DNA of 64,000 nt. Source: a virus. Location: IMG/VR virus record IMGVR_UViG_3300042391_001456, positions 38,754-102,753 of that record; one strand, 5' to 3'. Each line of letters starts with the position of its first letter. Within the stretch, counting starts at the first letter, position 1. The position numbers were made by a program, and so were the translations under genes. Below, piece after piece: positions 1 to 64,000 of the stretch. The notes under the pieces are model-generated. The model saw only the letters and a program-made list of their open reading frames with translations, did not search any database and had not been told where the DNA came from.

Positions 1-2
1 GT

Positions 3-452
3 GATAATAAAATATCAGTTAAATTATCATTTTCGGTTGAGACATATTATCCAGCCTGGAGATCTGATAAATTTGCAGATGTTGGTTATGTTATAGATGG
101 TGGTGACGGTATGTCTGATTTAAATGGTTATAATAATAGTGGTGTTGTTCCTTGGTATATGAGCGGTACGCCTGATATTGATGAGCCTACACCATTTCCA
201 TTACCGGATACAAATTTACCAAAACCACTAAAACCTAGAACTATACCTACTGGTATAACCGGATCACTTTGGCCTAAATTAATAGGTACTTCCGGTTCTT
301 CCGGTTCTTCCGGTTCTTCCGGTTCTTTTGGTACTTCTGTTTTTCGAGATGAAAATAATGGATATTCAACAAACACAATATCCACCAATCCAAAAAGATC
401 AAAGTGGTATGATAATATACTTAGAGCTAGAGAGGAATTTAGAAAAAGGTAA
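3..452 (+). CDS. 3' end of a probable virion structural protein (possibly gp15-like tail terminator), truncated by the window edge
   Basis: Frame is open from base 3 (DNKISVKLSFSVETYYPAW...) through the ORF-track start at 111. The L-x-F-x-V-x-T-Y-Y-P segment resembles the gp15 C-terminus. Contains a GTSGSSGSSGSSGS tract. Confidence 0.4.
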   Translation, partial: DNKISVKLSFSVETYYPAWRSDKFADVGYVIDGGDGMSDLNGYNNSGVVPWYMSGTPDIDEPTPFPLPDTNLPKPLKPRTIPTGITGSLWPKLIGTSGSSGSSGSSGSFGTSVFRDENNGYSTNTISTNPKRSKWYDNILRAREEFRKR

Positions 453-519
453 AAAATAGAAAAAAATGATATTTTTTACTTAATATATATAATCAGAATA
501 TAAAAAAATATGAAATAAC

Positions 520-1803
520 ATGAAGAATCTAAAACTTGAATTATTTAATTTTAAGAAGAATTTAACTCTTGAACAGGACGAAATCTCTTCTATAGTTGAA
601 AGTCACATGAATGCATGCAATGTTGCATCTGAAAAGACAATAATTAATTCTCTTAATGAGAAATTAAAAACATACACATATGATAAAGAAGTTAAATCTC
701 TATTAGAGAGTTTAAACGATGATATGAAAAATTATGAATTATTGTATGAATTGAAAAATTTATATAATGTTCTTAATACAAAAAATCAAGGTGAACTTTA
801 TAGACAACCAATTAATGTTCTTTTACAAACAATCAATCTTGAAGATGATCAAGATAGAATGTCTAAAGTACTTAATGAGTTATCTGTTTATGATTGGGTT
901 CCAGAAATTAAATTATTTGTACATAATTTAACAAAATCACCTGAAAAGAGAACAAACTTACTTAGTGGTGGTAAAGGAGAATCAATTTTTACATTAGTTG
1001 AGTCTGTTGAAGATGGACACATTGTTTTAGTTAAAGATTCTTGGTTTTTATTGACTGAAAATACAATTGAAAAAACTTTATTGGAAAATAATATTAAAGA
1101 TGCTGAGGAATTAAAAACTTTAAGAATTTTAGAAACAGCAATGAAATATTCTAATATCACCGAAGATAGAATTAATTTTAGATTATCCGAATATCTAACA
1201 ATTGGATTATCTGTTGATAAAAAAGGTAAAATATTCATTAATGATGATGAAATGAATAATGAGACTACTTTGGAAAGTCTTTTCAATTCACCAATTATTC
1301 CAATTGTTAATAAAAACTTCTACCCTGTTCTTTTAGAAACGTCTAAAAATTTAGATAAGTTTATGGAGTTAGATGTTGTTAAAAGAGTTAATAACTTAAT
1401 TAATCCTTATTTAGAATGTTTCGCATTTAATTATAAAAACTCACTATATTTATATAGATGTGATGAAAGACATGGAAATTCTTTTTTCAAATATGATTCA
1501 GCTTTAGAATTAGTTAATGAAGTAAGAAATGAATTAAATTATGATTTAACTTATTTCTTCGAGAATAAACTTTCTAAAGAAATGGTCGTTAAAAGAAAAT
1601 TAGAAGATAAAGAAAGAGAAATTACTCTTAAATTAGAAGATGTTCAATTTAATATTGAGAAACTTAAAGGATCTATCAAGATGATTGGTGAATCTGACGT
1701 TTTAATAACAGCTTTAAATAATTTAGAAAAAAGAGAAAATATTTTAAACTCAGAATTAGACGGAGTAAAAGAACTTCAATATAACGAAAGAGTTAAATTA
1801 TAA
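520..1803 (+). CDS. hypothetical protein, probably late/structural, with coiled-coil C-terminus
   Basis: 427 aa ORF preceded by a TAATATATA motif (481-489) and followed by a hairpin terminator. Confidence 0.6.
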   Translation: MKNLKLELFNFKKNLTLEQDEISSIVESHMNACNVASEKTIINSLNEKLKTYTYDKEVKSLLESLNDDMKNYELLYELKNLYNVLNTKNQGELYRQPINVLLQTINLEDDQDRMSKVLNELSVYDWVPEIKLFVHNLTKSPEKRTNLLSGGKGESIFTLVESVEDGHIVLVKDSWFLLTENTIEKTLLENNIKDAEELKTLRILETAMKYSNITEDRINFRLSEYLTIGLSVDKKGKIFINDDEMNNETTLESLFNSPIIPIVNKNFYPVLLETSKNLDKFMELDVVKRVNNLINPYLECFAFNYKNSLYLYRCDERHGNSFFKYDSALELVNEVRNELNYDLTYFFENKLSKEMVVKRKLEDKEREITLKLEDVQFNIEKLKGSIKMIGESDVLITALNNLEKRENILNSELDGVKELQYNERVKL

Positions 1804-1820
1804 TATCAATATATTAATTA

Positions 1821-1848
1821 AAAATCCTCAGAGAAATCTGGGGATTTT
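1821..1848 (+). terminator. intrinsic terminator
   Basis: aaaatcctcaga-gaaa-tctggggatttt hairpin followed by a T-run. Confidence 0.65.
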
Positions 1849-1899
1849 TGTTTTTATTCTCTTTTTTTATTTAATATATATAGAAAAATATATTATATT

Positions 1900-2700
1900 A
1901 TGAGTGATGTAAATGGATATGGTGATCAATATGTACCCGGAGGTGGTGGATATACAATCGAAGAAATGATTGATTTAGTACAAACTGAGTTAACAGTTGC
2001 CTGTGCTCTCCCAAAGACCTTACCAGATGCTAGTATTAGACAAATTATTGAAAATAGAGCACTCCCATGGTTCTATAGATGGTATCAATATTCAGTTCAA
2101 AAAATTTATTACCTAATCAGAAAAGAAGCTTTTTATACTGATGAATTTACAAAATTTAGATACGTTGAAGTTCCTTGTGATATTCAAAGTGTTACATGGT
2201 TATATGAAGTTAGAGATCAAAGTCTTTTCCAACTTGGTATAAATACTCCAAATTTATCTGTAAACTTAGGTGTTACTAACCAACCATTTCTATCATCATA
2301 TGTTACCACAATATCAGAATTGGGTGTTTATAAGACACTTCTTGATAATATGAGTGATATGTTGAACCAAATGAATAAATATACTCTTAAACACCACTTC
2401 AATCAATTAAACCATCGAATACACATATTAACAAATGTTAAGTATGATGTTATAATGGAGGCTTATGCCAATATACCTAGAGAAAAATTGTTTATGGATG
2501 ATCTTTTTTATAAGTATTGCGTAGGATGGAGTAAAGTTATGTTAGGTAATATGGTGGGAAGGTATGATTTCCAACTCCCCGGCGCCGTGAAAATAAATAG
2601 CGCGGATTTAATATCACAAGGAAAAGAAGAAGTTAAAGAAGTGGAGGAAGAAATCAAAGGTCAATCAAATTCCTCGTTTTTTATAATGGTGAAACGCTAA
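1900..2700 (+). CDS. neck protein, T4 gp13-like
   Basis: C-terminal KVMLGNMVGRYDFQLPGAVKINSADLISQGKEE matches the gp13 pattern (G..lgkf..qLPGGv.iN...l..eg). Confidence 0.75.
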   Translation: MSDVNGYGDQYVPGGGGYTIEEMIDLVQTELTVACALPKTLPDASIRQIIENRALPWFYRWYQYSVQKIYYLIRKEAFYTDEFTKFRYVEVPCDIQSVTWLYEVRDQSLFQLGINTPNLSVNLGVTNQPFLSSYVTTISELGVYKTLLDNMSDMLNQMNKYTLKHHFNQLNHRIHILTNVKYDVIMEAYANIPREKLFMDDLFYKYCVGWSKVMLGNMVGRYDFQLPGAVKINSADLISQGKEEVKEVEEEIKGQSNSSFFIMVKR

Positions 2701-2749
2701 GTGAAAAGGACACATTTTTTTATATACCAATATAAAAAATTTGAAATTA

Positions 2750-2779
2750 AAAAAACCAGTCTAATGACTGGTTTTTTTT
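2750..2779. terminator. bidirectional intrinsic terminator
   Basis: aaaaaaccagtc-taat-gactggtttttt between convergent genes. Confidence 0.8.
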
Positions 2780-2781
2780 AA

Positions 2782-3090
2782 TTAATAAAAAGAATATTTA
2801 TCTTCTTCTTTAACACAATAAATTGATATTGGTTCTAACTTAATGTTATTATCATCTTCGGTCACCATAAATCTAATTGTACCATCAATTATTTCTTGAT
2901 TTGAAATTTTAATAGAAGAATTAGTTAATTCTTTCAACTCATTATAAATTTCAAAGGTATTATCAATAGTTATAAAATTTTTATTACCATTTATCTTACC
3001 TAGATTGCCGTTATCGAAATATGATTTTTCGATTAATGATTTCAATAAATCGGAATTATCTAATTCCATTTTTACTTCATACTTTACCAT
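2782..3090 (-). CDS. hypothetical protein
   Basis: 102 aa ORF in a tightly packed minus-strand run. Confidence 0.6.
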   Translation of the reverse strand: MVKYEVKMELDNSDLLKSLIEKSYFDNGNLGKINGNKNFITIDNTFEIYNELKELTNSSIKISNQEIIDGTIRFMVTEDDNNIKLEPISIYCVKEEDKYSFY

Positions 3091-3113
3091 TTATATTTGT
3101 TTTTAGTTATTAC

Positions 3114-3338
3114 TTAATTATGATATGTTATATTAACTGAGGTTATATCTTCTATATTTAGATATGTTTTATTTTTAGTTAAAATTTCTTTAAGAAGTTT
3201 TAAACTATCTGGTAGATCTTTATAATCTGTATTTTTATTTATTTTTTTAATAATTGGTGTTAAAGAGTTTATTTGAGTATTTGTTACTTCAATTTTTTCT
3301 CTTTTATCTTCAGTGTCTATAACTAAAAATGCTTTCAT
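3114..3338 (-). CDS. hypothetical protein
   Basis: 74 aa ORF. Confidence 0.55.
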   Translation of the reverse strand: MKAFLVIDTEDKREKIEVTNTQINSLTPIIKKINKNTDYKDLPDSLKLLKEILTKNKTYLNIEDITSVNITYHN

Positions 3339-3369
3339 AATTATTTTATATTTTACTTATATATAAGTT

Positions 3370-3756
3370 TTAATCTTGTGTAATTAGATTTTTTATTTTT
3401 TCAACACCATCTGGATTTACTGAATGAATTATATACTCTGGGAATATTAAATTATTTATTTTACAATAATTTAATAAAAATTTGGTACAATCTAACCCAG
3501 TGTAAACTCTATTCTCATTTAAATCAAACCATTCTTCAATTACCAGTTCTTCTTTTAGTTCTTCAACATCGGCTAAATCATAATCAAATGAAACTAAATC
3601 GGGAACACCATTTATTTCAATCCATTTAGTAAATTGTCCATAAGATCGAACTATATTCCATTCTTCGTGAAAGATTGTACAATTAACTTTTCGTTGCCAC
3701 ATATATTGTGCACAATCTCGTGGAATTCTCCAATCATCTAAGAATAATCTTTTCAT
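3370..3756 (-). CDS. cyclic-phosphate-processing receiver-like (cREC) domain protein
   Basis: LFLDDWRIP ... DLVSFDYDL ... TGLDC ... IHSVNP motifs. Start probably MKRLF at 3756. Confidence 0.75.
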   Translation of the reverse strand: MKRLFLDDWRIPRDCAQYMWQRKVNCTIFHEEWNIVRSYGQFTKWIEINGVPDLVSFDYDLADVEELKEELVIEEWFDLNENRVYTGLDCTKFLLNYCKINNLIFPEYIIHSVNPDGVEKIKNLITQD

Positions 3757-3795
3757 AATAGCAAACATAAGGATAATTTTTTAATATATAAAATA

Positions 3796-3880
3796 TAACC
3801 GGGTGACGTAAGTCCCATATTTTAGGACCGGTATTAGTTACATCTAATAGAAAAAGAGGAATTCGCTACTCCTCTTTTTC
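3796..3880 (+). ncRNA. candidate structured small RNA with its own terminator
   Basis: GC-rich island after TAATATATA (3782-3790): ACCGG/CCGGT stem, GAC-GTAA-GTC tetraloop hairpin, TATTAG/CTAATA hairpin, then AAAAAGAGGA...TCCTCTTTTT. Confidence 0.45.
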
Positions 3881-3884
3881 ATTT

Positions 3885-4826
3885 TTATAACTTTATGATA
3901 TAACAGAGTGCGAAATATGTAGGTCTATTTTCGATTGGAGTTGGGTCATTTGGTATGTAAACCGTATCTCCATTAAATGTAATACTTTTGAAACCAGGAC
4001 CATCTTTTTTGGGTCCAGTTCCATAATTTGAAAAAATAGTTGGAGTCCACATCCCACCATCACCATCTACACCTTTGTTACCAGTTGAATCGGTTCCGGA
4101 TGTAGCGGCAGTTACTGTAGTGACAGCTTCATAATATGATCCATAAGTATTTGGATCGACTTTACTTTTTGCAAATGTGTAACCATTATTTCGGTAGTAT
4201 TTATGTTCGTGTTCTGGAATATTTTTAAGAGTTAATATATTATTATTAACCCCTCCTTTATCACCAACATTATATCCAGAACCTATTACTGAGTTATTAT
4301 CACCACCTGCCCCAACTATAAATCTTTCTCTTAGATCTAATAGTTGAGGATTATCGCCGGAACCACCAAATGGGTAGTTTTGACCTTTTAATTGATTATA
4401 TAAACTCGTATCACCATACGTATTTTTATCTAATACCCTACCATCACAGATAATCCATCCACCTGGTATTCCACTGTACCCCCACATTACTATTGTTCCT
4501 GGTAATACGTATGATGCGGTTGTCAATTGTTGATTTAGTTGAGTATTTTGTTCATCTAATTTCTTTTTTAAATCATCTATTTGATCTTGTAGATCTTTAA
4601 ATAAATCTGTGTTGGTTGTGTTATTAGTATTTGTTACATTTACATTTCCACCATCAGTTGAATCTTCACCGACACCTTCTACATTAATAGAAACTTCTTG
4701 CCCAAATAGAGTAAAGACAACAGTATTACCCCATCCATCATAGAATTTACCATCAATTGTTTGTATAATTCTACCATATCCATGTGTGTCTAAGGAATGT
4801 ATTTGATATTCAGGGTATCTAGGCAT
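3885..4826 (-). CDS. tail fibre / baseplate protein with tail-collar domain
   Basis: PGTIVMW..IPGGWIICDG...LLDLRERFIVGAG...LTLKNIPEHEH...ENRPTYFALCYIIKL collar-type signature. Confidence 0.85.
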   Translation of the reverse strand: MPRYPEYQIHSLDTHGYGRIIQTIDGKFYDGWGNTVVFTLFGQEVSINVEGVGEDSTDGGNVNVTNTNNTTNTDLFKDLQDQIDDLKKKLDEQNTQLNQQLTTASYVLPGTIVMWGYSGIPGGWIICDGRVLDKNTYGDTSLYNQLKGQNYPFGGSGDNPQLLDLRERFIVGAGGDNNSVIGSGYNVGDKGGVNNNILTLKNIPEHEHKYYRNNGYTFAKSKVDPNTYGSYYEAVTTVTAATSGTDSTGNKGVDGDGGMWTPTIFSNYGTGPKKDGPGFKSITFNGDTVYIPNDPTPIENRPTYFALCYIIKL

Positions 4827-4848
4827 AATATATTTTTATTTTTATATA

Positions 4849-5835
4849 TTAAAGCCAATCTTTTTTCTTAAAGAATATTATTAGAGATGTTGCTATTGAT
4901 ACTATAATTCCCCAAAAGATGAAATAACCCCATCTCCATTTTAATTCTGGTAGGTATTCAAAATTCATCCCATATATACCCGCCAAAAATGTTAATGGTA
5001 TGAATATTGTACTTATTATTGTTAAGAGTTTCATTATTTGGTTCATTTTTTGACCTTGAATTGAATAATATAAATTTGATAATCCATCTAGTATTTGTTT
5101 AGTATCATCAATTTCATCTAAGATATCAACTATATTATCATAGAGTTCATGAAAAAATCTTCTATTATCAGATTCGATTAGATTTGTATTCATGTTTTCT
5201 AAATGTGTTAATATATTTTTAAAAGGAGTTACTAGTTTTTTCAACTCCAACAATTTTCTTTTTTGTTGTTCTATTTGATTGAAATCAAATTTAGACTTAT
5301 CACTATTTATGTCTTTTTCAATCGAGTTAACTTCTTTGTTAATAGAGTATAGAATATCAAAATAGTTATCAATTAAACAACTCAATAGTCTATATAATAG
5401 ATAATCGCTCGATTTTTGTCGTATTCTGCCTCTATCATTTACTATTCTATCTCTAACATCATTAAAATGGTCTAATTTTTTACTTTGAAATGATATTAAA
5501 AAATTGCTACCTAATATAAAAGTTATTTTATTCTTTTTTATTTCATTTTTTTCCATCTTCCCGGATTTTATGGTAAAAAAGATATAATATGTATATTCCT
5601 CCAACTTGGGTTTTAAATCTTTAAATATATCTTCAGTTGTTACTTTATCAATATTAAAGTTATCACATAGTTTTTTTATATGATCAACATCATCTATATT
5701 GTGAAAGTTTAACCAATTCACACTTTTATCACAAATTTGATCGTAATTAAAACTCTTAGAGAAATATTCAGGATTATTAATCTCTAAATTATATTCATTT
5801 GAATTGTAGTGATAAAATTGGCATATTTTTTTCAT
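4849..5835 (-). CDS. corA: CorA-family Mg2+/Co2+ transporter
   Basis: MKLLTIISTIFIPLTFLAGIYGMNFEYLPEL signature (GMN motif) and two C-terminal TM helices. Confidence 0.93.
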   Translation of the reverse strand: MKKICQFYHYNSNEYNLEINNPEYFSKSFNYDQICDKSVNWLNFHNIDDVDHIKKLCDNFNIDKVTTEDIFKDLKPKLEEYTYYIFFTIKSGKMEKNEIKKNKITFILGSNFLISFQSKKLDHFNDVRDRIVNDRGRIRQKSSDYLLYRLLSCLIDNYFDILYSINKEVNSIEKDINSDKSKFDFNQIEQQKRKLLELKKLVTPFKNILTHLENMNTNLIESDNRRFFHELYDNIVDILDEIDDTKQILDGLSNLYYSIQGQKMNQIMKLLTIISTIFIPLTFLAGIYGMNFEYLPELKWRWGYFIFWGIIVSIATSLIIFFKKKDWL

Positions 5836-5871
5836 AATTCTATATATTAAAAATTAATATATAGAATTATG
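5833..5871. promoter_or_regulatory. perfect 18-bp inverted repeat holding divergent late-promoter-like motifs and both start codons
   Basis: cataattctatatattaa-aaa-ttaatatatagaattatg. Confidence 0.8.
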
Positions 5872-7113
5872 GATATAATAAAATTTTCAAAATTTAACGA
5901 GAATGTTCAACTACCAGTTTTAGATATTGTTATTGATTCAAATGGTAAACTTTATAATGGTAGATTTGGAGACCTAATAAAGGGTAATGTTGTTATTAAA
6001 AAAGTAAAAGGTATAAATACCACAGTTGATATATTGGGTAGTGATAATAAGAGCTATGTTGCTGGTATAGATAAAAATGGATATTTAGTCGCGCCACCAT
6101 CTAATATAAAAGACGATTGTTTATTTGTAAATGGTGATTTTGTTAAAATACCTATAGATGTTTTAAATTCTATGAAGAAAAAAGATTCTATTTGGAGATT
6201 TGGTGTTGATTACACACAATTATTATCATCAGAATCTACTGGTTGGGTTAATGTTAAAATTGATATGGAGATCTTTAAAAGAGTTAAAAGATATTCATCT
6301 GGATTGGGCAGTGTTAAAAGAGGACACACAGCATTTATTTCAAAATTAGAGGATTTAAACTCTATTAACTTTATTAAAAAAAGAAAAAGAAGTATTAAAA
6401 GTATTCAAAGAGAAATGTCTGTTATAATGTTATTGCATTATATCGAAGAAATTAAAAGTTTTTTCACACCATCAGCAGCTGGATTTTTATTCGAATCTTT
6501 TATCGCTGGATTAATTCCAAATGCTAAAGTAATTAGTGATAATAGCGCAGCTGATATTGTTTCGGATGGTAGAGGTTATCAGGTTAAAACTTTAGATGCT
6601 CACAATAACCCAAGTGTTGAGTTTATTATGAGAGATATTGATGGTGTTAAACAATTTTTAGATCATTATGTTGTTTGTTTTAAGTATGCTGATAGAATAG
6701 AAATCTATGTATTGGATGGTGATGTCTCATCACCATCATATTGTGGTAATCTTTTGAAAAATAGTAAGACCTTTACAAAAGTTGATAAGAAAAATCAAGT
6801 AACAAAAATCTATAGAGAATCTTCATATTCTAGAATAAATACATCTAAAATTAATCCATATATTATTAATTTATTGGGAATTGATGAGAGTATTGATATT
6901 ATATCAATGGGTTTAAAAGAAACTTTAAATAAATTATATACCGAGTTATCATCATTTCAATATAACGTAGAAACTATTGTTGCTGGAGTTAATAAAGATG
7001 GTAAACTAATCGGAACAAATGAATTCGATGCTTATAGTAATTTGGCTAGAAAGAATGCTGAAATTATGAAAGGTGAGTTAGAAAACTTAATAAAACATTA
7101 CAAAAGAGATTAA
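5869..7113 (+). CDS. hypothetical protein with PD-(D/E)XK nuclease-like motif and CTS-like N-terminus
   Basis: GFLFESFIAGL ... ADIVSDGRGYQVKT; N-terminus MDIIKFSKFNEN. Confidence 0.55.
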   Translation: MDIIKFSKFNENVQLPVLDIVIDSNGKLYNGRFGDLIKGNVVIKKVKGINTTVDILGSDNKSYVAGIDKNGYLVAPPSNIKDDCLFVNGDFVKIPIDVLNSMKKKDSIWRFGVDYTQLLSSESTGWVNVKIDMEIFKRVKRYSSGLGSVKRGHTAFISKLEDLNSINFIKKRKRSIKSIQREMSVIMLLHYIEEIKSFFTPSAAGFLFESFIAGLIPNAKVISDNSAADIVSDGRGYQVKTLDAHNNPSVEFIMRDIDGVKQFLDHYVVCFKYADRIEIYVLDGDVSSPSYCGNLLKNSKTFTKVDKKNQVTKIYRESSYSRINTSKINPYIINLLGIDESIDIISMGLKETLNKLYTELSSFQYNVETIVAGVNKDGKLIGTNEFDAYSNLARKNAEIMKGELENLIKHYKRD

Positions 7114-7117
7114 AGTT

Positions 7118-7405
7118 ATGAAAATATTAAAATATTTAGATTTTATAAACGAATCGCTACCACGTCAACAATCAGTTGATCAGTTAAAACGTGTTATGAA
7201 ACAATCATCAAAAACTGATATTGGTAATAGAATTTCTGATATGAATAAACAGGGAGCTAATATACAATATATTCAAAATCCAATTGATAATGGCATCGAA
7301 TCTTTTGAGGATTGGCAAAAGCATAATAAGAAATTTGTTTCTTCTTGGAACTTAAAAGGAATGTTAGGACCATTTAAAGGTGAAGATAATAAGCAAAATA
7401 AATAA
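7118..7405 (+). CDS. small putative internal head protein
   Basis: N-terminus MKILKYLDFINES resembles the T4 capsid targeting sequence. Confidence 0.6.
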   Translation: MKILKYLDFINESLPRQQSVDQLKRVMKQSSKTDIGNRISDMNKQGANIQYIQNPIDNGIESFEDWQKHNKKFVSSWNLKGMLGPFKGEDNKQNK

Positions 7406-7407
7406 TT

Positions 7408-8148
7408 ATGATTTTTTTAAAAAAATATTCAAATTTTATGAATAATGGAATAATAATAGCCATTGGAGGTTCTGAAAATGTTGTAGATAATACTATTTTA
7501 TCAGAAGTTATAAAAAATTCAAAATTCAAAAAAAATTCAAAAATTATAATAATCCCAACTGCATCATCCCATCAAGATGATGTCGATGTTAAATATAAAA
7601 CAGCATTCGAGAAATTAGGGTGTAAGTATATAAAAACACTATTTATATCATCTAAGGATCAAGTTGATTCAGAAGATAATTTGAATCTATTAAAAGAATC
7701 TAATATCTTAATGTTTTCTGGTGGTGATCAATCTAGAATAAGTGAATGTTTTATAGGAACTAAATTTTTAGAAATTTTAATAAATAAATTTAATTCAGAT
7801 CATTTTGTTGTAGCTGGTACTTCAGCCGGTGCTATGTGTTTATCTAATAATATGATAACCGGTGGAGATAAAATTGTTAAATGTGGAGTGGGTTTATCAT
7901 TTATTCCGGAACTAATAATAGATACTCATTTTACGGAAAGAAATAGATTATCTAGATTATCTAATGCAATTTCAATCTATCCAAATAGAATTGGTGTTGG
8001 TTTATCTGAAGATACTGGAATTATTATAAAGAATAATGAAATAGAAGTTATTGGAACGGGTAGTGTTACTGTTTTTAATTTTGAGGATTTAAAAGAATTA
8101 AAATTTAAAGTTTTATATTCTGGTGATAAGTCAATTTTAAATAAATAA
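7408..8148 (+). CDS. cphB: cyanophycinase-like serine peptidase (S51)
   Basis: IAIGGSE, IIPTAS, FSGGDQSR, GTSAGAM (catalytic Ser), IDTHFTERNRLSRL, GVGLSEDTG. Confidence 0.88.
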   Translation: MIFLKKYSNFMNNGIIIAIGGSENVVDNTILSEVIKNSKFKKNSKIIIIPTASSHQDDVDVKYKTAFEKLGCKYIKTLFISSKDQVDSEDNLNLLKESNILMFSGGDQSRISECFIGTKFLEILINKFNSDHFVVAGTSAGAMCLSNNMITGGDKIVKCGVGLSFIPELIIDTHFTERNRLSRLSNAISIYPNRIGVGLSEDTGIIIKNNEIEVIGTGSVTVFNFEDLKELKFKVLYSGDKSILNK

Positions 8149-8275
8149 TATAATTAAAAAATGATATATAGAATATTAAGTATTTAAAAAGATTTAATGA
8201 GGTTATATAGACTTAGAAACACAAAAAAGATTTAAAAAATATGTATATCAATACATAAAAAAATAAATAGTAAAT

Positions 8276-8599
8276 ATGAAATATTTAAAAACGTTTGAGA
8301 GTTATAGTGAGAAAGGTTTAGCTCAGGAAATTGCTGAAGACATTCTACCAAAACTACAAGAAATTAAAAAAGAGAAAGGTATTTTTACAGTAGGTATGTT
8401 TGATAACTACATGGAAGAAAGAAAAGGTGATATGAAATTAACTGACGAAGTTATGTCTGAATTAGTTAATATGGGATTTGATTTTGATTCTGGTGATGAT
8501 GATGATTTCTACTTTGTAGAAGATGACGAAGAAGGTGATGTTCCACCACCTCCTCCTGGCTTCGAAGGTTATCCAGGGATGGAATATAGTTTAAACTAA
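8276..8599 (+). CDS. acidic putative internal head protein
   Basis: N-terminus MKYLKTFESY; acidic, Pro-rich C-terminus. Confidence 0.6.
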   Translation: MKYLKTFESYSEKGLAQEIAEDILPKLQEIKKEKGIFTVGMFDNYMEERKGDMKLTDEVMSELVNMGFDFDSGDDDDFYFVEDDEEGDVPPPPPGFEGYPGMEYSLN

Positions 8600-8613
8600 A
8601 AAAATAAATATAA

Positions 8614-8799
8614 GTGATGAAACATTTAAGAAAATTCAACGAAGCTGCTAAAGTTGAAAAAACATCTAAGAAAGATGAGATTGAAGACTTTATCAGTAAG
8701 AATAAGAAAAACAAATCTTCTTACGAAATGTATAAAGTATTAAGAGAAAAAGGTTATACTGAAGCCAATCTTAAAGATTATTTCTACGATAACTACTAA
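8614..8799 (+). CDS. small putative internal head protein
   Basis: N-terminus MKHLRKFNEA. Confidence 0.6.
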   Translation: MMKHLRKFNEAAKVEKTSKKDEIEDFISKNKKNKSSYEMYKVLREKGYTEANLKDYFYDNY

Positions 8800-8815
8800 A
8801 AATTAATTATACATT

Positions 8816-9418
8816 ATGTTAAAAAGTAAATCAAAAATGATTAAACCAATTACACTTCCTGAATACAAAGGTGATAGGGTTTATATGCACGAATTTGATA
8901 TGGCTAATCCTTCACTACCAATTGGTTATGAAAGATGGAATGGTGTTCTTAAAGAAATAATCGCTAGTTCACCAAAACAAACTGGGAAAGCTTATATCAC
9001 TATTGATGAGAAAATTGTAAGAGCTGGTGAATCTCATAGAAGAGGTGGACCACATACTGATGGAAACTATCTATTTGGATGGGGCGGCGGTGGGGGCGGC
9101 TGGTTAACTGGTGAAGATGGTAGATTTCTACCAAGAGAACAACACAAAGAACAATATTGTTCTGATAAAGGTGGTATGTTAATTGTCTCTTCTTACGAGG
9201 CTTGTAAAGGTTGGGATGGAGATTTTGATGGAGAACCAAACCAAGGTGGTGATTGTTCACACTTAGACCTTTCTAAATTAGAAAGTTATAATCTTAAAGC
9301 AAATACTTTATATTGGGGAAATAGTACATTCATCCACGAATCACTACCATTGGAAGAAGATGTTAAAAGACAATTAATTAGAATAACTCTACCAGCTGAT
9401 GCTGAAGAATTAGTTTAA
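8816..9418 (+). CDS. putative 2OG-Fe(II) oxygenase-fold protein
   Basis: HRRGGPHTDG (HxD) ... HESLP ... RQLIR pattern. Confidence 0.65.
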   Translation: MLKSKSKMIKPITLPEYKGDRVYMHEFDMANPSLPIGYERWNGVLKEIIASSPKQTGKAYITIDEKIVRAGESHRRGGPHTDGNYLFGWGGGGGGWLTGEDGRFLPREQHKEQYCSDKGGMLIVSSYEACKGWDGDFDGEPNQGGDCSHLDLSKLESYNLKANTLYWGNSTFIHESLPLEEDVKRQLIRITLPADAEELV

Positions 9419-9454
9419 GATAGTGATTGTCAAATATCTAGACAGTCTTAAATA

Positions 9455-9484
9455 AAAAACCCACTCAATTTGAGTGGGTTTTTT
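9455..9484. terminator. bidirectional intrinsic terminator
   Basis: aaaaacccactca-att-tgagtgggttttt. Confidence 0.85.
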
Positions 9485-9541
9485 CATTTATATACATTAT
9501 TAGATTTCTAACCATTCTTTTTCTACGAAGAGTATTATCTA

Positions 9542-9766
9542 TTATTTATCAATTATTTGGTCAATTTTTTCGTCACGAATTTCAGATTTAGATTTAATGA
9601 CCGTTAATCTACTCTCAGAAATAACATCAACTTCATCATTATAATCATCACCTAAATATTCAATTACTTCATCCTCGGAATTTGCTAAGTAAACACCACA
9701 AACACAATCCCATCCCATTTCTACATTGGTTAGGACATAGATATTTTTACCTTTTAAGTCTATCAT
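9542..9766 (-). CDS. hypothetical protein with C-terminal RDEKIDQII tag
   Basis: 74 aa ORF ending SEIRDEKIDQIIDK. Confidence 0.65.
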   Translation of the reverse strand: MIDLKGKNIYVLTNVEMGWDCVCGVYLANSEDEVIEYLGDDYNDEVDVISESRLTVIKSKSEIRDEKIDQIIDK

Positions 9767-9936
9767 TATTTCAATACCATATATTTAACACCATCTACAA
9801 TTTTGGTAACATATTTACCAGTTTCTTTTTTCTCAACATTTTTAGATGCTCTTTTAGTCGCAACTTTACCGGATTTAGATTTCTCTACTTCACCATACTT
9901 TTGTTTGATAACTTCTTTCATTGAAAATCTTTCCAT
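9766..9936 (-). CDS. small basic hypothetical protein (56 aa, not in ORF track)
   Basis: MERFSMKEVIKQKYGEV...VDGVKYMVLK; its stop overlaps the next start; TATATTTG upstream at 9969-9962. Confidence 0.6.
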   Translation of the reverse strand: MERFSMKEVIKQKYGEVEKSKSGKVATKRASKNVEKKETGKYVTKIVDGVKYMVLK

Positions 9937-9994
9937 AATTGATAATGTTTAATTGTTTCTACAAATATAATAAAACTTTTTTAATATATAATAA

Positions 9995-10753
9995 ATGATT
10001 AATGAAAATAAAATGTGGTATAAAACCATACCAGAAATTATAAATTGGTTAGATAGTAAATCAAGCTTACCATGGATCTGGATTGATACAGAGACTAGCG
10101 GACTCGGTGGTCCAAAAAAACAACAACTTACTCAAGTTTCAGCAATTTCAACTCAATATGATTTTAATTCTAATTCTTTTATTGAATTAGATACTTATGA
10201 TCAAAAAATAAAATTAACAGATGATATAAAATCTAGATATAATTCACCTGGTGATACAAGTAGAAGAATATTGAGTTTTAATCATTATGGATCAGGCCAA
10301 TATAAATGGAGAAATGAAGAAGAAGTAGTTAATGAGTTTTTTAATTGGTTGGAAAGATATGAGCCATGTTTATTTGTGGCTCAGAATGCTGGTTTTGATA
10401 TGAATATGTTATCTGGTAGATTTGAACACAAAATAACTAATGAGGTATTTGATACTAAGATGTTAATTCAATTATATTATTTACCACTTATTCAAAAATT
10501 AGCTGAGACTGATAGTAAATATAAAGATTTAATCAATTTTATTGGAACATCTAGTAGAGATAATGGACTTATTTCTTCTTCTTTATCTAAAATTGGACCA
10601 GCACTTGGCTTAAATATGAGTGGTTATCACGATGCTTTAACAGATTGTAGATTGACTATGAATATGTATTTAAAAATTGTTGATTTTCTAAAAGAAAATA
10701 AATCGGTTGATATAATGAAGTATCAAACTGATAGAATAAAAGTTATTAGATAA
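9995..10753 (+). CDS. DEDDh 3'-5' exonuclease (DnaQ-like)
   Basis: WIDTETSGL, AQNAGFD, DTK, HDALTD motifs. Confidence 0.85.
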   Translation: MINENKMWYKTIPEIINWLDSKSSLPWIWIDTETSGLGGPKKQQLTQVSAISTQYDFNSNSFIELDTYDQKIKLTDDIKSRYNSPGDTSRRILSFNHYGSGQYKWRNEEEVVNEFFNWLERYEPCLFVAQNAGFDMNMLSGRFEHKITNEVFDTKMLIQLYYLPLIQKLAETDSKYKDLINFIGTSSRDNGLISSSLSKIGPALGLNMSGYHDALTDCRLTMNMYLKIVDFLKENKSVDIMKYQTDRIKVIR

Positions 10754-10755
10754 TA

Positions 10756-11370
10756 ATGGATAATTTATTTAAAAGAGGTAGATCGTTAATTGATAAAGAT
10801 ATTGTTACTATTAAAGTGCCATTCATAAACTTTGATGGTAAAGAAGATTTTGGTTTATTACAAGTACATAAAGATATTAGTGAAGAAGTTATTAATATCT
10901 TCAATGAGATAAAGAATATTGGTTTCCCAATTTTCAAAGTTGAAACCGTTGATAATTATGATTATGATGATGAGAAATTAGCTGATGGTAATATTACATC
11001 TAGTTATAATTTTAGATTTGTTAGTGGGTCTACTAAATTAAGTGATCATTCTATTGGATTGGCAATTGATATAAATCCGATGCAGAATCCTTGGATACAC
11101 ATATCAGCATTGAATAAGTATATTTATAAACCAGGTGAAAAAGGAACAATAGAGTCTTCTTCTGAAGTGGTGAATATTTTTAAGAAGTTTGGTTGGTCTT
11201 GGGGTGGTGATTGGAAAAATCCAGATTATCAACATTTTTTTAAAGGTGGTGATATTAATAAGAATATTAAGAACAAATTATATATTGATTTGGGAATTGA
11301 TAATCCATATCAAAGTTCTAATAAGGTCTTTAATTTCAAAGACTTTATCAAAAGTGTTATCAAACGTTAA
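10756..11370 (+). CDS. M15-family peptidoglycan peptidase (endolysin-like)
   Basis: SYNFR...LSDHSIGLAIDINP...WGGDWKNPDYQHF. Confidence 0.85.
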   Translation: MDNLFKRGRSLIDKDIVTIKVPFINFDGKEDFGLLQVHKDISEEVINIFNEIKNIGFPIFKVETVDNYDYDDEKLADGNITSSYNFRFVSGSTKLSDHSIGLAIDINPMQNPWIHISALNKYIYKPGEKGTIESSSEVVNIFKKFGWSWGGDWKNPDYQHFFKGGDINKNIKNKLYIDLGIDNPYQSSNKVFNFKDFIKSVIKR

Positions 11371-11406
11371 ACTTATAGAATATCTAATATAAAATAGTTA
11401 ATCAGA

Positions 11407-11610
11407 ATGGATATAATTGGATCTAAAATAAGAGTTTTAACATATTATAAGGAGTGGAAAGATTCTAATTCTAATATAGTTGCATCACATTCTAAATATA
11501 ATGATTTAGAGGTGTTAAGTATTGAAGAAGTTAAAAAGTATGATGATTTTATTAAATATCGTTTAACAATGACGGACGGTGTTGTTTTAAATTTATTCAA
11601 AGGATATTAA
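11407..11610 (+). CDS. hypothetical protein
   Basis: 67 aa ORF. Confidence 0.5.
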   Translation: MDIIGSKIRVLTYYKEWKDSNSNIVASHSKYNDLEVLSIEEVKKYDDFIKYRLTMTDGVVLNLFKGY

Positions 11611-11709
11611 AGATAATAAAAAAAATTGAAATTAAAAACTTTTATATTAAAATTTAATATAAATACTAACTGACAACGAAGTCAGTATTAAAAACAAATA
11701 AAAAGCAAA

Positions 11710-12690
11710 ATGGCAAATGAAATGGACGATCTATTTAATGGCGGATTAGACAGTAAAATGGATTTTTTAAACGAGCAAAAAGGAAGTACTAAAAACAATG
11801 ATGGAATCTACCGAGTAGATTTATCAAAAGTTAAGGACAAAAAAAGAGGATGGAGATCTGTAGTGAGATTTTTACCTAATTTAACTAAAGAGAGTAAAGT
11901 TGGTGAATTAGCAGTTGAGAAAATTACTCACTATGTTGATATCAAAAATCCTAAAGAATTGAGTGGATGGTTTGATTCTCCAAAAAATTTCAACGAAAAA
12001 TGTGCATTAACTGATTTGTATTACACTATGCAAAACTCTAAAAATGCAGTTTTAATTGAAAAATCAAAACAATTAAAGTATTCAAAAAAGTATTATTCTT
12101 ATGTACTTGTAATTGAAGATGAGCAACAACCAGAATTAGTTGGTAAAACTATGATCTTCCAATACGGTAAAACAATTAAAGATAAAATTTCACAAGAGAA
12201 AAACGGAGAAATCTCAGGAGTTCCTTGTAATGTTTTTGATTTAGCTGAGGGTAAAGATTTCGTAATGATTGTTAAAGAAATTCAAACTGGTGATGAAAAA
12301 TACCCAGATTATAAAATGTCTACTTTTAAAAGTGATACAACTTCTTTACCAATTTATTTTAAAGACAAAGGAGCATTCAAAAACGTACCAACAACAGAAG
12401 TGGATGGTAAGTTAAGAGTTACATCTGAAGCTCAATCAAAAGTTAGAGATTTCTTGTTAGATAGAGAACATGATTTAGAAGAATTCGCACCTAAAAAGTT
12501 AAGTGATGATCAAAATGGAAAAATTACTGAGATTATTAATTTCTTAACAGGAAAATCTTCTCAAACTTTCGCTAAGACTGAGACAAAACCATCATCCGAT
12601 GATTTTGATTTTGATGATAGTTTTACACAAAAAACAACATCTACTACATCAGTAGAGGCTGAAGAAGATGATTTTTTTGGTGATTTCTAA
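11710..12690 (+). CDS. single-stranded DNA-binding protein, T4 gp32-like
   Basis: VVRFLP, YYSYVLVIED...PELVGK.MIFQYGKTI, FDLAEGKDF, YPDY, acidic aromatic C-tail. Confidence 0.88.
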   Translation: MANEMDDLFNGGLDSKMDFLNEQKGSTKNNDGIYRVDLSKVKDKKRGWRSVVRFLPNLTKESKVGELAVEKITHYVDIKNPKELSGWFDSPKNFNEKCALTDLYYTMQNSKNAVLIEKSKQLKYSKKYYSYVLVIEDEQQPELVGKTMIFQYGKTIKDKISQEKNGEISGVPCNVFDLAEGKDFVMIVKEIQTGDEKYPDYKMSTFKSDTTSLPIYFKDKGAFKNVPTTEVDGKLRVTSEAQSKVRDFLLDREHDLEEFAPKKLSDDQNGKITEIINFLTGKSSQTFAKTETKPSSDDFDFDDSFTQKTTSTTSVEAEEDDFFGDF

Positions 12691-12714
12691 TAACAATTAA
12701 AATTATAAAATTTT

Positions 12715-12745
12715 AAAACCTGACTTAAAAAGTCAGGTTTTTTTT
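12715..12745 (+). terminator. intrinsic terminator
   Basis: aaaacctgact-taaaa-agtcaggtttt followed by a T-run. Confidence 0.85.
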
Positions 12746-12836
12746 GTGCTCAATAATTTATATAAAAAATCCACTCTTTTTAAAAGAGAGCTTTTATCTA
12801 CAATATATACACTTAGATAAAAAATAAATAAATTAA

Positions 12837-14960
12837 ATGAAACCAGTTTTAATTGTAGAAAATTCGACTAATTCCTTAATTAAGGAATCTGTAGCTAAGA
12901 ACGATTATATATTAGGTGGTATTTTCACTGAATTCGGAGTTAAAAACCGTAATGAAAGAATTTACACAGCTGATAAATTTCTTCCAGCTTTACAGGAGAT
13001 GAATGAAAGAATGTCTGGATTAGGAGCCGTTTACGGTGAATTTGATCATCCAGATGTTTTTGATACTTCATTATCAAGAGCTTCTCACATAATTACAAAA
13101 GCTAATTATGTTCAGGAATCTAATCACGTTGCTGGTGAAATCAGATTATTAAGTACTTATTGGGGTAAAGAAGCTAAGGCGCTTGTCGATGACGGGTGTC
13201 CTGTTTTTGTTTCTTCTAGAGCAGCAGGTATTACTGAATCTGATGGATCAGTATCTCTTAAAAAATTATTTACTTATGATATCGTTGCTGACCCTGGATT
13301 TGCATCTGCAAAGATGAGTGTTAAGGTCTTAAATGAGTCATTAGGTTATGATAATCCACAATCTAACTTTAGGATATATGAAATGTCCGATGAGTCAAAA
13401 ATAAATGATCTATTTAACATGAATAAAAATGAATTTGTTACCAAGCAACAATTAACTGACTATTCTAAATATTTAGTTAATGAATTAGCTTCTACTAAAA
13501 AAGAAGTTAAAACTGCTATTTCTAAAGGTAATTTAACACCTAAGAAATTAGAGCAACTACTTGAGTATTATGATGAGTTAAATACTACTAATACACAAGT
13601 TGTTAAGTATTTAGATTATTTAGCTGAAAAAGTTCAAATTATGGTTAATGAGAATAAGTCTTTGAAAGAAACAACAGACAAACTTATTAAACACAATGAC
13701 TATTTAGCTGAAAATCTTGAAAAAGCTGTTAATTACTCTGAGTATTTAGCTGAAAATTTAGATAAGAATATTGCTTATTCTGAATATGTAGCTGAGAACT
13801 TAGATAAAAACATCTCTTATTCTGAGTATATCGCTGAGAACTTAGATAAAAATATTGCTTATTCTGAGTATATCGCTGAGAACTTAGATAAAAATATTGC
13901 TTATTCTGAGTATATCGCTGAGAACTTAGATAAAAATATTGCTTATTCTGAGTATATCGCTGAGAACTTAGATAAAAACATCGCTTATTCTGAGTATATC
14001 GCTGAGCACGTTGATAATAATATTGCGTATTCTGAATATTTAGCTGAGCACGTTGAGGGAAATATCGCTTATTCTGAGTATATCGCTGAGAATTTAGATG
14101 ATAACATCGCTTATTCTGAGTATATCGCTGAGAATTTAGATAAATCTATTTCTTACTCTGAAATGATTACTGAAACACTTAAGGGTGGTAAAGTATTCGA
14201 ATCATATGAAAATTTCCCAACATTACAAGATGCTGGAATTTCAGCAATTGAATCTGAAAAAGAAGAAGTTGAAGAAAGAGAAGAAGAAAGAGAAGATTTA
14301 GGTATCTCTCACATTTCAGACGAAAAAGAATATTACACAGAAGAAGAAAAAGAAGAAAATATTGAAAATTTAGAAGAAGAAAAAGAAGAAGAAGAAGATT
14401 GTACACCTGCTTATGAAGAAAAAACATTTAATGGTGATACTGATACTGAGCTGTCTTTATCTATCGATAAACTAATTGAGGAAGCTAAAAAACGTAAAGT
14501 TTCTGAAACATCAGATTTGAATTTCTTGAAATTCTTATCTAAATCACAAGTTGATAGTTTTTATGCATTAACTAATGAAGAGCAAGAAACTGTTAAACTT
14601 CACATAAACGAAAGAAGTTACTTCACAGGAAAAGAAGTTCTTACATTAATTTCTGAAGCACTATCAACTAAAAATGAAACTCTTGAAGAAAGAGTTATCA
14701 GAATGATGCCTGAAAACACTAAGGCTATCTGGAATCAGTTAAATGAATCTGCTAAAAAATCTTTCCTTTCACAGGCTAGATTATACCCAGAGGAAATGTT
14801 GATGACTGAATCACAAGTTGATCATTTCTGGGGAACTAGAAACATCAAAACAAATGAATCTGTAACTAAAAAATTAGTTTCTCATGATGCTTTAATTCAA
14901 GAAGATAAATTATCTGATAATGAAGTTAGTGCTATTATGGAAAGGTTCAAAAATATTTAA
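12837..14960 (+). CDS. prohead protease (gp21-like) fused to a scaffold/core domain
   Basis: KNRNERIY, GEFDHP, VSSRAAG, TYDIVADPGF in the N-terminal ~170 aa; long helical repeat and acidic region behind; directly upstream of the capsid gene. Confidence 0.88.
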   Translation: MKPVLIVENSTNSLIKESVAKNDYILGGIFTEFGVKNRNERIYTADKFLPALQEMNERMSGLGAVYGEFDHPDVFDTSLSRASHIITKANYVQESNHVAGEIRLLSTYWGKEAKALVDDGCPVFVSSRAAGITESDGSVSLKKLFTYDIVADPGFASAKMSVKVLNESLGYDNPQSNFRIYEMSDESKINDLFNMNKNEFVTKQQLTDYSKYLVNELASTKKEVKTAISKGNLTPKKLEQLLEYYDELNTTNTQVVKYLDYLAEKVQIMVNENKSLKETTDKLIKHNDYLAENLEKAVNYSEYLAENLDKNIAYSEYVAENLDKNISYSEYIAENLDKNIAYSEYIAENLDKNIAYSEYIAENLDKNIAYSEYIAENLDKNIAYSEYIAEHVDNNIAYSEYLAEHVEGNIAYSEYIAENLDDNIAYSEYIAENLDKSISYSEMITETLKGGKVFESYENFPTLQDAGISAIESEKEEVEEREEEREDLGISHISDEKEYYTEEEKEENIENLEEEKEEEEDCTPAYEEKTFNGDTDTELSLSIDKLIEEAKKRKVSETSDLNFLKFLSKSQVDSFYALTNEEQETVKLHINERSYFTGKEVLTLISEALSTKNETLEERVIRMMPENTKAIWNQLNESAKKSFLSQARLYPEEMLMTESQVDHFWGTRNIKTNESVTKKLVSHDALIQEDKLSDNEVSAIMERFKNI
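13734..14153 (+). repeat. 10 tandem 42-bp coding repeats (YSEYIAENLDKNIA)
   Basis: Visible at both DNA and protein level. Confidence 0.95.
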
Positions 14961-15044
14961 TCTATAAAAAATCCACACTTGAAAAAAACGAGTAAAAATA
15001 AGGAAATATATAGAAAATAAAAATAAAAAAAAATAAAATAAATT

Positions 15045-16736
15045 ATGTCACACATTAGAATAGACAATGCGAAAGCAACTAAGAAATGGGCTCCAGTTTT
15101 AGAAAACATGGGAGTAACTGGTGATAGAGTTGAATGGATGGCTGAATATGCTGAGTTTCACTCTATTAACGAAAATGCGTATGTAAACGCTGCAAACGTA
15201 GCAGGTATGGGAGCTATAACAGCTGCACAACCAGGATTATATGCTGGTACTACTACAACTGCTGCTCAAGGTACATATGGTCCTTTATCAGGTTCAGGAG
15301 ACGTAGGTCAAAACCTTTTACCAGTAGCTATGAAAATTGCTGCTCAAACAATCGGTTTAGATTTAGTAGCAGTTAAACCAACTCCAGGTCCGAAAATCGA
15401 TTTACTTTATGTAGATTTCGTTTATGATGACGTTGATCAATTACAAAACGAAAGACCACAAGTATTTAAATTAGCAAGTGTTAACGAAACTTTGGTAAAT
15501 AACTTAACTAATTTGGTTAAAGCTGAAGGTAGATTAGTAACTGGTGGTATCAGTGGTACTAGAGTTTTTGTTGGTATTACACAATCTAACGCATTTAGCG
15601 CAACTTCAGAATCTTCGTTCCCAGCAACTGGAAAAGCAGGTGTTGTTGAATTTTTAGGTTTCTCAAGAATTGATGGATATCCAATGTTTAAAGCTTATAG
15701 ACAAGCTAATACAGGTGGTCAATTTAACTACTTCTCATTTGATTCAAAATTAAATACATTTGACTCATCTAGTGCTATGTCTGCTCAGATTAAAACAATC
15801 GCTGGATATACTTTCTCAGCTGCTCCTTCAATTGAATTAGTATCTGCATTAGAAGATCATATCCCAGGTTTCTCTGCAAACTGGACAGGAGCAAAAGCAT
15901 CTGGTGATTATCCAATGGATCGTTACTCTGATGATACATCTTATTCAGGTGTTATCGGACCAAAAATCTCTTCTAAAACTATCGCAGTTGGTACTATCGA
16001 AGTATCTTCAGCTTTAAGAAGAACTGAAATCGAAGATATTAAAGCTAACACTGGTATGGATATCGTTCAAAAAATGGAATCTATCCTTGTTAATGAATTA
16101 TCTCAAACAATTTCTAAACAAATCGTTGCTAAGATTTTTGAAATGGGTGAATTAAACAGAAAAAGTAGTGCTCCTTTAAGATCAGGTGTTTCTTCTTTCG
16201 TTTCTGCTTCTGCTTCAACTATCTTTGACTTGAACACTAATTATGCGTCTACTTCAGTTTCTGGTGAAACTACTCACGCTGTTCAAAGAAAATTGATTAC
16301 TAAAATTGCACACGCTTCTAACTTCATCGCTACTGAAGGTCGTGTAGGACCAGCTCAATACATCATTACAAATGGAGGTTTAGCTGCAGCACTTCAAGAT
16401 ATCGCTGGTTATACTATTAACCCAGTTAAATCTAAATTAAACGGACAAGGTCAATTATACCCTGTAGGTTCAATCGGAGATATTTCTATCTATGTTGATC
16501 CATACATGAAGTATAATGATAACAGAATCGTTTTAGGAAGAAAAAACAACGCTGATCAACCAGGTATCATTTTCGTACCTTATTTAATGGCACAATCTAT
16601 CTCAGTTATTTCTGAAGCGACTTTCGCTCCAAGAATGTTACTAAGATCAAGATATGCAGTTGCTGAAGTTGGATGGTATCCACAAAAACAATTTATGACG
16701 ATTGTTGTTGAAGATGCAAATCAATTATTAAACTAA
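15045..16736 (+). CDS. major capsid protein, T4 gp23-like
   Basis: KKWAPVLE, LDLVAVKPTPGP, MDIVQKMESILVNEL, IYVDPY, GIIFVPY, ATFAPRMLLRSRY; codon usage typical of a highly expressed gene. Confidence 0.92.
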   Translation: MSHIRIDNAKATKKWAPVLENMGVTGDRVEWMAEYAEFHSINENAYVNAANVAGMGAITAAQPGLYAGTTTTAAQGTYGPLSGSGDVGQNLLPVAMKIAAQTIGLDLVAVKPTPGPKIDLLYVDFVYDDVDQLQNERPQVFKLASVNETLVNNLTNLVKAEGRLVTGGISGTRVFVGITQSNAFSATSESSFPATGKAGVVEFLGFSRIDGYPMFKAYRQANTGGQFNYFSFDSKLNTFDSSSAMSAQIKTIAGYTFSAAPSIELVSALEDHIPGFSANWTGAKASGDYPMDRYSDDTSYSGVIGPKISSKTIAVGTIEVSSALRRTEIEDIKANTGMDIVQKMESILVNELSQTISKQIVAKIFEMGELNRKSSAPLRSGVSSFVSASASTIFDLNTNYASTSVSGETTHAVQRKLITKIAHASNFIATEGRVGPAQYIITNGGLAAALQDIAGYTINPVKSKLNGQGQLYPVGSIGDISIYVDPYMKYNDNRIVLGRKNNADQPGIIFVPYLMAQSISVISEATFAPRMLLRSRYAVAEVGWYPQKQFMTIVVEDANQLLN

Positions 16737-16756
16737 TCATAAATAGATTATATAGA

Positions 16757-16790
16757 AAAGAGAGAACAAAAGTTCTCTCTTTTTTTTTTT
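16757..16790 (+). terminator. intrinsic terminator
   Basis: aaaagagagaac-aaaa-gttctctctttt followed by a T-run. Confidence 0.9.
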
Positions 16791-16868
16791 ATATAAATTA
16801 TTATATAACGAGTCTCTCTTTATACTCTAAATTTCTAAAAGTGATTTTATAAGTTTAATATATAAATC

Positions 16869-17204
16869 ATGAGTAATTATTTATTTGCATATGGTATGTT
16901 TAGAGATGCCGCTAGAAACCTTTTAGGAAAACCAAAACACATTGGTAGAAAAAGTGTATTAGGTACAATGTGGAGAGTAGATCCATTTTACCCAGGTGTT
17001 GTTTTAGATGATAAAAATGTAGTTTGGGGTGATTTGTATGAAATTGATACAAAAGTTCTTCCAGAATTAGATGAGTTTGAGGGAGAAGAATATTATAGAA
17101 GGATTATTAAAACTCAAGATGGTATTGAGTGTTGGATATATGAATGGATATTACCCACTACTTCATTTAAAATTATTAAAAGTGGAGATTGGTTAATTAG
17201 ATAA
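16869..17204 (+). CDS. gamma-glutamylcyclotransferase (GGCT/AIG2-like)
   Basis: LFAYG, YPGVV, VWGDLYEI, LDEFEG..Y.R, CWIY. Confidence 0.85.
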   Translation: MSNYLFAYGMFRDAARNLLGKPKHIGRKSVLGTMWRVDPFYPGVVLDDKNVVWGDLYEIDTKVLPELDEFEGEEYYRRIIKTQDGIECWIYEWILPTTSFKIIKSGDWLIR

Positions 17205-17219
17205 AAATATTTAATAAAA

Positions 17220-17837
17220 ATGATTAAAAAATATATCGAATATATTAAAGAGAATGTTACACCCAAAAGTGATGTAGCTGAGCTCAATGGAAATGGACTA
17301 GATGTTAAACACAAAACATTAATTGATATTAATAATCCTGATATGAAATATGATATTTATTGGGGTAGAAATGCAAAAACTAATGATTATTTAACAACTA
17401 ATTTTTCTGGTAAATTTGCCAGACAAATTGGTGGTAATTTACCTAGTGAAAATGATATTTGGATGCATATAACAAGTTCTTTAAATAAAGAACATTTTTA
17501 TAAGACTAAATCTGGTGATGTTTTTGAGGGAGATAAACCTGAAAGAAGAGTTGTTGGAACACATTTAATAATAAAAACTCTGAAAGATGATAAAGTTCCA
17601 GAAAATATTATCTTACAATCTGCTGATATAGTTAGAAAAAATAGTCATTTAGAAATTATCACAGAAGAAGGAAAAAAGAGAATAGTTGCTACCGACTTAG
17701 AAAATTGTGATATAGTTTTTTGTAAAAAGAATTATGTTAGTAAAAAACCAGGTAGTGTATTAGGTCAAGTTCAAGTTGAACACTCAAACGCTAGATACAT
17801 TCAATATACAAAGGGAAATATAAATATTAAAAATTAA
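17220..17837 (+). CDS. hypothetical protein with CTS-like N-terminus
   Basis: MIKKYIEYIKEN. Confidence 0.6.
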   Translation: MIKKYIEYIKENVTPKSDVAELNGNGLDVKHKTLIDINNPDMKYDIYWGRNAKTNDYLTTNFSGKFARQIGGNLPSENDIWMHITSSLNKEHFYKTKSGDVFEGDKPERRVVGTHLIIKTLKDDKVPENIILQSADIVRKNSHLEIITEEGKKRIVATDLENCDIVFCKKNYVSKKPGSVLGQVQVEHSNARYIQYTKGNINIKN

Positions 17838-17863
17838 TATATACTAAAAATAAAAATAAAAAA

Positions 17864-19699
17864 ATGGCAGAAGAAACAAATCTACCAAAAATAAAAATAT
17901 CTAAAGAATTAGCATCGGTATTACAAAAAACTGAAGACTTAGGTGATTATATCTCATTTGAAATAATTTGTATGGGTGATGATGATAGTGAGCATTTTAA
18001 TGGTTTAAAAATTACAGATGTGAATGTTTCAAAAAAAGATTTTTGTTTTGAAGTAACTACATTAGATGGTAAGAAAATGGATATGAAGTGTGGTAATTTC
18101 ATTAGATACTACTTTCATAACTATTTTACACCAAGTGATATTCAAAACTTCGTAAACCTTTATAATAAAGTTAAAAATGGTGAGTCAGTGGCTGATGAAA
18201 AAATTCCAATCAATGTTTCAAAGTTTGAATATAATCCGTTAGATCCGAGATCTACTTTTCTTTCACTTGTTACTAAAACATATCCACATGGACACGAAGA
18301 TGAAGTTCTTCAATTCTTACCACAATTGGATAAAGATATCGTTGGAAACTATTACAAAATAATTGGAGATAATCCAACAACAATGTTTACATGTCATTTA
18401 GATACTGCTGATAGAAAACAGGCTGTTACAAGACTTTATTCTATACAAGTTGATGATCAAGAACATATTGTTACCGATGGTACAACTGTATTAGGAGCTG
18501 ATGATAAATCAGGAACAACAGTTATGTTATATATGATGGCAAAAAATGTACCAGGTCTTTATTACTTCTTTATCGGAGAAGAAAGGGGTGGTATTGGATC
18601 TAGAGCTTTAGCTGATAAATATGATGAAGTTTCTTATTTAAAAAATATTAAAAGATGTGTTTCTTTTGATAGAAGAAAGACTATTTCAGTTATCACCTCA
18701 CAAGCAGGTGGTGTTTGTTGTTCTGATGAATTTGCAAATGCTCTTTGTGATGAGTATAATAAAAATGGATTAAATCTTAAACCAGACCCAACTGGAGTAT
18801 TTACTGATTCGGCTTCATTCATTGATGATATTTCAGAATGTACAAATGTTTCTGTTGGATATCTTAACGAACATACTGGTAAAGAAATTCAAAATATGGA
18901 TTATTTAATAGATTTATGTAAAGCATCTGTTAATGTTAATTGGGATTCATTACCAACTGTTAGAACTGTTCAAGATAGAGCAGCTATGAAAGAAATGATT
19001 AATAGAGTAAAATCTTCAAATAAAGAATTTGTTGATTCGTTAAAAGGTGTTAATTTGGATAAAACTATTTCCACAGATTATGGAAATGTATATGTTAATT
19101 TTGATTTAGATAATGAGTCTCTTGATAACATCATTGAAAGTTTAACAGAGTTGAGAAAGGTAATGAGATTACACAAAAAGCCAGCTTCTTGTTTATTCGA
19201 TGAAACTTATTTACAAATATTTTTAGGTAAAGAAAGTGGTCAAAAAATAACAACACTTGATATTGAAGATGATGATAAATATGAGTCTCAAAAATTAAAA
19301 AAATATGAACAATTTTTAACTGAAAAATACTGGGATGATGAAGATGGTCAAGATGAAGATGAAGAAGATAACGATAAAGAACAAGATATAGAACATCTTA
19401 AATATCTTTTAAGGCAAATGTTGACTAAAGCAGGTATTAAGAATTCTACAATAACTAATAATGGATTGAATTTAAAAATTCAAATTATTCCACCATCGTA
19501 TGGGATGATTGACTATTTTTATAAATTAGATGATATTATACACATCTATGAAACAATTAAAAAGTTTGATAAAGATATTTTAGTTGATTTTGATTTAGAG
19601 TGTGATATTTGGGAAACTAAAAAAATAGAACCTCTTTTAATTTTCAATTTCTATTCTAACCAAGATGATTATGAAGATGAATCTGGTTTACCATTTTAA
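17864..19699 (+). CDS. M20/M28-like zinc peptidase with N- and C-terminal extensions
   Basis: CHLDT, LGADDKSG, GEERG, SFDR, TDSA, GY.NEHT. Confidence 0.8.
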   Translation: MAEETNLPKIKISKELASVLQKTEDLGDYISFEIICMGDDDSEHFNGLKITDVNVSKKDFCFEVTTLDGKKMDMKCGNFIRYYFHNYFTPSDIQNFVNLYNKVKNGESVADEKIPINVSKFEYNPLDPRSTFLSLVTKTYPHGHEDEVLQFLPQLDKDIVGNYYKIIGDNPTTMFTCHLDTADRKQAVTRLYSIQVDDQEHIVTDGTTVLGADDKSGTTVMLYMMAKNVPGLYYFFIGEERGGIGSRALADKYDEVSYLKNIKRCVSFDRRKTISVITSQAGGVCCSDEFANALCDEYNKNGLNLKPDPTGVFTDSASFIDDISECTNVSVGYLNEHTGKEIQNMDYLIDLCKASVNVNWDSLPTVRTVQDRAAMKEMINRVKSSNKEFVDSLKGVNLDKTISTDYGNVYVNFDLDNESLDNIIESLTELRKVMRLHKKPASCLFDETYLQIFLGKESGQKITTLDIEDDDKYESQKLKKYEQFLTEKYWDDEDGQDEDEEDNDKEQDIEHLKYLLRQMLTKAGIKNSTITNNGLNLKIQIIPPSYGMIDYFYKLDDIIHIYETIKKFDKDILVDFDLECDIWETKKIEPLLIFNFYSNQDDYEDESGLPF

Positions 19700-19706
19700 T
19701 AAAATT

Positions 19707-19741
19707 AAATAACTCACTTTTTTAGTGAGTTATTTTTTTTT
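19707..19741 (+). terminator. intrinsic terminator
   Basis: aaataactcact-tttt-agtgagttattt followed by a T-run. Confidence 0.8.
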
Positions 19742-19747
19742 AAACTT

Positions 19748-19779
19748 TTTGTATATTTAAAATATTATATATATATTTG
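19748..19779 (+). promoter_or_regulatory. Bacteroidota sigma-A type promoter for the tmRNA
   Basis: TTTG (19748-51) + 20 nt + TATATTTG (19772-79). Confidence 0.7.
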
Positions 19780-19801
19780 TAGAAATAATTACAAAAACTA
19801 T

Positions 19802-20167
19802 GGGGGCGTCATTAGATTCGCCTAGCAGTGTGTAGGTGGTTATGCAGGAATCGGGTTTTCATATGTCCGATCAATAAATTATATGATAACGTCGTAAATG
19901 GCAAAACAAATGAAGTAGGAACTCGTGAAGATTTAGTAGCGGCCCTAAACGCAATCAAAGCTGAAGAGCTTGAATTAGTTTAATTAAGAGAAACTAATCA
20001 AAAAAATTCTCCGACTGTATCACACAGTAAATGTGAAACCAGAATTGTTAGAGTGATGGGTTAATTCAACTAACTATTTTGTAAGTTTAGAAAAATTTAC
20101 TATTCCTGTGAATGAGTAATTACAAACAGCTGATTAGTACACCCGGGGCGGTTCCGGGTCGCTTCCA
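19802..20167 (+). ncRNA. ssrA: tmRNA
   Basis: 5' GGGGGCG pairs with 3' CGCTTCC-A, including the G3:U alanine determinant; 5' GATTCG; T-arm ACCCGG/CCGGGT; internal tag ORF 19900-19983 after GTAAAT; about 366 nt; own promoter and terminator. Confidence 0.9.
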
Positions 20168-20174
20168 CTAAACA

Positions 20175-20202
20175 AAGTCCACTTTTAAAGTGGACTTTTT
20201 TG
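20175..20202 (+). terminator. terminator after the tmRNA
   Basis: aaagtccac-ttttaaa-gtggactttttt. Confidence 0.8.
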
Positions 20203-20222
20203 TTTTAAAAAATATAATTTTT

Positions 20223-20714
20223 ATGAGTTCTATTGAAGGTTTTAAAGGAGAATGGTCATTCTTATCGAATTTTTATCCATGTGAGATTCAATATGATGGA
20301 TTAACTTATAAAAGTGTAGAACATTTTTATGTTGCTATGAAATTCAATAATGAACAAATGATTAATGGGAAACATTATACTATTGGAGATTTTCGAGAAA
20401 TGATTTCACTCACACCAAGTCCTGGTTTAGTTAAAAAAATTGGTCAAAAAATTATAATAAGATCTGATTGGGATATCAGAAAATTGAGATTTATGAATTG
20501 GGCAATTCGTGAGAAGTTTAAAGATATAAACTTATCAGAACTTCTTATTGGCACAGAAGATATGGAATTAGTTGAGTCTAATAATTGGAATGATACTTTT
20601 TGGGGAGTTTGTAACGGAAAAGGTAAAAATCATCTTGGTAAAATATTGATGAAGGTTAGAGATGAGCTAAGAGGTGTTGAGAAAAAAACTGGTTTAGAAG
20701 AATTTTTTAATTGA
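20223..20714 (+). CDS. NADAR (YbiA-like) family protein
   Basis: FLSNFY, SVEHFYVAMK, KF, LVE.N.WNDTFWG, GKNHLGKILMKVR. Confidence 0.9.
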   Translation: MSSIEGFKGEWSFLSNFYPCEIQYDGLTYKSVEHFYVAMKFNNEQMINGKHYTIGDFREMISLTPSPGLVKKIGQKIIIRSDWDIRKLRFMNWAIREKFKDINLSELLIGTEDMELVESNNWNDTFWGVCNGKGKNHLGKILMKVRDELRGVEKKTGLEEFFN

Positions 20715-20769
20715 AACTTATAGTTAAGTTATCTCTATAACTAAAGAAAAAATAAATATAGAAAGTAAT

Positions 20770-21723
20770 ATGTGCGCAATGATAAGTTATTTTGGTGGTA
20801 AGAGTTCAAATGTTTTCCACGAATTTATAAATAAAAAAATACCCAAAGATGGTAGTATAAAAACCTATTTAGAAGCATTTAGTGGTTCAATGGGTACTTA
20901 CTTAGATGATGATTCTTTAAAATTTGACACGGTTATCTATAATGATAAAAACCGTCATCAAGTTAATTTGTATTATTGTTGTTCGAAACCAGAAGAATTT
21001 TTACCTTATTTAGAAAATCTTAAAAATACTTTATTAAAGACTGAAGAAACAGAAGTTTTAAAAAAGTGGGATTTCTATAAAGGTATTTATAAGGAGTATC
21101 AAAAGAATGATTTTTTAGATAATACTGATTTCCAAATTGGAGACTTTGAAAAGGCCGCTATTTATGCTTTTCTTATCACATCCGCTCACAACTCTGTGTA
21201 CCCACGTGGAGCGGGCTTCAATGGTTACAAAAAAGATAAAGATAGACTTAAATTGGAAGTTCTTATTGATAAATTAAAAAAGAACAAATATACAGAGAAG
21301 TTACAATCAATCACTGAGTATAATAACATCGATTTTGAAGAACTTATTACTAAATATGATAGTGTGGATACTTATATCTATTTAGATCCACCATATGCAA
21401 GATTTAACGAAGGTAAAGGAGATGATGATGGTAAGAGATTGTTTTGGTACGGTTCTGATAAGGATGGTGTATTTGGTCCAGCTTCACATAGAAGACTTTT
21501 AGAGTTGATTAAAAAATCAGAAGCTAGATGGTCATTATCATATTACTATTTTCCACTTTTAGAAGAGTTATTACCGAGAGATAAATATTTTTGGTTTGAG
21601 AAAGAAGTATTTAGAAGCTCTGCACAAGGTGGTAATAATGCCGATCTTAAAAAAGAACAAGAAAAAGGAGTTGAGTTATTGATATTAAACTACAATCCGG
21701 AGACTGGTGAAAAAATAAAGTAG
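20770..21723 (+). CDS. DNA adenine methyltransferase (Dam/D12 class)
   Basis: YFGGKS, YLEAFSGS, YNDKN, YLDPPY, LSY, ELLILNY. Confidence 0.88.
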   Translation: MCAMISYFGGKSSNVFHEFINKKIPKDGSIKTYLEAFSGSMGTYLDDDSLKFDTVIYNDKNRHQVNLYYCCSKPEEFLPYLENLKNTLLKTEETEVLKKWDFYKGIYKEYQKNDFLDNTDFQIGDFEKAAIYAFLITSAHNSVYPRGAGFNGYKKDKDRLKLEVLIDKLKKNKYTEKLQSITEYNNIDFEELITKYDSVDTYIYLDPPYARFNEGKGDDDGKRLFWYGSDKDGVFGPASHRRLLELIKKSEARWSLSYYYFPLLEELLPRDKYFWFEKEVFRSSAQGGNNADLKKEQEKGVELLILNYNPETGEKIK

Positions 21724-21726
21724 TTT

Positions 21727-22416
21727 ATGTATAGTGATTTAATAAAAGGAGTTAATGAATTATTAAGTATTGATACAAGAGACTTTTTAATTTTAGATGA
21801 TACTATAACATCTAATAAGAATACTGTAAGTATTTCTGTTCATCTCACAGCAAACGATTCAAATATAGAACAATTTGTTAGTCATGTTAAATATGAAGTT
21901 TTTAGAACTTTATATAAGTACATCTTTAAACAGATGAAATTTAATAATAAATTTATTGATTTGAGAAATCTTAAATTTACTGAGAAATTAAATAGGACTA
22001 GTTTATTTTTATCTCAATTTAAATATAAAAACATATTGAGTAATAGTAGAATATCGACTGAACTACAAGATTCATTATCTTTTCATTTTTCTAAAATGAA
22101 ACCAAATACATCCAGTGATATTTATGAAATAGGTAAGTATTTAGATTTTGAAGCTTATGTTGATCCATATCTTAGATATAGTGATGAAGAGATTTATTTA
22201 TTTAATGATATACGATTTAATATAAATAACTTTCAATATGATGTTATCAGTGAAGCAACTTTTACACCAAGATTGATGATTACTTATGATTTTTATTTTG
22301 AAATATTTGATAATGAAATAGTTTATATCATAGATGATGAGTTTCAAAAATCATTACCAATTCTATTATCTCAAATTAGAGACGAAAAAATAGATAAACT
22401 TATAAATGGCAATTAA
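21727..22416 (+). CDS. degenerate major-capsid-protein paralogue fragment with C-terminal RDEKIDKLI tag
   Basis: YVDPYLRYSD and ISEATFTPRLMI match the MCP segments YVDPYMKYND and ISEATFAPRMLL. Confidence 0.7.
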   Translation: MYSDLIKGVNELLSIDTRDFLILDDTITSNKNTVSISVHLTANDSNIEQFVSHVKYEVFRTLYKYIFKQMKFNNKFIDLRNLKFTEKLNRTSLFLSQFKYKNILSNSRISTELQDSLSFHFSKMKPNTSSDIYEIGKYLDFEAYVDPYLRYSDEEIYLFNDIRFNINNFQYDVISEATFTPRLMITYDFYFEIFDNEIVYIIDDEFQKSLPILLSQIRDEKIDKLINGN

Positions 22417-22666
22417 TCCACCAAATCCATTTCTTGTTAATTCATCGACTAATCAGTCAATTCCACTTCTTATCAATTCATCGACTGGTGAATCGGCACT
22501 TATAGTTGACTCGGATGGTAATGTTATAGTTAAGAAATTAGTTTTATTGGATGATAAAACTGGAAAGAAATGGGAGGTAAAAATTTCTGATGGTGAAATT
22601 TACATGGAGCCTCTTGAAAAATCTGATAAAAGAGATTTTAAAATAAAAAAGATTTTAAATGACTAA
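22406..22666 (+). CDS. hypothetical protein with C-terminal RDFKIKKIL tag
   Basis: 86 aa; overlaps both neighbours. Confidence 0.6.
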   Translation: MAINPPNPFLVNSSTNQSIPLLINSSTGESALIVDSDGNVIVKKLVLLDDKTGKKWEVKISDGEIYMEPLEKSDKRDFKIKKILND

Positions 22667-22982
22667 ACACTTAGATAGAATATACAAAATGGGATTTATT
22701 GTAACATTAGATTGGAATATGTGTTTTACGATAACTTTACCACACTATCATTCTCCAAATTTTGGTCATGAGTGTAATGTTTTAGTCTGTCAATTTGATG
22801 ATACGATCATAAATATAAAATTTTCAGAGGTTGTTGAATATTGCTGTGATATTTTTTATGAATGGTATAATGAATATGTTCATATAATAGATGATACAAC
22901 TCCAGAAGAGTTTAGTAAAATAACTTTAGGTAACATAACAACTCGTGTTAATAGAGACTTAAAATTAGATAAACTACTATAA
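22659..22982 (+). CDS. hypothetical protein with C-terminal RDLKLDKLL tag
   Basis: 107 aa. Confidence 0.6.
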   Translation: MTKHLDRIYKMGFIVTLDWNMCFTITLPHYHSPNFGHECNVLVCQFDDTIINIKFSEVVEYCCDIFYEWYNEYVHIIDDTTPEEFSKITLGNITTRVNRDLKLDKLL

Positions 22983-23015
22983 ACAAAAAGAGAGTCAAAT
23001 GACTCTCTTTTTGTT
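22982..23015. terminator. bidirectional terminator
   Basis: aacaaaaagagagtca-aa-tgactctctttttgtt. Confidence 0.85.
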
Positions 23016-23287
23016 TATCTTAATTTGTTAGTCCAATTACCAATTTTCCTTTGGGTAGTTAAATCTTTCATAGCTCCAAAATTAGCTGTTGGTTTATTCC
23101 AATCTATTAGTTTTCCATTCATGTGTGTTAACATAGGATCAGTACCTCTATATAAATCCATTACTTTTCTATTAGCATCATCTATATCATCTGCTTCAAT
23201 TTCTACCACTTCATCATTTTTATTTAGAAGAGTGTAAGTATAAGTATTTGACTCATTAAAATTAGTCCAATTTTTAATTTTATTCAT
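23015..23287 (-). CDS. small putative internal head protein
   Basis: Probable start MNKIKNWTNFNES (CTS-like). Confidence 0.55.
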   Translation of the reverse strand: MNKIKNWTNFNESNTYTYTLLNKNDEVVEIEADDIDDANRKVMDLYRGTDPMLTHMNGKLIDWNKPTANFGAMKDLTTQRKIGNWTNKLR

Positions 23288-23292
23288 AATAA

Positions 23293-23691
23293 TTATTTTC
23301 TTTTTAACCAATCTTCAAACATCATAGAATAATCACCGTCACTATCTAAACACTCACTTCTATATTGTCTATAAACTTTTAAACAAATTTCCTTTTCCTC
23401 TGGTGTAATTTCACCAGACTCATCATATCTATCAGAAAAAATACCTTCATTAGTTTCTTCTTCCATAGCATCTAACGTATCTTCAATTTCATCAACCGAA
23501 TAATCAGTCAATTTATGAGTAACTGGATTATATTCAGTTCTCTTATTACCTAAATGTTGTTGGTCTTCTGAATTAGGCTTTCTTTGAAGATCTGCCTTTG
23601 CTAATTTTTCCTTATCTGTTGCAAAGTCTTTAAAGTTAGAAACTTTTCTATCACCTACATTAAATGTTGGTTGGTTATCTCTATAATTCAT
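23293..23691 (-). CDS. hypothetical protein
   Basis: 132 aa; KVSNFKDF near the N-terminus. Confidence 0.6.
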   Translation of the reverse strand: MNYRDNQPTFNVGDRKVSNFKDFATDKEKLAKADLQRKPNSEDQQHLGNKRTEYNPVTHKLTDYSVDEIEDTLDAMEEETNEGIFSDRYDESGEITPEEKEICLKVYRQYRSECLDSDGDYSMMFEDWLKRK

Positions 23692-23694
23692 ATT

Positions 23695-24399
23695 TTAATC
23701 TTTATTTTTTAATTTACTATCCAATAGTTTTGCTATATTTGATCCAATAAAATAGTGTATATTATTTATTGTATCAGTTTCAACTGTTTTAATATCATCC
23801 ATAAACTTAAATTGAAATTTATATTTATCAACATCATCTTTATCTTCGGCTTCTATTTTCCAAATAGATAGATCTATAAAGTAATTATTGTTTATGTTTA
23901 TTTTAAAATCAAATGTTGTTTCATGACAAGGAGTTGTTTTAAATTTTGGACTATATTCCACATCAAATATTGAGTAGTCTGTGATTTTTGCTCTTTTCAT
24001 ATAATAGTTAAGAAATAAAGCTGGGGCCTCTATAAAATCTGAAAGTATTTGTATATCTTCTCCAAAGTCATTTGAGTCAATTATATCTTTAATTTTTTCC
24101 TCCAAGTCTATGATATTTTTGAAATCAATTTTATGATAAACGCAATTTATATCATATAGATATAAAAATGTGTTATCAATTAAGTGTCTTTTACTATTAT
24201 CTACTTTGAAAATAAATTTAGTATGTATTATTGTCGCATCCTCTGTATTTAAACCATGTAAGGAAATAATAAGTTTAATAAAATCATCATTTTTTGGCGA
24301 TTCATAAACAATATCCACTGTTGACACCAAACCTTTCTCCTCATCAAATACATCTTTGTATAAGTTTTCTATTTCTGATATATTAATATTCATTTTCAT
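23695..24399 (-). CDS. hypothetical protein
   Basis: About 234 aa; start uncertain. Confidence 0.6.
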   Translation of the reverse strand: MKMNINISEIENLYKDVFDEEKGLVSTVDIVYESPKNDDFIKLIISLHGLNTEDATIIHTKFIFKVDNSKRHLIDNTFLYLYDINCVYHKIDFKNIIDLEEKIKDIIDSNDFGEDIQILSDFIEAPALFLNYYMKRAKITDYSIFDVEYSPKFKTTPCHETTFDFKININNNYFIDLSIWKIEAEDKDDVDKYKFQFKFMDDIKTVETDTINNIHYFIGSNIAKLLDSKLKNKD

Positions 24400-25282
24400 T
24401 TTTATTTTTTTTAAAATCTGATTCCCATATAGATATAATACTATATCCACTCTTTATAAATAAATCTTCTCTTTCCAAAACTTTATTGTATAAATCTCCG
24501 AATTTCTTTTTGGAAACAGTATTATAACTTTCACTGTCATATATATCTAAATTACCATGCCAATAATCACCATAGAACTCATATATTGTCATTGTATTTG
24601 GATCATACCCATCTACAATATATTTTTTACCATCAATTGTTATTTTATATTGCCTATCCATTTCCATATCAATACTATCTAACCACTCAGTCTCCATTTT
24701 AGAAATTATTTTAGAACATTTTGGACAACCCTTTTTGTGTATTAAATGATTATTTGGTGTTTGATTAAAATTTCCATGTTTTCTACATTTTATAATTACT
24801 TTAGTTGAATGATTTATGTAGCTAACAAGACTATAATCATACAAACCACCATGCACAACAATGGATCTATTTATGAAACTACTTTCTGATATTCTGTGAC
24901 TTTCACGAGCACACTTAGGACATCCTTGTCCACTAAGGTGTTTAAAAGCCATTTGAGTAAATTCGCCATGTTTTTTGCATATAATATTAATTTTCTTTTT
25001 CATTGATTTGAAACCGATATTATCATATGAATATAAATTACCATGTACTTTTCTTAATTCATTTAATATTTGTAATTGAGTTGGATTTCTATTTTCATCA
25101 TAACATTTTTTACAACCCTGTCCTATCATATGAGCCTGAGCTCTTTGTTCAAACAACCCATGTTTTTTACATATAATTTTAATCTTATCCTTAGAATATT
25201 TATAATCAACTATGGAATAATCATACAAATCACCATGCATTGATTTACATTTATTAATAAATTCATCACTTGCGTATTTCAT
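24383..25282 (-). mobile_element. free-standing homing-endonuclease-like gene (three zinc-ribbon repeats plus Vsr-like PD-(D/E)XK domain)
   Basis: Three repeats of HGxxYxY...IxCxKHGxFxQ...GCxKC followed by VDGYD...IYEFYGDYWHG...IWESDF. Confidence 0.75.
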
Positions 25283-25285
25283 AAT

Positions 25286-26035
25286 TTATTCAAATTGTTT
25301 ATCATAGGATTTGTTTTTCATTTCAACAACTTTATCAACATACCCATTTCTTCTAAGAAGTTTAAAAACTAAATTACCAATTGAAAATTCACCACTTTCA
25401 CTTTCTAATCCACTTTTTCTAGACTCTTTAATTTTCTTCCAAGCTTTATCAATTTTCTCTTTAAATTTAGCATAATCTTCTTCCATATCCAACTCATCAA
25501 TTGATGACATGATTGTTTCCGCTTTCATTCTGATGAGTTTTTCATCTGGTTCAAATTCTATCTTTTGTGGTTTTTTTATCCACTCATCATGTAGAAGTGA
25601 ATAAACACCACCCATTCTACCAGCACTAATACTTTTTTGTAAGTCTTCACTATCTTGTATAGCAACTTCTACATCATATCCCTTTATTTTGATATCATGT
25701 TGTGAGTTCCATAGTTTTTTTGCATAATCACACAATTTCTCGGATATTTCAGAATTATCATCTATATCACTAAAATTAACAATGATATGCAAATCATAAT
25801 CTGAATATTTTTCAGACCAGTTATAATTACAAAGAGATCCACAAAGAACTATATCAATTATATCAGTTTTAATATCTGTTCCCTCAAAGAAATCTGTTCC
25901 TATTTTTAGGAGTTTTTCTCTAATATCATCATTTAAATCAAACTCATCCCAAACCTTGTCGTTAAGTTTATCTTTTAAATAGAAAGATTTAATTGGTTCA
26001 AAATCATCTTGTACAAATTCAAAATATTTTTTCAT
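25286..26035 (-). CDS. polymerase-beta-superfamily nucleotidyltransferase
   Basis: GSLCNYNWSEKYSDYDLHI (GS...DxD) and YDVEV; N-terminus MKKYFEFVQD. Confidence 0.75.
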   Translation of the reverse strand: MKKYFEFVQDDFEPIKSFYLKDKLNDKVWDEFDLNDDIREKLLKIGTDFFEGTDIKTDIIDIVLCGSLCNYNWSEKYSDYDLHIIVNFSDIDDNSEISEKLCDYAKKLWNSQHDIKIKGYDVEVAIQDSEDLQKSISAGRMGGVYSLLHDEWIKKPQKIEFEPDEKLIRMKAETIMSSIDELDMEEDYAKFKEKIDKAWKKIKESRKSGLESESGEFSIGNLVFKLLRRNGYVDKVVEMKNKSYDKQFE

Positions 26036-26068
26036 AAAGTATATATTAATAAATAAAAATCTATTTTT

Positions 26069-29000
26069 TCAAGAATATAAAGTACATGCAAATCTAATTC
26101 CTGTAGCTGTTCCAGTTGGAGTTGCTGGCATTGTTGTTATGTTATTTGTATTTGTTATACCAAAAAGTAAATCAGAAATTCCTAAATCATAAACAGTTCT
26201 CCAACTTGTTCCACTTGGATAATATCCAACAACCAAATCTTCACCAACTGATAGGTTTAAATTTTGACCAACTTCTGGAGTTAATAAAATTTCATTAGAA
26301 CCGACTCCACAAACTGCACTACCCTGTCCAATTAGTGTCATTGTTCCACCCAATTTTCCTCTATATAATCCAAATAAAACGGTATCTGATCCAGAAAACC
26401 CCCACAATTTAACTTTAGATACGATTCCACTAACTTCAGAGATAGTTTGATAGTAATATTGAGTAGTGGCTGCTGTTGGAGCTAAATCACACTGACTAAC
26501 ACTCATTGGTGAAAATGAAATATTTAACTTAGACCAATATGCATTACCTAAACTATCAGTTTTTAATACATAGTCACTAACCGCACCTGTTGGTAATTTT
26601 AAACCCAAAACAGATGCGGTTCCAATAACATTTAATATGTTGTTATTAAATGTTAAATTTGATTCAACTGTCGCATTTGGATAAGATCCATTTAGAGTTA
26701 TGATTCCATTATCTGTTGATCCTGTTAGTGTTAGTAACCCAGAAGTTCCACTTGACCCAGAAGTTCCACTTGACCCATTGATCCCATCAATTCCCTTCAC
26801 ACCACTAGTTCCATCGATTCCATTAACACCAGATGTACCATTGATTCCACTAACACCATCAACCCCATTTACACCAGAAGTTCCATTTGACCCAGTTGCT
26901 CCTAGTTGAGTGTACATAACTTGTTGAGCAGTTAATATAATGGACGGAACCGCAGGTCTATTCGGGGTTGATTGTGTTCCAGTAGGTAATATTGATATTG
27001 CGGTATCAGGTGAACTCCAGTATAATTGTATATAATCATTTGATTCTACTGTGTTTATAAAATTCCAAGATGCTATTGTAGTTGATTGACCAGCTATATT
27101 AAATGATGTATTTGATTGTGTTATATATTGTCCATTTTTTGAGAACCATATATCGACCAATCCAGACGCGGAATTAGACTTATTAAAAACCGTAGAGAAT
27201 TGAATATTATAAGTCCCTGACCTACTAAACACCATTTTAGAACCATTTGATAGAGAGACACCATTAGCCTCATATGTAGAGTTTATGTACATCGGCATCG
27301 CAGTACTAGCTGTTAGATTAAATTGATTTGTAGTATCATAAAAAGACCCGTAATAACCCAAAGCACCACCAGCTCCATTTACACCACTCGAACCCGATGT
27401 ACCATTCTGACCACTTGTACCGGATGTACCTGTATTTCCGGAAGTTCCAGAAGTTCCACTACCACCACCTGGATTCGTTGTTTGATAATAAGTATTACCA
27501 TTATTATCAACAACCATATATCTTGTTAAACTTGATGTAGATCCAATTCCTGCAATTGTTAAAGTATTCGTATTTGTTCTACCTTGACCAGTTACGCTAA
27601 ATGTAACCCCACCGCCATTACCACTTTGTACTTCTATTACGTTATCAGAATCAGAACCACTACCTCTCTTAAATGTAACAGCACCTAATGTCGAATTAGT
27701 AACTATTTCAGGAGTTGAAGAGTTATCATAAGCTTGTTGTAATGTCGTTGTTGAAAGTCCACCAGAACCACCTAATATTTCTCCAAATTTTGAAACAAAA
27801 TTAAAACGAGCTTGTGTTGGATCTGATAAGTTTGTAGCATTTTTATTAATTGATAAAATACCAATAAGGATACCATTATCTCTATTATTTACATATTCAA
27901 CAAATAACTCTTCTTGTGTTGCGACAATTGCTTCTGATAATGTTCCATAAACTTTTTGACCATATTGAACTCTTATTAAACCTGTTGGAAATAAATATAT
28001 TCTTTGATTGGTAGATGCGTTTGATCCACCACCAATAATGGTTCTAACACCACCATTATCATAATAAGCAGGATCTATAAAATTTGTATTTGAAAAGGTA
28101 CCACCTGTTTGTGTTCTATAAGCAAATGTTACTGGTGATTGCCCTGATAAAGTAATACTATTTGGATTTAACTCATTAGTAACCCAATTTATACCATTAC
28201 CCCAAAGAGTACCCGCTGATGTATTAAACTCTAAAGTTGTACTATGAGCAGATGGTATAATACCTTGATTTATAAGTTTAATTGGAGTCCATAAATCTCT
28301 CAATGATGAAATAGGAGATACATCATGATCGACTGTATTATTAACATTTAATATGGTTTGTCTATCAGGATGTACTACTTTACCTAAATAAATATTTTGT
28401 CTTCTTTCTTGTGGAGTTGGAAATGTTGTTTGTAAAATCAATGATGAACTTGATGTTAATAAAACATAAGTACTATCAGCGGTATTTAAATAAGGCGTTG
28501 TTATACTTGTAGTGCCACCATAAATAACATTTTGAACATCTGGTTTGGTAGCTGAATCACCAGTATTATTAACAATCCAACCAGAAGCACTTGCTACCGT
28601 AAATGTAGTTGTACTAGTTCTAGTCATTCCCAAATAATGATATACACCACTTGAAATAACATTACCTTCTAATATATTTCTCTCAATATCAGTAAGAGTT
28701 AAATTTAAATCTTCATTATTAATCTCAACTTGAATAGTACCAATTGTTGAACTATTGCTCGTAACGTACCCTATTTGATTTGTTCTTGATGAGAATTTTA
28801 ATGAATCAGTAGAATTTACAAATCCACCAGGAACTATATCAGATAAATAGATAATATCACCAACTGAATATGATGATAGATTAAGTCCTGATAAAATACC
28901 AGCAGCAAGTGCAATACCTTCCGAATTATTGGGTATATCAATATAAGCCAAACCAATAACTTGTTGATTTGTTGTGTGTAAACTTGCTAACGGTAAAGAA

Positions 29001-30238
29001 ACACTAGGAATACCATTATATGATGATTGTATTTTAAGTGCGGTTCCTTTAGGTATAATTGATCCAGTATTATTATACACTCTAACATATCTTTTAGTAC
29101 TTGGATGATTTAATAACCAATTTGAACCATTACTTTCAACAGTAAGTGTATCATAAAATGCTAAGTTATATGATGGTAAATTATCAATTAATTGAGAAGA
29201 AGTAGTTTTTATTGTGATAATACCAGTTCCACTATTTTTAATGATAAATGTTCTACCTGATATTCCAACTGCTGTTGGTAAAGTAACATCAAATGTACCA
29301 TTAACCTCAATATAATAATCGATATTTGTTATTGAATATGTTGATGTTTTGTAAACGTAGTTAGTAGAAACACTTGTTCCTGATGAACCACTAGTTCCGG
29401 AAGTTCCATCTAAACCATTGATGCCGGAAGTTCCATTTGTCCCATCCAATCCATTGATGCCGGAAGTTCCACTTGTTCCATCTAACCCATTGATGCCGGA
29501 AGTTCCATTTGTTCCATCCAATCCATTGATGCCGGAAGTTCCACTTGTTCCATCTAACCCGTTAATACCGGAAGTTCCACTTGTACCATCCAACCCATTG
29601 ATGCCGGAAGTTCCACTTGCCCCATCCAATCCATTGATGCCGGAAGTTCCACTTGACCCATCTAAACCATTAATGCCGGAAGTTCCATTTGTTCCATCTA
29701 ACCCATTGATGCCGGAAGTTCCACTTGACCCATCTAAACCATTAATGCCGGAAGTTCCATTTGTTCCATCTAAACCATTAATGCCGGAAGTTCCATTTGT
29801 TCCATCTAACCCATTGATGCCGGAAGTTCCACTTGTTCCATCTAACCCGTTAATGCCGGAAGTTCCACTTGTCCCATCCAACCCGTTGATGCCGGAAGTT
29901 CCTGATATTCCAATTAGCATTTGTTGCCAATGAGCAGTATCTATATCTGGTGAAGACCATGGTGATGATGGATTATCCGAAATACATAAATAAGCATTTC
30001 CGTTATAAGTAACAAAATCGTAATAGAAATACATCATAACAGAATCCCATTCTCCTTGAAAAATCATTGAAATTCCTGTTGATCCAGTTGGACCTTGTGG
30101 ACCAACGGAATATGATCCCGGTCCTAAATCAAGAGGATTTCCAAATCCATCATAGTATAAATTGGGAGAACCGTGTATTACTTGAACTATTCTACCATAC
30201 GTCGATGATACAGTTACTCCGGTAAAATCATAACTCAT
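26069..30238 (-). CDS. long tail fibre / appendage protein with collagen-like G-X-Y repeats
   Basis: 1389 aa, rich in Gly/Ser/Thr; three G-X-Y tracts; beta-rich domains. Confidence 0.75.
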   Translation of the reverse strand: MSYDFTGVTVSSTYGRIVQVIHGSPNLYYDGFGNPLDLGPGSYSVGPQGPTGSTGISMIFQGEWDSVMMYFYYDFVTYNGNAYLCISDNPSSPWSSPDIDTAHWQQMLIGISGTSGINGLDGTSGTSGINGLDGTSGTSGINGLDGTNGTSGINGLDGTNGTSGINGLDGSSGTSGINGLDGTNGTSGINGLDGSSGTSGINGLDGASGTSGINGLDGTSGTSGINGLDGTSGTSGINGLDGTNGTSGINGLDGTSGTSGINGLDGTNGTSGINGLDGTSGTSGSSGTSVSTNYVYKTSTYSITNIDYYIEVNGTFDVTLPTAVGISGRTFIIKNSGTGIITIKTTSSQLIDNLPSYNLAFYDTLTVESNGSNWLLNHPSTKRYVRVYNNTGSIIPKGTALKIQSSYNGIPSVSLPLASLHTTNQQVIGLAYIDIPNNSEGIALAAGILSGLNLSSYSVGDIIYLSDIVPGGFVNSTDSLKFSSRTNQIGYVTSNSSTIGTIQVEINNEDLNLTLTDIERNILEGNVISSGVYHYLGMTRTSTTTFTVASASGWIVNNTGDSATKPDVQNVIYGGTTSITTPYLNTADSTYVLLTSSSSLILQTTFPTPQERRQNIYLGKVVHPDRQTILNVNNTVDHDVSPISSLRDLWTPIKLINQGIIPSAHSTTLEFNTSAGTLWGNGINWVTNELNPNSITLSGQSPVTFAYRTQTGGTFSNTNFIDPAYYDNGGVRTIIGGGSNASTNQRIYLFPTGLIRVQYGQKVYGTLSEAIVATQEELFVEYVNNRDNGILIGILSINKNATNLSDPTQARFNFVSKFGEILGGSGGLSTTTLQQAYDNSSTPEIVTNSTLGAVTFKRGSGSDSDNVIEVQSGNGGGVTFSVTGQGRTNTNTLTIAGIGSTSSLTRYMVVDNNGNTYYQTTNPGGGSGTSGTSGNTGTSGTSGQNGTSGSSGVNGAGGALGYYGSFYDTTNQFNLTASTAMPMYINSTYEANGVSLSNGSKMVFSRSGTYNIQFSTVFNKSNSASGLVDIWFSKNGQYITQSNTSFNIAGQSTTIASWNFINTVESNDYIQLYWSSPDTAISILPTGTQSTPNRPAVPSIILTAQQVMYTQLGATGSNGTSGVNGVDGVSGINGTSGVNGIDGTSGVKGIDGINGSSGTSGSSGTSGLLTLTGSTDNGIITLNGSYPNATVESNLTFNNNILNVIGTASVLGLKLPTGAVSDYVLKTDSLGNAYWSKLNISFSPMSVSQCDLAPTAATTQYYYQTISEVSGIVSKVKLWGFSGSDTVLFGLYRGKLGGTMTLIGQGSAVCGVGSNEILLTPEVGQNLNLSVGEDLVVGYYPSGTSWRTVYDLGISDLLFGITNTNNITTMPATPTGTATGIRFACTLYS
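29408..29911 (-). repeat. 14 tandem 36-bp coding repeats (GTSGTSGINGLD)
   Basis: Visible directly; atgccggaagttcc recurs every 36 nt on the + strand. Confidence 0.95.
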
Positions 30239-30307
30239 AGTATTATATATTAAGTAACATGTCTCTAAACAAGGATTATTTAATATATAGTTAAAAAATT
30301 TATTACA

Positions 30308-30706
30308 ATGCCGCTAATTTATTCCACATATTTAAATGAAACATTGAATTGGTCAGATGTTGAATATTTAAATGGTAAAAAATATTTAAAATGGGAAGAA
30401 GTAAATCTCAAATGGGAAAATGTTGATTTAAATTGGGATGAGGTTTTTATTTTACTCGAGATTGCCAAAAAAAGAGGTGGTGGATCTGGATATCCATACA
30501 GAGATGAATATGAAAAGAATAATCCATGGAAACAAATTCGAAAAGATTTTGGAGAGGAAGATACCAAAAAAGTAATAAAACTTTATTGTAAAGTAAATGG
30601 AATTGATTATGAAATGGTTAAAGAATCTAAAAAAGAAGTTAAAGTATTAGTAAATGAATTTGATAGATTTTTAAATGAAACAATTAATGTAAAAATTGAT
30701 TTTTAA
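30308..30706 (+). CDS. hypothetical protein with Trp-spaced repeats
   Basis: LNWSDV, LKWEEV, LKWENV, LNWDEV; late-type motif upstream. Confidence 0.6.
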   Translation: MPLIYSTYLNETLNWSDVEYLNGKKYLKWEEVNLKWENVDLNWDEVFILLEIAKKRGGGSGYPYRDEYEKNNPWKQIRKDFGEEDTKKVIKLYCKVNGIDYEMVKESKKEVKVLVNEFDRFLNETINVKIDF

Positions 30707-30723
30707 AAAAATATATATAACTT

Positions 30724-31392
30724 ATGGAAAAAGATGTATTTAAATTTGAAGATTTTCTTTCAGGTAGCAAATTAGATGAATTGAAAAAAATGAAATCAGA
30801 ACTTCTAAAAGAAGGTCTTTTCAATGATGATGAAATAAATAATAATTCTGATTTAGATTTTAGTGATGATGAAATAATTCAGGAATTTAATCCATATAAT
30901 GTGAATATGGAAAAAGATACAACAAATGATGATATCAACAATGTTGAATTCGATGAGAATGATGATGATATTGAGAATATCGAAACAGACGAATCTAATA
31001 TAGAATATAATTCAGATGAATCTTACGTTTTGTACAAAGATAAAGCTGAAGATTTTGTTTGTGATATCGCTGTGGAGGGGGTTAGTCAAAAAGACACCGA
31101 GGTTAGATTAATAGTAGAGTCTACTGATTGGACACTAATGTTTAAAGGTGAGATAAGAAATGGTAAATGTATTATACCATTGAAGAAATTAGCCATCTTA
31201 AATGAAGGACAGAGAGGTAACATTAAATTAGAAGTTAATGCTGATGGTAACTTATTTACACCTTGGGAAGATGAGTTTGTTGTTAAAGTTTCAAAAAAGG
31301 TAACAGTTAGTTTAAACGAAAATAAAAAAGATAAAAAACTACAAAATAAAAATAGTGATATAAAAGTTAATGTAAATAAAAAGAGACCTTAA
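30724..31392 (+). CDS. hypothetical late protein
   Basis: 222 aa; acidic N-half, beta-rich C-half. Confidence 0.6.
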   Translation: MEKDVFKFEDFLSGSKLDELKKMKSELLKEGLFNDDEINNNSDLDFSDDEIIQEFNPYNVNMEKDTTNDDINNVEFDENDDDIENIETDESNIEYNSDESYVLYKDKAEDFVCDIAVEGVSQKDTEVRLIVESTDWTLMFKGEIRNGKCIIPLKKLAILNEGQRGNIKLEVNADGNLFTPWEDEFVVKVSKKVTVSLNENKKDKKLQNKNSDIKVNVNKKRP

Positions 31393-31407
31393 AAGGTCTC
31401 TTTTTTT
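31378..31407. terminator. bidirectional terminator
   Basis: aaaaagagacctt-aa-aaggtctcttttt. Confidence 0.85.
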
Positions 31408-33724
31408 ATATCATATATTCCAATTTTTTAACCCATCCATTTGATTTTAATGTGTTAATAATCATTTCACCAGTTATTGATTTTGTACATTCAAATTGTC
31501 TTTCTGTACCCTTGTAATCTGGACACCAATTCCAATCACCTGGATCAAACTTATGTCTATTGAAACATCCATTACAAACAGAATTGTTAAATATTCTAAT
31601 AACATTATCCCCTTCAAATTCAGATATTGGATCACTAAACCCAGATATTAAAACAATCGGAACATTTAATGACCATGCCAACCAACTAAGACCTGATCCA
31701 ATACCGATGAAAAACTCACATGATAACATAACATCAATAAGATTTTCCATAGATCCTTCTGGTAATTTAACAACACCATTTGGATAAAAATTACCCATGT
31801 AACCATCACCTTCTTTAGATAATATCATAACTTCATATCCTTGTAGATTTAGATAATCAACTACTTCTTGCCAACCATTTGAGTTATTCCAATATTTGGT
31901 TTGAGCAGTTGAATGGAATCCAATACCAACTCTTTTCTTTTTTTCTATTTTGATTCTATCCGGTCCAATATTCGCTTTAACATATTCAAAATCCAAACCC
32001 AATATATCAGCTGCTGTTTTACCAAGTGGCATTTTCTTAAAATCATTTGGATTTTTCACACTAGAAAATTCTCCATTATCATCATAATACCACCCAATAG
32101 AATACATAGCATATAAATTATTAACTGGAGTTCCAGGATCTACAAATTCTATATTTGGATATTTTTCTTTAAATAAATTGTTCATAAATGTTGAACATAT
32201 CATTTCACAATTCCATTTCTTTCTAAATTCTTCAATATATGGAAACCATGCTAATGTATCACCCAGTGATTTGGAATCTAAAGAAACATAAACTCTCTTA
32301 CCAGTTGGATTACAAACTTCATCATGTATTATCTCACCATCCAAATAAACAATACATCTCCATTCTTGAAAATATTTTTTATTTACTTTAGTCCACATAT
32401 TAGATTTTATGGTAGTTCTATATTCACATATATTTTCTGTGTTAAAGAATTCAACTAAAAATTCTCTATCTTCATTTGATATCACTTCCACAACAGGACC
32501 ATCTATATAATAGTTGATTATATTTATACTTTTATATTTCTCATTTAAAACTCTATTGGATTTTTCTATATTATCATAAAAATCCAATAATTTGGATTCA
32601 AAATCTCCCTTCTCAGTTGAGAATATAAAATTATTAATTTCATGAGCATCATTTATTTCCTTAACACAGTGAAATCCAACAACCTCACTTTTATCATAAG
32701 GTATAAATGATTGTGATGAGTGACCATATCCATATTTATTCATATCCAACAAACAAACTCCACTATCAGAAGATAGATATTCACTATTAATATGATTATA
32801 AAAAAACTTAACATCACTCAATTTCAAAACATTTACAAAAAACCAAAATGATTTAGGCTTAACTCCTAATTTCCACATTAAGCAATTTAATATCAATTCA
32901 TCATGCATAAATTCTAATTTTCTGATTGAATCTATTTCATTTGACTGGCAAATCTCATCCCATTTTTTAAATAAATCTTTATGAGATTTATTAAATATCA
33001 CAATGTTCGTAATACATTGTGGGTATTTTTGTTTTGGTAGATCCATTGTTTCGGTAAGAAGTGGACCTGGTATATAACTACCATGAGCAATTGTATAATT
33101 CCAGGCTCCTTTTTGGAAAATAGGACCATCTTCTATTTCATTCAGATATTTAAATGTCTCGTCAATATTTGGTCTAATTTGTATATCAGCATCTAAAAAG
33201 ACAACACCTCTATAACCCATTTCTAGTACATCTAAAAATATTCTAGGTTTTAAAAATTGCATAAATTGGTTATCATTCATATCACCATCTATATACATTC
33301 TCTTATTTGTTAAATTATAATATTCTAAATTAGAATCATAATTTATGGAGTAATGGTATATCTTTTCATCGGAGTATCTATCCAATCCTATTATTAATTG
33401 TTCAACCAATGGTTGAAATTTCTCATTTGAGAAAACAACATAACATTTTGATTTATCACCAATTTTTTTATTGAAAATTAATTTATGATTTGAGTATATT
33501 TTTAAATCAAAAACTTCATTTTTAACATTTTCATAAAAACTATGAATCGAAAAATTCAATGTTTTTATATCACCTGGCTTAAAATCTTCAACATGATTTA
33601 TTAAATTCAAATAGAATATATCAGTTAAAGTTATTAAACAATTCTCATAATAATTATTTGTTAGGTTTTCTATTTTTATAGAGTCATCAAACAACTCTAT
33701 TTTAAAATCTCTATTTCCAAGCAT
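31406..33724 (-). CDS. two-domain glycosyltransferase: GT-A (DAD) plus TibC/AAH-like protein O-heptosyltransferase domain
   Basis: VFLDADI; SKSLGDTLAWFPY, FFIGIGSGLSWLAW, ISGFS, CNGCFN...WCP...FECTKSI. Confidence 0.8.
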   Translation of the reverse strand: MLGNRDFKIELFDDSIKIENLTNNYYENCLITLTDIFYLNLINHVEDFKPGDIKTLNFSIHSFYENVKNEVFDLKIYSNHKLIFNKKIGDKSKCYVVFSNEKFQPLVEQLIIGLDRYSDEKIYHYSINYDSNLEYYNLTNKRMYIDGDMNDNQFMQFLKPRIFLDVLEMGYRGVVFLDADIQIRPNIDETFKYLNEIEDGPIFQKGAWNYTIAHGSYIPGPLLTETMDLPKQKYPQCITNIVIFNKSHKDLFKKWDEICQSNEIDSIRKLEFMHDELILNCLMWKLGVKPKSFWFFVNVLKLSDVKFFYNHINSEYLSSDSGVCLLDMNKYGYGHSSQSFIPYDKSEVVGFHCVKEINDAHEINNFIFSTEKGDFESKLLDFYDNIEKSNRVLNEKYKSINIINYYIDGPVVEVISNEDREFLVEFFNTENICEYRTTIKSNMWTKVNKKYFQEWRCIVYLDGEIIHDEVCNPTGKRVYVSLDSKSLGDTLAWFPYIEEFRKKWNCEMICSTFMNNLFKEKYPNIEFVDPGTPVNNLYAMYSIGWYYDDNGEFSSVKNPNDFKKMPLGKTAADILGLDFEYVKANIGPDRIKIEKKKRVGIGFHSTAQTKYWNNSNGWQEVVDYLNLQGYEVMILSKEGDGYMGNFYPNGVVKLPEGSMENLIDVMLSCEFFIGIGSGLSWLAWSLNVPIVLISGFSDPISEFEGDNVIRIFNNSVCNGCFNRHKFDPGDWNWCPDYKGTERQFECTKSITGEMIINTLKSNGWVKKLEYMI

Positions 33725-35261
33725 ATATAAGTCCTCCTTTGTTTTCTATTGGATATTCACCATCCATAAATTTAAATTTATAATCATTAGTAGTTAATTT
33801 TTTAATTATCTCCAATATTTTATAATTATCATTATTATGATATTCAATTAAAAAATTATTCACTTTCAATAAATTATCATCTGATATTGTATTAAAGAGA
33901 TCATACTCAGCTCCCTCAATATCAATTTTCATTAAATCAATATAATCTTCATCAATATAATCCTCAATTAATGTATTTGGTGTTATACAACTAACTATAT
34001 TTTTAGTTCTATTTTCAACTTTATTATTAGCATCTATCTCTGATATACTAGATACCATAGAACAATCAGAATCTTCGAAAAAGTCTATCACACCATCATG
34101 TGAATAAATTGCCTGATGTATAACTTTATTATTTGAATTTTTATCAAAATTATTTTTTAATAGTTTTATCATCCTAGTATCAGCATCAACTAAATAACAT
34201 TTTATAGATCTTTCCATAAAGAAAATGCTGGATATTCCATAATTAGCACCCAAGTCAACAAAATTTCTAATTTTATCAAAATTTAACTCAGTATAAATTT
34301 TATAGAAATCGTTTAAATATCCAAATAAAAAATCTATATTTTCATTTTTATAAGTTTTAAACTTTTTACAAAAAACATGTTTGTAATCAAAATCATCAAT
34401 TAGTATATTTTTTCTAATATTATTATCTCCGATTTTTGTTTCTAAATAATATCCATTTCTATTATCAATTCCATTATTGAAAAATGGTGGAATAAACCAA
34501 TATATGTATCCTGATTTTAAATTAAAATTAGTATTATTATAAATACACAAATCCGTGTAATAATCAAATACTTTTATATGGAAATCTTCTATATTTGGAT
34601 TTGTATTTTTTAGATAAAATTTAGCATCATCTTTTGAATACCAAAACTCAATATCGTTATAATTATAATAAAGAATGTCTATTTTATTTGGTCCATAAAA
34701 TTCATATTTATCTTTGAAAGAATAAATTTTATCCAAAACTCCATTTTGTCTAAAGGAATATTCCCAACAATTCTCTAAAACAGTATTTAATGTAAACATC
34801 TCGTCGATAGTTCGATAAAAATTAATATTTTCTAATAAAAAATCTATTTTAGAATAAAAAGAATTTGTACAAATAATATTATCACCCCAATTACATGAAA
34901 CAAATTGATATTCATCAACTCTCCAATCTAAAAATCTATTAACATCATTTATCTCAACATCATAAGTTACTTTATAAGTCCATTCAATATCCTGATCTTT
35001 GAGATGTTTGATAGCCAATTCAATCAAATTACTTTCAGCAACTCCGTGTGAATATTTTCTATTATCGATTACATTCTTTGATTGATAAATATAGAAATCA
35101 CATAATTCCTGTAAGTCACTACTTATAGGCGAGTGACTTGATAATACTAAGTAATAATCTTCTTTACTTAGAGTCTCAATATTTTTTTTGAGTAAGTTTA
35201 TACTTTCCTCCGATGTATGAAAGTATGTTATTATAAAACCTATTTTAGTATCTTTCTTCAT
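33711..35261 (-). CDS. FkbM-family methyltransferase with N-terminal extension
   Basis: VDLGANYG, IDLMKIDIEGAEY, IEYH. Confidence 0.82.
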   Translation of the reverse strand: MKKDTKIGFIITYFHTSEESINLLKKNIETLSKEDYYLVLSSHSPISSDLQELCDFYIYQSKNVIDNRKYSHGVAESNLIELAIKHLKDQDIEWTYKVTYDVEINDVNRFLDWRVDEYQFVSCNWGDNIICTNSFYSKIDFLLENINFYRTIDEMFTLNTVLENCWEYSFRQNGVLDKIYSFKDKYEFYGPNKIDILYYNYNDIEFWYSKDDAKFYLKNTNPNIEDFHIKVFDYYTDLCIYNNTNFNLKSGYIYWFIPPFFNNGIDNRNGYYLETKIGDNNIRKNILIDDFDYKHVFCKKFKTYKNENIDFLFGYLNDFYKIYTELNFDKIRNFVDLGANYGISSIFFMERSIKCYLVDADTRMIKLLKNNFDKNSNNKVIHQAIYSHDGVIDFFEDSDCSMVSSISEIDANNKVENRTKNIVSCITPNTLIEDYIDEDYIDLMKIDIEGAEYDLFNTISDDNLLKVNNFLIEYHNNDNYKILEIIKKLTTNDYKFKFMDGEYPIENKGGLIYAWK

Positions 35262-36858
35262 TATAAACTTTATCTAATATTGAATAACCAGCCGATTGTT
35301 TTGTCGGTGGAGTTTCAAATATTCCTATTTTATACTTATTTAACTTTTCCGAAAAAAGTAAATCAGTTACATTCCATTTTGAATTTCTATACATTTCATC
35401 AATTACGTCAAAACTCTTTTTAGGAATTAAATATGCATGTGCTCCATAAAAACCATTAACGGTCCAATATATCGAGTTTTTATCAATAATATTAACACCG
35501 TTATGAAACCCAAATGAAAACATCATCAAATCGGTTTTATTTAATATTTCACATGCTAACTTTACACTATCGACAAATTCTTTAGTTTCTACATCGATAA
35601 TAGCATCACATTCAAATATTAAAATATAATCAACATTATCATTCAATCCTCTATAAAAAGCATCTTTGTGAGCCAAATAACAACCATAATGACCCGGTGT
35701 TAGTTTACCCCCTGGTTCCATACTAATTTTATCAGGATACTCACATGTTTCTGATGGTGGTAAACTAACCCATCTTTTATTAACCAATGCTTTGTAATTA
35801 ATTCCAAATTTTTCCAATTTAGTTAATGATATTTGTGATTGAACTTCTCTCTCACTATCAATATCTGTTATCATATGATATGCTGAAATTTCTGATACTT
35901 TTTCATTTTTTTGAATATTCAATCCATTTCTTATCAATTCAACATTCATATTAATATCATTTGTTAAAAATTTAATATTTTTAAAATTTGAAAAATCCTG
36001 ACCATATGTTTTCAAGTTGTACATTAATACTGGTAGGTCATATGAAGTGGCTTCCAAAACTGATAGAGGTCTATTTTCCAATTTAGAAGTAAAGATAAAT
36101 AAATCAACACATCTATAAAATCTATGTAAATCAGATCTTTCTCCCCATATTTTACAATTATTAGGAGTATTCTCAATTAGAGGTTTCCAATAATCAACAA
36201 AATTATCTGCCATATTACCAAAGAAGTGAAACATAACATTATCACCTTCCATCTTTTTAGCATATTCAAATATTTCATGTTGATTTTTATTAAAATTGAA
36301 TAATCCAACATTCATAATATGTTTTTGATTGGGGTTTAACCCTAATTCAATTAAATTATTCTCTCTGTATAATTTAGAATCAATTTCAAACTCTATAACC
36401 TCTGAGAAATTAGATATTTCATTATACTGTGTCCAATTTATATTAGACACAAACATTGTTTTATCGGCTATAAATTTTTTATCATTTTTATTAAATCCAG
36501 TTCCGTGTGTTGTATCTGTTATATAAAAATTTAAATCGTTTTTCAAATCAACAAATATTGAATTTAATAAATCATGACTTACAAAAGTCTCTGGGAATTC
36601 TTCAAAATGAATAACTTTTGGTTTGATACTACTAATTAATGATAATATTTCATTTTTATTATCACTTAAAGTTATTAACCTATTACTTAATAAACTTTTT
36701 AACTCATTTTTTTGAACAACTAGTCTACCACCTGTAATATCATCCCATTCTATTAAATAGATATTCCACTTTTTTAAAAGAATTTTTATTTTTTTGAGTA
36801 AGAATTGTGGTAACCCACCAGTTGATAAGTGTGGTGTTATAATTAACATTTTATCCAT
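35245..36858 (-). CDS. two-domain glycosyltransferase (GT4-like plus GT25-like)
   Basis: PHLSTGGLPQF, NVGLF..NKNQ, FTSKLENRPLSVLEA; GHYGCYLAH, IFECDA, GAHAYLI. Confidence 0.8.
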   Translation of the reverse strand: MDKMLIITPHLSTGGLPQFLLKKIKILLKKWNIYLIEWDDITGGRLVVQKNELKSLLSNRLITLSDNKNEILSLISSIKPKVIHFEEFPETFVSHDLLNSIFVDLKNDLNFYITDTTHGTGFNKNDKKFIADKTMFVSNINWTQYNEISNFSEVIEFEIDSKLYRENNLIELGLNPNQKHIMNVGLFNFNKNQHEIFEYAKKMEGDNVMFHFFGNMADNFVDYWKPLIENTPNNCKIWGERSDLHRFYRCVDLFIFTSKLENRPLSVLEATSYDLPVLMYNLKTYGQDFSNFKNIKFLTNDINMNVELIRNGLNIQKNEKVSEISAYHMITDIDSEREVQSQISLTKLEKFGINYKALVNKRWVSLPPSETCEYPDKISMEPGGKLTPGHYGCYLAHKDAFYRGLNDNVDYILIFECDAIIDVETKEFVDSVKLACEILNKTDLMMFSFGFHNGVNIIDKNSIYWTVNGFYGAHAYLIPKKSFDVIDEMYRNSKWNVTDLLFSEKLNKYKIGIFETPPTKQSAGYSILDKVYNEERY

Positions 36859-36928
36859 AATAGGATTTATATTTTTTATATATAAATTAGTTTAATAAAC
36901 AAAAAAACAATTTACTATTATAATAATT

Positions 36929-38260
36929 ATGAAGAATTTGAAAACATTAAATGAGTTAGAAACGGAAAACTTTTTAAATTCAATTTTTAAAAGTGAAATT
37001 ACAATATTTGAAGACATACAAGGTAGTAAAATATGGGTAAATTGGGATGGTGATAAATTTCAAATAAAACCAAAATCAATTAATAGCGAATCTATTAATC
37101 TAATAGATCTAGCTATGCAAAATTATTATAATCCAGCAATAGATTATTTCAACTCATTAGATTTAAGAGTTAAATCACTTTTAAATAGAAAGTGGTGGTT
37201 TTGTTTTGAATATTTTCCAGATAATCAACCAGCAAATATTGAATATGATAAAGTCCCTAAAAATAAATTAATACTAACAACCATTTTTAAAAATGGTAAA
37301 TATGATATTAATATTGAAGAAATTGATGAATATTCTAGATTATTGAATGTTGATATGATACCTGTTATATTTAATGGTATTCTTACCGAAAAGATGAAAG
37401 AAGCTATAAAATACTTTTTAAATACAAGTGAGGAAGATTTAGAGTATGTATTTGGTGATAAATCATTCACCTTCTTCTTTTATAAAATATTAAATCCTCT
37501 TTCAGAAAATTCATTTTTAATGGATGGCGACTTTCAAAAAAACATAGAAAAATTAATAATTAGATCACAAGGAAATGATGTTTCATTTCAATTATTAAAT
37601 CCTCTTTATAAAAAGATGAACGATTCTAATAAGACTGATTATGTTGAGATTTATTCACTACTAATAATAAATTTTTTAAATTTTTGCCAATCTGTAAATT
37701 TAGACGATCTAAAATTAAAAGGTTATAAAAGAGATGAAATTTATATTAATTTAATTTCAAAATTATATAATTTCTATTTAAGTGACGTAAAAGAAGACCT
37801 CATAAGCTTTGATTTTAATATACCAGAGTTCTTTGATAAGGAGAAATTTAAAATAAACAAAGAGTTGATATCTAATAAGATGACGAAATCTTACATAAGT
37901 GAAAATCCAAAACTAGAATACATATTCAAAATTATACTAAGCTCCTTTAATATAAAGAGAAAAAAAGCTATTGGACTTTTTAGTGAAAATACAGTTAAGT
38001 TATTTAATCTATTCGTTGATAAAATAAATGGAATTATTGATATGCATTTAAATAAAACTATAGAAATAGAATTAACCAGAACTGGTTTATTAGACTTTGA
38101 TGAGTATATAGATTTTAAAGTTGATACGGATGCATCAGGTCAAATATACCCTGATATATTTGATGAGATACAAAAAGGTGAAGAAGAAGAGAAGAAAAAG
38201 AAAGGAAAAGGTGGTAAAATGCCAATGCCTGGAGATGAATCTAAAATGTCCTTAAAATAA
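36929..38260 (+). CDS. hypothetical protein with degenerate RNA-ligase-like N-terminal domain
   Basis: IFEDIQGSKI at the position of motif I (EKxxG), FCFEYF, IPVIFNG, IEKLIIR. Confidence 0.5.
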   Translation: MKNLKTLNELETENFLNSIFKSEITIFEDIQGSKIWVNWDGDKFQIKPKSINSESINLIDLAMQNYYNPAIDYFNSLDLRVKSLLNRKWWFCFEYFPDNQPANIEYDKVPKNKLILTTIFKNGKYDINIEEIDEYSRLLNVDMIPVIFNGILTEKMKEAIKYFLNTSEEDLEYVFGDKSFTFFFYKILNPLSENSFLMDGDFQKNIEKLIIRSQGNDVSFQLLNPLYKKMNDSNKTDYVEIYSLLIINFLNFCQSVNLDDLKLKGYKRDEIYINLISKLYNFYLSDVKEDLISFDFNIPEFFDKEKFKINKELISNKMTKSYISENPKLEYIFKIILSSFNIKRKKAIGLFSENTVKLFNLFVDKINGIIDMHLNKTIEIELTRTGLLDFDEYIDFKVDTDASGQIYPDIFDEIQKGEEEEKKKKGKGGKMPMPGDESKMSLK

Positions 38261-38421
38261 TGAAAGAGACCTCTATTAAAGCTATTTGGACTAAAGAAAT
38301 GCATGAAGATCTAATTAAACAAAAATCTTTAAATTTAGATTTTGAAAAACATTTAGTATCAGTATTAAAGGCTGAATTGAGAAAGAATAAGATTAATAAA
38401 ATTTTCAAAAAGAAGAACTAA
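38260..38421 (+). CDS. 53 aa gp23-like capsid peptide with C-terminal RKNKINKIF tag (not in ORF track)
   Basis: MKETSIKAIWTKEMHEDLIKQKSLNLDFEKHLVSVLKAELRKNKINKIFKKKN; ATG overlaps the upstream TAA. Confidence 0.55.
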   Translation: MKETSIKAIWTKEMHEDLIKQKSLNLDFEKHLVSVLKAELRKNKINKIFKKKN

Positions 38422-38445
38422 AACATGTAATATGATATAATATTT

Positions 38446-39660
38446 ATGAAAGTTAAAAGCTTTAAAAGAGAAATATCTATAAGATCTCAATTAAAAAATA
38501 AAAAAAATAGTCTTCAATTTTTACCAATTTCTTTAGAAGAAGTATCTAAGTGTAAAAATTTCATCTATAAAGAAAAAAAATTAAAAACATCATATCTAAT
38601 CGATATAACACATAATCTAATATTAAAATATTATTTCAAAAAAGAAAATAGATTTAGTATTATGTCAACTATATTAAAAGAAAAGTATGGACATTTATAT
38701 AATTATTATATAAATTATTTACTAGAAAATAATATAATTGAACTTGTAAGAAATTATAAAGCAGGTGAAAATGCTAGGGTTTATAAACTAAATGAATCTA
38801 TATTAAAATCCGCAATTAAAAGATATCCAAATTCGGATAAAGTTCTTTTGAGAAAATATAAAAATAATGTCTCTCAAATAGAACAAGGTATTAAAAATAA
38901 TCTAATTGATGATGATATTAAATTAAAATTAGTAGATGATTTATTTTCGATTGATATTGATTTCTATAGATCTATATTTTATTTAGATAATTTAAAATCA
39001 GATGATGATGATATCTATAATAAAAATAGATATTCAGTTGAGTGTATAAGTGATAAACATATTTTTTACCATTTTGATAACTATGGTAGAATGCACACCA
39101 ACTTTACAATTTTAAAATCTTTTATTAGAAAGAATTGTCTTTTAATTGAGGGTGAAGAAACTCATGAGTTAGACATTAAAAATAGCCAACCTTTATTTTT
39201 AGCAAAAATAATAATAGATTCAAAAACTCTATGGGTTAAAAATGATGAATTAGAATTATTTAAATACTTAACATTAAATGGATTATTTTATCAATATTTA
39301 ATGGATCATCTTAAAATATCAGATAAGAAAAAAGCAAAAGAAATAACATATAAAGTTCTATTTGGTAAAAATGCATCAAATAGCAAATCTGATAAAATAT
39401 TTAAAGAATTGTTCCCTACAATACACAATTTTATAAAATTGTATAAAAAAGAAAGAGGTGATTATAAAATATTAGCATATGAGTTACAAAAAGCTGAATC
39501 AAATTTGATTTATAATAAAATAATACGAGAAATAATGAGTATTTATCCTGAAATAAAATTAGTAACTGTTCATGATAGTATCATAATAACTAAAAAATGG
39601 AGACCTCATGTAGAAAATATTTTTAATAAACATATAATCAGAGAATTTGATTTAAAATAA
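38446..39660 (+). CDS. minimal family-A-like (PolA/T7-type) polymerase domain protein
   Basis: YGRMH, LDIKNSQP (motif A), KAKEITYKVLFG (motif B), LQKAES, TVHDSI (motif C). Confidence 0.65.
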   Translation: MKVKSFKREISIRSQLKNKKNSLQFLPISLEEVSKCKNFIYKEKKLKTSYLIDITHNLILKYYFKKENRFSIMSTILKEKYGHLYNYYINYLLENNIIELVRNYKAGENARVYKLNESILKSAIKRYPNSDKVLLRKYKNNVSQIEQGIKNNLIDDDIKLKLVDDLFSIDIDFYRSIFYLDNLKSDDDDIYNKNRYSVECISDKHIFYHFDNYGRMHTNFTILKSFIRKNCLLIEGEETHELDIKNSQPLFLAKIIIDSKTLWVKNDELELFKYLTLNGLFYQYLMDHLKISDKKKAKEITYKVLFGKNASNSKSDKIFKELFPTIHNFIKLYKKERGDYKILAYELQKAESNLIYNKIIREIMSIYPEIKLVTVHDSIIITKKWRPHVENIFNKHIIREFDLK

Positions 39661-39694
39661 TTAATATATAAATAAATATTTTAATATATAAATC

Positions 39695-40228
39695 ATGACA
39701 GCTCTAGAAAATAAAAATTCATCATATTTGATAATTTCTTCAAAGAGATTAAATGAGATAATATCTATACTTTATGCTAAAGAATATAAAATTATACCAA
39801 TAAATGAGTATTTCAATGGTAATTTTGAAGAATCTATAATAGCATGGGGAGTTGATAACGAATCTCTTAGAAGAGATTCAATTTTTATTCTAAATCAATT
39901 ACATGAAGATTCAGCCATAATTAAATATAGTGGTGAAGATGGCGCAAAAAAAGTAAGCTTTAATGGTTCTGAATACCCACTTGATATAATATTATTTAAT
40001 ACAGATTCTAACTATAAATCATATATACACAATGGTATATCCTTCTCATTCAAAGAATCTAAAAGATATTGGGTACCAAAAACTATGAACGATTTAAAAA
40101 TAGGGATGGTAGTTGAATACATGAACAATAATAAATGGTTTGAGAAAAAAGTTTTAAATCCACAAGATGAGTGGGAAAAACTTTATAAGTTATTAATTAA
40201 ATACGACAAACTAAGAGTATCTGCATAA
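39695..40228 (+). CDS. hypothetical protein
   Basis: 177 aa; late-type motif upstream. Confidence 0.6.
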   Translation: MTALENKNSSYLIISSKRLNEIISILYAKEYKIIPINEYFNGNFEESIIAWGVDNESLRRDSIFILNQLHEDSAIIKYSGEDGAKKVSFNGSEYPLDIILFNTDSNYKSYIHNGISFSFKESKRYWVPKTMNDLKIGMVVEYMNNNKWFEKKVLNPQDEWEKLYKLLIKYDKLRVSA

Positions 40229-40257
40229 AAAAAAGACATCAAATGATGTCTTTTTTT
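40228..40257. terminator. bidirectional terminator
   Basis: aaaaaaagacatc-aaat-gatgtcttttttt. Confidence 0.8.
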
Positions 40258-41062
40258 ATTTTATACTAAACCAACAATATTGTCTATGCCAAGAAAAATT
40301 AGTTTCTTTTAAGAAAAATCTCATATCATTTGGGAAAGTCATTAAAATAATACCTGGTTGATCTGCATTATTACCTCTACAAACAATAATTTTATCAGGG
40401 TCAATTCCCGGTTCTACAATAAATAACATACCATTTATCATACCATTCTCATCTAAATTATTAATAAGTGATGGATATTTACTAATTACGTTATTTCCAA
40501 CTAAAACAGATTTTCCGGAACCAATTCTACCATATTGAGCGATTATATTAGAAGCCATCATTATTTTAGTAATCAATCTACGAGAATTAATTTCATCATT
40601 TTCTGAATTGGTTTTATTAGGATCATTAGTTGGTATAAATGTTAAAGATGATGTTGGAAGATTATATAATGTTTTGGCATTTTGAGTTTGTTTTTCTAAA
40701 AAGTCAATAACTTGAGAATAAACATCTTCATAACTAATAAATTGTTTACCTGTAACATTCATAGACATTATTTTAGGAGCAACAACTCCCATATATTGAG
40801 TTACATTCTTATATTGAGAAGAAACATCTAAATCTTTTCTTTCTGGTAAAATATGTCTATTTTCCCATTCAGACTCATCTTTATCATCTAATAAAATATC
40901 TATAGCTAAATCTCTATTACGAGATTTTACCTCTCTCATATATTCTTCATCGTCTTCAGATATCATCTCCATATACATAATCTGTGATTGTGGAAGAGAT
41001 TTTTTATCCAATTCTTCTTTGAATGAAGTTATTAATTTTAATTTATCTTTAAAAGTTATCAT
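40256..41062 (-). CDS. degenerate major-capsid-protein paralogue fragment
   Basis: RRLITKIMMASNIIAQYGRIG and RGNNADQPGIIL match the MCP segments RKLITKIAHASNFIATEGRVG and RKNNADQPGIIF. Confidence 0.75.
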   Translation of the reverse strand: MITFKDKLKLITSFKEELDKKSLPQSQIMYMEMISEDDEEYMREVKSRNRDLAIDILLDDKDESEWENRHILPERKDLDVSSQYKNVTQYMGVVAPKIMSMNVTGKQFISYEDVYSQVIDFLEKQTQNAKTLYNLPTSSLTFIPTNDPNKTNSENDEINSRRLITKIMMASNIIAQYGRIGSGKSVLVGNNVISKYPSLINNLDENGMINGMLFIVEPGIDPDKIIVCRGNNADQPGIILMTFPNDMRFFLKETNFSWHRQYCWFSIK

Positions 41063-41804
41063 AAATATTTTTCATTCCTATTTTTTTCAAAGAATTGTTA
41101 ATTGATTTCGCAATATCCTCTTTAGATAAAGATTTATACTTTTGAAGTAATTGTAAATTTCGTTGATACCACTTCATATCAGGAGCTTCTCTATCATGAT
41201 ATAGATGATAACATCTTGATTTCTGTTCATAATGTGTTAAGAAATTTTCAACTTTAATAGTTTGAAAGTCATCTTCTGCCCCCCAACCAATAAATTCTTC
41301 GCACCATCCACCTATTCTCATAATAGATTCTTTTCTGAATATTGTAATACCTCCACAAATATTTATCTTCTGATGATCTTCCTCACCTCTACCTGGTCGA
41401 TTAATTCCAAATATAGATTCCATTTGAAGTTGACTTTCTTCCGGATTTAAATCCACAACAGAACTATATGGACTAACCATATCATACTCTTCTATTTTTT
41501 TTATCGCTGAGATAAAAGAATTTGGTTCCATAATTAAATCACAATCAGTAAAAACAATAATATCAGAATTTGAGTTTTTCAATCCAACATTAAATCCCCA
41601 TGATCTATTAAATGGTAAATTTGTTTTTGTGAAAATATGTTTAGCGGTAAAATTCAGATGTTCTATTTTAGAATGTGTATCTTGTTCTACTATTATTACC
41701 TCAACTCCTGAAAATCCATTTAACCATTCCAAAACTCTTTTTAAGTTGTTCCATCTTTGTATATTATGTCTATATAATATAATGCAGCTAAAATTATAAT
41801 TCAT
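41049..41804 (-). CDS. glycosyltransferase (GT2/GT7-like)
   Basis: IIVEQD, FNRSWGFNVG, FTDCD, IGGWCEEFIGWGAEDD, HLYH. Confidence 0.85.
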   Translation of the reverse strand: MNYNFSCIILYRHNIQRWNNLKRVLEWLNGFSGVEVIIVEQDTHSKIEHLNFTAKHIFTKTNLPFNRSWGFNVGLKNSNSDIIVFTDCDLIMEPNSFISAIKKIEEYDMVSPYSSVVDLNPEESQLQMESIFGINRPGRGEEDHQKINICGGITIFRKESIMRIGGWCEEFIGWGAEDDFQTIKVENFLTHYEQKSRCYHLYHDREAPDMKWYQRNLQLLQKYKSLSKEDIAKSINNSLKKIGMKNIYDNF

Positions 41805-41870
41805 TTTGATTTTATTTTTATCTTTTATAGATATTTTTATTATCTTTGTTTAATTATAAAATAATTATTT

Positions 41871-42275
41871 ATGAATATTGTTGGATGGAGAGAATTATTT
41901 CATTTCCCAGAACTTAAACTAGTGAATATACCTGGTAAAATAGATACTGGTGCTTGGTCTAATGTCTTACACTGTGATGAAATAAATTTAGTAGATAATA
42001 AACTAAATGTTAAAATTGGCAATAACAATTATATATTTGATAAATTTAAAATTATAGATGTTAAAAGTTCATTTGGTGATGAACAAGAAAGATGGAGTAT
42101 AATAACACCGATTTTATTAGGAAATAAAGAGTATAAATTACAAATTTCATTAAGTAATAGAGAAAAAATGAAATATCCACTTCTAATTGGTAGAAGGTTT
42201 CTGCAAAAATTTAAATATATAGTAGATGTAAATAAAGAATGTATTAATATAAATGATCACTTTAAAAAAATATAA
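41871..42275 (+). CDS. retropepsin-like protease of the RimK-associated (putative ATP-dependent Zn protease) family
   Basis: VGWRE, KIDTGA.S.LH, VKSSFG..QER, LSNREKMKYPLLIGRRFL. Confidence 0.88.
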   Translation: MNIVGWRELFHFPELKLVNIPGKIDTGAWSNVLHCDEINLVDNKLNVKIGNNNYIFDKFKIIDVKSSFGDEQERWSIITPILLGNKEYKLQISLSNREKMKYPLLIGRRFLQKFKYIVDVNKECININDHFKKI

Positions 42276-42789
42276 TTATTTCACTGGAACTCCAAATGAT
42301 GTTTCAAATTCGGTTTCTAAAATTACTAAGTTTTTAGAACTTGATGGTTGGAATTCTATTCTATTTTGTAGAGAAAATTCTAATATAAAACATCAAATGC
42401 CTAATAATTTTATTTTTAAAAATCTGGAACATTTTAGAGAATTAGTTAGTGAACCAGGAAATTTATTCAGATGTAATCTAATAGTATTAGATTTATGGGG
42501 ATTTAATTTAATAGAAATTGATAAATTTAAATGCATTTGTGATGATTTAAATATTAAACTAATAATATTAGCAAAGGAATTCAATTATAAAACTAGTGAC
42601 GATGTTTCTGACTACCATGTTATAACTAAATATAATCATGGTATAACACCAACATCATTATCATTCCCAATAAAATCAGAGACTATAATAACCGAAAGAA
42701 TAAGTAATTGGACATCCACTTTAGATGATTTGAAGAAATCTTATATTAGAGACAAGAAAATAGATATTCTTTTTGATGATGATGAATAA
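42253..42789 (+). CDS. hypothetical protein, possibly a degenerate DnaB/RecA-like fragment, with C-terminal RDKKIDILF tag
   Basis: NLIVLD...ICDDLNIKLIILA resembles DnaB DLIIVD...LAKELNIPVI; no intact Walker A. Confidence 0.5.
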   Translation: MITLKKYNYFTGTPNDVSNSVSKITKFLELDGWNSILFCRENSNIKHQMPNNFIFKNLEHFRELVSEPGNLFRCNLIVLDLWGFNLIEIDKFKCICDDLNIKLIILAKEFNYKTSDDVSDYHVITKYNHGITPTSLSFPIKSETIITERISNWTSTLDDLKKSYIRDKKIDILFDDDE

Positions 42790-42864
42790 TTTTTATTTAA
42801 AATGATTCTAAATTAAATTTTATCCTTATATTTGTAATATATTTTAAACATAAAATAAGTAAAA

Positions 42865-44025
42865 ATGAGAATTACTAAAAAGTTTTTACAATTAACTAGA
42901 TTTACATACCCTCACGGAACTGAATCCGGATTAATTAAAAATCTACCACAAAATGTTCAAGAAGATGAATATGGAAACTTCTTTCTTCTAATAGGTGAAA
43001 AACCATCCACTATGTTTACTTGTCACTTAGACACTGCTGATTCTACTCAAAAAAGAGTTAACCACGTTTTTGATGGTAATATAATTAGAACAGATGGCAC
43101 ATCAATATTAGGAGCTGATGATAAAGCTGGAATGACTGTTATTTCTTATATGATAAATAAAGAGGTTCCCGGATTATATTATTTCTTTTTAGGAGAAGAA
43201 GTTGGTTGTGTTGGATCTAGAAAAGTTTCAGCAACCTGGACTTCAAATCCATTTTCAGAACATATCACTAAATGTGTTTCTTTTGATAGAAGAGGTACAG
43301 ACTCAATTATCACTTATCAAATGTTTGGTAGATGTTGTTCAGAAACTTTCGCATTAGAATTAGCAAAAAGAATGAACTCTACCGACAATGGTATGAAAAT
43401 GGCTCCAGATAATACAGGTATTTTAACAGACTCTGCTAAATTTATGAGTTTAATTCCAGAATGTACAAACATTTCTGTTGGTTATTATAATGAACACACT
43501 CATCGCGAAAGTCAAGATATAGAATTCTTAAAAAGATTGTGTAGAACAGTTGTTAGCATTGATTGGGAAACATTACCAATTGAGAGAGACCAAAATTCAA
43601 TCGATGATGATTATGATGATTATGATGATTGGGGTTTCTGGGGAGGTGGATCATACTCCGGGAGTAAATCTAATAATAAAGTTGAATATGTATCTGATGA
43701 TTCTAATTGGAATGTTGATAACTATACTCATGTTTCTTTGGATGGTGTAACTAAAAAAGTTTATATAAGTAATTATCAAGTGGATTTTGAAAAAGAAATA
43801 ATCTATGAGTGGTTATTTTTAACAAATGATTGTTCTGAATTAAAAGAAATTATATGGAATGGTCACTCACTTTATTCAAAAAGTCCGTCTGGTAAAGTTG
43901 AATATATTGGAAATAGAAATGATTTAATGGATCATATCGAAGAGTTGAAAAGTATTCCAAGAGAAGAAATATCAGAGACGATTAAATTAAAGAAAAAAAA
44001 AACTGATTATGGATTTAACTTCTGA
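42865..44025 (+). CDS. M20/M28-like zinc peptidase, paralogue of 17864..19699
   Basis: TYPHG, MFTCHLDTAD, LGADDKAG, PGLYYFF.GEE, CVSFDRR, ECTNISVGY.NEHT shared with the paralogue. Confidence 0.82.
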   Translation: MRITKKFLQLTRFTYPHGTESGLIKNLPQNVQEDEYGNFFLLIGEKPSTMFTCHLDTADSTQKRVNHVFDGNIIRTDGTSILGADDKAGMTVISYMINKEVPGLYYFFLGEEVGCVGSRKVSATWTSNPFSEHITKCVSFDRRGTDSIITYQMFGRCCSETFALELAKRMNSTDNGMKMAPDNTGILTDSAKFMSLIPECTNISVGYYNEHTHRESQDIEFLKRLCRTVVSIDWETLPIERDQNSIDDDYDDYDDWGFWGGGSYSGSKSNNKVEYVSDDSNWNVDNYTHVSLDGVTKKVYISNYQVDFEKEIIYEWLFLTNDCSELKEIIWNGHSLYSKSPSGKVEYIGNRNDLMDHIEELKSIPREEISETIKLKKKKTDYGFNF

Positions 44026-44311
44026 AAAATTTGAACACATACATTTTCCACACATTCTATTTTTTGGATTAACACAGAAATTAAAATTAAAAGATAGAAT
44101 TTTAGTCTATAAAGGTGGTGAAGATGGTGATCTAATAGTTGGTAAAGAATATGTTATTGAAGAAAAAAATTATTCACCAAATAAAGAAACTACAAGAGTT
44201 GCTGTTTGGACTTGCAAAGATGAAAATAATAAAATAGTTATTATTGATAAAAATAACTTTGTAACTCTAATAGATTTTAGGAATAGTAGAATAGATGATA
44301 TTATAAACTAA
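44009..44311 (+). CDS. hypothetical protein with C-terminal RNSRIDDII tag
   Basis: 100 aa. Confidence 0.55.
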   Translation: MDLTSEKFEHIHFPHILFFGLTQKLKLKDRILVYKGGEDGDLIVGKEYVIEEKNYSPNKETTRVAVWTCKDENNKIVIIDKNNFVTLIDFRNSRIDDIIN

Positions 44312-44315
44312 AGTA

Positions 44316-44344
44316 AAAAACCACTCAATTGAGTGGTTTTCTTT
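44316..44344. terminator. bidirectional terminator
   Basis: aaaaccactc-aatt-gagtggtttt. Confidence 0.8.
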
Positions 44345-44345
44345 A

Positions 44346-44528
44346 TTATCCTAGTATCATTCCAGGTGTTTTAAACTCTTTTTGACTAGTGATTTCCAAC
44401 ATTTGAGTGGATGTTAATTCTTTAGAATTCCATCCTCTTTTTTTAGAGTATTCAGTGATGAATTTCTCTCTTAGAAGATTTACTTCTTCTGTTGAAATTG
44501 TTTGATTTTTAATTAAATTATTATCCAT
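44346..44528 (-). CDS. small hypothetical protein
   Basis: 60 aa; TAATATATA upstream on the minus strand. Confidence 0.6.
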   Translation of the reverse strand: MDNNLIKNQTISTEEVNLLREKFITEYSKKRGWNSKELTSTQMLEITSQKEFKTPGMILG

Positions 44529-44605
44529 AATTATTTTTTATTTTTATATATTAGATTTTAAACATTCTTTTGAATATTTTTATTATCTTTATAAAAAATA
44601 ATAAT

Positions 44606-45094
44606 ATGAGTTTAAGTTTAATATGGTCACTTTTTAATATAATTTTAGTATCATATACATTTTATTATATTAATAAAAATAAAGATAAAGATATATCGTA
44701 TAATTATCTCTATAAAAGAGTTGGTACTCAATGTTACAAATGTGATGTTGATTTAGGTGAATTTTATGACCAAATGGATAAACTTGTAAAGAATGAAGAA
44801 GATTTTACACTTTGTAAAAAATGTAATAGAGATGAAAAATTATATTTTTTACAAAATGGTAAATTAAAATTGTTCTTTTATATTTTTAAAAGTAGAGTTA
44901 ATAAACTTCTCATATCTAATAAATTTTATAAAAAGTTCAATTTATTTATGACCATGTCAATGGTATTGACTTTAATAATTCATTATATTTTATATTTTAA
45001 TTTTAATATAGGATTTTTTCTTTGGATAAATTATTCTATAGTTACTCTAAATTTTATAATAATATTATATCAAAATAATTTGAGATATAAATAA
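44606..45094 (+). CDS. membrane protein with CxxC...CxxC zinc finger
   Basis: Hydrophobic N- and C-terminal segments; CYKC, CKKC. Confidence 0.6.
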   Translation: MSLSLIWSLFNIILVSYTFYYINKNKDKDISYNYLYKRVGTQCYKCDVDLGEFYDQMDKLVKNEEDFTLCKKCNRDEKLYFLQNGKLKLFFYIFKSRVNKLLISNKFYKKFNLFMTMSMVLTLIIHYILYFNFNIGFFLWINYSIVTLNFIIILYQNNLRYK

Positions 45095-45109
45095 TTTTTA
45101 TTATTTTTG
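45079..45109 (+). promoter_or_regulatory. Bacteroidota sigma-A type promoter
   Basis: TTTG + 19 nt + TATTTTTG, ending 5 nt before the ATG at 45115. Confidence 0.65.
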
Positions 45110-45114
45110 TATCT

Positions 45115-45591
45115 ATGTTTACTATTAAAGGCATATTAGAATTTGATCCAATCAATGTTACTAAAAAACATGATAACCAATCTTCATGGAAAAAAGTCGC
45201 TATTGTTAGGTTTGAAATTGATGATGATACTTGGTCTTACTACGCTTGGTTTCTTAAAAAGAGATTTAATCTAAATCTTAATAAACCTTTAAGAGGAACT
45301 CACCTCACGATAATAAATGATATTGTCGATGATGATTTATATAAAATGGGTCGACAACTTTTTCATGGTAAAGAAATAACAATTCAATACAACCCATTAG
45401 ATATCCGTTCTAATAAGAAAGGACACTGGTGGTTAAAAGCTTATTCAGATGATGCTCATAATATAAGAACGGTTGTCGGATTAGATCCAAGTCCATATTT
45501 TGGTTTACACATAACAATTGGATTAGCAACACACTTACAATTAGAACACTCTAAATATATAACCGAACAATGTATTAAATTTGATTTATAA
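45115..45591 (+). CDS. 2H phosphoesterase family protein
   Basis: Two HxT motifs: GTHLTII and GLHITIG. Confidence 0.7.
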   Translation: MFTIKGILEFDPINVTKKHDNQSSWKKVAIVRFEIDDDTWSYYAWFLKKRFNLNLNKPLRGTHLTIINDIVDDDLYKMGRQLFHGKEITIQYNPLDIRSNKKGHWWLKAYSDDAHNIRTVVGLDPSPYFGLHITIGLATHLQLEHSKYITEQCIKFDL

Positions 45592-45625
45592 TATAACAAA
45601 TTAAAAAAATTAAAATATAAATTAT

Positions 45626-45856
45626 ATGTTAGAAGAAATAAAACAATTAAATATTAATGAAGAAATTCTAAAGAATTATGATATCAAATCTATACAGGTT
45701 ATGAGTGATGGTAACCTTGAACCAGCTATACATATTCTTTTTAACAACGGTATTATATTAAATTCAAATATTCATAGATATGAAATTATTGAACTAATAT
45801 CTTCTATAAAGAGTGATGGTCGTAACGATAAAATTAATAAAATTTTAAATGTATAA
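45626..45856 (+). CDS. hypothetical protein with C-terminal RNDKINKIL tag
   Basis: 76 aa. Confidence 0.55.
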   Translation: MLEEIKQLNINEEILKNYDIKSIQVMSDGNLEPAIHILFNNGIILNSNIHRYEIIELISSIKSDGRNDKINKILNV

Positions 45857-46034
45857 ACTTAGTGAGAAAATTCCGGATAAAGGAAAAGATTTACTTGTTA
45901 TAGACTCCAATGGAAATAAAAATTGGTGCTATAGATGTAATTGTAAAAGAGAAAATTGTATGGAATTTAGATGCCCAATAAGCGGATCTATGATAATGAT
46001 TGATATAGTTGAGTGGGAATATGATAATAAGTAA
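45849..46034 (+). CDS. small Cys-rich hypothetical protein
   Basis: 61 aa; overlapping start/stop. Confidence 0.5.
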   Translation: MYKLSEKIPDKGKDLLVIDSNGNKNWCYRCNCKRENCMEFRCPISGSMIMIDIVEWEYDNK

Positions 46035-46046
46035 TGAAATAAAATT

Positions 46047-46400
46047 ATGAAAAGTTACGAAGAAATTAAAAAAGAAGAACTAGAAGGAACTAGTAAATAT
46101 ACCGATAAACAATTCAATTTATATTTTAAATTTCTTAAAGTATTGAGATCACTTTTTACTGAGAGTTTTTTGTGGTTTGCCTCAATAATAGTTTTTATTG
46201 GAGTTTGGAGTGTTTTCCATTGGCTTGGATTTTTTCCAATAGATTTTTTAACTATTACTATGTTTGTAGTTAGTCATTTTATTTATTGGATTTTAAAAGG
46301 TAAAAAATCATCTATAGAACTAATCGATGATGTAGTTCCTGAATTAGATTTAATCCTAAAAGCACTTGGTGAAATAAAAGAAATTAGGAAAAATAAATGA
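46047..46400 (+). CDS. membrane protein (2 TM)
   Basis: Two hydrophobic segments. Confidence 0.6.
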   Translation: MKSYEEIKKEELEGTSKYTDKQFNLYFKFLKVLRSLFTESFLWFASIIVFIGVWSVFHWLGFFPIDFLTITMFVVSHFIYWILKGKKSSIELIDDVVPELDLILKALGEIKEIRKNK

Positions 46401-46807
46401 TTGTAATTTTTACCGATATTGATGGTGTATTGAATCCACATTGGAGAAAAAAGTGGGATAAAAAAGCTATTTTAAACTACAATAAACTATGTAAAGAGTT
46501 CGATCTCAAGCCAGTAATAACTTCTACTTGGAAATTAAATCACACAAAAGAGGAATTACAAGATATTTTTACTAATCAAGAAATTGATATAGAAATATTT
46601 GATTATACACCAAATTTAGACCAACAGGATAGAGGATTGGAAATAAAGGAATGGTTACTCCATAACAAAGTAGATAACTATGTTGTTATTGATGATAGAG
46701 TGTTTGATATAGAACCACATGTACATAATGTAGTTAAATGTAGAAGTTGGATTGGTTTAACAGAAGAGGAGTGTGATATAATAAGAAATATTTTGAATTA
46801 TGAGTGA
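46397..46807 (+). CDS. HAD-superfamily phosphatase (RNA-repair-associated HAD type)
   Basis: FTDIDGVLN, ITSTWK, RGLEIKEWL, YVVIDD. Confidence 0.85.
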   Translation: MIVIFTDIDGVLNPHWRKKWDKKAILNYNKLCKEFDLKPVITSTWKLNHTKEELQDIFTNQEIDIEIFDYTPNLDQQDRGLEIKEWLLHNKVDNYVVIDDRVFDIEPHVHNVVKCRSWIGLTEEECDIIRNILNYE

Positions 46808-47159
46808 TGATTTTTTCGATAGTTTTAAAAAGCCTGAAAAGAAATGGGATCATAAAATAAGGGTAGTTCATTTTAAAAAAGAACCATATGATATTTATAT
46901 TGGTCGTTTACCAAATGATGGTTTCAATAAGTGGGCTTATCCCAAAGAATTAAGAGAGAAATTTGGAGAAGATACTCCTCGTAAGGTTATTATTGACGCT
47001 TATGAGGAGTATTTACTTTCTAATGAAGAATTAATGAATTCTCTTTATGAGTTAAGAGATAAAACTCTTGGTTGTTGGTGTAAAAATGAAGGTGGTGGTG
47101 GAAAGTCTTGTCACGGAGACATATTAGTTAAATGGGTTAAAAAGAAATGTAATGGATAA
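46800..47159 (+). CDS. DUF4326 family protein
   Basis: YDIYIGR, KWAYP, LRDKTLGCWC, CHGDIL. Confidence 0.85.
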   Translation: MSDDFFDSFKKPEKKWDHKIRVVHFKKEPYDIYIGRLPNDGFNKWAYPKELREKFGEDTPRKVIIDAYEEYLLSNEELMNSLYELRDKTLGCWCKNEGGGGKSCHGDILVKWVKKKCNG

Positions 47160-47490
47160 TTTAGACTTATTAGAGTGTTGTCAATCTGTATTAAACTATC
47201 TTCAAGATAAAGATGAAGAATTAATTAATTTTACTGAATCAGAAACTATGAAAGAGATGGATAGAGTTCTTGTAAAAAATAATTTCGAATCATCTGTATT
47301 TGGCACGAACATGATGAATTTCATGCGTTGGTTATCAAATGAATATAATTTTGATAGTCCTGATATTTATGATGACGGTCGTTCTTATTTTTCAGATGGT
47401 TTCAAATTTACAAAGGCTCCTGCAAAAACTTTTCTGAAAGCCGTCATAAGAGAGATAAAAATAAAAGAATTGTTATGCCAGAAGGGGTAG
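47152..47490 (+). CDS. hypothetical protein with C-terminal REIKIKELL tag
   Basis: 112 aa. Confidence 0.55.
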   Translation: MDNLDLLECCQSVLNYLQDKDEELINFTESETMKEMDRVLVKNNFESSVFGTNMMNFMRWLSNEYNFDSPDIYDDGRSYFSDGFKFTKAPAKTFLKAVIREIKIKELLCQKG

Positions 47491-48278
47491 AAATAAGAAT
47501 AATGTCAGACTTTATCAATAAGAATTGTAGTGATAAAGTTTTTGAAAAATCTTTCCATGTATTAAAAGGAAACAATCCAGAAGAATTTAAACTATTAGAT
47601 GGTGAATTTAAGTTAAGTTCAGATTTCAACGGTAAAGAATTATTAGTATATGTATATCATGATGTTACATCTTTTTCTCAAAGGGTTAATGTTTCTGTGT
47701 TTATGGGAATGTCTGGAAATTGGAAATGGGTAAGAACTTCAGAATGGAATTCTACTAAATTTATTCGCCTTCGATTTGATACAATAGATGGTTGGTCTTT
47801 AATATTATATGGTCTTTATATGGGACCTAAATATAAAATTGGTGGATTTGGAACAAAAAGAGGACCTGACTCAATAAAAAATTTTGAAAAGTTTAAATCA
47901 AACATTTTGGAAAATTTAAATAAAAAAATATTTGATAAACCAATCTGTGAGGCAATTTTAGACCAAAAGTACTTTAATGGAATTGGTAATTATCTCAGAA
48001 GTAGTTTATTATATTATTTAGATATTAATCCTTTTCAAGTTGCTAGAACCGCATTAATAAACCACCCACAAATAATAGAGATGTGTAGAGATGTTCAATT
48101 AAAATCATATGAACTGAATGGTGGTCAATTAAAAGACTGGCGTTCACCATTCGATACTGATTATGAAGCTTTCAGAGATTGGGTTTATTATCAAAAGGGA
48201 AACTCTTGTAAAGATGGAACAGGCAGGACTTTTTGGTATGATCCTAAATGGCAAAACTTTTCACCTTATAAGATATAA
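47475..48278 (+). CDS. Fpg/Nei-family DNA glycosylase
   Basis: N-terminal MPEG, GKEL, MGMSG, H2TH motif LDQKYFNGIGNYLRS, GRTFWY. Confidence 0.9.
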   Translation: MPEGVEIRIMSDFINKNCSDKVFEKSFHVLKGNNPEEFKLLDGEFKLSSDFNGKELLVYVYHDVTSFSQRVNVSVFMGMSGNWKWVRTSEWNSTKFIRLRFDTIDGWSLILYGLYMGPKYKIGGFGTKRGPDSIKNFEKFKSNILENLNKKIFDKPICEAILDQKYFNGIGNYLRSSLLYYLDINPFQVARTALINHPQIIEMCRDVQLKSYELNGGQLKDWRSPFDTDYEAFRDWVYYQKGNSCKDGTGRTFWYDPKWQNFSPYKI

Positions 48279-48285
48279 AATAAAT

Positions 48286-48768
48286 ATGGCAAAGATTATC
48301 AAACCAGATTCAAATTCACAGACTTTTTCAGGACCTAAAATTTTCCTAGCAGGATCCATTGAAATGGGAAAAGCTATTGATTGGCAATCAGAAGTAGAAA
48401 ATCTTCTTAGTGGACATAATGTTACTGTTTATAATCCTAGAAGAATTTCATGGGATATGAATTGGGAACAATGTGAGACTAATCCTGAATTTAGAAATCA
48501 AGTGAATTGGGAAATGAATAACATAGATAACTCTGATATTATTTTTATGAATTTTGTAGAAGATACAATGTCTCCAATATCATTATTAGAACTTGGTTAT
48601 ATATCCGGTATAAATCCTTCCAAATTGATAGTTTGTTGTCCAAAAAAATTCTGGAGAAGAGGAAATGTTCAGATAGTATGTTCTAGAGAATCTATACCTC
48701 TATTTGATAATATAGAAGAAGCTATGGCTTCTTTACTCACTAGAGTTGAAAAACTTACAAATATATAA
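48286..48768 (+). CDS. nucleoside 2-deoxyribosyltransferase-like protein
   Basis: IFLAGSI, WQ, NPRR, QVNWE, SPISLLELG, GNVQIVC; start placed at 48286. Confidence 0.85.
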   Translation: MAKIIKPDSNSQTFSGPKIFLAGSIEMGKAIDWQSEVENLLSGHNVTVYNPRRISWDMNWEQCETNPEFRNQVNWEMNNIDNSDIIFMNFVEDTMSPISLLELGYISGINPSKLIVCCPKKFWRRGNVQIVCSRESIPLFDNIEEAMASLLTRVEKLTNI

Positions 48769-48770
48769 TA

Positions 48771-49349
48771 ATGTTTAATGATGATTTAAGTTTAATAGTT
48801 GGTTGTAATAATAGTGGTAAAACCTCTACTTTATATTCTATATCCGAAATTCTAAACATCTATAATAACTTAGCTTGGATTTACTTTAATAAAAACTATG
48901 AATATGGTGAGAATTTTAAAAAAGTTTCAAACTATCAATTTCGAATTGATTCATATGGATTAGGAGAAATTCCATTTACTCATTTATCAAATGATATTAA
49001 AACTATTGAAATCATCAAAGAATATATACAAAAAGAAAAAATTGATTATTTGATTATTGATGATTTTCATATTATGAATTCATACTTACAGAAAATAATT
49101 TTGGATTTACCAGTTAAGAAAATAATTTCATTTAGTTATGATCTTTATGGATATGATGATATAGAGACAACAAATAATATCAGTGGGTATAATAAAAAAT
49201 ATTATTATTTAAATATTTATGATCAGATGAGTGTTAAAACCATAAGAATAGATGGTAGTGAAGAAATAATATTATTAGATGATTATATAAAATCTCTTAA
49301 AAGAGAAACAAAATTAAACAATTTATTAAATGGAAAAGAAGAATATTAA
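48771..49349 (+). CDS. P-loop (RecA/DnaB-like) protein with C-terminal RETKLNNLL tag
   Basis: GCNNSGKT (Walker A) and IDYLIIDD (Walker B). Confidence 0.6.
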   Translation: MFNDDLSLIVGCNNSGKTSTLYSISEILNIYNNLAWIYFNKNYEYGENFKKVSNYQFRIDSYGLGEIPFTHLSNDIKTIEIIKEYIQKEKIDYLIIDDFHIMNSYLQKIILDLPVKKIISFSYDLYGYDDIETTNNISGYNKKYYYLNIYDQMSVKTIRIDGSEEIILLDDYIKSLKRETKLNNLLNGKEEY

Positions 49350-49489
49350 TGATGGATTAGATCCTAAAAATCCATCACATCAAATAGTTATTAACATAAA
49401 TAATAGAAATGAAGAATTGTATGGAAAATACCATGATAAATGTGGTTTATTTAAAACATTCTGCCATTGCGAAAAAGAAAATTTAAATA

Positions 49490-50320
49490 ATGAACAAAGC
49501 AGATAAATATTACATAGAGAACCTAAATAAAATTTTATCAGAAGGTTCTTGGGATGAAAATCCTAGAGCAAAGTGGAAAGATGGTACACCAGCTTATACA
49601 AAATTTATTACCGGTAGATTTGAAGAGTATGACCTTTCAAAAGGAGAGTTTCCAATTACAACTCTTAGAAATACTGCAATTAAAACCGGTATTAAGGAGG
49701 TTCTTTGGATTTATCAAAAACAAACTAGTTCATTAGCAGTTGCTCGTGAAATGGGGGTTAATTGGTGGGAAGAATGGAATATTGGAGATGAAACAATTGG
49801 ACAAAGATATGGTGCTACCATAAAAAGATATGATTTAATGAATGATATTTTATATGGTTTGAAAAATGATCCTTTTGGTAGAAGACATATTATAAATATG
49901 TTTCAATATGCGGATTTAAAAGAAACAAATGGTTTATTTCCTTGCGCTTATGAAACAATGTGGTCTGTTAGAAAAATTGATGGTGAGTATTATCTTGATA
50001 TGACTTTAACTCAAAGAAGCAACGATTACATCATGGCTGGATACATCAATAAGATACAATATGTTGCTCTCCAAATGATGGTCGCATCTCACTGTGGTTA
50101 TAAAATTGGTAAGTTTTGCCATTTAGTTCAAAATTTACATATATATGATAGACATATGGATTCGGTTAGAGAGATACTGGAAAGAGATACTTTAAATATA
50201 AACCCAACAATATCTTTAAAAGAGGTTAAAAATTTTTATGATTATACTGTTGATGATTTTATTATATCGGATATAGATGGTATAGAAAAACTCTCACAAA
50301 AATTAGAAATTGCTATATGA
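49490..50320 (+). CDS. thyA: thymidylate synthase
   Basis: FPITTLR, YG, RRHI, PCAY, QRSND, HIYDRH. Confidence 0.93.
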   Translation: MNKADKYYIENLNKILSEGSWDENPRAKWKDGTPAYTKFITGRFEEYDLSKGEFPITTLRNTAIKTGIKEVLWIYQKQTSSLAVAREMGVNWWEEWNIGDETIGQRYGATIKRYDLMNDILYGLKNDPFGRRHIINMFQYADLKETNGLFPCAYETMWSVRKIDGEYYLDMTLTQRSNDYIMAGYINKIQYVALQMMVASHCGYKIGKFCHLVQNLHIYDRHMDSVREILERDTLNINPTISLKEVKNFYDYTVDDFIISDIDGIEKLSQKLEIAI

Positions 50321-51018
50321 AAATACTTATAGTTCAAGTTATAACTCCTGATATAAAAGATTATTCTATGTATTCTTTACCAACCAATATTGAATATTCT
50401 ATTAAATGGAATTACGATTATTTTTTATACACTGCTAAAAAGGAAGAAATAAATTATCATCCAGCATGGTTAAAAATAACATCATTCTATGATATAAATG
50501 TTGATAAGTATGATTGGGTTTGGATATTAGACGCTGATGCTATAGTTAATAATCACGATCTCAAATTAGAAGATATAATAAATGGTGAAACTAAACCAAT
50601 TATAATATCAGTTAATGATGAAAATGGAGGGAGACATTTAAATAGTGGTTCTATTTTAATAAAAAGTTCTTATGTTAAAGAATTATTGAAAAAATATGAA
50701 GATGCTGTTTATAATAATTATAAATTTTTAACGGAGAGGTTTTGGGACCAGGAGTTAATAAATGATTGGTTTGAAGAAGATTCTACTCAATTTTCTGTTA
50801 GGCCTATGATGGAATTGAACTCACATTGGAGGATTGAAGAATTATCTAAAGAGGATTGCCAAAAATATGGAGTTGAATATAGAGACCGATATGATCAAAA
50901 ATTGAATTTAATTCATCATTTCATGTCATTACCACATAAAATAAGATTAGAGTGGATGGAAAAAAATTGGATTAATAGACAATTAATAAAGTTTAAAAAA
51001 ATAATTGATAAAAAATGA
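50317..51018 (+). CDS. glycosyltransferase (GT34-like)
   Basis: PAWLKI, WVWILDADA, LNSGSILI, WDQ, IHHF. Confidence 0.8.
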   Translation: MKILIVQVITPDIKDYSMYSLPTNIEYSIKWNYDYFLYTAKKEEINYHPAWLKITSFYDINVDKYDWVWILDADAIVNNHDLKLEDIINGETKPIIISVNDENGGRHLNSGSILIKSSYVKELLKKYEDAVYNNYKFLTERFWDQELINDWFEEDSTQFSVRPMMELNSHWRIEELSKEDCQKYGVEYRDRYDQKLNLIHHFMSLPHKIRLEWMEKNWINRQLIKFKKIIDKK

Positions 51019-51497
51019 GTATAGAAAAAAAATCACTGTATGATATAATTAAAGAACAATTAAAAGATATTGATACTACAGATTTAAATGATAATATTAA
51101 CGATAATGTTGAAATAAACATTACACCTGAAAAAGTTTATTTTTGGACAAGAATATATTTGAGAGATGAAAATCCAAATATTGAAATTGGGGACTGGATT
51201 AAAATTGTTTGGACACCAACTGGTGAGTTTTTGAGAACTCAGTTTATCACTTGGGGTAAAAGAGGTTTGGATAGAGACTCTGATGGTGTTGTTGGTTGGA
51301 ATTCTGAAGATGATAAAAGAGTTGTATGTCTTATGATTGATGAGAGTGATATTAATACAAATGACCAAATACCTTTTATTAGAACATTATTCAAATTAGG
51401 TAGATTCTATGAAGATAATTTGATTAGAAGAGATGAATTACAATTCATTATTGAAAAAAATAATATTCTATTGGAATATTATGATTGTGATTTTTGA
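51015..51497 (+). CDS. hypothetical protein
   Basis: 160 aa. Confidence 0.6.
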   Translation: MSIEKKSLYDIIKEQLKDIDTTDLNDNINDNVEINITPEKVYFWTRIYLRDENPNIEIGDWIKIVWTPTGEFLRTQFITWGKRGLDRDSDGVVGWNSEDDKRVVCLMIDESDINTNDQIPFIRTLFKLGRFYEDNLIRRDELQFIIEKNNILLEYYDCDF

Positions 51498-51636
51498 TTA
51501 AACTATATATAGTTAACCCACTCAAATTTATTTTAGTGGGTTTTTCATTTTAAAAACATTTCAAATTCAAATTTACCACAATACATTAACTTTTTTAGTT
51601 ATGTTTTATATAACATGGTATAAAAATTATAATAAT

Positions 51637-53169
51637 ATGCTGATCGAAACACAATATTTAACAAATACCAAAAAATTAGTATGTAGTTACGTAGATAAAT
51701 CTGGTGAAATTAAGATGAAATATTATGATTGGGACAATCCAATGAAATATGTTACATGTGAAGATAATGATATACTTAAACATCCAACATTTAAATCTTG
51801 GGATGGTAAATCAGTTAAACAAGTTCAAGTTGAGAGACCAGACAGATATGCAATCTATGAATATTTAGATGCTCTTCCTGAAGAAGAACAGGAGGAACTT
51901 TTCGAGTTTAATTTACCAAAAATATACTTTATAGATATCGAAACTGAAATTGTTGATGGTTTCCCCGAAGCTGCCGATGTTAAAGATTCTGAAGGTAACG
52001 TCAAAAAAGAAGGAGCTGCAACACAAGTACTTTCAATATCAATAGTTTATGACGATAAGATTATACTTTTGGGATTGAAAGATATGCCAGATGATATGCA
52101 GGATAGGATTAGAGTTAATACAAATGAGTATTTTAAAAAATTCGGATCAGATTATAAGTTTAAATATGTTAAGTATGAGGATGAGTTTGATATGCTTTAT
52201 GCCTTTTTCTATAAAATGATACCAAAAATGCCATTAATAACCGGTTGGAACTTCCTTAACTATGACTGGTTATATTTAGTTAATCGTTCTAGAAAGATTT
52301 CAAAATGGATGAATGGTAGAGAGTATAAAATAGATCCATCAGTTTCATCACCACTTAAAAGATTGAATAAAATGTGGGGAACTGAATTTGAAGTTCCATC
52401 TCATAGAATGATATTTGATTACATGCAATTATATGAGATTTGTGATACTTCTATTAAAGTTAAAGAGTCTTCCTCTTTGGACTTTGTTTCACAAAAATTA
52501 GTAGGCGTTGATAAAATCAAGTATACTGGATCATTACAAAAACTATACGAAGATGATTTCGAAACATTCATGTATTATAACGCTGTCGATAGTGTCTTAG
52601 TTCAAAAAATACATGAAGCTAGAAATTATATTTCAATTGTTTATGCGATTTCATCATTATCCAGAATTAGAATTGTCGATGTTGTTTCTCAAATGAATAA
52701 TGCTTTAGCATCTTTAGCTATCACAGAGGGTGTATTAAGAAACCGATTTAGAAAACAAGATAATATTGTACTCTTTAAAGATGAAAATAGAGATAATAGT
52801 GGTGAGTCAACTATTGCTGGTGGATGGGTAAAAGATCCTGTTGTTGGAATGAACCGATATGTTTGTACATATGACTTTGCCTCGTTGTATCCTACGACTC
52901 AGTTACAATTCTTTATTGCTCCAGAAACCTTTGTAGGTATTCAAAATCCAAATAGAAAAACTCATTGTGATAATGGTAGAGAGATAGATTATGATAAACA
53001 TGTACTTTGTGTGAATGGTGTGGTTTTTGAAAAAAGATTATCACCAACATTGAGAATGTTGGAGGATGTTTATGCTGATAGAAAAAAGAATAAAAAAATA
53101 ATGATGAGTAAAAAAGAGGAATTAAAAGTTGTTATGGATAGAATAAAAGAGTTGGAATCGGAAATATAA
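51637..53169 (+). CDS. DNA polymerase family B, N-terminal part (exonuclease plus motif A); split gene
   Basis: FIDIETE, TGWNFLNYDW, SLDFVS, YNAVD, GGWVKDP, YDFASLYP; ends before KxxxNSxYG and DTDS. Confidence 0.88.
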   Translation: MLIETQYLTNTKKLVCSYVDKSGEIKMKYYDWDNPMKYVTCEDNDILKHPTFKSWDGKSVKQVQVERPDRYAIYEYLDALPEEEQEELFEFNLPKIYFIDIETEIVDGFPEAADVKDSEGNVKKEGAATQVLSISIVYDDKIILLGLKDMPDDMQDRIRVNTNEYFKKFGSDYKFKYVKYEDEFDMLYAFFYKMIPKMPLITGWNFLNYDWLYLVNRSRKISKWMNGREYKIDPSVSSPLKRLNKMWGTEFEVPSHRMIFDYMQLYEICDTSIKVKESSSLDFVSQKLVGVDKIKYTGSLQKLYEDDFETFMYYNAVDSVLVQKIHEARNYISIVYAISSLSRIRIVDVVSQMNNALASLAITEGVLRNRFRKQDNIVLFKDENRDNSGESTIAGGWVKDPVVGMNRYVCTYDFASLYPTTQLQFFIAPETFVGIQNPNRKTHCDNGREIDYDKHVLCVNGVVFEKRLSPTLRMLEDVYADRKKNKKIMMSKKEELKVVMDRIKELESEI

Positions 53170-53178
53170 TTAAATAAA

Positions 53179-53790
53179 ATGAAGAAAATAATAATTTTTA
53201 TTATATTTATTGTTTTATTTACAGTAGTTATATTTCAGGTTAATAGATATTTAATACGAAATAATAGAAATGTTGATGTGAATTTAATTGGATTAAATTC
53301 ACATTCTAATAGTGATGTTTACATTGTTAAAAAAACAATTAAACATTTTTTCGGATTTAATTGTTTAATTAAAAAAGATCAAAAAACAAAATATAGAGGA
53401 GATTTTTATCCTTTTATTTTTAAAACTAAATTATTTTCTTATGATTGCCAAAAAATACAAAATGACTTAGGTCACAATTCATTTTATTTATATAATACTT
53501 TTAAAGATGTTGATATTTATATAACTAATGATGAATTATATAATAATGATGTTAATGTAAATGGAATTACGTACGGTAATGAAATTTATATAAACTCTGA
53601 TATTTTAATTAAAAAAGTAGTTGTACACGAGATTTTACACAATTATGGAATGGAACATTGTTTTAGTTATAATTGTATAATGAGTAATAATTCATTTAAA
53701 AATACTTGGGATAATAAATTAAATAAGCCCATATTTTGTAATAGTTGTAGAAATGATTTACCAGATTTTTTAAAGGTTAAGTTGAATTAA
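53179..53790 (+). CDS. membrane-anchored archaemetzincin-like zinc metalloprotease
   Basis: N-terminal TM segment; HEILHNYGMEHC...CIM...FCNSC. Confidence 0.75.
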   Translation: MKKIIIFIIFIVLFTVVIFQVNRYLIRNNRNVDVNLIGLNSHSNSDVYIVKKTIKHFFGFNCLIKKDQKTKYRGDFYPFIFKTKLFSYDCQKIQNDLGHNSFYLYNTFKDVDIYITNDELYNNDVNVNGITYGNEIYINSDILIKKVVVHEILHNYGMEHCFSYNCIMSNNSFKNTWDNKLNKPIFCNSCRNDLPDFLKVKLN

Positions 53791-53963
53791 TCTTCAAATA
53801 ATTGATCAATCATCGATTTAAAACTATATCCGAATTTTTCAACACATAGTTTATGAATTTCATCAGAAAACTCATATCCTTCGTGTATCAATTTCTCTAC
53901 ATATTCTTCTACATCTTCAATTGTTGTGTAGATATTAAATTCATCGTAATCAAGTAAGTGCAT
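53787..53963 (-). CDS. 58 aa small protein (not in ORF track)
   Basis: MHLLDYDEFNIYTTIEDVEEYVEKLIHEG...IDQLFED; TAATATATA upstream. Confidence 0.55.
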   Translation of the reverse strand: MHLLDYDEFNIYTTIEDVEEYVEKLIHEGYEFSDEIHKLCVEKFGYSFKSMIDQLFED

Positions 53964-54073
53964 GGTGGATTTTTTATTATTTTACCATATATATTAATAA
54001 AAAAACTAAAAAACTTGATTTTTAAACATTTTTGATAAAAAAACTATAAAAAATATAAAATTAATTCCAAATA

Positions 54074-55741
54074 ATGTCTTTAAAAAATGATTTAGCCAAA
54101 TATAAACCTAGAAAAGAGCAAAGAGAAGCACTAGAATTTATAAAAAACGAATGGGAGAAGAATCCTACAAATAAAACATTTCTACTTAATTTACCAACAG
54201 GTGTTGGAAAAAGTTATTTAGCTATGATGATATCAAAACTCTGTAAAGATAAAATGGGTAAGTTTAGTAGAGTTGATGTTATTACAAATAGCAAAATTTT
54301 ACAAGATCAATACTCTGGCACATTTGAATCTATTTCGGATTTAAAGGGTAAAGAGAATTATGAGTGTGAATCTTATTCTTGTTCTTGTGCACAAGGTGGT
54401 GAGTTTAATAGATTAAATAAAACATCTTGTGAATCCTGTCCATATTCTAATGCTAGAGAGAATTATATAAGTGGTGGAATTTCACTTACTAACTTTTATC
54501 TTTACATACTCTATGCTATTTATAATCAAAAACTTATGGAATCAAGAGATGCTAGAGTTCTTATAGTTGATGAATGTCATGAATTAGAATCTGTTATATC
54601 TGATTTTATATCAATTAAAATAACAGAAACTATAGTAAAGAAATTTAAATTTTCAAATGAATATGATATTTTAAAAAAATTAAAATCAATATCAACGATA
54701 CAATCATATGTTGACTTTTTATCATTTTTAAATGGAGAGATAATAGATACGATAGAAGGTATGGAGAAAGGATTAATATCAAAACCTAGAGATGTTAAAT
54801 CTGATAAAAGAGACATAAAAATATCTAAAGTTTTAAATACTAAAAATTCGGATGTTAAAATAATGAATTTGATCACCGATTTAAAACAATATCAACTAAA
54901 AATTGATGTTTTTTTAAAGGAGTATAAAGAAAACTCTAACAATTGGGTATTAGAATCTAATTGGAATGAAAAAACAAAACAAAAAGAATTGGCTTTAGAG
55001 CCAATTTGGTCATTTGACTATTTGGATAAATATGTTTTTAGTCATTATGATAAAGTATTTCTAATGTCTGGTACAATTTTAGATAAAAATTTATTTTGCC
55101 AATTAAATGGGTTGGATGTTGATAATTCCGTATATTATTCTATATCATCCCCATTTCCATTAAAAAATAGACCTATTTTTTATATGCCTCTCGGTAAGAT
55201 GTCCTTTAAGTCAAAAGAAGATACTTTCAAAACTTATATTCCGTATATAAAAAAAATATTAGATAAATATAAAAATAAAAAGGGTGTAATACACACAAAT
55301 TCATTTGAATTATCCAAGTGGATTAATGATTCGATAAAAGATCCAAGATTAATTTTTCATGACTCTTCAAATAAAGATGAGATGTTAAGAATGCATTTTG
55401 AGAGTAATGAGCCAACAGTTATAGTAAGTCCTAGTATGGATACTGGTGTTAGTTTTGATGATGATAAAGCTCGTTTTCAGATTATTGCAAAAGTACCTTA
55501 TCCGAGTTTAGCTTCACAGAAAAATAAAATGAGACAAGTTAATAATCCGGATTGGTATTCATATAAAACTGTTTGTGGTTTAATTCAAATGGCTGGTAGA
55601 CCGGTTAGATCAAATGTTGATTACGCTGATACTATTATCATAGATGGTGGGTTTGGAGATGTTATTAAACACTCATCACACTATTTACCAGATTGGTTAC
55701 AAGATGCTATAAAACGAATAAATGTTAAAATAGAAGCATAA
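54074..55741 (+). CDS. DinG/XPD-like SF2 helicase
   Basis: PRKEQ, LPTGVGKS, Cys cluster, IVDECH, MSGT, QMAGRPVRS..D. Confidence 0.88.
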   Translation: MSLKNDLAKYKPRKEQREALEFIKNEWEKNPTNKTFLLNLPTGVGKSYLAMMISKLCKDKMGKFSRVDVITNSKILQDQYSGTFESISDLKGKENYECESYSCSCAQGGEFNRLNKTSCESCPYSNARENYISGGISLTNFYLYILYAIYNQKLMESRDARVLIVDECHELESVISDFISIKITETIVKKFKFSNEYDILKKLKSISTIQSYVDFLSFLNGEIIDTIEGMEKGLISKPRDVKSDKRDIKISKVLNTKNSDVKIMNLITDLKQYQLKIDVFLKEYKENSNNWVLESNWNEKTKQKELALEPIWSFDYLDKYVFSHYDKVFLMSGTILDKNLFCQLNGLDVDNSVYYSISSPFPLKNRPIFYMPLGKMSFKSKEDTFKTYIPYIKKILDKYKNKKGVIHTNSFELSKWINDSIKDPRLIFHDSSNKDEMLRMHFESNEPTVIVSPSMDTGVSFDDDKARFQIIAKVPYPSLASQKNKMRQVNNPDWYSYKTVCGLIQMAGRPVRSNVDYADTIIIDGGFGDVIKHSSHYLPDWLQDAIKRINVKIEA

Positions 55742-55767
55742 AAAAACCACCCAATTTGGGTGGTTTT
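55741..55767. terminator. bidirectional terminator
   Basis: aaaaccaccc-aattt-gggtggtttt. Confidence 0.85.
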
Positions 55768-55798
55768 ATATTATTTATTTAATTCGATGATACTCAAA

Positions 55799-56443
55799 TT
55801 ATTTTTTACTTTTTTTTTCAATAGCTTTTCTTAAAGCTTCAGGTAACTTCTTTTGTGCAGCTGTTAAACCTTTGCTACCCTTTTCTTCTTTTTTATCATC
55901 CTTTTTAGATTTTTTATCATCCTCTTTATCATCCTCTTCTTTATCATCCTCTTTCGATTTCTTTCCAGATTTTTTATCTAAATAAGCTTGTAGACCAGCA
56001 GGTATTTTCTTTTTCTCATTGAAAGTTTTAAATGATTCAACAAAAGATGTTTCATCTGTTTCACCACCTTCTAATCCTTCTTCTTCTTCGTCACAAGTAT
56101 GACAATCAGAATCTTCACTCTCTTCTGAATCATTACCTGAAAAATCATCCTCCTCTACTTCGTTGAACTCTTCTTCATGTGAAAAATCACCTTTTTCTTC
56201 ATCATGACCTTCTCCACCAAAATCAAAATCATCAAATGAACTGATTCTTGATGATCCTAAAGATGAACTTTCTTCATCTCCCCAATTTTCTTCTTCATGT
56301 GAAAAATCACCTTCTTCTTCATCATGACCTTCTTCTTCATCAAAATAGAAATCGCCTTCTTCTTCATCACCTGTGAAGATATCATCTCTTTCGATTTCTT
56401 CTTCTTGACCGAAGAATTCGTTAATCTTTTTAATAAATTTCAT
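55799..56443 (-). CDS. highly charged low-complexity putative internal head protein
   Basis: MKFIKKINEF; acidic N-half, Lys-rich C-half. Confidence 0.65.
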   Translation of the reverse strand: MKFIKKINEFFGQEEEIERDDIFTGDEEEGDFYFDEEEGHDEEEGDFSHEEENWGDEESSSLGSSRISSFDDFDFGGEGHDEEKGDFSHEEEFNEVEEDDFSGNDSEESEDSDCHTCDEEEEGLEGGETDETSFVESFKTFNEKKKIPAGLQAYLDKKSGKKSKEDDKEEDDKEDDKKSKKDDKKEEKGSKGLTAAQKKLPEALRKAIEKKSKK

Positions 56444-56514
56444 ATTCTTTACTATTATTTTTAATATATATATTAAATAAAAAAATCACTTTTTTCACTT
56501 TTTATATATAGATT

Positions 56515-57549
56515 ATGAAATTATTAAAATATTTAGAATTTATCACCGAAGAGGCTGGTATTAAAGGACTTTTTAAACTATCTAGAGAAGTAAAACATAA
56601 ATTAGAGAAGATTATAGATCAATTTAATGATCCTATCGCTGAATCTATTTTAGACTTAGATAGAAGTCAACAGGATATAACATATATTAATATAACTGAT
56701 AAGAAAGATAAAGCTTCTTATTTAGATGTATCAAAAGCCAATTACTTTTTTGAAAAATGGAAAGGTGAGAAAGTTAATAGTAATGACTTTATAAGAATTT
56801 ATAATCTACAACCTGAAGATCCATCAGTACTATCCAATACTTATCATAATCATAAGGTTTCATTTACTGAAATATCAATTGGTAGATTGGCTAAAAAACT
56901 CTTATTAGATAAATTTAAAGATCATCAATTATCAACTTTTGTTGAGAGATGGATATCTACATCTAGTAGTGGTAGATTTGAGATATGGGAAAGAGATAAA
57001 GTTTATAAAGCTTATACAAGTTCTAACTATGAAGAATATTCAGGATCAAGTTTAGATCATTCTTGTATGAATGACGACACATCTGTTAATTTTTACAGAG
57101 CTTGTCCAGATGTTAAAATATTAACACTTTTAGATGATAATGATGCGATCAAAGCTAGATGTTTACTTTGGGTAGATATAAATGGTAAAAAAATAATGGA
57201 TAGAGTTTATTATAATACAGCATCTGATTATTATCAATTTGTTAAATGGGGTAATGAGAATGGATATTATATAAGAAATTCAAAAGCTGGTAAATCATCT
57301 TCTTTTTTATTTAATGGTAGTGAAGTTAAATTACAAACAAAAGTTAAATTTCCAAAAATTGAAGATTATAGAAATGAATATTTTCCATTTGTAGATACTT
57401 TTTGTTATTATAAAGACGGATTTGGTATGAACTATCAACCAGAAGAACCAGGTACTTACTATAAATTACAGGAAACTGATGGTACTATTGAAGAACTTTA
57501 TAACATTGATCCTAAACAAAGAGACATGTCAGATAATGAAAATTGGTAA
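56515..57549 (+). CDS. hypothetical protein with CTS-like N-terminus (SCM...ARCLLW...MDRVY domain)
   Basis: MKLLKYLEFITEE. Confidence 0.6.
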   Translation: MKLLKYLEFITEEAGIKGLFKLSREVKHKLEKIIDQFNDPIAESILDLDRSQQDITYINITDKKDKASYLDVSKANYFFEKWKGEKVNSNDFIRIYNLQPEDPSVLSNTYHNHKVSFTEISIGRLAKKLLLDKFKDHQLSTFVERWISTSSSGRFEIWERDKVYKAYTSSNYEEYSGSSLDHSCMNDDTSVNFYRACPDVKILTLLDDNDAIKARCLLWVDINGKKIMDRVYYNTASDYYQFVKWGNENGYYIRNSKAGKSSSFLFNGSEVKLQTKVKFPKIEDYRNEYFPFVDTFCYYKDGFGMNYQPEEPGTYYKLQETDGTIEELYNIDPKQRDMSDNENW

Positions 57550-57564
57550 TTAATATATAAGATT

Positions 57565-58359
57565 ATGGAAATAAAAAAATATGATAAGTTTGTTTTACAA
57601 ACAGAGATGATTGAGTATTTTATTAATGACTTTAATACTCAGATATTAACTGAATCGAAAGAGGAATCTGAATCAATATTAAAAAAAATAATATCTGATT
57701 TAAATCTTAATTTTAGATTAGTTGGAACATTTGGATTTGGCATTGGTGCTTTTTTACCAATTGTTAATCAATTAATGAAAAATATGAATCTATCTTCAGT
57801 TGAATTAACAAAAGAAACCATAGTCCTTTTAACACTAACTGCTATTTCAATTATATTTTTGGAAGAAAAAAAACCTAAAGATCCTCAAGAAGAATCTGAA
57901 TTAATAAAAGATTCCAAATCAATGTTAGAAGAGTTGAGAATGAAGGGTATTGGAGATGGTATTGTTAAAAAAGTAATTAAATGTCTAAAATCAACAAAAA
58001 ATGTATTTAAAATAATTGGTAAACATTTAGGTGCTGTTGTTGGTGGATTTATGGATATGTTTGCTTATTCATCAATGATGGTTCCTATAATGAGTACTTT
58101 ATCAAATGTTGTAAATAAATTCGATTTAAATCTAGATACAATGCCTCAAAACTTTCTTATGTTAACTGCTGGTGTTACTACTATAGTTGCTAAGCATGGT
58201 ATTTCATATCTTTTGAGAAAATTGAAAGGCAAGTTAAATATTTCTGATAAAGTAGAGAAAGAAATAGAAAATGAGATAGAGACACCTACAATTACTAAAA
58301 TTGCTAGATTTGGAGACGGTGACTCTAATCAATCTGGTGAATTAATCAAGGAACAATAA
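57565..58359 (+). CDS. hypothetical protein with hydrophobic helices and CTS-like N-terminus
   Basis: MEIKKYDKFV; TAATATATA 5 nt before the ATG. Confidence 0.6.
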   Translation: MEIKKYDKFVLQTEMIEYFINDFNTQILTESKEESESILKKIISDLNLNFRLVGTFGFGIGAFLPIVNQLMKNMNLSSVELTKETIVLLTLTAISIIFLEEKKPKDPQEESELIKDSKSMLEELRMKGIGDGIVKKVIKCLKSTKNVFKIIGKHLGAVVGGFMDMFAYSSMMVPIMSTLSNVVNKFDLNLDTMPQNFLMLTAGVTTIVAKHGISYLLRKLKGKLNISDKVEKEIENEIETPTITKIARFGDGDSNQSGELIKEQ

Positions 58360-58413
58360 ACAAAGGTCTTCTATATCATATAATACATGATTAAAAAAAT
58401 AATTATATGATAC

Positions 58414-59748
58414 ATGACTACTCCACAATTAGAGAAGGTTTATTTTAATTTTATTCTAAAGAATAAAAAGTATTTTGATATAGTAAAGGCATATTTTTTT
58501 AGAAATTCGGAAATTCAATTTGTTTATGGCGTAATTAGAGAGTATATGGTGAAAAATTCAGATGTTGAAGTTCCAACACCTCGCCAAATACTCGACATGA
58601 TTGCGATACAAGATAAAGAGGGTGTTATTACTAAAGAAATCTTAAAATCAATTTTACAAGTAGACCTTAAAGAATACGATGAGAAAAACTTCATCGAACC
58701 TAACTTCAATGGTTGGGTACTATCAAACAGACTTAAAACTGGTACTGTTGATATAATAGACGAAACTAGAAATTTAGATTCAATTTCGGATTTTGATAAA
58801 GCGGTAGAAGCTGCTAACCGAATAAAATGTATTGTTGATGAAATGTCTTCTACAAACTTTATTCAAGATGATGATATGGGATCAGACTTTGATGATGCTG
58901 AAAATCATGTTCAAGATTCTTCAAAGTTTAAAGTTAAATGTGGATTTGAAACTATTGACCATATGCTCGGTGGTGGATGGGATATTTCTACACTAAACGT
59001 AATAATGGCCGAAACTAATAATGGTAAGTCATTATGGATGCAGAATTTTGCCGTTAAATCCGCAAATATGGGTCACAATGTTCTTTATATCACTTTAGAA
59101 ATGAGTGAACGTAAAGTAATGAAGAGATTAGGCGCTATGAGACTTCAGATACCTATCAATGATTATGATAAGCAATCTAAAGATGTTGATCTAATTAAAA
59201 CAAAAATTGAAAACCTCAAAAGAGTTGAAGGTGGGACTGATTTATTTGAAAAGAAAATTGGTAAAATAATAACTAAATTCTGGGCCGCTGGTACCGCAAC
59301 CGTTGCAGATTTTGATAATTATATTCAAAAGTTAAAAGAGAAAAGAGGCGTAAAAATCGATCTAATCATTGTTGATTATATAACATTGGTTGCTGCTAAT
59401 AGAGGTTCCAACGCTGATAACTTATACAGTAAGGGAAAACATTTAGCTGAAGCTTTAAGAGCAATGGGCGCTAAATATAAGTGTCCGGTAATAACTGGGG
59501 TTCAGGTTGCTAAAGATGCTTGGAACTCTTCTGATATAACATTAGAATCCGTTCCTGAGAGTAAAGCTATTGCTGAAACTGCTGATAGTTTCTTTGCCAT
59601 CATCAGAACCGAAGAAATGAAAAGACAAAATCTTTATAGATTTAAACTTTTGAAACAAAGAGATGGTGACTTTTTGAAAGCTCAGGTCAGATTGAATTTG
59701 AATTCAACTTACTTGACCTTGGAAAATGATCAATTTTTAGATCAATAA
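58414..59748 (+). CDS. replicative helicase, T4 gp41/DnaB-like
   Basis: MAETNNGKS, YITLEMSE, IIVDYI, ESKAIAETAD, LKQRDG. Confidence 0.9.
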   Translation: MTTPQLEKVYFNFILKNKKYFDIVKAYFFRNSEIQFVYGVIREYMVKNSDVEVPTPRQILDMIAIQDKEGVITKEILKSILQVDLKEYDEKNFIEPNFNGWVLSNRLKTGTVDIIDETRNLDSISDFDKAVEAANRIKCIVDEMSSTNFIQDDDMGSDFDDAENHVQDSSKFKVKCGFETIDHMLGGGWDISTLNVIMAETNNGKSLWMQNFAVKSANMGHNVLYITLEMSERKVMKRLGAMRLQIPINDYDKQSKDVDLIKTKIENLKRVEGGTDLFEKKIGKIITKFWAAGTATVADFDNYIQKLKEKRGVKIDLIIVDYITLVAANRGSNADNLYSKGKHLAEALRAMGAKYKCPVITGVQVAKDAWNSSDITLESVPESKAIAETADSFFAIIRTEEMKRQNLYRFKLLKQRDGDFLKAQVRLNLNSTYLTLENDQFLDQ

Positions 59749-59795
59749 GAAACAAATATAATAAAAAAAAATATAATAAAAAAATAAATAAATCC

Positions 59796-60722
59796 ATGGC
59801 TAAGAAAAATAGAGACAATGATGATGATGACTTTGATGATGAATTAGAAAATTCCGAATATAATGAAGATATTGAAGATGATGAATCAGAATCCGAATCA
59901 GAATCAGAATTTGATTTGGGAGATGATTGTGATGAGATTGATATAGTTATTGAAATTGATGACGAAGATCTCTTAGATGATACCAAACCAAGTGAAGAAG
60001 ATGATATTGTATTATCAAAACATAAAATTGATGGCAAACACTCATTGAAATATGATTCTATATTCAAGGGTAAAAAAGAAGATCCTCTGAGTGAGGATGA
60101 ATTGGACGGTTTCGCATATTATCATAAAGAAAGTATAGAAGTTGATAAATCTTCAAATTATTATTTTGAATCAATAGATAATGAGAGTTACATTAGATCA
60201 AAGCTAGTAAAAGAAAAAGTTTATGAGGTTTTAGTTTCACATACAGAATTAAATTTTATGAACAACCGAAGAAAACCATCTAGAGTTGATTTTAACCATT
60301 ATTATTTTCTATTAAAACAAAATTTAGATAATGAGAGTTTTACCAATGTTGAATTATTTAATGAATTATCTGTTTACTTTTCCGATAATCTATTTAATAT
60401 GTTTAAGTTATTGGATAATAAATGGAGAAATTTAATAATAAATGAATTACAAGATCATATTGGTAAAAATTTAGAATCTAAACAAATTATGAATAGAAAT
60501 ATATATGAAGGTACTGAAATTGAGTTTGTTTGGGAAGATGAATTTGGATCTGATAAACTTATAACAGGTGTTGTTTTAATAACAGATTATGATAATTCAA
60601 TATTTAGAGTTGATTCATATGAAAATATTTATGATGTTCACATATCAAATATAACTAAAATTTTAAATAACGAAAAGTTCAAATATAATTTGAATAAACT
60701 TAATAATATAGATTTTTTATAA
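59796..60722 (+). CDS. hypothetical protein with acidic N-terminus
   Basis: 308 aa; ends NNIDFL. Confidence 0.6.
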   Translation: MAKKNRDNDDDDFDDELENSEYNEDIEDDESESESESEFDLGDDCDEIDIVIEIDDEDLLDDTKPSEEDDIVLSKHKIDGKHSLKYDSIFKGKKEDPLSEDELDGFAYYHKESIEVDKSSNYYFESIDNESYIRSKLVKEKVYEVLVSHTELNFMNNRRKPSRVDFNHYYFLLKQNLDNESFTNVELFNELSVYFSDNLFNMFKLLDNKWRNLIINELQDHIGKNLESKQIMNRNIYEGTEIEFVWEDEFGSDKLITGVVLITDYDNSIFRVDSYENIYDVHISNITKILNNEKFKYNLNKLNNIDFL

Positions 60723-60816
60723 AAAATAATTGTAAAAAATCCCTAAAAATAATCAATTTGATATATTTAGTTTAAAAATTGACCTAATATATAAAAACAA
60801 AAAAAATAAAAAATAT

Positions 60817-63108
60817 ATGAGAAAAGATATTTATGTTCTAAAAAGAGATGGTAGAAAAGAACTACTTAACTATGAGAAAGTAAATAAAGTTTTAGAGTGG
60901 GCAACTGATGGAATTTCATCTGTTAGCGCATCAGATGTAGCAATGAACGCTAAACTACAAATCTATAGTGGTATAAACACATCAGATATTCATAGAGTTT
61001 TAATTCAAAGTGCCTCTGATATGATCACTGAAGATACTCCAAATTATCAATTTGTAGCTTCTAAACTTTTAAATTATTTACTTAGAAAAGAAGTTTTTAA
61101 TACTTACACTAATTTTCCAAGATTGAAAGACTTTATTAGAACTAATGTAGATAGAGGTGTTTATGATTCAGAAATTCTGAACTTTTATTCAGATAAAGAT
61201 TTGGATAAAATAGAAGGATTCATTAAACATAAAAGAGATGAGGATTTAACTTATGCTGGTATTCAACAATTAATGGATAAGTATCTTGTTCAACATAGAA
61301 AAACTGGTGAACAATATGAAACTCCACAATTTATGTATATGATGATTTCAATTACATTATTTGCTAAATATATTGGTGAAGATCGTATGGATAAAGTTAA
61401 AAGATTCTATGAATTATTATCACTTCAAAAAATATCATTACCAACTCCAATTTTAGCTGGTGTTAGAACACCAAATAGACAATTTTCATCTTGTGTTCTA
61501 ATTGATGTAGCTGATGATTTAGATTCAATTGGAGCATCTGGACACGCGGTTCTTAGATACATTTCAAATAGAGCTGGTATCGGTCTTAACTTTAGATTGA
61601 GAGCTATTGGTTCGGAAGTTAATGGTGGTGAGAAAGTTCATACAGGATTAATTCCATTTCTTAAAGTATTTGAATCATCTGTTAAATCTTGTTCACAAGG
61701 TGGTATTAGAGGAGGTGCTGCAACAGCTCACTACCCATTCTGGCACAAAGAAATTATGGAAATTTTAGTACTTAAAAATAATACTGGTAACGAATTAAAT
61801 AGAGTTAGAAGAATGGATCACTCTATACAATTATGTAGATTGTTTTATAGAAGATTTATTTCAAAAGAAAATATCACTCTTTTTTCACCAAATGATGTTA
61901 CCGATTTATATGAAGCATTTGGATATGATAATGATAAGTTTGAAGAATTATATCTAAAATATGAAAACGATTCAACTATTTCTAAAATAACAATTCCAGC
62001 TGTTGAGTTAATGAATTTACTTCTTCAAGAAAGATTAGAAAATGGTAGAATTTATATTCAAAATTTAGACAACGCTAACACACACTCTGGTTTTACTGAT
62101 AAAATAAATATGAGTAATTTATGCCAAGAGATCAATTTACCTACTAGTCCTATCTATGATGTTAACTCAGAAAAAGAAGGAGAAATTGCACTTTGTGTAT
62201 TAGGAGCAATAAATTTGGGAACTATTAAAGGTTTTGATGAATTAGAAGAAATTTGTGAATATACGGTTAGAATGTTAGATTATATAATTGATATTCAAGA
62301 CTATCCAGTAGTAGCTGCTAAGAAAATGTTAAAAAGAAGATCTTTGGGTGTTGGTGTTACAAATTTAGCTTATTGGTTAGCTAAAAACAATTTAGACTAT
62401 ACAAATAGGTCATTGGTTGAAATTGATAGATTATTTGAACATATTCAATTTAATTTGTTGAAAGCTTCGAATAAATTAGCAAAAGAATATGGAAAGTGTG
62501 AATATTTTGATAGAACAAAATACTCTAAAGGATTATTACCAATTGATCATTATTCAAAATCAGTAGATACTATTGTATCTAGAGAGTTAGAATGTGATTG
62601 GGAATCTTTAAGAAAAGATATTTTAGAATTTGGTTTGAGAAACTCTGTTGTTTCAGCACAGATGCCTTGTGAATCTAGTTCTGTAGTAAGTTCATCAACT
62701 AATGGTATAGAAGCACCTAGAAAACTTATATCTGTTAAAAAATCTAAATCTGGTTCACCTCTTCCAGTTGTTGTTCCTGAGATTTCAAGATTAAAGAATA
62801 AATATTCATTCTCTTGGGGATTCAATAATGATGATATGAATAATGTAGTTGCTGTAATTCAAAAGTATTTTGATCAAGGTATTTCAGTTAACCATTATTA
62901 TGATAAAAAGAAATATGCAGATGGTAATATTCCGTTATCAGAAGTGGCTAAAGATTTATTAACTTTTTACAAATTAGGTGGTAAACAAATCTATTACGCT
63001 AATTCTAAAGATTATAAATCTGATAAATTAGAAGATATGATCACAACTGAAAAATTAGAACTAATTGAGGTTGGTGATAATGATTGTGGAGATTCATGTA
63101 CAATTTAA
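60817..63108 (+). CDS. nrdA: ribonucleotide reductase class Ia alpha subunit
   Basis: ATP cone (VLKRDG), SSCVL, SNLCQEI, C-terminal CxxxC. Confidence 0.96.
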   Translation: MRKDIYVLKRDGRKELLNYEKVNKVLEWATDGISSVSASDVAMNAKLQIYSGINTSDIHRVLIQSASDMITEDTPNYQFVASKLLNYLLRKEVFNTYTNFPRLKDFIRTNVDRGVYDSEILNFYSDKDLDKIEGFIKHKRDEDLTYAGIQQLMDKYLVQHRKTGEQYETPQFMYMMISITLFAKYIGEDRMDKVKRFYELLSLQKISLPTPILAGVRTPNRQFSSCVLIDVADDLDSIGASGHAVLRYISNRAGIGLNFRLRAIGSEVNGGEKVHTGLIPFLKVFESSVKSCSQGGIRGGAATAHYPFWHKEIMEILVLKNNTGNELNRVRRMDHSIQLCRLFYRRFISKENITLFSPNDVTDLYEAFGYDNDKFEELYLKYENDSTISKITIPAVELMNLLLQERLENGRIYIQNLDNANTHSGFTDKINMSNLCQEINLPTSPIYDVNSEKEGEIALCVLGAINLGTIKGFDELEEICEYTVRMLDYIIDIQDYPVVAAKKMLKRRSLGVGVTNLAYWLAKNNLDYTNRSLVEIDRLFEHIQFNLLKASNKLAKEYGKCEYFDRTKYSKGLLPIDHYSKSVDTIVSRELECDWESLRKDILEFGLRNSVVSAQMPCESSSVVSSSTNGIEAPRKLISVKKSKSGSPLPVVVPEISRLKNKYSFSWGFNNDDMNNVVAVIQKYFDQGISVNHYYDKKKYADGNIPLSEVAKDLLTFYKLGGKQIYYANSKDYKSDKLEDMITTEKLELIEVGDNDCGDSCTI

Positions 63109-63109
63109 T

Positions 63110-63138
63110 AAAAAGAGGATTAAAAATCCTCTTTTTTT
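63110..63138 (+). terminator. intrinsic terminator
   Basis: aaaaagaggatt-aaa-aatcctctttttt. Confidence 0.8.
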
Positions 63139-63188
63139 ATCAACAAAAAAATCTATTTATATATAAATTATAATTAAAACATTAAAAT

Positions 63189-64000
63189 ATGGCAAATATA
63201 CTAAATCTAAACAACGAAATCGATTACACAAAAGTTCCTGTTTTCTTCGGTTCTAAAGGAATGTCTATCCAAAGATATGATAAGTTTAAATATCCTGGTT
63301 TCTTCGAATTGTTTAAAAAACAAATTAATTCATTCTGGTTACCAGAGGAGTTTGATTTATCTAAGGATAGATTAGATTATAAAGATATGAGTGATAATGA
63401 AAAATTCATTTTTACTTCAAATCTAAAGTATCAAATCTTATTAGATAGTGTTCAATCTAGAGGTATTCCTCACTTAACAGAGTTTTTATCAAATCCTGAA
63501 GTTGAGGCATTTTGTTCAGCTTGGTCATTCTTTGAAACTATACATTCATACTCTTACACATTTATTATTAAAAATGTTTATTCACAACCTGGAGACGTTT
63601 TTGATAATATTTTAAATGATGAGGAGATTATTAAAAGAGCTTCTTCTGTTACTAAATATTATGATGATTTAATCAACTCATATGGGGAAACTGAAGAGGA
63701 TTTAAAGAAAAAACTTTATCTTACATTAATGTCAATTAATATCTTAGAGGGTATTAGATTTTATGTTTCATTTGCTTGTTCATATGCTTTCGCTCAAAAT
63801 GGTAAAATGGAAGGAAATGCTAAAGTTATCTCACTTATTAATAAAGATGAAAATTTACATTTAGGATTTACTCAAAAAATTCTAAGAGACTTATCCATTA
63901 ACAAAGAAGAAGGTTTCTATGAAATTGCTAAAGAATTACAACCTAAAGTAATTGAGATGTTTAAATTAGCAGCTGAAGAAGAAATGGAATGGGCTGATTA
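63189..64000 (+). CDS. nrdB: ribonucleotide reductase beta subunit, truncated by the window end
   Basis: IQRYDKFKYP, FWLPEE, LLDSVQSRG, ETIHSYSY, LEGIRFYVSFAC, DENLH. Confidence 0.95.
   Translation, partial: MANILNLNNEIDYTKVPVFFGSKGMSIQRYDKFKYPGFFELFKKQINSFWLPEEFDLSKDRLDYKDMSDNEKFIFTSNLKYQILLDSVQSRGIPHLTEFLSNPEVEAFCSAWSFFETIHSYSYTFIIKNVYSQPGDVFDNILNDEEIIKRASSVTKYYDDLINSYGETEEDLKKKLYLTLMSINILEGIRFYVSFACSYAFAQNGKMEGNAKVISLINKDENLHLGFTQKILRDLSINKEEGFYEIAKELQPKVIEMFKLAAEEEMEWAD

Follow-up and report, generated by a model that had tools for sequence, protein, structure and literature searches.

About one gene in eight (12–13%) in the huge phage genomes examined here opens with a shared peptide of about 10 residues (range 8–14), and the same phage encodes a T4-type head protease fused to a scaffold whose units resemble the T4 CTS; the peptide is therefore probably a capsid-loading address label. 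The window, a stretch of 64,000 nucleotides, is part of a 102.7-kb fragment from an uncultivated huge T4-type phage to which the 634-kb huge-phage record LR745206 is related. Since the phage cyanophycinase is closest to Flavobacteriaceae, a host from the Bacteroidota is probable.

The N-terminal tag is genuine and selected at the amino-acid level. A gapped HMM matched 136 of 1068 N-termini at 8 bits or more (window's own contig, 121 genes; LR745206, 947 genes), against 2.2 expected from internal Met-started segments; the motif search on N-termini thus places the shared motif far above chance, and the signal is stronger than the first-pass annotation had claimed. A strict regular expression found the tag in seven of the 121 contig genes (0.008 expected) and in 18 of the 947 genes of LR745206 (0.05 expected), with within-protein shuffles and internal positions as controls, for which 0.005–0.05 matches were expected. 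Likewise, 58 independent IMG/VR loci yielded 93 further tags among 718 ORFs, where three were expected. The main form of the tag is MK[YH]LKxF(N)E|S and the minority form M(I)KKYxQFIxE|S. What is conserved are amino acids and not nucleotides: at tag positions the choice among synonymous codons mirrors that of the whole genome, and tags draw on both codon families of Leu and of Ser, while Tyr/His3, Leu4, Phe7 and the Glu are kept. Selection therefore acts on the tag peptide.

Proteins that are otherwise unrelated carry the tag as a portable N-terminal extension. BLAST comparison divides the 106 tagged proteins into 90 components. Among the 97 tagged LR745206 proteins, Pfam domains are present in only about six (two NUDIX, an M15 peptidase, a methyltransferase, a Zn protease and DUF6576), none of these domains being of a replication or shell family. 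In the window the tag is absent from gp32, DNA polymerase B, helicases, RNR, ThyA, Dam and glycosyltransferases, and also from the capsid protein and the tail fibre. The cyanophycinase-like enzyme encoded at 7408 illustrates the modular arrangement: its Pfam domain begins at residue 16, leaving the tag outside, and residues 1–11 of its AlphaFold2 model have a pLDDT below 50, compared with a mean of 90.7 for the whole enzyme. Cyanophycinase homologues of Flavobacteriaceae begin with M(I)KGTLIPIGG and lack the tag; phage homologues carry three tag variants (MIYLEKYSDF, MKHLKTYKIFES or MRHIKPYRLYES). Tags are swapped, gained or lost between orthologues, and the M15 peptidase and an exonuclease, for example, have the tag in only one of the two phages.

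Table 1. Tags and head-module features in the window.
Feature	Protein or context	Position	Strand	Support
Borderline tag MDIIKFSKFNE	414-aa protein	5869..5901	+	HMM 3.1 bits
Tag MKILKYLDFINE	95-aa protein	7118..7153	+	robust; HMM 15.0 bits
Variant tag MIFLKKYSNFMNN, without Glu	Peptidase_S51, cyanophycinase-like enzyme	7408..7446	+	likely; HMM 7.1 bits
Tag MKYLKTFESYSE, canonical majority form	107-aa protein	8276..8311	+	robust; PWM 25.9, HMM 22.5 bits
Tag MKHLRKFNEA, majority form	60-aa protein	8617..8646	+	robust; HMM 16.7 bits
Head-maturation protease fused to scaffold	707 aa	12837..14960	+	Pfam Peptidase_S77, E 3.4e-5
11–12 tandem 14-residue units, consensus NIAYSEYIAENLDK	scaffold part of the fusion	13689..14174	+	protein sequence
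gp23-type major capsid protein		15045..16736	+	Pfam Gp23, E 2.2e-28
CTS-like tag MIKKYIEYIKE	205-aa protein	17220..17252	+	robust; HMM 9.0 bits; T4-derived regex match
Internal KLKKYEQFLTE	residues 477–487 of 611-aa M28-like peptidase (17864–19699)	19292..19324	+	LR745206 comparison
Borderline tag MNKIKNWTNFNE	internal ATG of TTG-started ORF	23252..23287	-	HMM 5.1 bits
Variant MKKYFEFVQD, Asp replacing terminal Glu	249-aa protein	26006..26035	-	likely; HMM 6.7 bits
Borderline MHLLDYDEFN	58-aa protein	53934..53963	-	HMM 5.2 bits
Degenerate tag MKFIKKINEFFG	214-aa protein	56408..56443	-	robust; HMM 9.1 bits
Tag MKLLKYLEFITE, hybrid/CTS-like	344-aa protein	56515..56550	+	robust; HMM 15.5 bits; T4-derived regex match
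Borderline tag MEIKKYDKFVLQTE	264-aa protein	57565..57606	+	HMM 5.1 bits

All 16 peptides quoted in the first-pass annotation are present at their coordinates (those at 23287, 26035, 53963 and 56443 on the minus strand), the true start of the example given at 8614 being the ATG at 8617. By HMM score, six of its 13 N-terminal examples are robust, two likely and four borderline, and the one at 30724, below 2 bits, is unsupported. Of the three internal copies it had listed, the one in the 17864 peptidase (PHROG 4191 peptidase, E 1.3e-62) holds up because it corresponds to the N-terminus of a separate ORF in LR745206, where the C-terminal module of this protein is encoded as 169 residues starting with MKINKYKKFLEKD, directly after a 452-aa peptidase ORF; as judged from this arrangement, the internal peptide is the former N-terminal tag of the module. 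The copies in 10756 and 55799 are weak. Two functional labels found no support: the "nuclease-like" protein (5869) is without any family match, and the sole match of the "nucleotidyltransferase" (25286) is a PHROG of unknown function.

Comparison with orthologues adds detail on single tags. MKILKYLDFINE is a hybrid of the majority-form prefix MKxLK and the CTS-like core YxxFIxE, and the FINE|SLPRQQ junction of its protein matches NINE|SLPRQQ, which is internal to the LR745206 orthologue. The LR745206 orthologue of the 8276 protein carries the same tag. The 17220 gene is the second gene after the capsid gene, with 16869–17204 between them, and the syntenic orthologue of its product begins with MIKKYKLFKE. 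In the 56443 protein the tag is followed by a long acidic region, then TFNE|KKKIP and a basic C-terminal domain; its syntenic orthologue has the canonical start MKYLKKFENF and VVE|KKKMN at the equivalent border. The orthologue of the 26035 protein carries MKLNKFYEFVQS, and in this pair the terminal-Glu position is occupied by Asp or Ser. In T4, a CTS with Asp at position 10 still works in targeting but cannot be cleaved (PMC9026906). The LR745206 homologue of the 5869 protein begins with MNIKKFENFSE, and the remaining homology starts only at residue 121. The orthologue of the 57565 protein begins with MKIQRYQEYENYDE, followed by long hydrophobic stretches (judged by eye, without a predictor), and looks like a membrane protein.

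The T4-type machinery that a CTS needs is encoded in the genome: a gp20-type portal, a gp21-family protease and a gp23 capsid protein. New here is a head module in which the protease is fused to a scaffold of CTS-like units. The fusion protein matches the PHROG 207 head maturation protease (E 7.5e-24), and a profile of six protease orthologues matches T4 gp21 (PDB 5JBL; E 3.8e-8). Its gp21-type domain spans approximately residues 1–200 with invariant His71 (in GEFDHPD) and Ser126/127 (in FVSSRAAG). Behind it come the helical repeats, then an acidic stretch and finally a conserved C-terminal domain. The repeat was also detected by TRF (period 42 nt, 10.2 copies, 13733–14161). Each unit carries Y-x-E-Y-I-A-E, the pattern of the T4 CTS core YQEFIAE including its I-x-E cleavage site, and AlphaFold2 models the region as one unbroken helix some 215 residues long (pLDDT of blocks mostly 83–95). 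The repeats are kept in LR745206, LR756504 and LR756501 and are degenerate in LR756500. The cultured jumbo relative PTm1 possesses the protease-scaffold fusion; a 50-kb part of its genome showed no tags, which counts against a capsid address. The capsid protein has a propeptide-like N-terminal region (KKWAPVLE; T4: NKWKPLLE) with a predicted maturation site EYAEFHSINE|N (nt 15144–15173), and the segment WM(S/A)EYAE[FYM]H..(I/M/Y).E|N is kept in five relatives (PTm1: WMSEMLTINE|N).

The description of the tag as T4 CTS-like holds for its minority form, which keeps all four CTS determinants (Tyr, Phe, Ile and Glu; I-x-E), but only about 30 tags truly resemble the CTS. By sequence, the majority form MKYLKxF(N)ES was rejected as a T4 CTS: its weight matrix (PWM) gives the CTS a score of -28, and the HMM gives it 3.5 bits. 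The two also differ in the spacing of aromatic residues, and the residue three places before Glu is not hydrophobic in the MKYLKTFES subtype. Using tests set a priori from T4 sequences, likeness to YQEFIAE (BLOSUM score of at least 20) was found at 15 N-termini (1.2 expected). The pattern [FYW]..[FYW][ILVM].E, matched by the T4 CTS as well as by the T4 gp23 site FGSFLTE|A, occurs at 31 N-termini (4.3 expected), at 14 of them with a small residue after Glu (0.8 expected), and 11 times in the scaffold repeat. N-termini are thus enriched 7–17 times for a pattern common to the CTS and the gp23 cleavage site. Glu is present at positions 8–16 in 98% of tags, 81 of 106 tags have Ser, Asn, Ala or Gly directly after the first Glu, and [LIVFM]-x-E occurs in 73% of tags versus 25% of untagged N-termini. 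Sites of the kind found in the tags (LFE|S, IFE|S and INE|N) also occur in T4 gp22 and gp68, and INE|S and INE|N junctions are kept at domain borders between orthologues that differ upstream.

A C-terminal motif, the "RxxKI" tag (RDxKIxxIL), is present in 76 genes (~7%; 0.7 expected). A single gene bears both tags where 9.7 were expected, in agreement with the near mutual exclusion noted at first reading. Encapsulin cargo-loading peptides are likewise short terminal peptides on diverse proteins and bind the inside of an HK97-fold shell; they are without sequence likeness to RDxKIxxIL, and the comparison is offered as a lead only. The upstream element fared less well as a mark of tag genes. Of the tagged genes 44%, and of the untagged genes 14%, have TAATATAT in the 70 nt before them, and the element also lies upstream of ribonucleotide reductase and a tail-fibre gene; TAATATATA is not specific to tagged genes and does not establish late co-expression with head genes because it is common to non-structural genes.

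Taking into account these data, we consider it on balance probable that the N-terminal peptide serves a T4-type head-assembly pathway, as a portable address and as a propeptide. During prohead assembly the short amphipathic tag would dock, like the T4 CTS, on the helical scaffold core, and the docked protein would become enclosed by the shell. The protease would then cut after the conserved Glu (hydrophobic-x-E, then Ser, Asn or Ala), a cut of the same kind as those that would dice the scaffold into 14-residue peptides and trim the capsid protein at INE|N. Mature cargo would remain inside the head and might be delivered into the host along with the DNA. Of the two forms, the minority one is nearest to T4, and the majority form would be a derived variant tied to it by hybrids such as MKILKYLDFINE. 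T4 facts used here are from PMC8442874, PMC9026906, PMC3012670 and PMC5694885. Unlikeness of the majority form to the CTS, variants without Glu and orthologous enzymes that differ in tagging speak against such an address.

The tag may instead be a real portable address label with a destination other than the capsid, for example docking to a phage or host hub, localisation in the infected cell, or a mark for regulated proteolysis or activation; the likeness of the tag to the scaffold unit and to the T4 CTS would then reflect no more than a common short amphipathic helix ending in Glu. We regard this as possible but rather doubtful. It would accommodate the failed sequence match of the majority form, a tagged share of genes far above any known packaged-protein set, an exclusive C-terminal tag suggesting general sorting to at least two destinations, and a promoter-like element that also serves replication genes. 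However, the sole repeated tag-like units found in the genome are those of the head scaffold, the minority form retains the T4 determinants, the Glu-ended junctions fit gp21-type sites, and no alternative hub was identified.

It is unlikely that the peptide has no sorting role and was inherited from a few hugely expanded, fast-diverging small-protein families, spread by 5'-end recombination, its AU-rich, Lys-rich start perhaps being kept for translation initiation in a Shine-Dalgarno-poor host. Many tagged proteins are indeed small ORFans encoded in tandem arrays, a weak motif, D-x-F-x-E-L-x-D-x-G-F, recurs downstream of the tag in some of them, the tag codons are AU-rich, and the probable host group fits. 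Such an origin is, however, difficult to reconcile with genome-wide codon usage at a tag whose specific residues are kept, with a highly expressed capsid protein that lacks it, with its presence on clearly unrelated folds (S51, M15, NUDIX, methyltransferase, membrane proteins; 90 of 106 BLAST-unrelated), or with its addition to a cyanophycinase whose cellular homologues are without it. An artefact of chance or composition in an AT-rich genome (GC 27%), where Lys, Phe, Tyr, Asn, Glu and Ile are frequent and MK starts common, is refuted by the shuffle, internal-position and HMM controls given above and by replication in the 58 loci, and we give it virtually no credence.

Under the capsid-address reading, the closest known system is the T4 CTS itself, also an extreme N-terminal peptide of about 10 residues on otherwise unrelated, fast-evolving proteins that ends in hydrophobic-x-Glu followed by a small residue. 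By contrast, the majority form gives no significant alignment score, and predicted cargo includes enzymes and membrane proteins, whereas that of T4 consists of a handful of small basic proteins. The scaffold resembles the T4 core (gp22, gp67 and gp68, degraded by gp21 at (L/I)-x-E) in several features: it is helical and acidic with many Leu/Ile-x-Glu sites, is encoded beside protease and capsid genes, and is predicted to be diced into short peptides, but differs in its fusion to the protease C-terminus and its regular 14-residue units. The giant phages phiKZ, 201phi2-1 and SPN3US also combine a gp21-like protease with many head-internal proteins cut after Glu, and have in common paralogous families with conserved N-termini (PMC5694885). 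Their propeptides, however, are mostly 100–160 residues long and cut at (S/A/G)-x-E, with no common short tag and only 8–19 processed proteins. If the capsid-address reading is correct, the more than 120 tagged genes per genome, a number that itself counts against it, would represent an unprecedented count of packaged protein species.

The N-terminal tag, a peptide of about ten residues, occurs far more often than expected, and a chance origin is excluded. All peptides that the first-pass annotation had likened to the capsid-targeting sequence (CTS) of T4 are present where it placed them, and the clearest copies begin five tandem genes just upstream of the window (MKYVRTFESY, MKYLKLFEGF, MKHLKLFENF, MKFIKLFENF, MRYLKTFESH). 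Pfam gave no support for an isochorismatase identity of a tagged gene in that upstream region. On this contig the strict pattern M[KR]x[LIVFM][KR]x[FYW][ENDSQ]x[FYWH] matched 7 of 121 genes (0.008 expected) and in the relative LR745206 18 of 947 (0.05 expected), internal positions or shuffles serving as controls. A gapped HMM with a threshold of >=8 bits retrieved 136 of 1068 N-termini (2.2 expected from internal Met-started segments), and an iterated weight matrix placed the number of tagged genes in LR745206 at ~100. Likewise, an IMG/VR survey of contigs of 5-640 kb, seeded with a degenerate nucleotide pattern that represents one of the tag subtypes, yielded 58 stretches with the seed, whose 718 surrounding ORFs held 93 additional tags (3 expected). 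Judged by HMM score, six of the 13 N-terminal examples proposed initially are robust and two likely, four are borderline, and one, at 30724, is unsupported; genes are named here by coordinates in the window. Borderline examples 5869 and 57565 gain support because their LR745206 homologues likewise start with tag-like peptides. The supposed internal copy in 17864 proved to be the N-terminal tag of a module that forms its own ORF in LR745206. This M28-like peptidase ORF of 611 aa corresponds to two neighbouring LR745206 ORFs (452 aa and a tagged 169 aa), reflecting either a gene fusion in this phage or a split in LR745206. HMM matches at 36929, 42253 and 11407 are probably false positives, the former two because the N-terminus of their orthologues belongs to the domain and lacks tag features.

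The tag is a peptide signal, neither a DNA or RNA signal nor a gene family. Synonymous codons at its conserved positions track genome-wide usage (AAA:AAG 59:24 versus 62.6:20.4 expected), leucines being drawn from both TTR and CTN codons and serines from both TCN and AGY. After trimming of the first 14 residues, BLAST sorted 106 tagged proteins into 90 components, and Pfam domains are present in only about six of the 97 tagged proteins of LR745206 (two NUDIX, M15 peptidase, methyltransferase, Zn protease, DUF6576). The add-on nature of the tag is best displayed by the tagged S51 peptidase 7408, whose Pfam domain begins at residue 16. Its Flavobacteriaceae homologues, ~45% identical, start with M(I)KGTLIPIGG, and in phage homologues the same strand is preceded by MIYLEKYSDF, MKHLKTYKIFES plus a linker, or MRHIKPYRLYES. 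In the AlphaFold2 model of 7408 (mean pLDDT 90.7), residues 1-11 have pLDDT <50. Tag state also varies between orthologues: an M15 peptidase and an RNase T-like exonuclease are tagged in LR745206 and untagged in the window, and 7118 and its LR745206 orthologue carry different tag forms.

A sequence element had been placed in front of most of the tagged genes or their operons. It is enriched there but not specific: TAATATAT lies <=70 nt upstream of 44% of tagged versus 14% of untagged genes, a 3-fold enrichment, usually at a spacing of 13-14 or 25-33 nt to the ATG. It is also found upstream of RNR, exonuclease and tail-fibre genes, with near-matches upstream of the capsid and protease genes, and it failed as a timing clue, early and late genes not being distinguished by it. 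The element looks like a general phage promoter element that is enriched before tagged genes. Promoter-like TTAATATATA stands 13-14 nt before many starts, e.g. at 5855, 9982, 16856, 26048(-), 30252(-), 39682 and 57551, and 25-33 nt before the start of other genes; the shorter spacing would give near-leaderless mRNAs. Between divergent genes, TTAATATATA occurs back to back at 5849/5855 and 56462/56475.

The 64-kb window spans positions 38754-102753 of its parent IMG/VR fragment, which measures 102.7 kb and has an estimated completeness of 18%; the GC content of the window is 27%. Closest among public records are those of the uncultured 'huge phages' LR745206 (634 kb) and LR756502 (642 kb), followed by LR756504/LR756501/LR756500, then Lak phages, and then Bacteroidota jumbo phages such as Tenacibaculum phage PTm1. 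Genes for replication and nucleotide metabolism encode gp32, a DNA polymerase B fragment, DnaB-like and XPD-like helicases, both RNR subunits, ThyA, Dam and Fpg; further genes specify glycosyltransferases, a CorA transporter, a tail fibre and a T4-type head module. The window also carries four auxiliary genes of kinds unusual in phages (see table). Its family B DNA polymerase ORF comprises just 522 aa, i.e. the exonuclease domain and the start of the polymerase domain, and that of LR745206 is similarly short (513 aa), which suggests a split polymerase. Large glycosyltransferase and FkbM-methyltransferase genes are clustered where the GC content of the window is lowest (22-25%). A 490-nt spacer at 19700-20200 has segments of unusually high GC content and, at ~20170-20200, a hairpin resembling a terminator; this spacer yielded no tRNA, no above-threshold Rfam family and a folding z-score of merely -1.9.

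Coordinates of features in the window (a slash marks the predicted cleavage site)
Feature	Position	Strand	Remarks
CorA Mg2+ transporter	4849-5835	-	Pfam E 1.4e-63
Cyanophycinase-like S51 peptidase	7408-8148	+	closest to Flavobacteriaceae
Gamma-glutamyl cyclotransferase-like protein	16869-17204	+	between capsid gene and a tagged gene
NADAR domain protein	20190-20714	+	
Head-maturation protease with putative scaffold repeats	12837-14960	+	
M28-like peptidase ORF	17864-19699	+	
Family B DNA polymerase ORF	51601-53169	+	
Glycosyltransferase and FkbM-methyltransferase genes	31406-36858, 40256-41804	-	
Tag, minority form	17220		MIKKYIEYIKE
Tag, hybrid form	7118		MKILKYLDFINE
Tag, hybrid form	56515		MKLLKYLEFITE
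C-terminal motif	22375-22404, 22628-22657, 42745-42774, 45818-45847, 47446-47475	+	
Conserved junction	7118		FINE/SLPRQQ vs NINE/SLPRQQ within a longer tagged protein
Conserved junction	9995		MINE/NKMWYK vs SINE/NKMWYK after a tagged N-terminal domain
Conserved junction	55799	-	TFNE/KKKIP vs VVE/KKKMN, between acidic pro-region and basic C-terminal domain

The particular contribution of the window is the head module itself. Its 707-aa protease ORF was identified as a head-maturation protease (PHROG 207, E 7.5e-24) and scores 23.8 bits against Pfam S77, just below the 27-bit cutoff. Since a PDB search with the single sequence returned nothing, a profile of six orthologues was required to obtain the match to T4 gp21 (PDB 5JBL, E 3.8e-8), in which GE.DHP and SSR..G are aligned; His71 and Ser126/127 within these motifs (GE.DHP, SSR) are invariant across the six. 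Residues ~285-446 of the same ORF form 11-12 tandem 14-residue units with the consensus NIAYSEYIAENLDK (TRF: period 42 nt, 10.2 copies). Every unit of this putative scaffold contains Y-S-E-Y-I-A-E, compared with Y-Q-E-F-I-A-E in T4, with 11 matches to the T4-derived pattern, and the AlphaFold2 prediction is one continuous helix of ~215 residues (block pLDDT mostly 83-95). Protein-level conservation of the repeats extends to LR745206, LR756504 and LR756501; they are degenerate in LR756500 and weak in PTm1, whose orthologue is annotated as 'prohead core scaffolding protein and protease'. In this cultured relative the protease-scaffold fusion is present, but no tags were seen in the 50 kb examined; a literature search found no virion proteomics for MA9V, PTm1, pT24 or PAU. 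The capsid gene adjoins the protease gene (Pfam Gp23, E 2.2e-28), and a T4-type portal gene lies on the same contig upstream of the window (Pfam Portal_T4, E 3.1e-57). The N-terminal segment of the capsid protein is T4-like (KKWAPVLE; NKWKPLLE in T4), ends in EYAEFHSINE/N and is conserved in all relatives. By these similarities, the tags share a genome with a gp21-family prohead protease, a gp20-type portal and a gp23-type capsid protein whose N-terminus forms a predicted propeptide. In LR745206, a 157-aa ORF (291407-291880) duplicates the N-terminal propeptide and N-arm of the capsid protein (KKWAPIIESMG...WMSHYAEMHSINE/N...LLPIAKKIAAQTVGL) and then continues into a basic tail of unrelated sequence. 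Its product may be a minor component of the head that borrows the address of the capsid protein. Near the capsid gene of Prevotella phage Lak-B5, several small ORFs start with another pattern ending in L-x-E-[SN] (KKKLYES, RPLSEN, KRALNEN), which may correspond to the tag in a form specific to that clade.

Tags come in a majority form, MK[YH][LI]Kx[FY](N)E[SN], with a subtype MKYLKxYK[LI]FES, and a minority form, M(I)KK[YW]xQFI[NK]E[SE] (e.g. MIKKYLDFIKES, MIKKWTQFINES, MRLKKYNQFIKES). In T4 the CTS is MKTYQEFIAE (PMC8442874). Within the IPIII CTS, targeting depends on residues 4 and 7 (Tyr, Phe), whereas processing depends on residues 8 and 10 (Ile, Glu); a change to Asp at position 10 prevents cleavage and leaves targeting intact (PMC9026906). 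All four determinants are retained in the minority form. Queries taken a priori from T4 sequences were also enriched: YQEFIAE at a BLOSUM score >=20 found 15 N-termini (1.2 expected), and [FYW]..[FYW][ILVM].E, which covers both the T4 CTS and the gp23 maturation site FGSFLTE/A, found 31 (4.3 expected), or 14 (0.8 expected) when a small residue was required after Glu. In the majority form, aromatic residues occupy either positions 3 and 7 or positions 7 and 10. We do not call it a T4 CTS because the match of the T4 CTS to its weight matrix (-28) and HMM (3.5 bits) is not significant.

Glu occurs at positions 8-16 in 98% of the tags, the first Glu at 8, 9 or 11 in 96 of 106. Ser follows it in 45 tags, Asn in 21, Ala in 9 and Gly in 6, and 78 of the 106 have a hydrophobic residue at P3. 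The motif [LIVFM]-x-E is present in 73% of tags versus 25% of untagged N-termini, and the strict [LI]-x-E in 42% versus 17%, some tag variants being devoid of Glu. T4 gp22 and gp68 contain LFE/S, IFE/S, LAE/N and INE/N, the tripeptides that end tags here. In three orthologue comparisons, Glu-ended junctions are kept exactly at domain borders despite differing upstream parts (see table). The tagged N-terminal domain in the 9995 orthologue has two H-x-T motifs and looks LigT-like by eye.

A second tag resides at the opposite end of other proteins. Literal 'RxxKI' is not enriched at N-termini (8 versus 11 expected), whereas the C-terminal motif R[DNE]xK[IL]xx[ILV][ILVF], ending <=8 residues from the stop codon, is carried by 76 of 1068 genes (0.7 expected), about 70 of them in LR745206. 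Its synonymous codons match genome usage, and the motif (e.g. IRDEKIDKLI, KRDFKIKKIL) is selected at the amino-acid level. Carriers are small, with a median of 111 aa. The mutual exclusion of the two tags that the first-pass annotation had noticed is confirmed, with 'RxxKI' as the C-terminal one, because only one gene bears both and 9.7 were expected.

Taking these data together, the most economical interpretation is the initial one of packaged cargo in refined form, namely that the tag is a capsid-targeting propeptide combined with a scaffold of tag-like units and gp21-type processing, and we lean towards it with slightly better than even confidence. The tag would dock on the scaffold of tandem tag-like units, and the gp21-type protease would cut it off; the same enzyme would also dice the scaffold and trim the capsid protein. 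Candidate substrate peptides are MKYLKTFESYSEK, MKILKYLDFINESLP and the scaffold unit NIAYSEYIAENLDK. Capsid targeting seems to us more likely for the minority, CTS-like tags than for those of the divergent majority form. Our confidence is further limited in that tags on 12-13% of all genes go far beyond any known packaged set. The main rival holds that the tag is a portable address for some other destination, which appears to us rather unlikely. That the tag goes back to family inheritance or to an effect on translation is quite improbable, as both the codon test and the case of the cyanophycinase-like enzyme speak against it.

It is tempting to speculate, though we consider it unlikely in this full form, that the clade sorts about a fifth of its proteome by two orthogonal terminal codes. 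The N-terminal CTS-like tag (~13% of genes) would dock on a scaffold built of the same unit and be cut by the head protease, and the C-terminal R-[DN]-x-K-I-x-x-[IL]-[IL] (~7%, almost never on the same protein) would direct another group of proteins to a different place, perhaps the interior of the shell. Were this two-code reading true, the packaged and injected proteins of an uncultivated virus could be read from sequence. Our literature search found work on the T4 CTS and on giant-phage propeptides, but these tags were not described in any paper it covered. Should the tag function as it does in T4, more than 100 proteins per virion-producing genome could be predicted as packaged and possibly injected, so that the largest known phages would command a very large set of effectors acting early in infection. 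A simple principle would then emerge as well, in which cargo is labelled by imitation of the unit repeated in the scaffold, and the tag, scaffold unit and protease would constitute a compact toolkit, open to testing, with which foreign proteins might be loaded into large capsids.

Follow-up and report, generated by a model that had tools for sequence, protein, structure and literature searches.

Huge phages carry mostly small ORFan genes that offer no functional handle. The window analysed here is a stretch of 64,000 nucleotides (positions 38,754 to 102,753 of the 102,753-bp IMG/VR record IMGVR_UViG_3300042391_001456) and is a fragment of a phage genome (18% by CheckV). A sequence-only reading of it noticed that about ten small, apparently unrelated proteins carry a common terminal peptide. 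Is this peptide a real feature of the proteins that carry it? And, if so, is there something in the phage or its host that reads it? The source of the record is a megaphage with a T4-like head, related to LR745206 (635 kb). Here we investigate the peptide in the record and in its relatives.

A modular C-terminal tag under protein-level selection

Six-frame and ORF-level scans recovered the motif R-[DNE]-x-K-[IL]-x-x-[IL]-[ILF] on all ten of the proteins listed in that reading, 0–6 residues before the stop. The strict pattern has 11 matches among the 120 ORFs of the record, 10 of which end 0–6 residues from the stop, against chance means of 0.38 matches in total and 0.0125 at the C-terminus (2000 shuffles per protein). 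The binomial P for C-terminal enrichment is about 3e-15. When the shuffling was limited to the last 25 residues, the chance expectation was similar, 0.015 against the 10 C-terminal matches observed. R..KI was the top motif in an unbiased enumeration of tail-enriched three-residue patterns. The reading had located the proteins by their ORF starts; the motif positions were determined separately and are given below with the associated elements.

9542..9766, minus strand: tagged ORF of 74 aa, ending ...IRDEKIDQIIDK; motif at 9551-9577, PSSM 29.8
Upstream of 9936: TATATTTG box, heading the operon of the 74-aa ORF
21727..22416, plus strand: tagged ORF of 229 aa; RDEKIDKLI at 22378-22404
22406..22666, plus strand: tagged ORF of 86 aa; RDFKIKKIL at 22631-22657
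22659..22982, plus strand: tagged ORF of 107 aa; RDLKLDKLL at 22953-22979, stop immediately after
38260..38421, plus strand: tagged mini-ORF of 53 aa, RKxKIxxIF subtype; motif at 38380-38406
40889..40915, minus strand: internal weak copy, RDLAIDILL, at residue 50 of the 268-aa ORF 40256-41062; PSSM 9.3
41830..41870, plus strand: Bacteroidota-type -7 box TATCTTTG, preceding the operon 41871-42789, which includes a tagged gene
42253..42789, plus strand: tagged ORF of 178 aa; RDKKIDILF at 42748-42774
44009..44311, plus strand: tagged ORF of 100 aa; RNSRIDDII at 44279-44305; the weakest member, PSSM 11.7
Ahead of 45115: similar Bacteroidota-type box TATTTTTG
45626..45856, plus strand: tagged ORF of 76 aa; RNDKINKIL at 45821-45847
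47152..47490, plus strand: tagged ORF of 112 aa; REIKIKELL at 47449-47475
48771..49349, plus strand: tagged ORF of 192 aa; RETKLNNLL at 49302-49328
54809..54835, plus strand: internal copy, RDIKISKVL, at residue 246 of the 555-aa helicase 54074-55741

Beyond the window, at genome positions 10033-10257, there is an extra tagged ORF of the ...LGI type. Two internal variants had also been described. RDLAIDILL is present, but NRDEKL (44606) is weak and does not score as a tag. The helicase copy had not been noticed; the LR745206 counterpart has the motif at the identical residue.

All ten proteins of the original list are real members, but as an estimate of scale that number was far too low. In LR745206, 110–136 of about 950 ORFs are tagged (12–14%), and in the relative G004 the figure is 17%. 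Orthologues in G004, G023 and G000 retain the tag. Relatives of the capsid protein are present on at least 238 IMG/VR contigs from many metagenome datasets (by IMG/VR taxon IDs), and the best 80 of these have 68–75% identity. The tag is clade-wide in this large and abundant group of huge phages with T4-like heads. Literature searches found no published description of the motif.

The tagged protein bodies are unrelated, as had been claimed. BLASTP clustering of 110 bodies from LR745206 (E 1e-3) gave 109 clusters, and the two bodies that have been folded differ in fold, so that a single paralogous family is rejected. A Pfam match was obtained for 1 of 109. The tagged proteins are small, acidic and soluble, and TM-like segments are rarer in them than in untagged proteins. 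The 178-aa protein has a RecA/KaiC-like core without a P-loop; its identification as gp55 was rejected after an empty PDB profile search. Among 64 homologues of this protein, 7 of the 14 invariant columns fall in the tag, which is the best-conserved block of the family down to 25% identity. The 192-aa ORF has weak matches to P-loop kinase-like proteins, the orthologues of the 86-aa ORF end in ...DKRE[FY]KLNKILK, and the RKxKIxxIF subtype is also found on eight or nine ORFs of 41–83 aa in LR745206. The codons used for Arg, Ile, Leu, Asp and Lys within the motif follow genome-wide usage, which points to selection at the protein level. The tag is real, modular and under protein-level selection.

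Structural genes and core enzymes had been thought to be free of the tag. This holds for the ORFs of 250–500 aa, where 0 of 146 are tagged, but there are tagged fragments of capsid and scaffold proteins, and conserved internal copies occur in the helicase and, in relatives, in a 151-aa protein near the capsid gene. One such fragment is in the window. The 229-aa ORF is paralogous to the major capsid protein over the C-terminal half of the latter (BLASTP E 8e-12 against residues 440-533) and has the tag in addition, which its orthologues retain.

The tag has two forms, A (R-[DEN]-x-K-[IL]-x-x-[IL]-[ILF]-polar) and B (R-[EDN]-x-K-[LI]-x-x-[LI]-G-[IL]-COOH), in a ratio that is lineage-specific. 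Form B is fixed to the free end of the chain: in 49 of 59 copies position 10 is the last residue of the protein. Two AlphaFold models show the motif as the protruding tip of the C-terminal helix, with confidence (pLDDT) falling along the helix. By helical-wheel reasoning, R1, K4, I5, I8 and L9 are predicted to share one helical face. An amphipathic helix serving in docking, localisation or degradation had been suggested; the models agree with the helix. The UVR motif (PF02151; register R-D-x-[IL]-x-x-L) was rejected as an identity, since it matches 0/10 of the tagged proteins and 0/109 in LR745206 and its hydrophobic register is shifted by one residue.

Tagged genes form one expression class

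The tagged genes are found in compact same-strand arrays, often consecutively, and 56% of them overlap the next gene. Could the motif then be a nucleic-acid element, such as a promoter, terminator, recombination or coupling signal, that is translated incidentally? Its position at gene ends and the frequent overlaps would fit such an element. However, every copy is read in the coding frame, the spacing to the next start codon varies, and the codons of the motif are those of the genome at large. A DNA-level motif is ruled out by the codon analysis, and the nucleic-acid explanation as a whole is barely credible.

A promoter-like and phage-specific motif, TTAATATATA, precedes 50% of the genes of a second class, whose proteins have an N-terminal MKxLKxFE sequence, about 18% of other genes, and 1–3% of the genes with the C-terminal tag. 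It also precedes the fibre gene. There is zero overlap between the C-terminal tag and the N-terminal MKxLKxFE class. A TAnnTTTG box of Bacteroidota type is present at about 10 of the 26 tagged genes with a spacer of at least 40 nt, and this pattern ahead of tagged operons recurs in LR745206. The tag is confined to one expression class. Early synthesis of the tagged proteins is probable, as is a host from the Bacteroidota.

Candidate readers of the tag

We consider it fairly probable that the motif serves for docking and is recognised by one partner common to all tagged proteins. The amphipathic helix of about 10 residues at or near the C-terminus would be an address tag at the protein level, added in each genome to more than 100 small, acidic and soluble proteins that are otherwise unrelated, and one reader would grip the R1/K4/I5/I8/L9 face of all of them. 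About 15% of all motif copies are internal, for which reason a docking helix fits better than a strictly terminal degron.

The best candidate for the reader, put forward tentatively, is the phage's own ClpC together with two ClpP paralogues. This ClpC has lost the N-terminal adaptor-binding domain and kept the VGF loop that docks ClpP. The tag-positive genomes encode it with mostly two or three ClpP genes (there is one ClpP match in G002 and none in G001). In LR745206 and LR756502 the ClpC with its VGF loop is accompanied by 2–3 ClpP genes; the window's own record, 18% complete, contains neither ClpC nor ClpP. The short ClpC was found in 11 of 11 tag-bearing records searched and in G005, which has a sparse variant tag only, and none of the records with a full-length ClpC is tagged. 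The short form is also present in untagged G009 and G018. The association comes from essentially one clade and is therefore confounded by shared ancestry. The gene directly upstream of ClpC has a tag-like helix in W01, W02, G005 and about 15 IMG/VR loci, and in W01 and W02 the tag is also found on the gene that follows ClpP1. The position of form B at the free chain end is likewise in line with this candidate.

If Clp is the reader, the tag could be a degron for the timed removal of early proteins or, alternatively, a tether, with the small proteins acting as adaptors that bring bound targets. A broader, similarly tentative picture is a megaphage proteolysis network, in which more than 100 early proteins per genome might be coupled by the tag to the N-domain-less ClpC-ClpP1P2. 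The tagged proteins would be timed substrates, or an adaptor library delivering host factors such as defence proteins, and pieces of the phage's own capsid and scaffold would also be sent for destruction.

Other readers were considered. No PDZ or S41 tail-specific protease is encoded. Hsp70 and ClpP do not track the tag, since both are also found in tag-negative huge phages. Co-occurrence with the tag is imperfect for an Hcp-like protein (alignment A4) whose gene lies upstream of ClpC and is missing in some tag-positive records, for a 201-aa protein of the ClpC operon and for a DUF2201/VWA protein. Profiling for proteins present in tag-positive G008 and G004 and absent from tag-negative G012 and G009 left 38 candidates, none of them clearly a receptor; the cluster with the strongest conservation resembles tail genes. 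An inactive protease paralogue at genome 12117-12575 is unsupported (BLAST E = 1.1). The motif is not contained in a putative tmRNA tag; the proposed tmRNA, at 19802-20167, was undetected by ARAGORN and Rfam, and its reading frame is without the tag.

Is a common reader needed at all? The helix might be a self-contained module, for example an oligomerisation or hetero-association element or a stabilising cap. It might have spread by recombination among early gene cassettes, or be what is still recognisable of a single hyper-diverged paralogue family. Tagged genes are often adjacent in their arrays, the internal copies resemble fusions of neighbouring cassettes, and the presence/absence profiling found no receptor. 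This explanation is nevertheless unlikely: the bodies are almost all distinct (109 clusters for 110 bodies), the two that have been folded are RecA-like and Hcp-like, the invariant Arg and the one conserved face point to a specific ligand, and there are two discrete forms whose ratios depend on lineage. The tag might instead dock cargo on the scaffold or inner shell of the prohead, to be packaged and injected, in the manner of the T4 capsid-targeting sequence or of encapsulin cargo-loading peptides. A T4-type head module is indeed encoded, the tagged proteins include several fragments of the capsid protein or of a scaffold repeat, and in relatives about 5 kb separate the capsid gene from that of the conserved 151-aa protein with the internal tag. 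Yet the tagged genes avoid the TTAATATATA motif found before the fibre and N-tag genes, the separate N-terminal class is the one that resembles the T4 capsid-targeting sequence, and the packaging of 12–17% of all ORFs seems excessive. We regard prohead targeting as decidedly unlikely.

Two further explanations are very improbable. A sliding-clamp (toolbelt) binding motif, comparable to the tails of T4 gp43, gp55 and gp33, would suit a T4-like phage and a C-terminal [IL]-D-x-[IL]-[ILF] core with an acidic tail in some proteins, and the principle is documented in T4 (PMC2988020). It is made unlikely by the DNA polymerase, whose C-terminal half in LR745206 has a T4-like end of its own, ...SVVMDIFGGFK, without the R-D-x-K-I motif. 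More than 100 tagged ORFan proteins have no link to DNA, and the gp45 models PF09116 and PF02916 are unmatched in G000 and LR745206, although a diverged clamp could escape both. Membrane targeting by a C-terminal amphipathic helix containing Arg and Lys, as in MinD and FtsA, fares no better: it is atypical of such helices that positions 2 and 6 are conserved as acidic or amide residues and that the hydrophobic face has an invariant Arg at its centre. The protein bodies are also acidic, and TM-like segments are fewer than in untagged proteins.

A peptide that marks 7–17% of the proteome defines a functional class, that of accessory proteins which are early, soluble and acidic. It leads one to expect a central reader, the identification of which would open the class to study, and it is a ready-made portable label for Bacteroidota or phage biology. 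If the phage ClpCP turned out to be the reader, it would provide the first example in bacteria of a degron or adaptor network encoded by a virus; the proteolysis network, if true, would give viruses an equivalent of degron or PROTAC-like systems.

Comparison with known systems

In T4, interchangeable short C-terminal peptides of gp43, gp55 and gp33 dock unrelated proteins on the sliding clamp (PMC2988020). Like the tag, these are short C-terminal peptides common to unrelated proteins of a T4-type phage. However, they are hydrophobic and acidic, unlike R-D-x-K-I-x-x-I-L, and serve 3–5 clients rather than more than 100 per genome. The polymerase here has kept a T4-like tail and is untagged.

The capsid targeting sequence of T4 is N-terminal, is cleaved by the prohead protease and is encoded by the late genes of internal proteins. 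It resembles the tag as a terminal address label on otherwise unrelated small phage proteins. It differs in being N-terminal and late, whereas the tag is C-terminal and the tagged genes avoid TTAATATATA. The MKxLKxFE class, which is mutually exclusive with the tag, fits its description. Encapsulin cargo-loading peptides and the encapsulation peptides of microcompartments are terminal amphipathic helices on unrelated cargo, recognised by a single shell protein with an HK97-like or another fold. They mark a few enzymes, whereas the tagged genes do not belong to the putative late class, and this phage is not known to have a compartment.

The degrons and tethers of AAA+ proteases include the ssrA tag, the MuA-type C-motif 2 and the SspB XB peptide for ClpX. 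The tag has zero sequence similarity to these degrons, it has internal copies, and the phage ClpC is without the N-domain that normally binds adaptors. Such systems combine an accessible terminal peptide on unrelated substrates with a cognate unfoldase and peptidase; the tag is 0–6 residues from the C-terminus, and LR745206 and LR756502 encode both enzymes. As in the AAA+ systems, the tag proposed here would be a short C-terminal peptide that marks unrelated proteins or tethers adaptors.

A recurrent C-terminal peptide in a clade of huge phages

The sequence-only reading had listed ten proteins of the window with a shared peptide at or near the C-terminus (the tag; pattern used here, R-[DNE]-x-K-[IL]-x-x-[IL]-[ILF]). 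Every one of these motifs was found, with the stop 0-6 residues after it. Over the whole record 10 of 11 strict-pattern matches are C-terminal, against 0.0125 in shuffled proteins (P ~3e-15). The observation is thus confirmed and is greatly extended by the related genome LR745206, by IMG/VR record G004 and by the wider clade. The strict pattern occurs 100 times in a whole-genome scan of LR745206, 84 of these within 10 residues of the protein end. A position matrix derived from these matches finds C-terminal tags on 110 of its 938 ORFs and on 0-2 shuffled proteins; the figure of about ten therefore holds for the window and falls well short as a measure of scale. When three-residue patterns enriched in protein tails were enumerated without bias, R..KI ranked first (p ~1e-77). 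No description of the motif was found in the literature searched.

In the tag logo R1 is invariant, position 2 is D>E>N and K4 is present in 92%. These are followed by I/L at 5, N/K/D at 6, I/L at 8, L/I/F at 9 and D/N/K at 10, and the stop most commonly comes directly after position 10. This arrangement, the pattern plus a polar residue, is form A. A second form, form B, has the consensus R-E-x-K-L-x-x-L-G-I-COOH and is present on 59 ORFs in G004, 22 in LR745206 and one in the record (genome 10033-10257). Together the two forms mark 14% of ORFs in LR745206 and 17% in G004.

With a CheckV completeness of 18%, the 102,753-bp record covers only part of a phage genome of several hundred kb. LR745206 (634,780 bp), the named relative, is one of the Al-Shayeb megaphages (PMC9723777). 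Relatives of the capsid protein are present on at least 238 IMG/VR contigs, the best 80 at 68–75% identity. The window is AT-rich (GC ~27%) and encodes helicases, thymidylate synthase and RNA-repair genes in addition to the following.

Landmark genes of the phage
window 11710-12690, gp32-like SSB, ending ...EEDDFFGDF
window 12837-14960, prohead protease-scaffold fusion, T4-type head gene
window 15045-16736, gp23-like capsid protein, T4-type head gene
window 17864-19699, 611-aa peptidase-like protein, ending ...EDESGLPF
window 26069-36858, collagen-repeat fibre (1389 aa) with adjoining GT9, GT1, GT25 and FkbM-methyltransferase genes
genome 12579-14483 (-), full RNase II/R (RNB, CSD2 and S1 domains; E 2.5e-100), outside the window and adjoining the portal gene

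The SSB-style acidic-aromatic tails common to the gp32-like SSB and the 611-aa protein suggest a second docking code. The placement of the fibre beside glycosyltransferase and FkbM genes may reflect virion glycosylation.

Distribution was surveyed with a degenerate DNA pattern, a reversed-pattern control and protein-level scans. Tags are present in the window's record, the huge-phage genomes LR745206 and LR756502, and IMG/VR records G001-G004, G006-G008, G010 and G023, and a sparse variant that does not have the acidic position 2 is found in G005. In this survey LR756501 (735 kb), G009 and G011-G021 were tag-negative. The 183-kb relative G008 (L240-L249) has another multi-copy C-terminal module, a block of ~30 residues, HLLEEAL.D[FY]NEYY...LP..I.GYTYI, common to 13 proteins (examples at 58357-58875 and 87358-89095).

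Tagged proteins and internal copies

Judged from the sequences, selection on the tag is at the protein level and the tag is modular. The R, D, E, N, K, I and L codons within the motif follow genome-wide usage. As had been noted for the window, the bodies to which the tag is attached are unrelated: BLASTP clustering of 110 of them gives 109 clusters. A Pfam match was obtained for a single protein of 109, a capsid-protein paralogue. The median length is 104 aa, and the tagged fraction is 29% among ORFs of 75–100 aa and 0 of 146 at 250–500 aa. Tagged proteins are acidic and have TM-like segments more rarely than untagged small proteins.

The tag is also conserved. Orthologues of three tagged genes beside the capsid module retain it clade-wide, and orthologues in G004, G023 and G000 mostly do so, as form A or form B. 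For the 178-aa protein at window 42253-42789, database searches gave 64 homologues, the most distant at 33% identity, and relatives in IMG/VR extend this to 25%; the invariant part of this family is the block L-K-K-S-Y-I-R-D-K-K-I. Its AlphaFold model (pLDDT 87) has a confident RecA/KaiC-like core with no P-loop. The tag accounts for the outer half of the final helix, where pLDDT is falling.

Internal copies make up ~15% of the total. One, at residue 246 of a helicase, is kept in the record and in LR745206. A second conserved copy lies at residues 30-50 of a 151-aa protein whose gene, in relatives, is close to that of the capsid protein. Others resemble fusions of a tagged mini-gene to the following gene. 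Pieces of head proteins also carry the tag: window 21727-22416 encodes the C-terminal capsid-protein half followed by a tag, and LR745206 has a 75-aa ORF (capsid-protein residues 494-539 plus tag) and an 83-aa ORF (scaffold-repeat piece plus tag).

Expression class and an N-terminal peptide

A separate peptide, the N-tag M-K-x-[LI]-K-x-[FY]-[EDN], begins many unrelated proteins and resembles the T4 capsid-targeting sequence. In LR745206 it is present on 52 ORFs, none of which is among the 110 with C-terminal tags. A promoter-like motif, TTAATATATA, lies 13–40 nt upstream of the start codons of half of the N-tag genes, ~18% of other genes and only 1–3% of C-tagged genes. Since the leaders would be very short, TTAATATATA suggests a putative phage-specific promoter, probably middle or late.

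N-tags and promoter-like sites in the window
5869, 7118, 7408, 8276, 8617, 36929, 55799(-), 56515, 57565 and others, N-tag proteins
481, 1872, 5855, 9982, 16856, 17835, 30252(-), 39682, 57551, 60785 and others, TTAATATATA near starts

C-tagged genes are closely packed (median upstream gap -1 nt), and ~10 of the 26 with a spacer of at least 40 nt have the -7 box consensus of Bacteroidota, TAnnTTTG. Window operons with this box start at 9936(-), 41871 and 45115. From the boxes and the tight packing we infer that the C-tagged genes would be expressed early by the host RNA polymerase of a Bacteroidota host.

A tmRNA-like candidate at window 19802-20167 has the open frame G-K-T-N-E-V-G-T-R-E-D-L-V-A-A-L-N-A-I-K-A-E-E-L-E-L-V. 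ARAGORN and Rfam reported no tmRNA at this location, and the C-terminal tag is absent from the frame.

Candidate readers of the tag

The tag had been proposed to be an amphipathic helix for docking, localisation or degradation, borne by a library of accessory proteins. As far as sequence goes, a docking or degradation helix on such a library is supported. We consider it probable that the tag is a docking tag read by one putative common partner, the reader. What might this partner be? Presence/absence profiling narrowed the field to 38 candidates, none of them a clear receptor, and neither a PDZ domain nor an S41 protease was found encoded.

Genes bearing on the reader
window 51601-53169, N-terminal exonuclease/palm half (522 aa) of a split family-B DNA polymerase
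LR745206 130568-131992 (-), the C-terminal half in this relative, a separate distant gene
LR745206 421687-425329 (also L160-L198), conserved operon of a 161-aa protein, a 201-aa protein, an Hcp/tail-tube-fold protein and N-domain-less ClpC
LR745206 473636-475510, phage Hsp70 (832 bits)

The sliding clamp is unlikely to be the reader, because the C-terminal half of the polymerase ends in ...MDIFGGFK, a T4-like clamp tail that differs from the tag.

The best lead is the phage Clp protease. In LR745206 and LR756502 a ClpC of 700 aa is encoded, together with two or three true ClpP genes. This ClpC has an M-domain containing UVR and, for docking to ClpP, a GxGVGF loop, but the Clp_N domain is missing. 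A short conserved peptide takes the place of that domain at the N-terminus; it contains ...PDIKAALEDDDDD... and ends in an acidic run. The C-terminal tail is basic. LR756501, which is tag-negative, has no ClpP; its Hsp100 includes Clp_N and has neither M-domain nor VGF loop. Across 80 IMG/VR loci that encode ClpC relatives, tags lie almost exclusively beside the short ClpC, with one borderline match beside a differently truncated ClpC (L213) and none at any locus with full-length ClpC. Whole-record tag counts are concordant with this. Directly upstream of the short ClpC in LR745206, LR756502 and ~15 loci is a gene of the Hcp/tail-tube-like family with a tag-like terminal helix, ERRDE-I-IDEILNET..., and in G005 this slot holds a different protein bearing the variant tag. 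Both complete genomes also have a tag on the gene that follows ClpP1.

The association comes from essentially one clade, and G009 and G018 have a short ClpC and no tags. ClpP and Hsp70 are present in tag-negative phages too, and the Hcp-like, 201-aa and DUF2201/VWA proteins co-occur with the tag imperfectly. Granted a common partner, we regard the identification of the phage ClpC-ClpP machine as that reader as tentative, and on balance rather doubtful.

Homologues of the LR745206 Hsp70 are also found in tag-negative huge phages. The C-terminal end of this protein, ...SYEEV, recalls the eukaryotic EEVD co-chaperone motif.

Follow-up and report, generated by a model that had tools for sequence, protein, structure and literature searches.

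Genes derived from the major capsid protein

The window, i.e. the whole stretch of 64,000 nucleotides that we analysed, belongs to a megaphage of 27% GC whose major capsid protein (MCP) is of the T4 gp23 type. This MCP has more than 2,000 relatives and shares 68-70% identity with those of LR756502 and LR745206, two uncultured phages of 635-642 kb. Our analysis shows that three other ORFs of the window are functional, conserved genes that descend from the phage's own gp23-type MCP. The parent and the three derived genes are the following.

15045..16736, + strand: major capsid protein (563 aa) of the T4 gp23 type, parent of the three derived genes (Pfam Gp23, E 2.2e-28)
21727..22416, + strand: compact MCP paralogue (229 aa) with an E-loop-like hairpin, spine helix, A- and P-domain strands and a C-terminal tag
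38260..38421, + strand: 53-aa mini-gene, a gp23 strand and the first half of the spine helix followed by the tag RKNKINKIF (residues 41-49)
40256..41062, - strand: compact MCP paralogue (268 aa) with a complete HK97 fold, translationally coupled to an upstream glycosyltransferase gene

The two larger ORFs are shown to be miniaturised HK97-fold proteins in which the spine helix and the core of the A and P domains are preserved. The 229-aa protein aligns with its own MCP by BLASTP (E 8e-12, MCP 440-533), and its deep family profile covers MCP 335-539 (hhalign probability 99.6%, E 1.4e-23), from the spine helix through the last strands. Its fold assignment rests on this profile alignment, since the AF2 model is poor (pLDDT 50.6). 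The 268-aa protein aligns with the MCP by BLASTP (E 3e-10, MCP 387-513) and by profile (E 2e-14), and its model is a complete HK97 fold with T4 gp23 and gp24 as the closest structures; the structural matches include a 297-aa protein that bears the annotation 'head vertex protein' in Vibrio phage nt-1. The fold features looked for, i.e. the N-arm and E-loop, the spine helix and the P and A domains, were found. The match of the first E-loop strand of the 268-aa protein is visual only, since BLASTP yields no alignment between its N-terminus and MCP 91-140. Both families have a constant length, with 220 clusters at 50% identity for the 229-aa protein and at least 100 proteins for the 268-aa protein.

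Both compact proteins retain those motifs of the A and P domains that are most conserved in the MCP, while the N-terminal propeptide, the arm region and the insertion region of ~170 residues are absent. The alignments begin at MCP residue 335 for the 229-aa protein, which lacks the N-terminal 300 MCP residues including the propeptide and the insertion region, and at gp23 residue 106 for the 268-aa model. The MCP variable region 130-300 has no counterpart in either of them, and the insertion region is highly variable among the MCPs themselves. Pfam Gp23 matches neither protein; Pfam and PHROGs gave weak phrog_28442 matches and nothing else, a PDB sequence search with shallow profiles gave no match, and the ESM Atlas search gave no usable one.

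The 53-aa ORF alone is not significant, with BLASTP E 0.14 against the MCP and Pfam Gp23 E 0.15 (11.8 bits versus the 24.4-bit cut-off of PF07068), and it is the shortest and most diverged copy of its family. Its orthologues of 57-71 aa occupy the same position in six IMG/VR loci, all seven family members searched match Pfam Gp23 (best 1e-11), and the family profile matches T4 gp23 residues 254-298 in the PDB (E 2.6e-4). The capsid origin of this ORF is settled because its positional orthologues match Gp23, and judged from these comparisons it is a real, positionally conserved gene.

The initial annotation had described the three ORFs as truncated fragments of the MCP. The MCP segments that it quoted are all present at the positions given, and the capsid ancestry that it proposed is confirmed by significant alignments for the two larger ORFs and, for the 53-aa ORF, by the family rather than by the window copy alone. 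Both larger ORFs represent the HK97 core as a whole in compact form and are not truncated, given the complete model of the one and the alignment of the other from the spine helix to the last strands.

Genomic setting and relatives

The neighbours of the derived genes are as follows.

20174-20198: upstream terminator bounding the operon of the 229-aa gene
20190-20714, + strand: NADAR gene (Pfam NADAR, 2.7e-24)
20770-21723, + strand: D12-class Dam DNA methyltransferase (Pfam MethyltransfD12, 3.2e-11)
22406..22982, + strand: two small tagged ORFs (86 and 107 aa) closing the operon, with tags RDFKIKKIL and RDLKLDKLL
22979-23018: bidirectional terminator after the two small tagged ORFs
36929..40228, + strand: conserved block encoding 443 aa, the 53-aa mini-gene, 404 aa and 177 aa, convergent with the 268-aa gene
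41049..41804, - strand: GT2-family glycosyltransferase (Pfam Glycos_transf_2, 2.4e-8)

The NADAR and Dam genes lie directly upstream of the 229-aa gene in the same orientation, and the same gene order is found in two other loci (L016 and L017). The 229-aa gene follows the MCP gene at a distance of 5 kb on the same strand, behind two terminators (the terminator scan found 5 versus 0.6 expected). A 548-aa protein made by read-through or an alternative code was considered, as the upstream ORF is in frame with the 229-aa ORF; the upstream ORF is a complete Dam methylase, and hence the 229-aa ORF is not fused to it.

The 268-aa gene is 23.5 kb from the MCP gene on the opposite strand. The stop of the glycosyltransferase gene overlaps its start by 14 nt, and the two genes are adjacent in six of the seven related loci. 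We rejected the possibility that they form one frameshifted gene, the upstream gene being a GT2 glycosyltransferase. The block with the mini-gene has an identical order in L005, L008, L009, L012, L013 and L015. No Pfam or PHROG match was found for the genes of this block, and the 443-aa and 404-aa neighbours show no similarity that would make them the remainder of a split capsid gene. As for promoters, the motif TATAAATA is not enriched, TCTATAAAA is mildly enriched, and the palindromic motif TTAATATATA stands upstream of early-type and late-type genes alike.

The three genes had been placed away from the head module among non-structural genes. They are dispersed and their neighbours are indeed non-structural, i.e. 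NADAR and Dam methylase for one gene and a glycosyltransferase for another; the 229-aa gene lies just 5 kb past the MCP gene, though in a separate operon.

We found that the capsid-derived genes are part of a wider set in this megaphage clade, most members of which bear the tag. The complete genome LR745206 encodes a tagged 157-aa N-terminal MCP piece (E 4.7e-25) and a tagged 75-aa C-terminal piece (E 2e-7), and no full-length gp24-like MCP paralogue was found in it. In the N-terminal piece the propeptide of the MCP is kept together with its putative protease site, a hint that this piece enters proheads. The homologues in two cultured phages, ORF-116 of Tenacibaculum phage PTm1 and MA9V2_215 of Chryseobacterium phage MA9V-2, are untagged, and the one in PTm1 is flanked by a MazG-like gene and a helicase.

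Several of these data are consistent with the derived proteins being components of the shell, with one or both compact paralogues as a vertex (penton) or minor capsid protein, the small pieces filling contacts around special positions and the tag as a helix that docks to the capsid or scaffold. The complete HK97 fold closest to gp23 and gp24 and the compact nt-1 'head vertex protein' among the structural matches fit this reading. The retained A-domain motifs do so as well, and the A- and P-domain motifs could equally serve capsomer formation. The 229-aa family sits a few kb downstream of the MCP gene in the window, LR745206 and MA9V-2, like T4 gene 24; the compact genes have a core distribution across the clade; LR745206 lacks a second full-length MCP, so that the vertex role has no assigned protein there, and its N-terminal piece keeps the propeptide with the cleavage-site motif. 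We nevertheless regard this reading as somewhat unlikely. The 229-aa gene belongs to a separate operon with NADAR and Dam, the PTm1 copy lies among replication genes, and the region that is variable among the MCPs is missing from the compact proteins. Moreover, pieces of 53-157 aa cannot fill a lattice position.

A peptide tag on capsid-derived and unrelated proteins

The tag has the consensus R-D-x-K-I-D-x-L-L and is real: it has 8 motif matches in the 78 ORFs versus 0.03 in shuffles, with 7 of the 8 at the extreme C-terminus. Further matches in LR745206 number 13 for the strict core, compared with 0 in the control. In the window the tag sites and the other tagged ORFs are the following.

9542..9766, - strand: tagged small ORF (74 aa) ending in RDEKIDQIIDK
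22378..22404, + strand: C-terminal tag RDEKIDKLI, residues 218-226 of the 229-aa protein
40868..40933, - strand: internal tag-like module EVKSRNRDLAIDILLDDKDESE, residues 44-65 of the 268-aa protein, between two E-loop-like strands
42253-42789, 44009-44311, 45626-45856, 47152-47490 and 48771-49349, + strand: five more tagged small ORFs

The initial annotation had put the tag on all three capsid-derived proteins. It is C-terminal in the 229-aa and 53-aa proteins, whereas the 268-aa protein has an internal look-alike only; the 'R.LITKI' helix of the latter is ordinary MCP homology and not the tag. Nothing but the internal module aligns when the two compact families are compared (hhalign E 3.7e-4, residues 39-67 versus the C-terminal tag of the 229-aa family). 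The module is also very similar to the tag stretch in the N-terminal MCP piece of LR745206, and R50, L52, D55 and L58 of the 268-aa family are invariant or nearly so. In a 111-sequence alignment of the 229-aa family with 24% mean identity, R218 of the tag is the sole invariant column, with K221 and I222 close to invariance.

Many small acidic proteins without any capsid likeness bear the same tag, and that of 42253-42789 is kept in orthologues with only 38-55% identity. None of the other tagged ORFs in the 102-kb record is a BLAST-detectable paralogue of the larger genes, and no N-terminal motif is common to them and the three proteins, the shared motif being C-terminal. The tag also occurs without a downstream gene, i.e. 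before a terminator and before long gaps, and its Arg is encoded by both AGA and CGT, which indicates that selection acts on the tag peptide. The same observations contradict the idea that the tag is a by-product of a DNA signal for the next gene.

The tag on so many non-capsid proteins is a further point against shell components. The tag may belong to a bait-and-tag counter-defence, in which conserved copies of pieces or cores of the phage's most conserved proteins, the capsid-derived ones among them, would bind host receptors for the respective protein and the tag would hand the complex to one neutralising effector of the phage or the host; we consider this rather improbable.

Evolution, proposed role and comparison with known systems

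dN/dS is below 1 in both compact genes: the 268-aa gene has 0.23-0.46 and the 229-aa gene 0.52, which is higher than in all neighbouring genes. No internal stops or frameshifts were seen in the derived genes. The possibility that the derived genes are functionless, decaying duplicates of parts of the capsid gene could appeal to the shortened 53-aa copy of the window and its noisy dN/dS of 0.5-1.1. This is highly improbable in view of hundreds of full-length members with fixed lengths, invariant residues and conserved positions. Pseudogene decay, which the initial annotation had named as a possible refutation of its proposal, is excluded by the fixed lengths, the synteny and the dN/dS values.

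In some backbones the neighbouring genes share 50-87% identity with those of the window while the 268-aa gene shares only 38-44%; in others, whose neighbours have dS 0.9-2.1, it is 81-89% identical, with dS 0.10-0.49. Such a mismatch in identity and dS is, on the sequence comparison, the mark of allele exchange at this locus. Where the 268-aa gene is 38-44% identical the MCP is ~74% identical. Evolution at such a pace suits a role in conflict or mimicry better than that of a conserved shell subunit; the exchanged alleles and the dN/dS above that of every neighbouring gene speak against a shell subunit too.

The diversity and exchange of alleles at the 268-aa locus, together with the retained capsomer-contact motifs, would also suit weapons against other phages, i.e. 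mimics that would co-assemble with the capsids of relatives in the same cell and poison them (superinfection exclusion), the phage's own MCP being resistant. However, the MCPs of the clade are 72-97% identical, so that a poison would probably strike the phage's own capsid too; no sign of self-resistance was seen, and the tag and the tagged non-capsid proteins are left unexplained. We judge this very unlikely.

We tentatively favour, at somewhat less than an even chance, that the MCP-derived genes encode soluble mimics of the capsid protein whose tag docks them to a common partner, rather than building blocks of the shell. The capsid-like part would bind the partners of the same MCP surface, either the MCP and the assembly machinery or a host factor recognising the MCP, and the tag would tether the mimic to a single shared putative partner. 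In this way the phage might regulate the assembly of its own heads, or a decoy might blunt the sensing of capsids by the host. The NADAR/Dam operon context, the fast evolution and the allele exchange favour soluble mimics over shell subunits. Capsid proteins trigger anti-phage systems, e.g. CapRel, and Lit with the Gol peptide of gp23; as hosts sense capsid protein surfaces, a mimic or decoy is conceivable. In the literature that we searched on capsid paralogues and decoys, no phage-encoded capsid decoy was found, nor did we find a description of such a tagged mini-capsid gene set.

A new, non-capsid use of the HK97 fold, e.g. a small cage, or a nucleic-acid or glycan role tied to the adjacent glycosyltransferase, in which case the resemblance to the MCP would reflect ancestry only, is quite unlikely, though slightly less so than weapons against other phages. 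The closest sequence relative of the compact proteins is the phage's own MCP; they have no sequence relation to encapsulins or minimal HK97 capsids. Neither a cargo gene nor a cargo-loading peptide was seen beside the compact genes, whose neighbours are the glycosyltransferase, methylase and NADAR genes, and the tagged sub-fragments would be left unexplained.

Short terminal docking peptides are known from the T4 capsid-targeting sequence, the clamp-binding tails of gp43, gp55 and gp33, and the tethering tails of the SspB and ssrA type. The analogy to them is functional only: the likeness lies in a 9-residue end motif on unrelated proteins that is more conserved than their bodies, and the tag sequence resembles none of these peptides. 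The T4 capsid-targeting sequence, ~10 residues ending at the protease site, is N-terminal and cleaved, unlike the C-terminal motif here. Compared with the T4 gp23 family (PF07068), the three genes lack the propeptide, and the mini-gene is a single strand-plus-helix element.

The duplication of a capsid gene to yield a vertex protein is textbook knowledge, and T4 gp24 (PDB 1YUE), which forms pentamers at the eleven non-portal vertices, is the precedent for an MCP paralogue in this role. With 427 residues in its PDB record, compared with 229 and 268 aa here, it comes close to full size; it has an insertion domain, and its gene directly follows gene 23 among the late head genes. The genes described here lack the insertion region and the N-terminal part and lie in other operons. 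They differ from the gp24 case in that miniaturised capsid-fold proteins and pieces of a single element form a conserved set, which is spread across the genome, evolves faster than the MCP and has a tag in common with many unrelated small proteins. If they are soluble mimics, they would represent a new kind of phage regulator or counter-defence made from the surfaces of structural proteins; if they belong to the shell, they would reveal how a phage of 600 kb constructs the special positions of its very large head. In both cases the tag points to a single putative hub protein that would read a sizeable share of the small proteins of the clade, and the untagged homologues in the cultured PTm1 and MA9V-2 make the question accessible to direct testing.

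Capsid ancestry of three dispersed genes

The window covers bases 38754-102753 of a 102.7-kb IMG/VR record with an estimated completeness of 18%, and its G+C content is ~27%. Its major capsid protein (MCP) has 563 aa and is of the T4 gp23 type (Pfam Gp23, E 2.2e-28). The nearest MCP relatives in the phage collection are those of the uncultured megaphages LR745206 and LR756502 (635-642 kb, 68-70% identity), and farther ones come from a 735-kb genome, the Lak phages and the cultured Bacteroidota jumbo phages PTm1 and MA9V. We found more than 2,000 close relatives in metagenomes, the best 120 being 71-100% identical. The MCP alignment is variable in region 130-300, which corresponds to the insertion domain at the E-loop in the T4 structures.

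Head, single-strand-binding, capsid-derived and transporter genes in the window
4849-5835, minus strand: CorA-type Mg2+ transporter gene
11710-12690: gp32-like single-strand-binding protein, directly 5' of the prohead protease
12837-14960: prohead protease, 707 aa (Pfam S77 at residues 21-137; PHROG head maturation protease at residues 5-369), with an extension of ~340 residues after the protease domain
15045-16736, plus strand: MCP
21727-22416, plus strand: capsid-derived gene, 229 aa
38260-38421, plus strand: capsid-derived mini-gene, 53 aa
40256-41062, minus strand: capsid-derived gene, 268 aa

The initial annotation assigned a capsid origin to three ORFs, and our searches agree with it. 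The 229-aa product aligns with MCP 440-533 (E 8e-12) and the 268-aa product with MCP 387-513 (E 3e-10), and shallow family profiles strengthen both matches (E 3.6e-10 and 2e-14, respectively). Comparing a 111-member alignment of the 229-aa family with the MCP family gave a probability of 99.6% (E 1.4e-23, 157 columns); residues 46-191 of the protein correspond to MCP 335-539, i.e. the spine helix and the A domain up to the last P-domain strands. The 53-aa ORF alone gives non-significant matches (E 0.14 to the MCP and 0.15 to Pfam Gp23). Its orthologues, 57-71 aa long, occupy the identical place between a 443-aa and a 404-aa gene in six related contigs. Pfam Gp23 is matched by all seven members of this family (best 1e-11), the family profile matches T4 gp23 residues 254-298 in the PDB (E 2.6e-4), and the copy in the window is the shortest and most diverged. 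Based on these family-level matches (profiles, orthologues and Pfam Gp23), all three genes are truly derived from a capsid protein. Profile searches found no further capsid-derived genes in the window's own 102-kb record.

AlphaFold2 gave a confident model of the 268-aa protein from a 50-sequence alignment (pLDDT 81.6, pTM 0.75). The leading Foldseek matches of this model in the PDB and BFVD are all HK97-fold capsid proteins. Compared with the MCP, the protein lacks the N-terminal 100 residues and region 130-300. The model has two long E-loop-like strands (residues 25-35 and 94-104), between which lie a conserved helix and acidic stretch (residues 38-68) and then a disordered loop; these take the place of the lost region 130-300.

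Integrity, exchange and neighbourhoods of the genes

The three ORFs had been described as fragments, a term that their neighbours do not justify, as no single broken gene can be put together. Upstream of the 229-aa gene and in its frame lies a D12-class Dam methylase ORF that is complete in itself and not part of the same gene. The 268-aa gene does not continue the ORF overlapping its start, which is a GT2 glycosyltransferase, and the mini-gene is not a piece of a split capsid gene, its neighbours showing no capsid likeness. We also rejected debris for both larger genes because of their fixed-length families and dN/dS below 1. For the 229-aa family we found 31 close members (226-239 aa) and 220 representatives (50%-identity clusters, E <=0.001); nearly all of the latter are 215-270 aa long and align over their whole length. 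There are at least 100 members of the 268-aa family with 34-96% identity, the full-length ones being 230-271 aa. By the Nei-Gojobori method, five metagenome relatives give a dN/dS of 0.23-0.46 for the 268-aa gene, and one IMG/VR relative gives 0.52 for the 229-aa gene, values below 1 yet above those of every neighbouring gene (0.03-0.35). The 229-aa gene also has a lower dS (0.38) than its neighbours.

The 268-aa gene is discordant with its flanks. The protein is only 38-44% identical in IMG/VR contigs (loci L005-L015) that share 50-87% identity with the window in the neighbouring genes. In five metagenome contigs (L018-L022), which were chosen by similarity to the 268-aa protein, it is 81-89% identical (dS 0.10-0.49) and the neighbours are 67-75% identical (dS 0.9-2.1). 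The discordance is real despite this selection of the second set, and it indicates that deeply diverged alleles are exchanged between backbones at one locus.

A scan for terminator-like hairpins gave 5 (0.6 expected). Those at 19707-19735, 20174-20198 and 22979-23018 part the MCP from a unit that comprises NADAR, Dam methylase, the 229-aa gene and two small ORFs with the tag described below. Two IMG/VR contigs show the same gene order, and ARAGORN found no tRNA or tmRNA at 19000-23500, including the stretch 19802-20167 between the first two hairpins. In six of seven related loci the GT2 gene and the 268-aa gene are likewise coupled, and opposite to the latter lies a conserved block made up of the mini-gene, the 443-aa and 404-aa genes on either side of it and a 177-aa gene. 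In LR756500 a 229-like gene adjoins a 268-like gene. The cultured phages encode members of the 229-aa family without the tag: ORF-116 of Tenacibaculum phage PTm1 (BBI90508.1) is flanked by a MazG-like gene and a helicase, and gene 215 of Chryseobacterium phage MA9V-2 (MA9V2_215, WNN12464.1) lies 3.3 kb downstream of the MCP.

Elsewhere in the window, a tail-fibre-like protein of 1389 aa with collagen repeats is encoded beside a cluster of GT9, GT1, GT25 and GT2 type glycosyltransferases and an FkbM-type methyltransferase (26069-36858 and 41049-41804); the cluster may be linked to glycosylation of the fibre or of the virion. A palindromic TTAATATATA-like motif was observed 10-45 nt 5' of the start codons of more than 25 window genes (e.g. 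at 16869, 17864, 26069-30238 on the minus strand, 39695 and 60817), among them those for ribonucleotide reductase, an exonuclease and the collagen-like fibre. The motif is probably a general promoter core of the phage and not class-specific, and no timing class was obtained from the promoter motifs of the window. At 51601-53169, a family B DNA polymerase is represented by a 522-aa ORF that comprises nothing beyond the exonuclease domain and the beginning of the polymerase domain; the polymerase may be split or interrupted.

A tag shared with small proteins

The motif R-[DEN]-x-K-[IL]-[DNK]-x-[IL]-[LIF] has 8 occurrences among the window's 78 non-overlapping ORFs against 0.03 in residue shuffles, an exact ratio inflated by composing the pattern after the sequences had been seen. 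Seven of the eight occurrences are at most 6 residues from the stop codon, and a looser scan of the entire record picked up ten ORFs that carry it close to the C-terminus, every one within the window. The level relevant to selection is the peptide, since the tag is found before a terminator as well as before long intergenic gaps and its Arg is encoded by AGA or CGT.

The tag proposed for all three capsid-derived genes holds for two of the families and is relocated in the third. The 229-aa family, aligned over 111 sequences, has a mean column identity of 24%; its sole invariant column is the tag Arg, and the tag Lys and Ile are among four near-invariant ones; the 53-aa family also has the tag at its end. 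The 'R.LITKI' of the 268-aa protein is ordinary MCP homology. Its tag-like stretch is at residues 44-65, and only there do the two compact families align with each other (E 3.7e-4). The rest of the tagged set consists of small proteins, mostly acidic, with no relation to one another.

As a DNA pattern, the strict tag core was found at 13 sites in the complete LR745206 genome (reversed control 0), at one in Lak-A1 and at none in LR756501, LR756500 and PTm1. Judging from these counts, the tag is a trait of the sub-clade closest to the window. Lineage-specific dialects are suggested by a 436-kb contig (L011, IMGVR_UViG_3300042261_002385), where about ten small same-strand ORFs at 12700-18900 end with the variant R-x-x-K-[IL]-x-x-[IL]-G-[IL].

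Possible roles of the capsid-derived proteins

Profile searches of LR745206 (635 kb) recovered the MCP and the orthologues of the window's three genes, plus further stand-alone pieces.

Further stand-alone pieces from the profile searches (loci L024-L027)
LR745206.1 291407-291880: MCP propeptide and N-arm, tagged
LR745206.1 255010-255237: MCP C-terminal strands, tagged
LR745206.1 440206-440298: second spine-helix piece
LR745206.1 554784-555284: Gly-rich linker

A 157-aa ORF of this genome consists of the MCP propeptide and N-arm followed by a tag stretch closely resembling that of the 268-aa protein (E 4.7e-25); its propeptide contains an HSINE/N motif, presumably a protease site by T4's [LI]-x-E rule. 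Another ORF of 75 aa covers MCP 502-547, i.e. C-terminal strands, and also has the tag (E 2e-7). The other pieces are a second spine-helix piece and a weaker match to a Gly/Ala-rich linker, possibly of low complexity.

A few searches in a restricted literature set found no description of such genes. From the homology, fold, conservation, tag, extra pieces and contexts we infer, tentatively and with slightly less than even confidence, that they encode soluble mimics of the capsid protein, because sub-domain pieces cannot serve as lattice subunits, the tag ties the set to many small non-capsid proteins, the genes sharing the operon belong to counter-defence or DNA-modification types, and the genes evolve unlike the highly conserved MCP. 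The putative decoys for host capsid sensors, as initially proposed, would be one form of soluble mimic. A role in the shell as vertex or minor capsid proteins seems less likely to us. The fold and the capsomer-contact motifs are kept, as is the propeptide in the N-terminal piece of LR745206, and profile searches of this complete relative found no full-size second MCP, all of which would suit a shell protein, for which T4 gp24 is a direct precedent.
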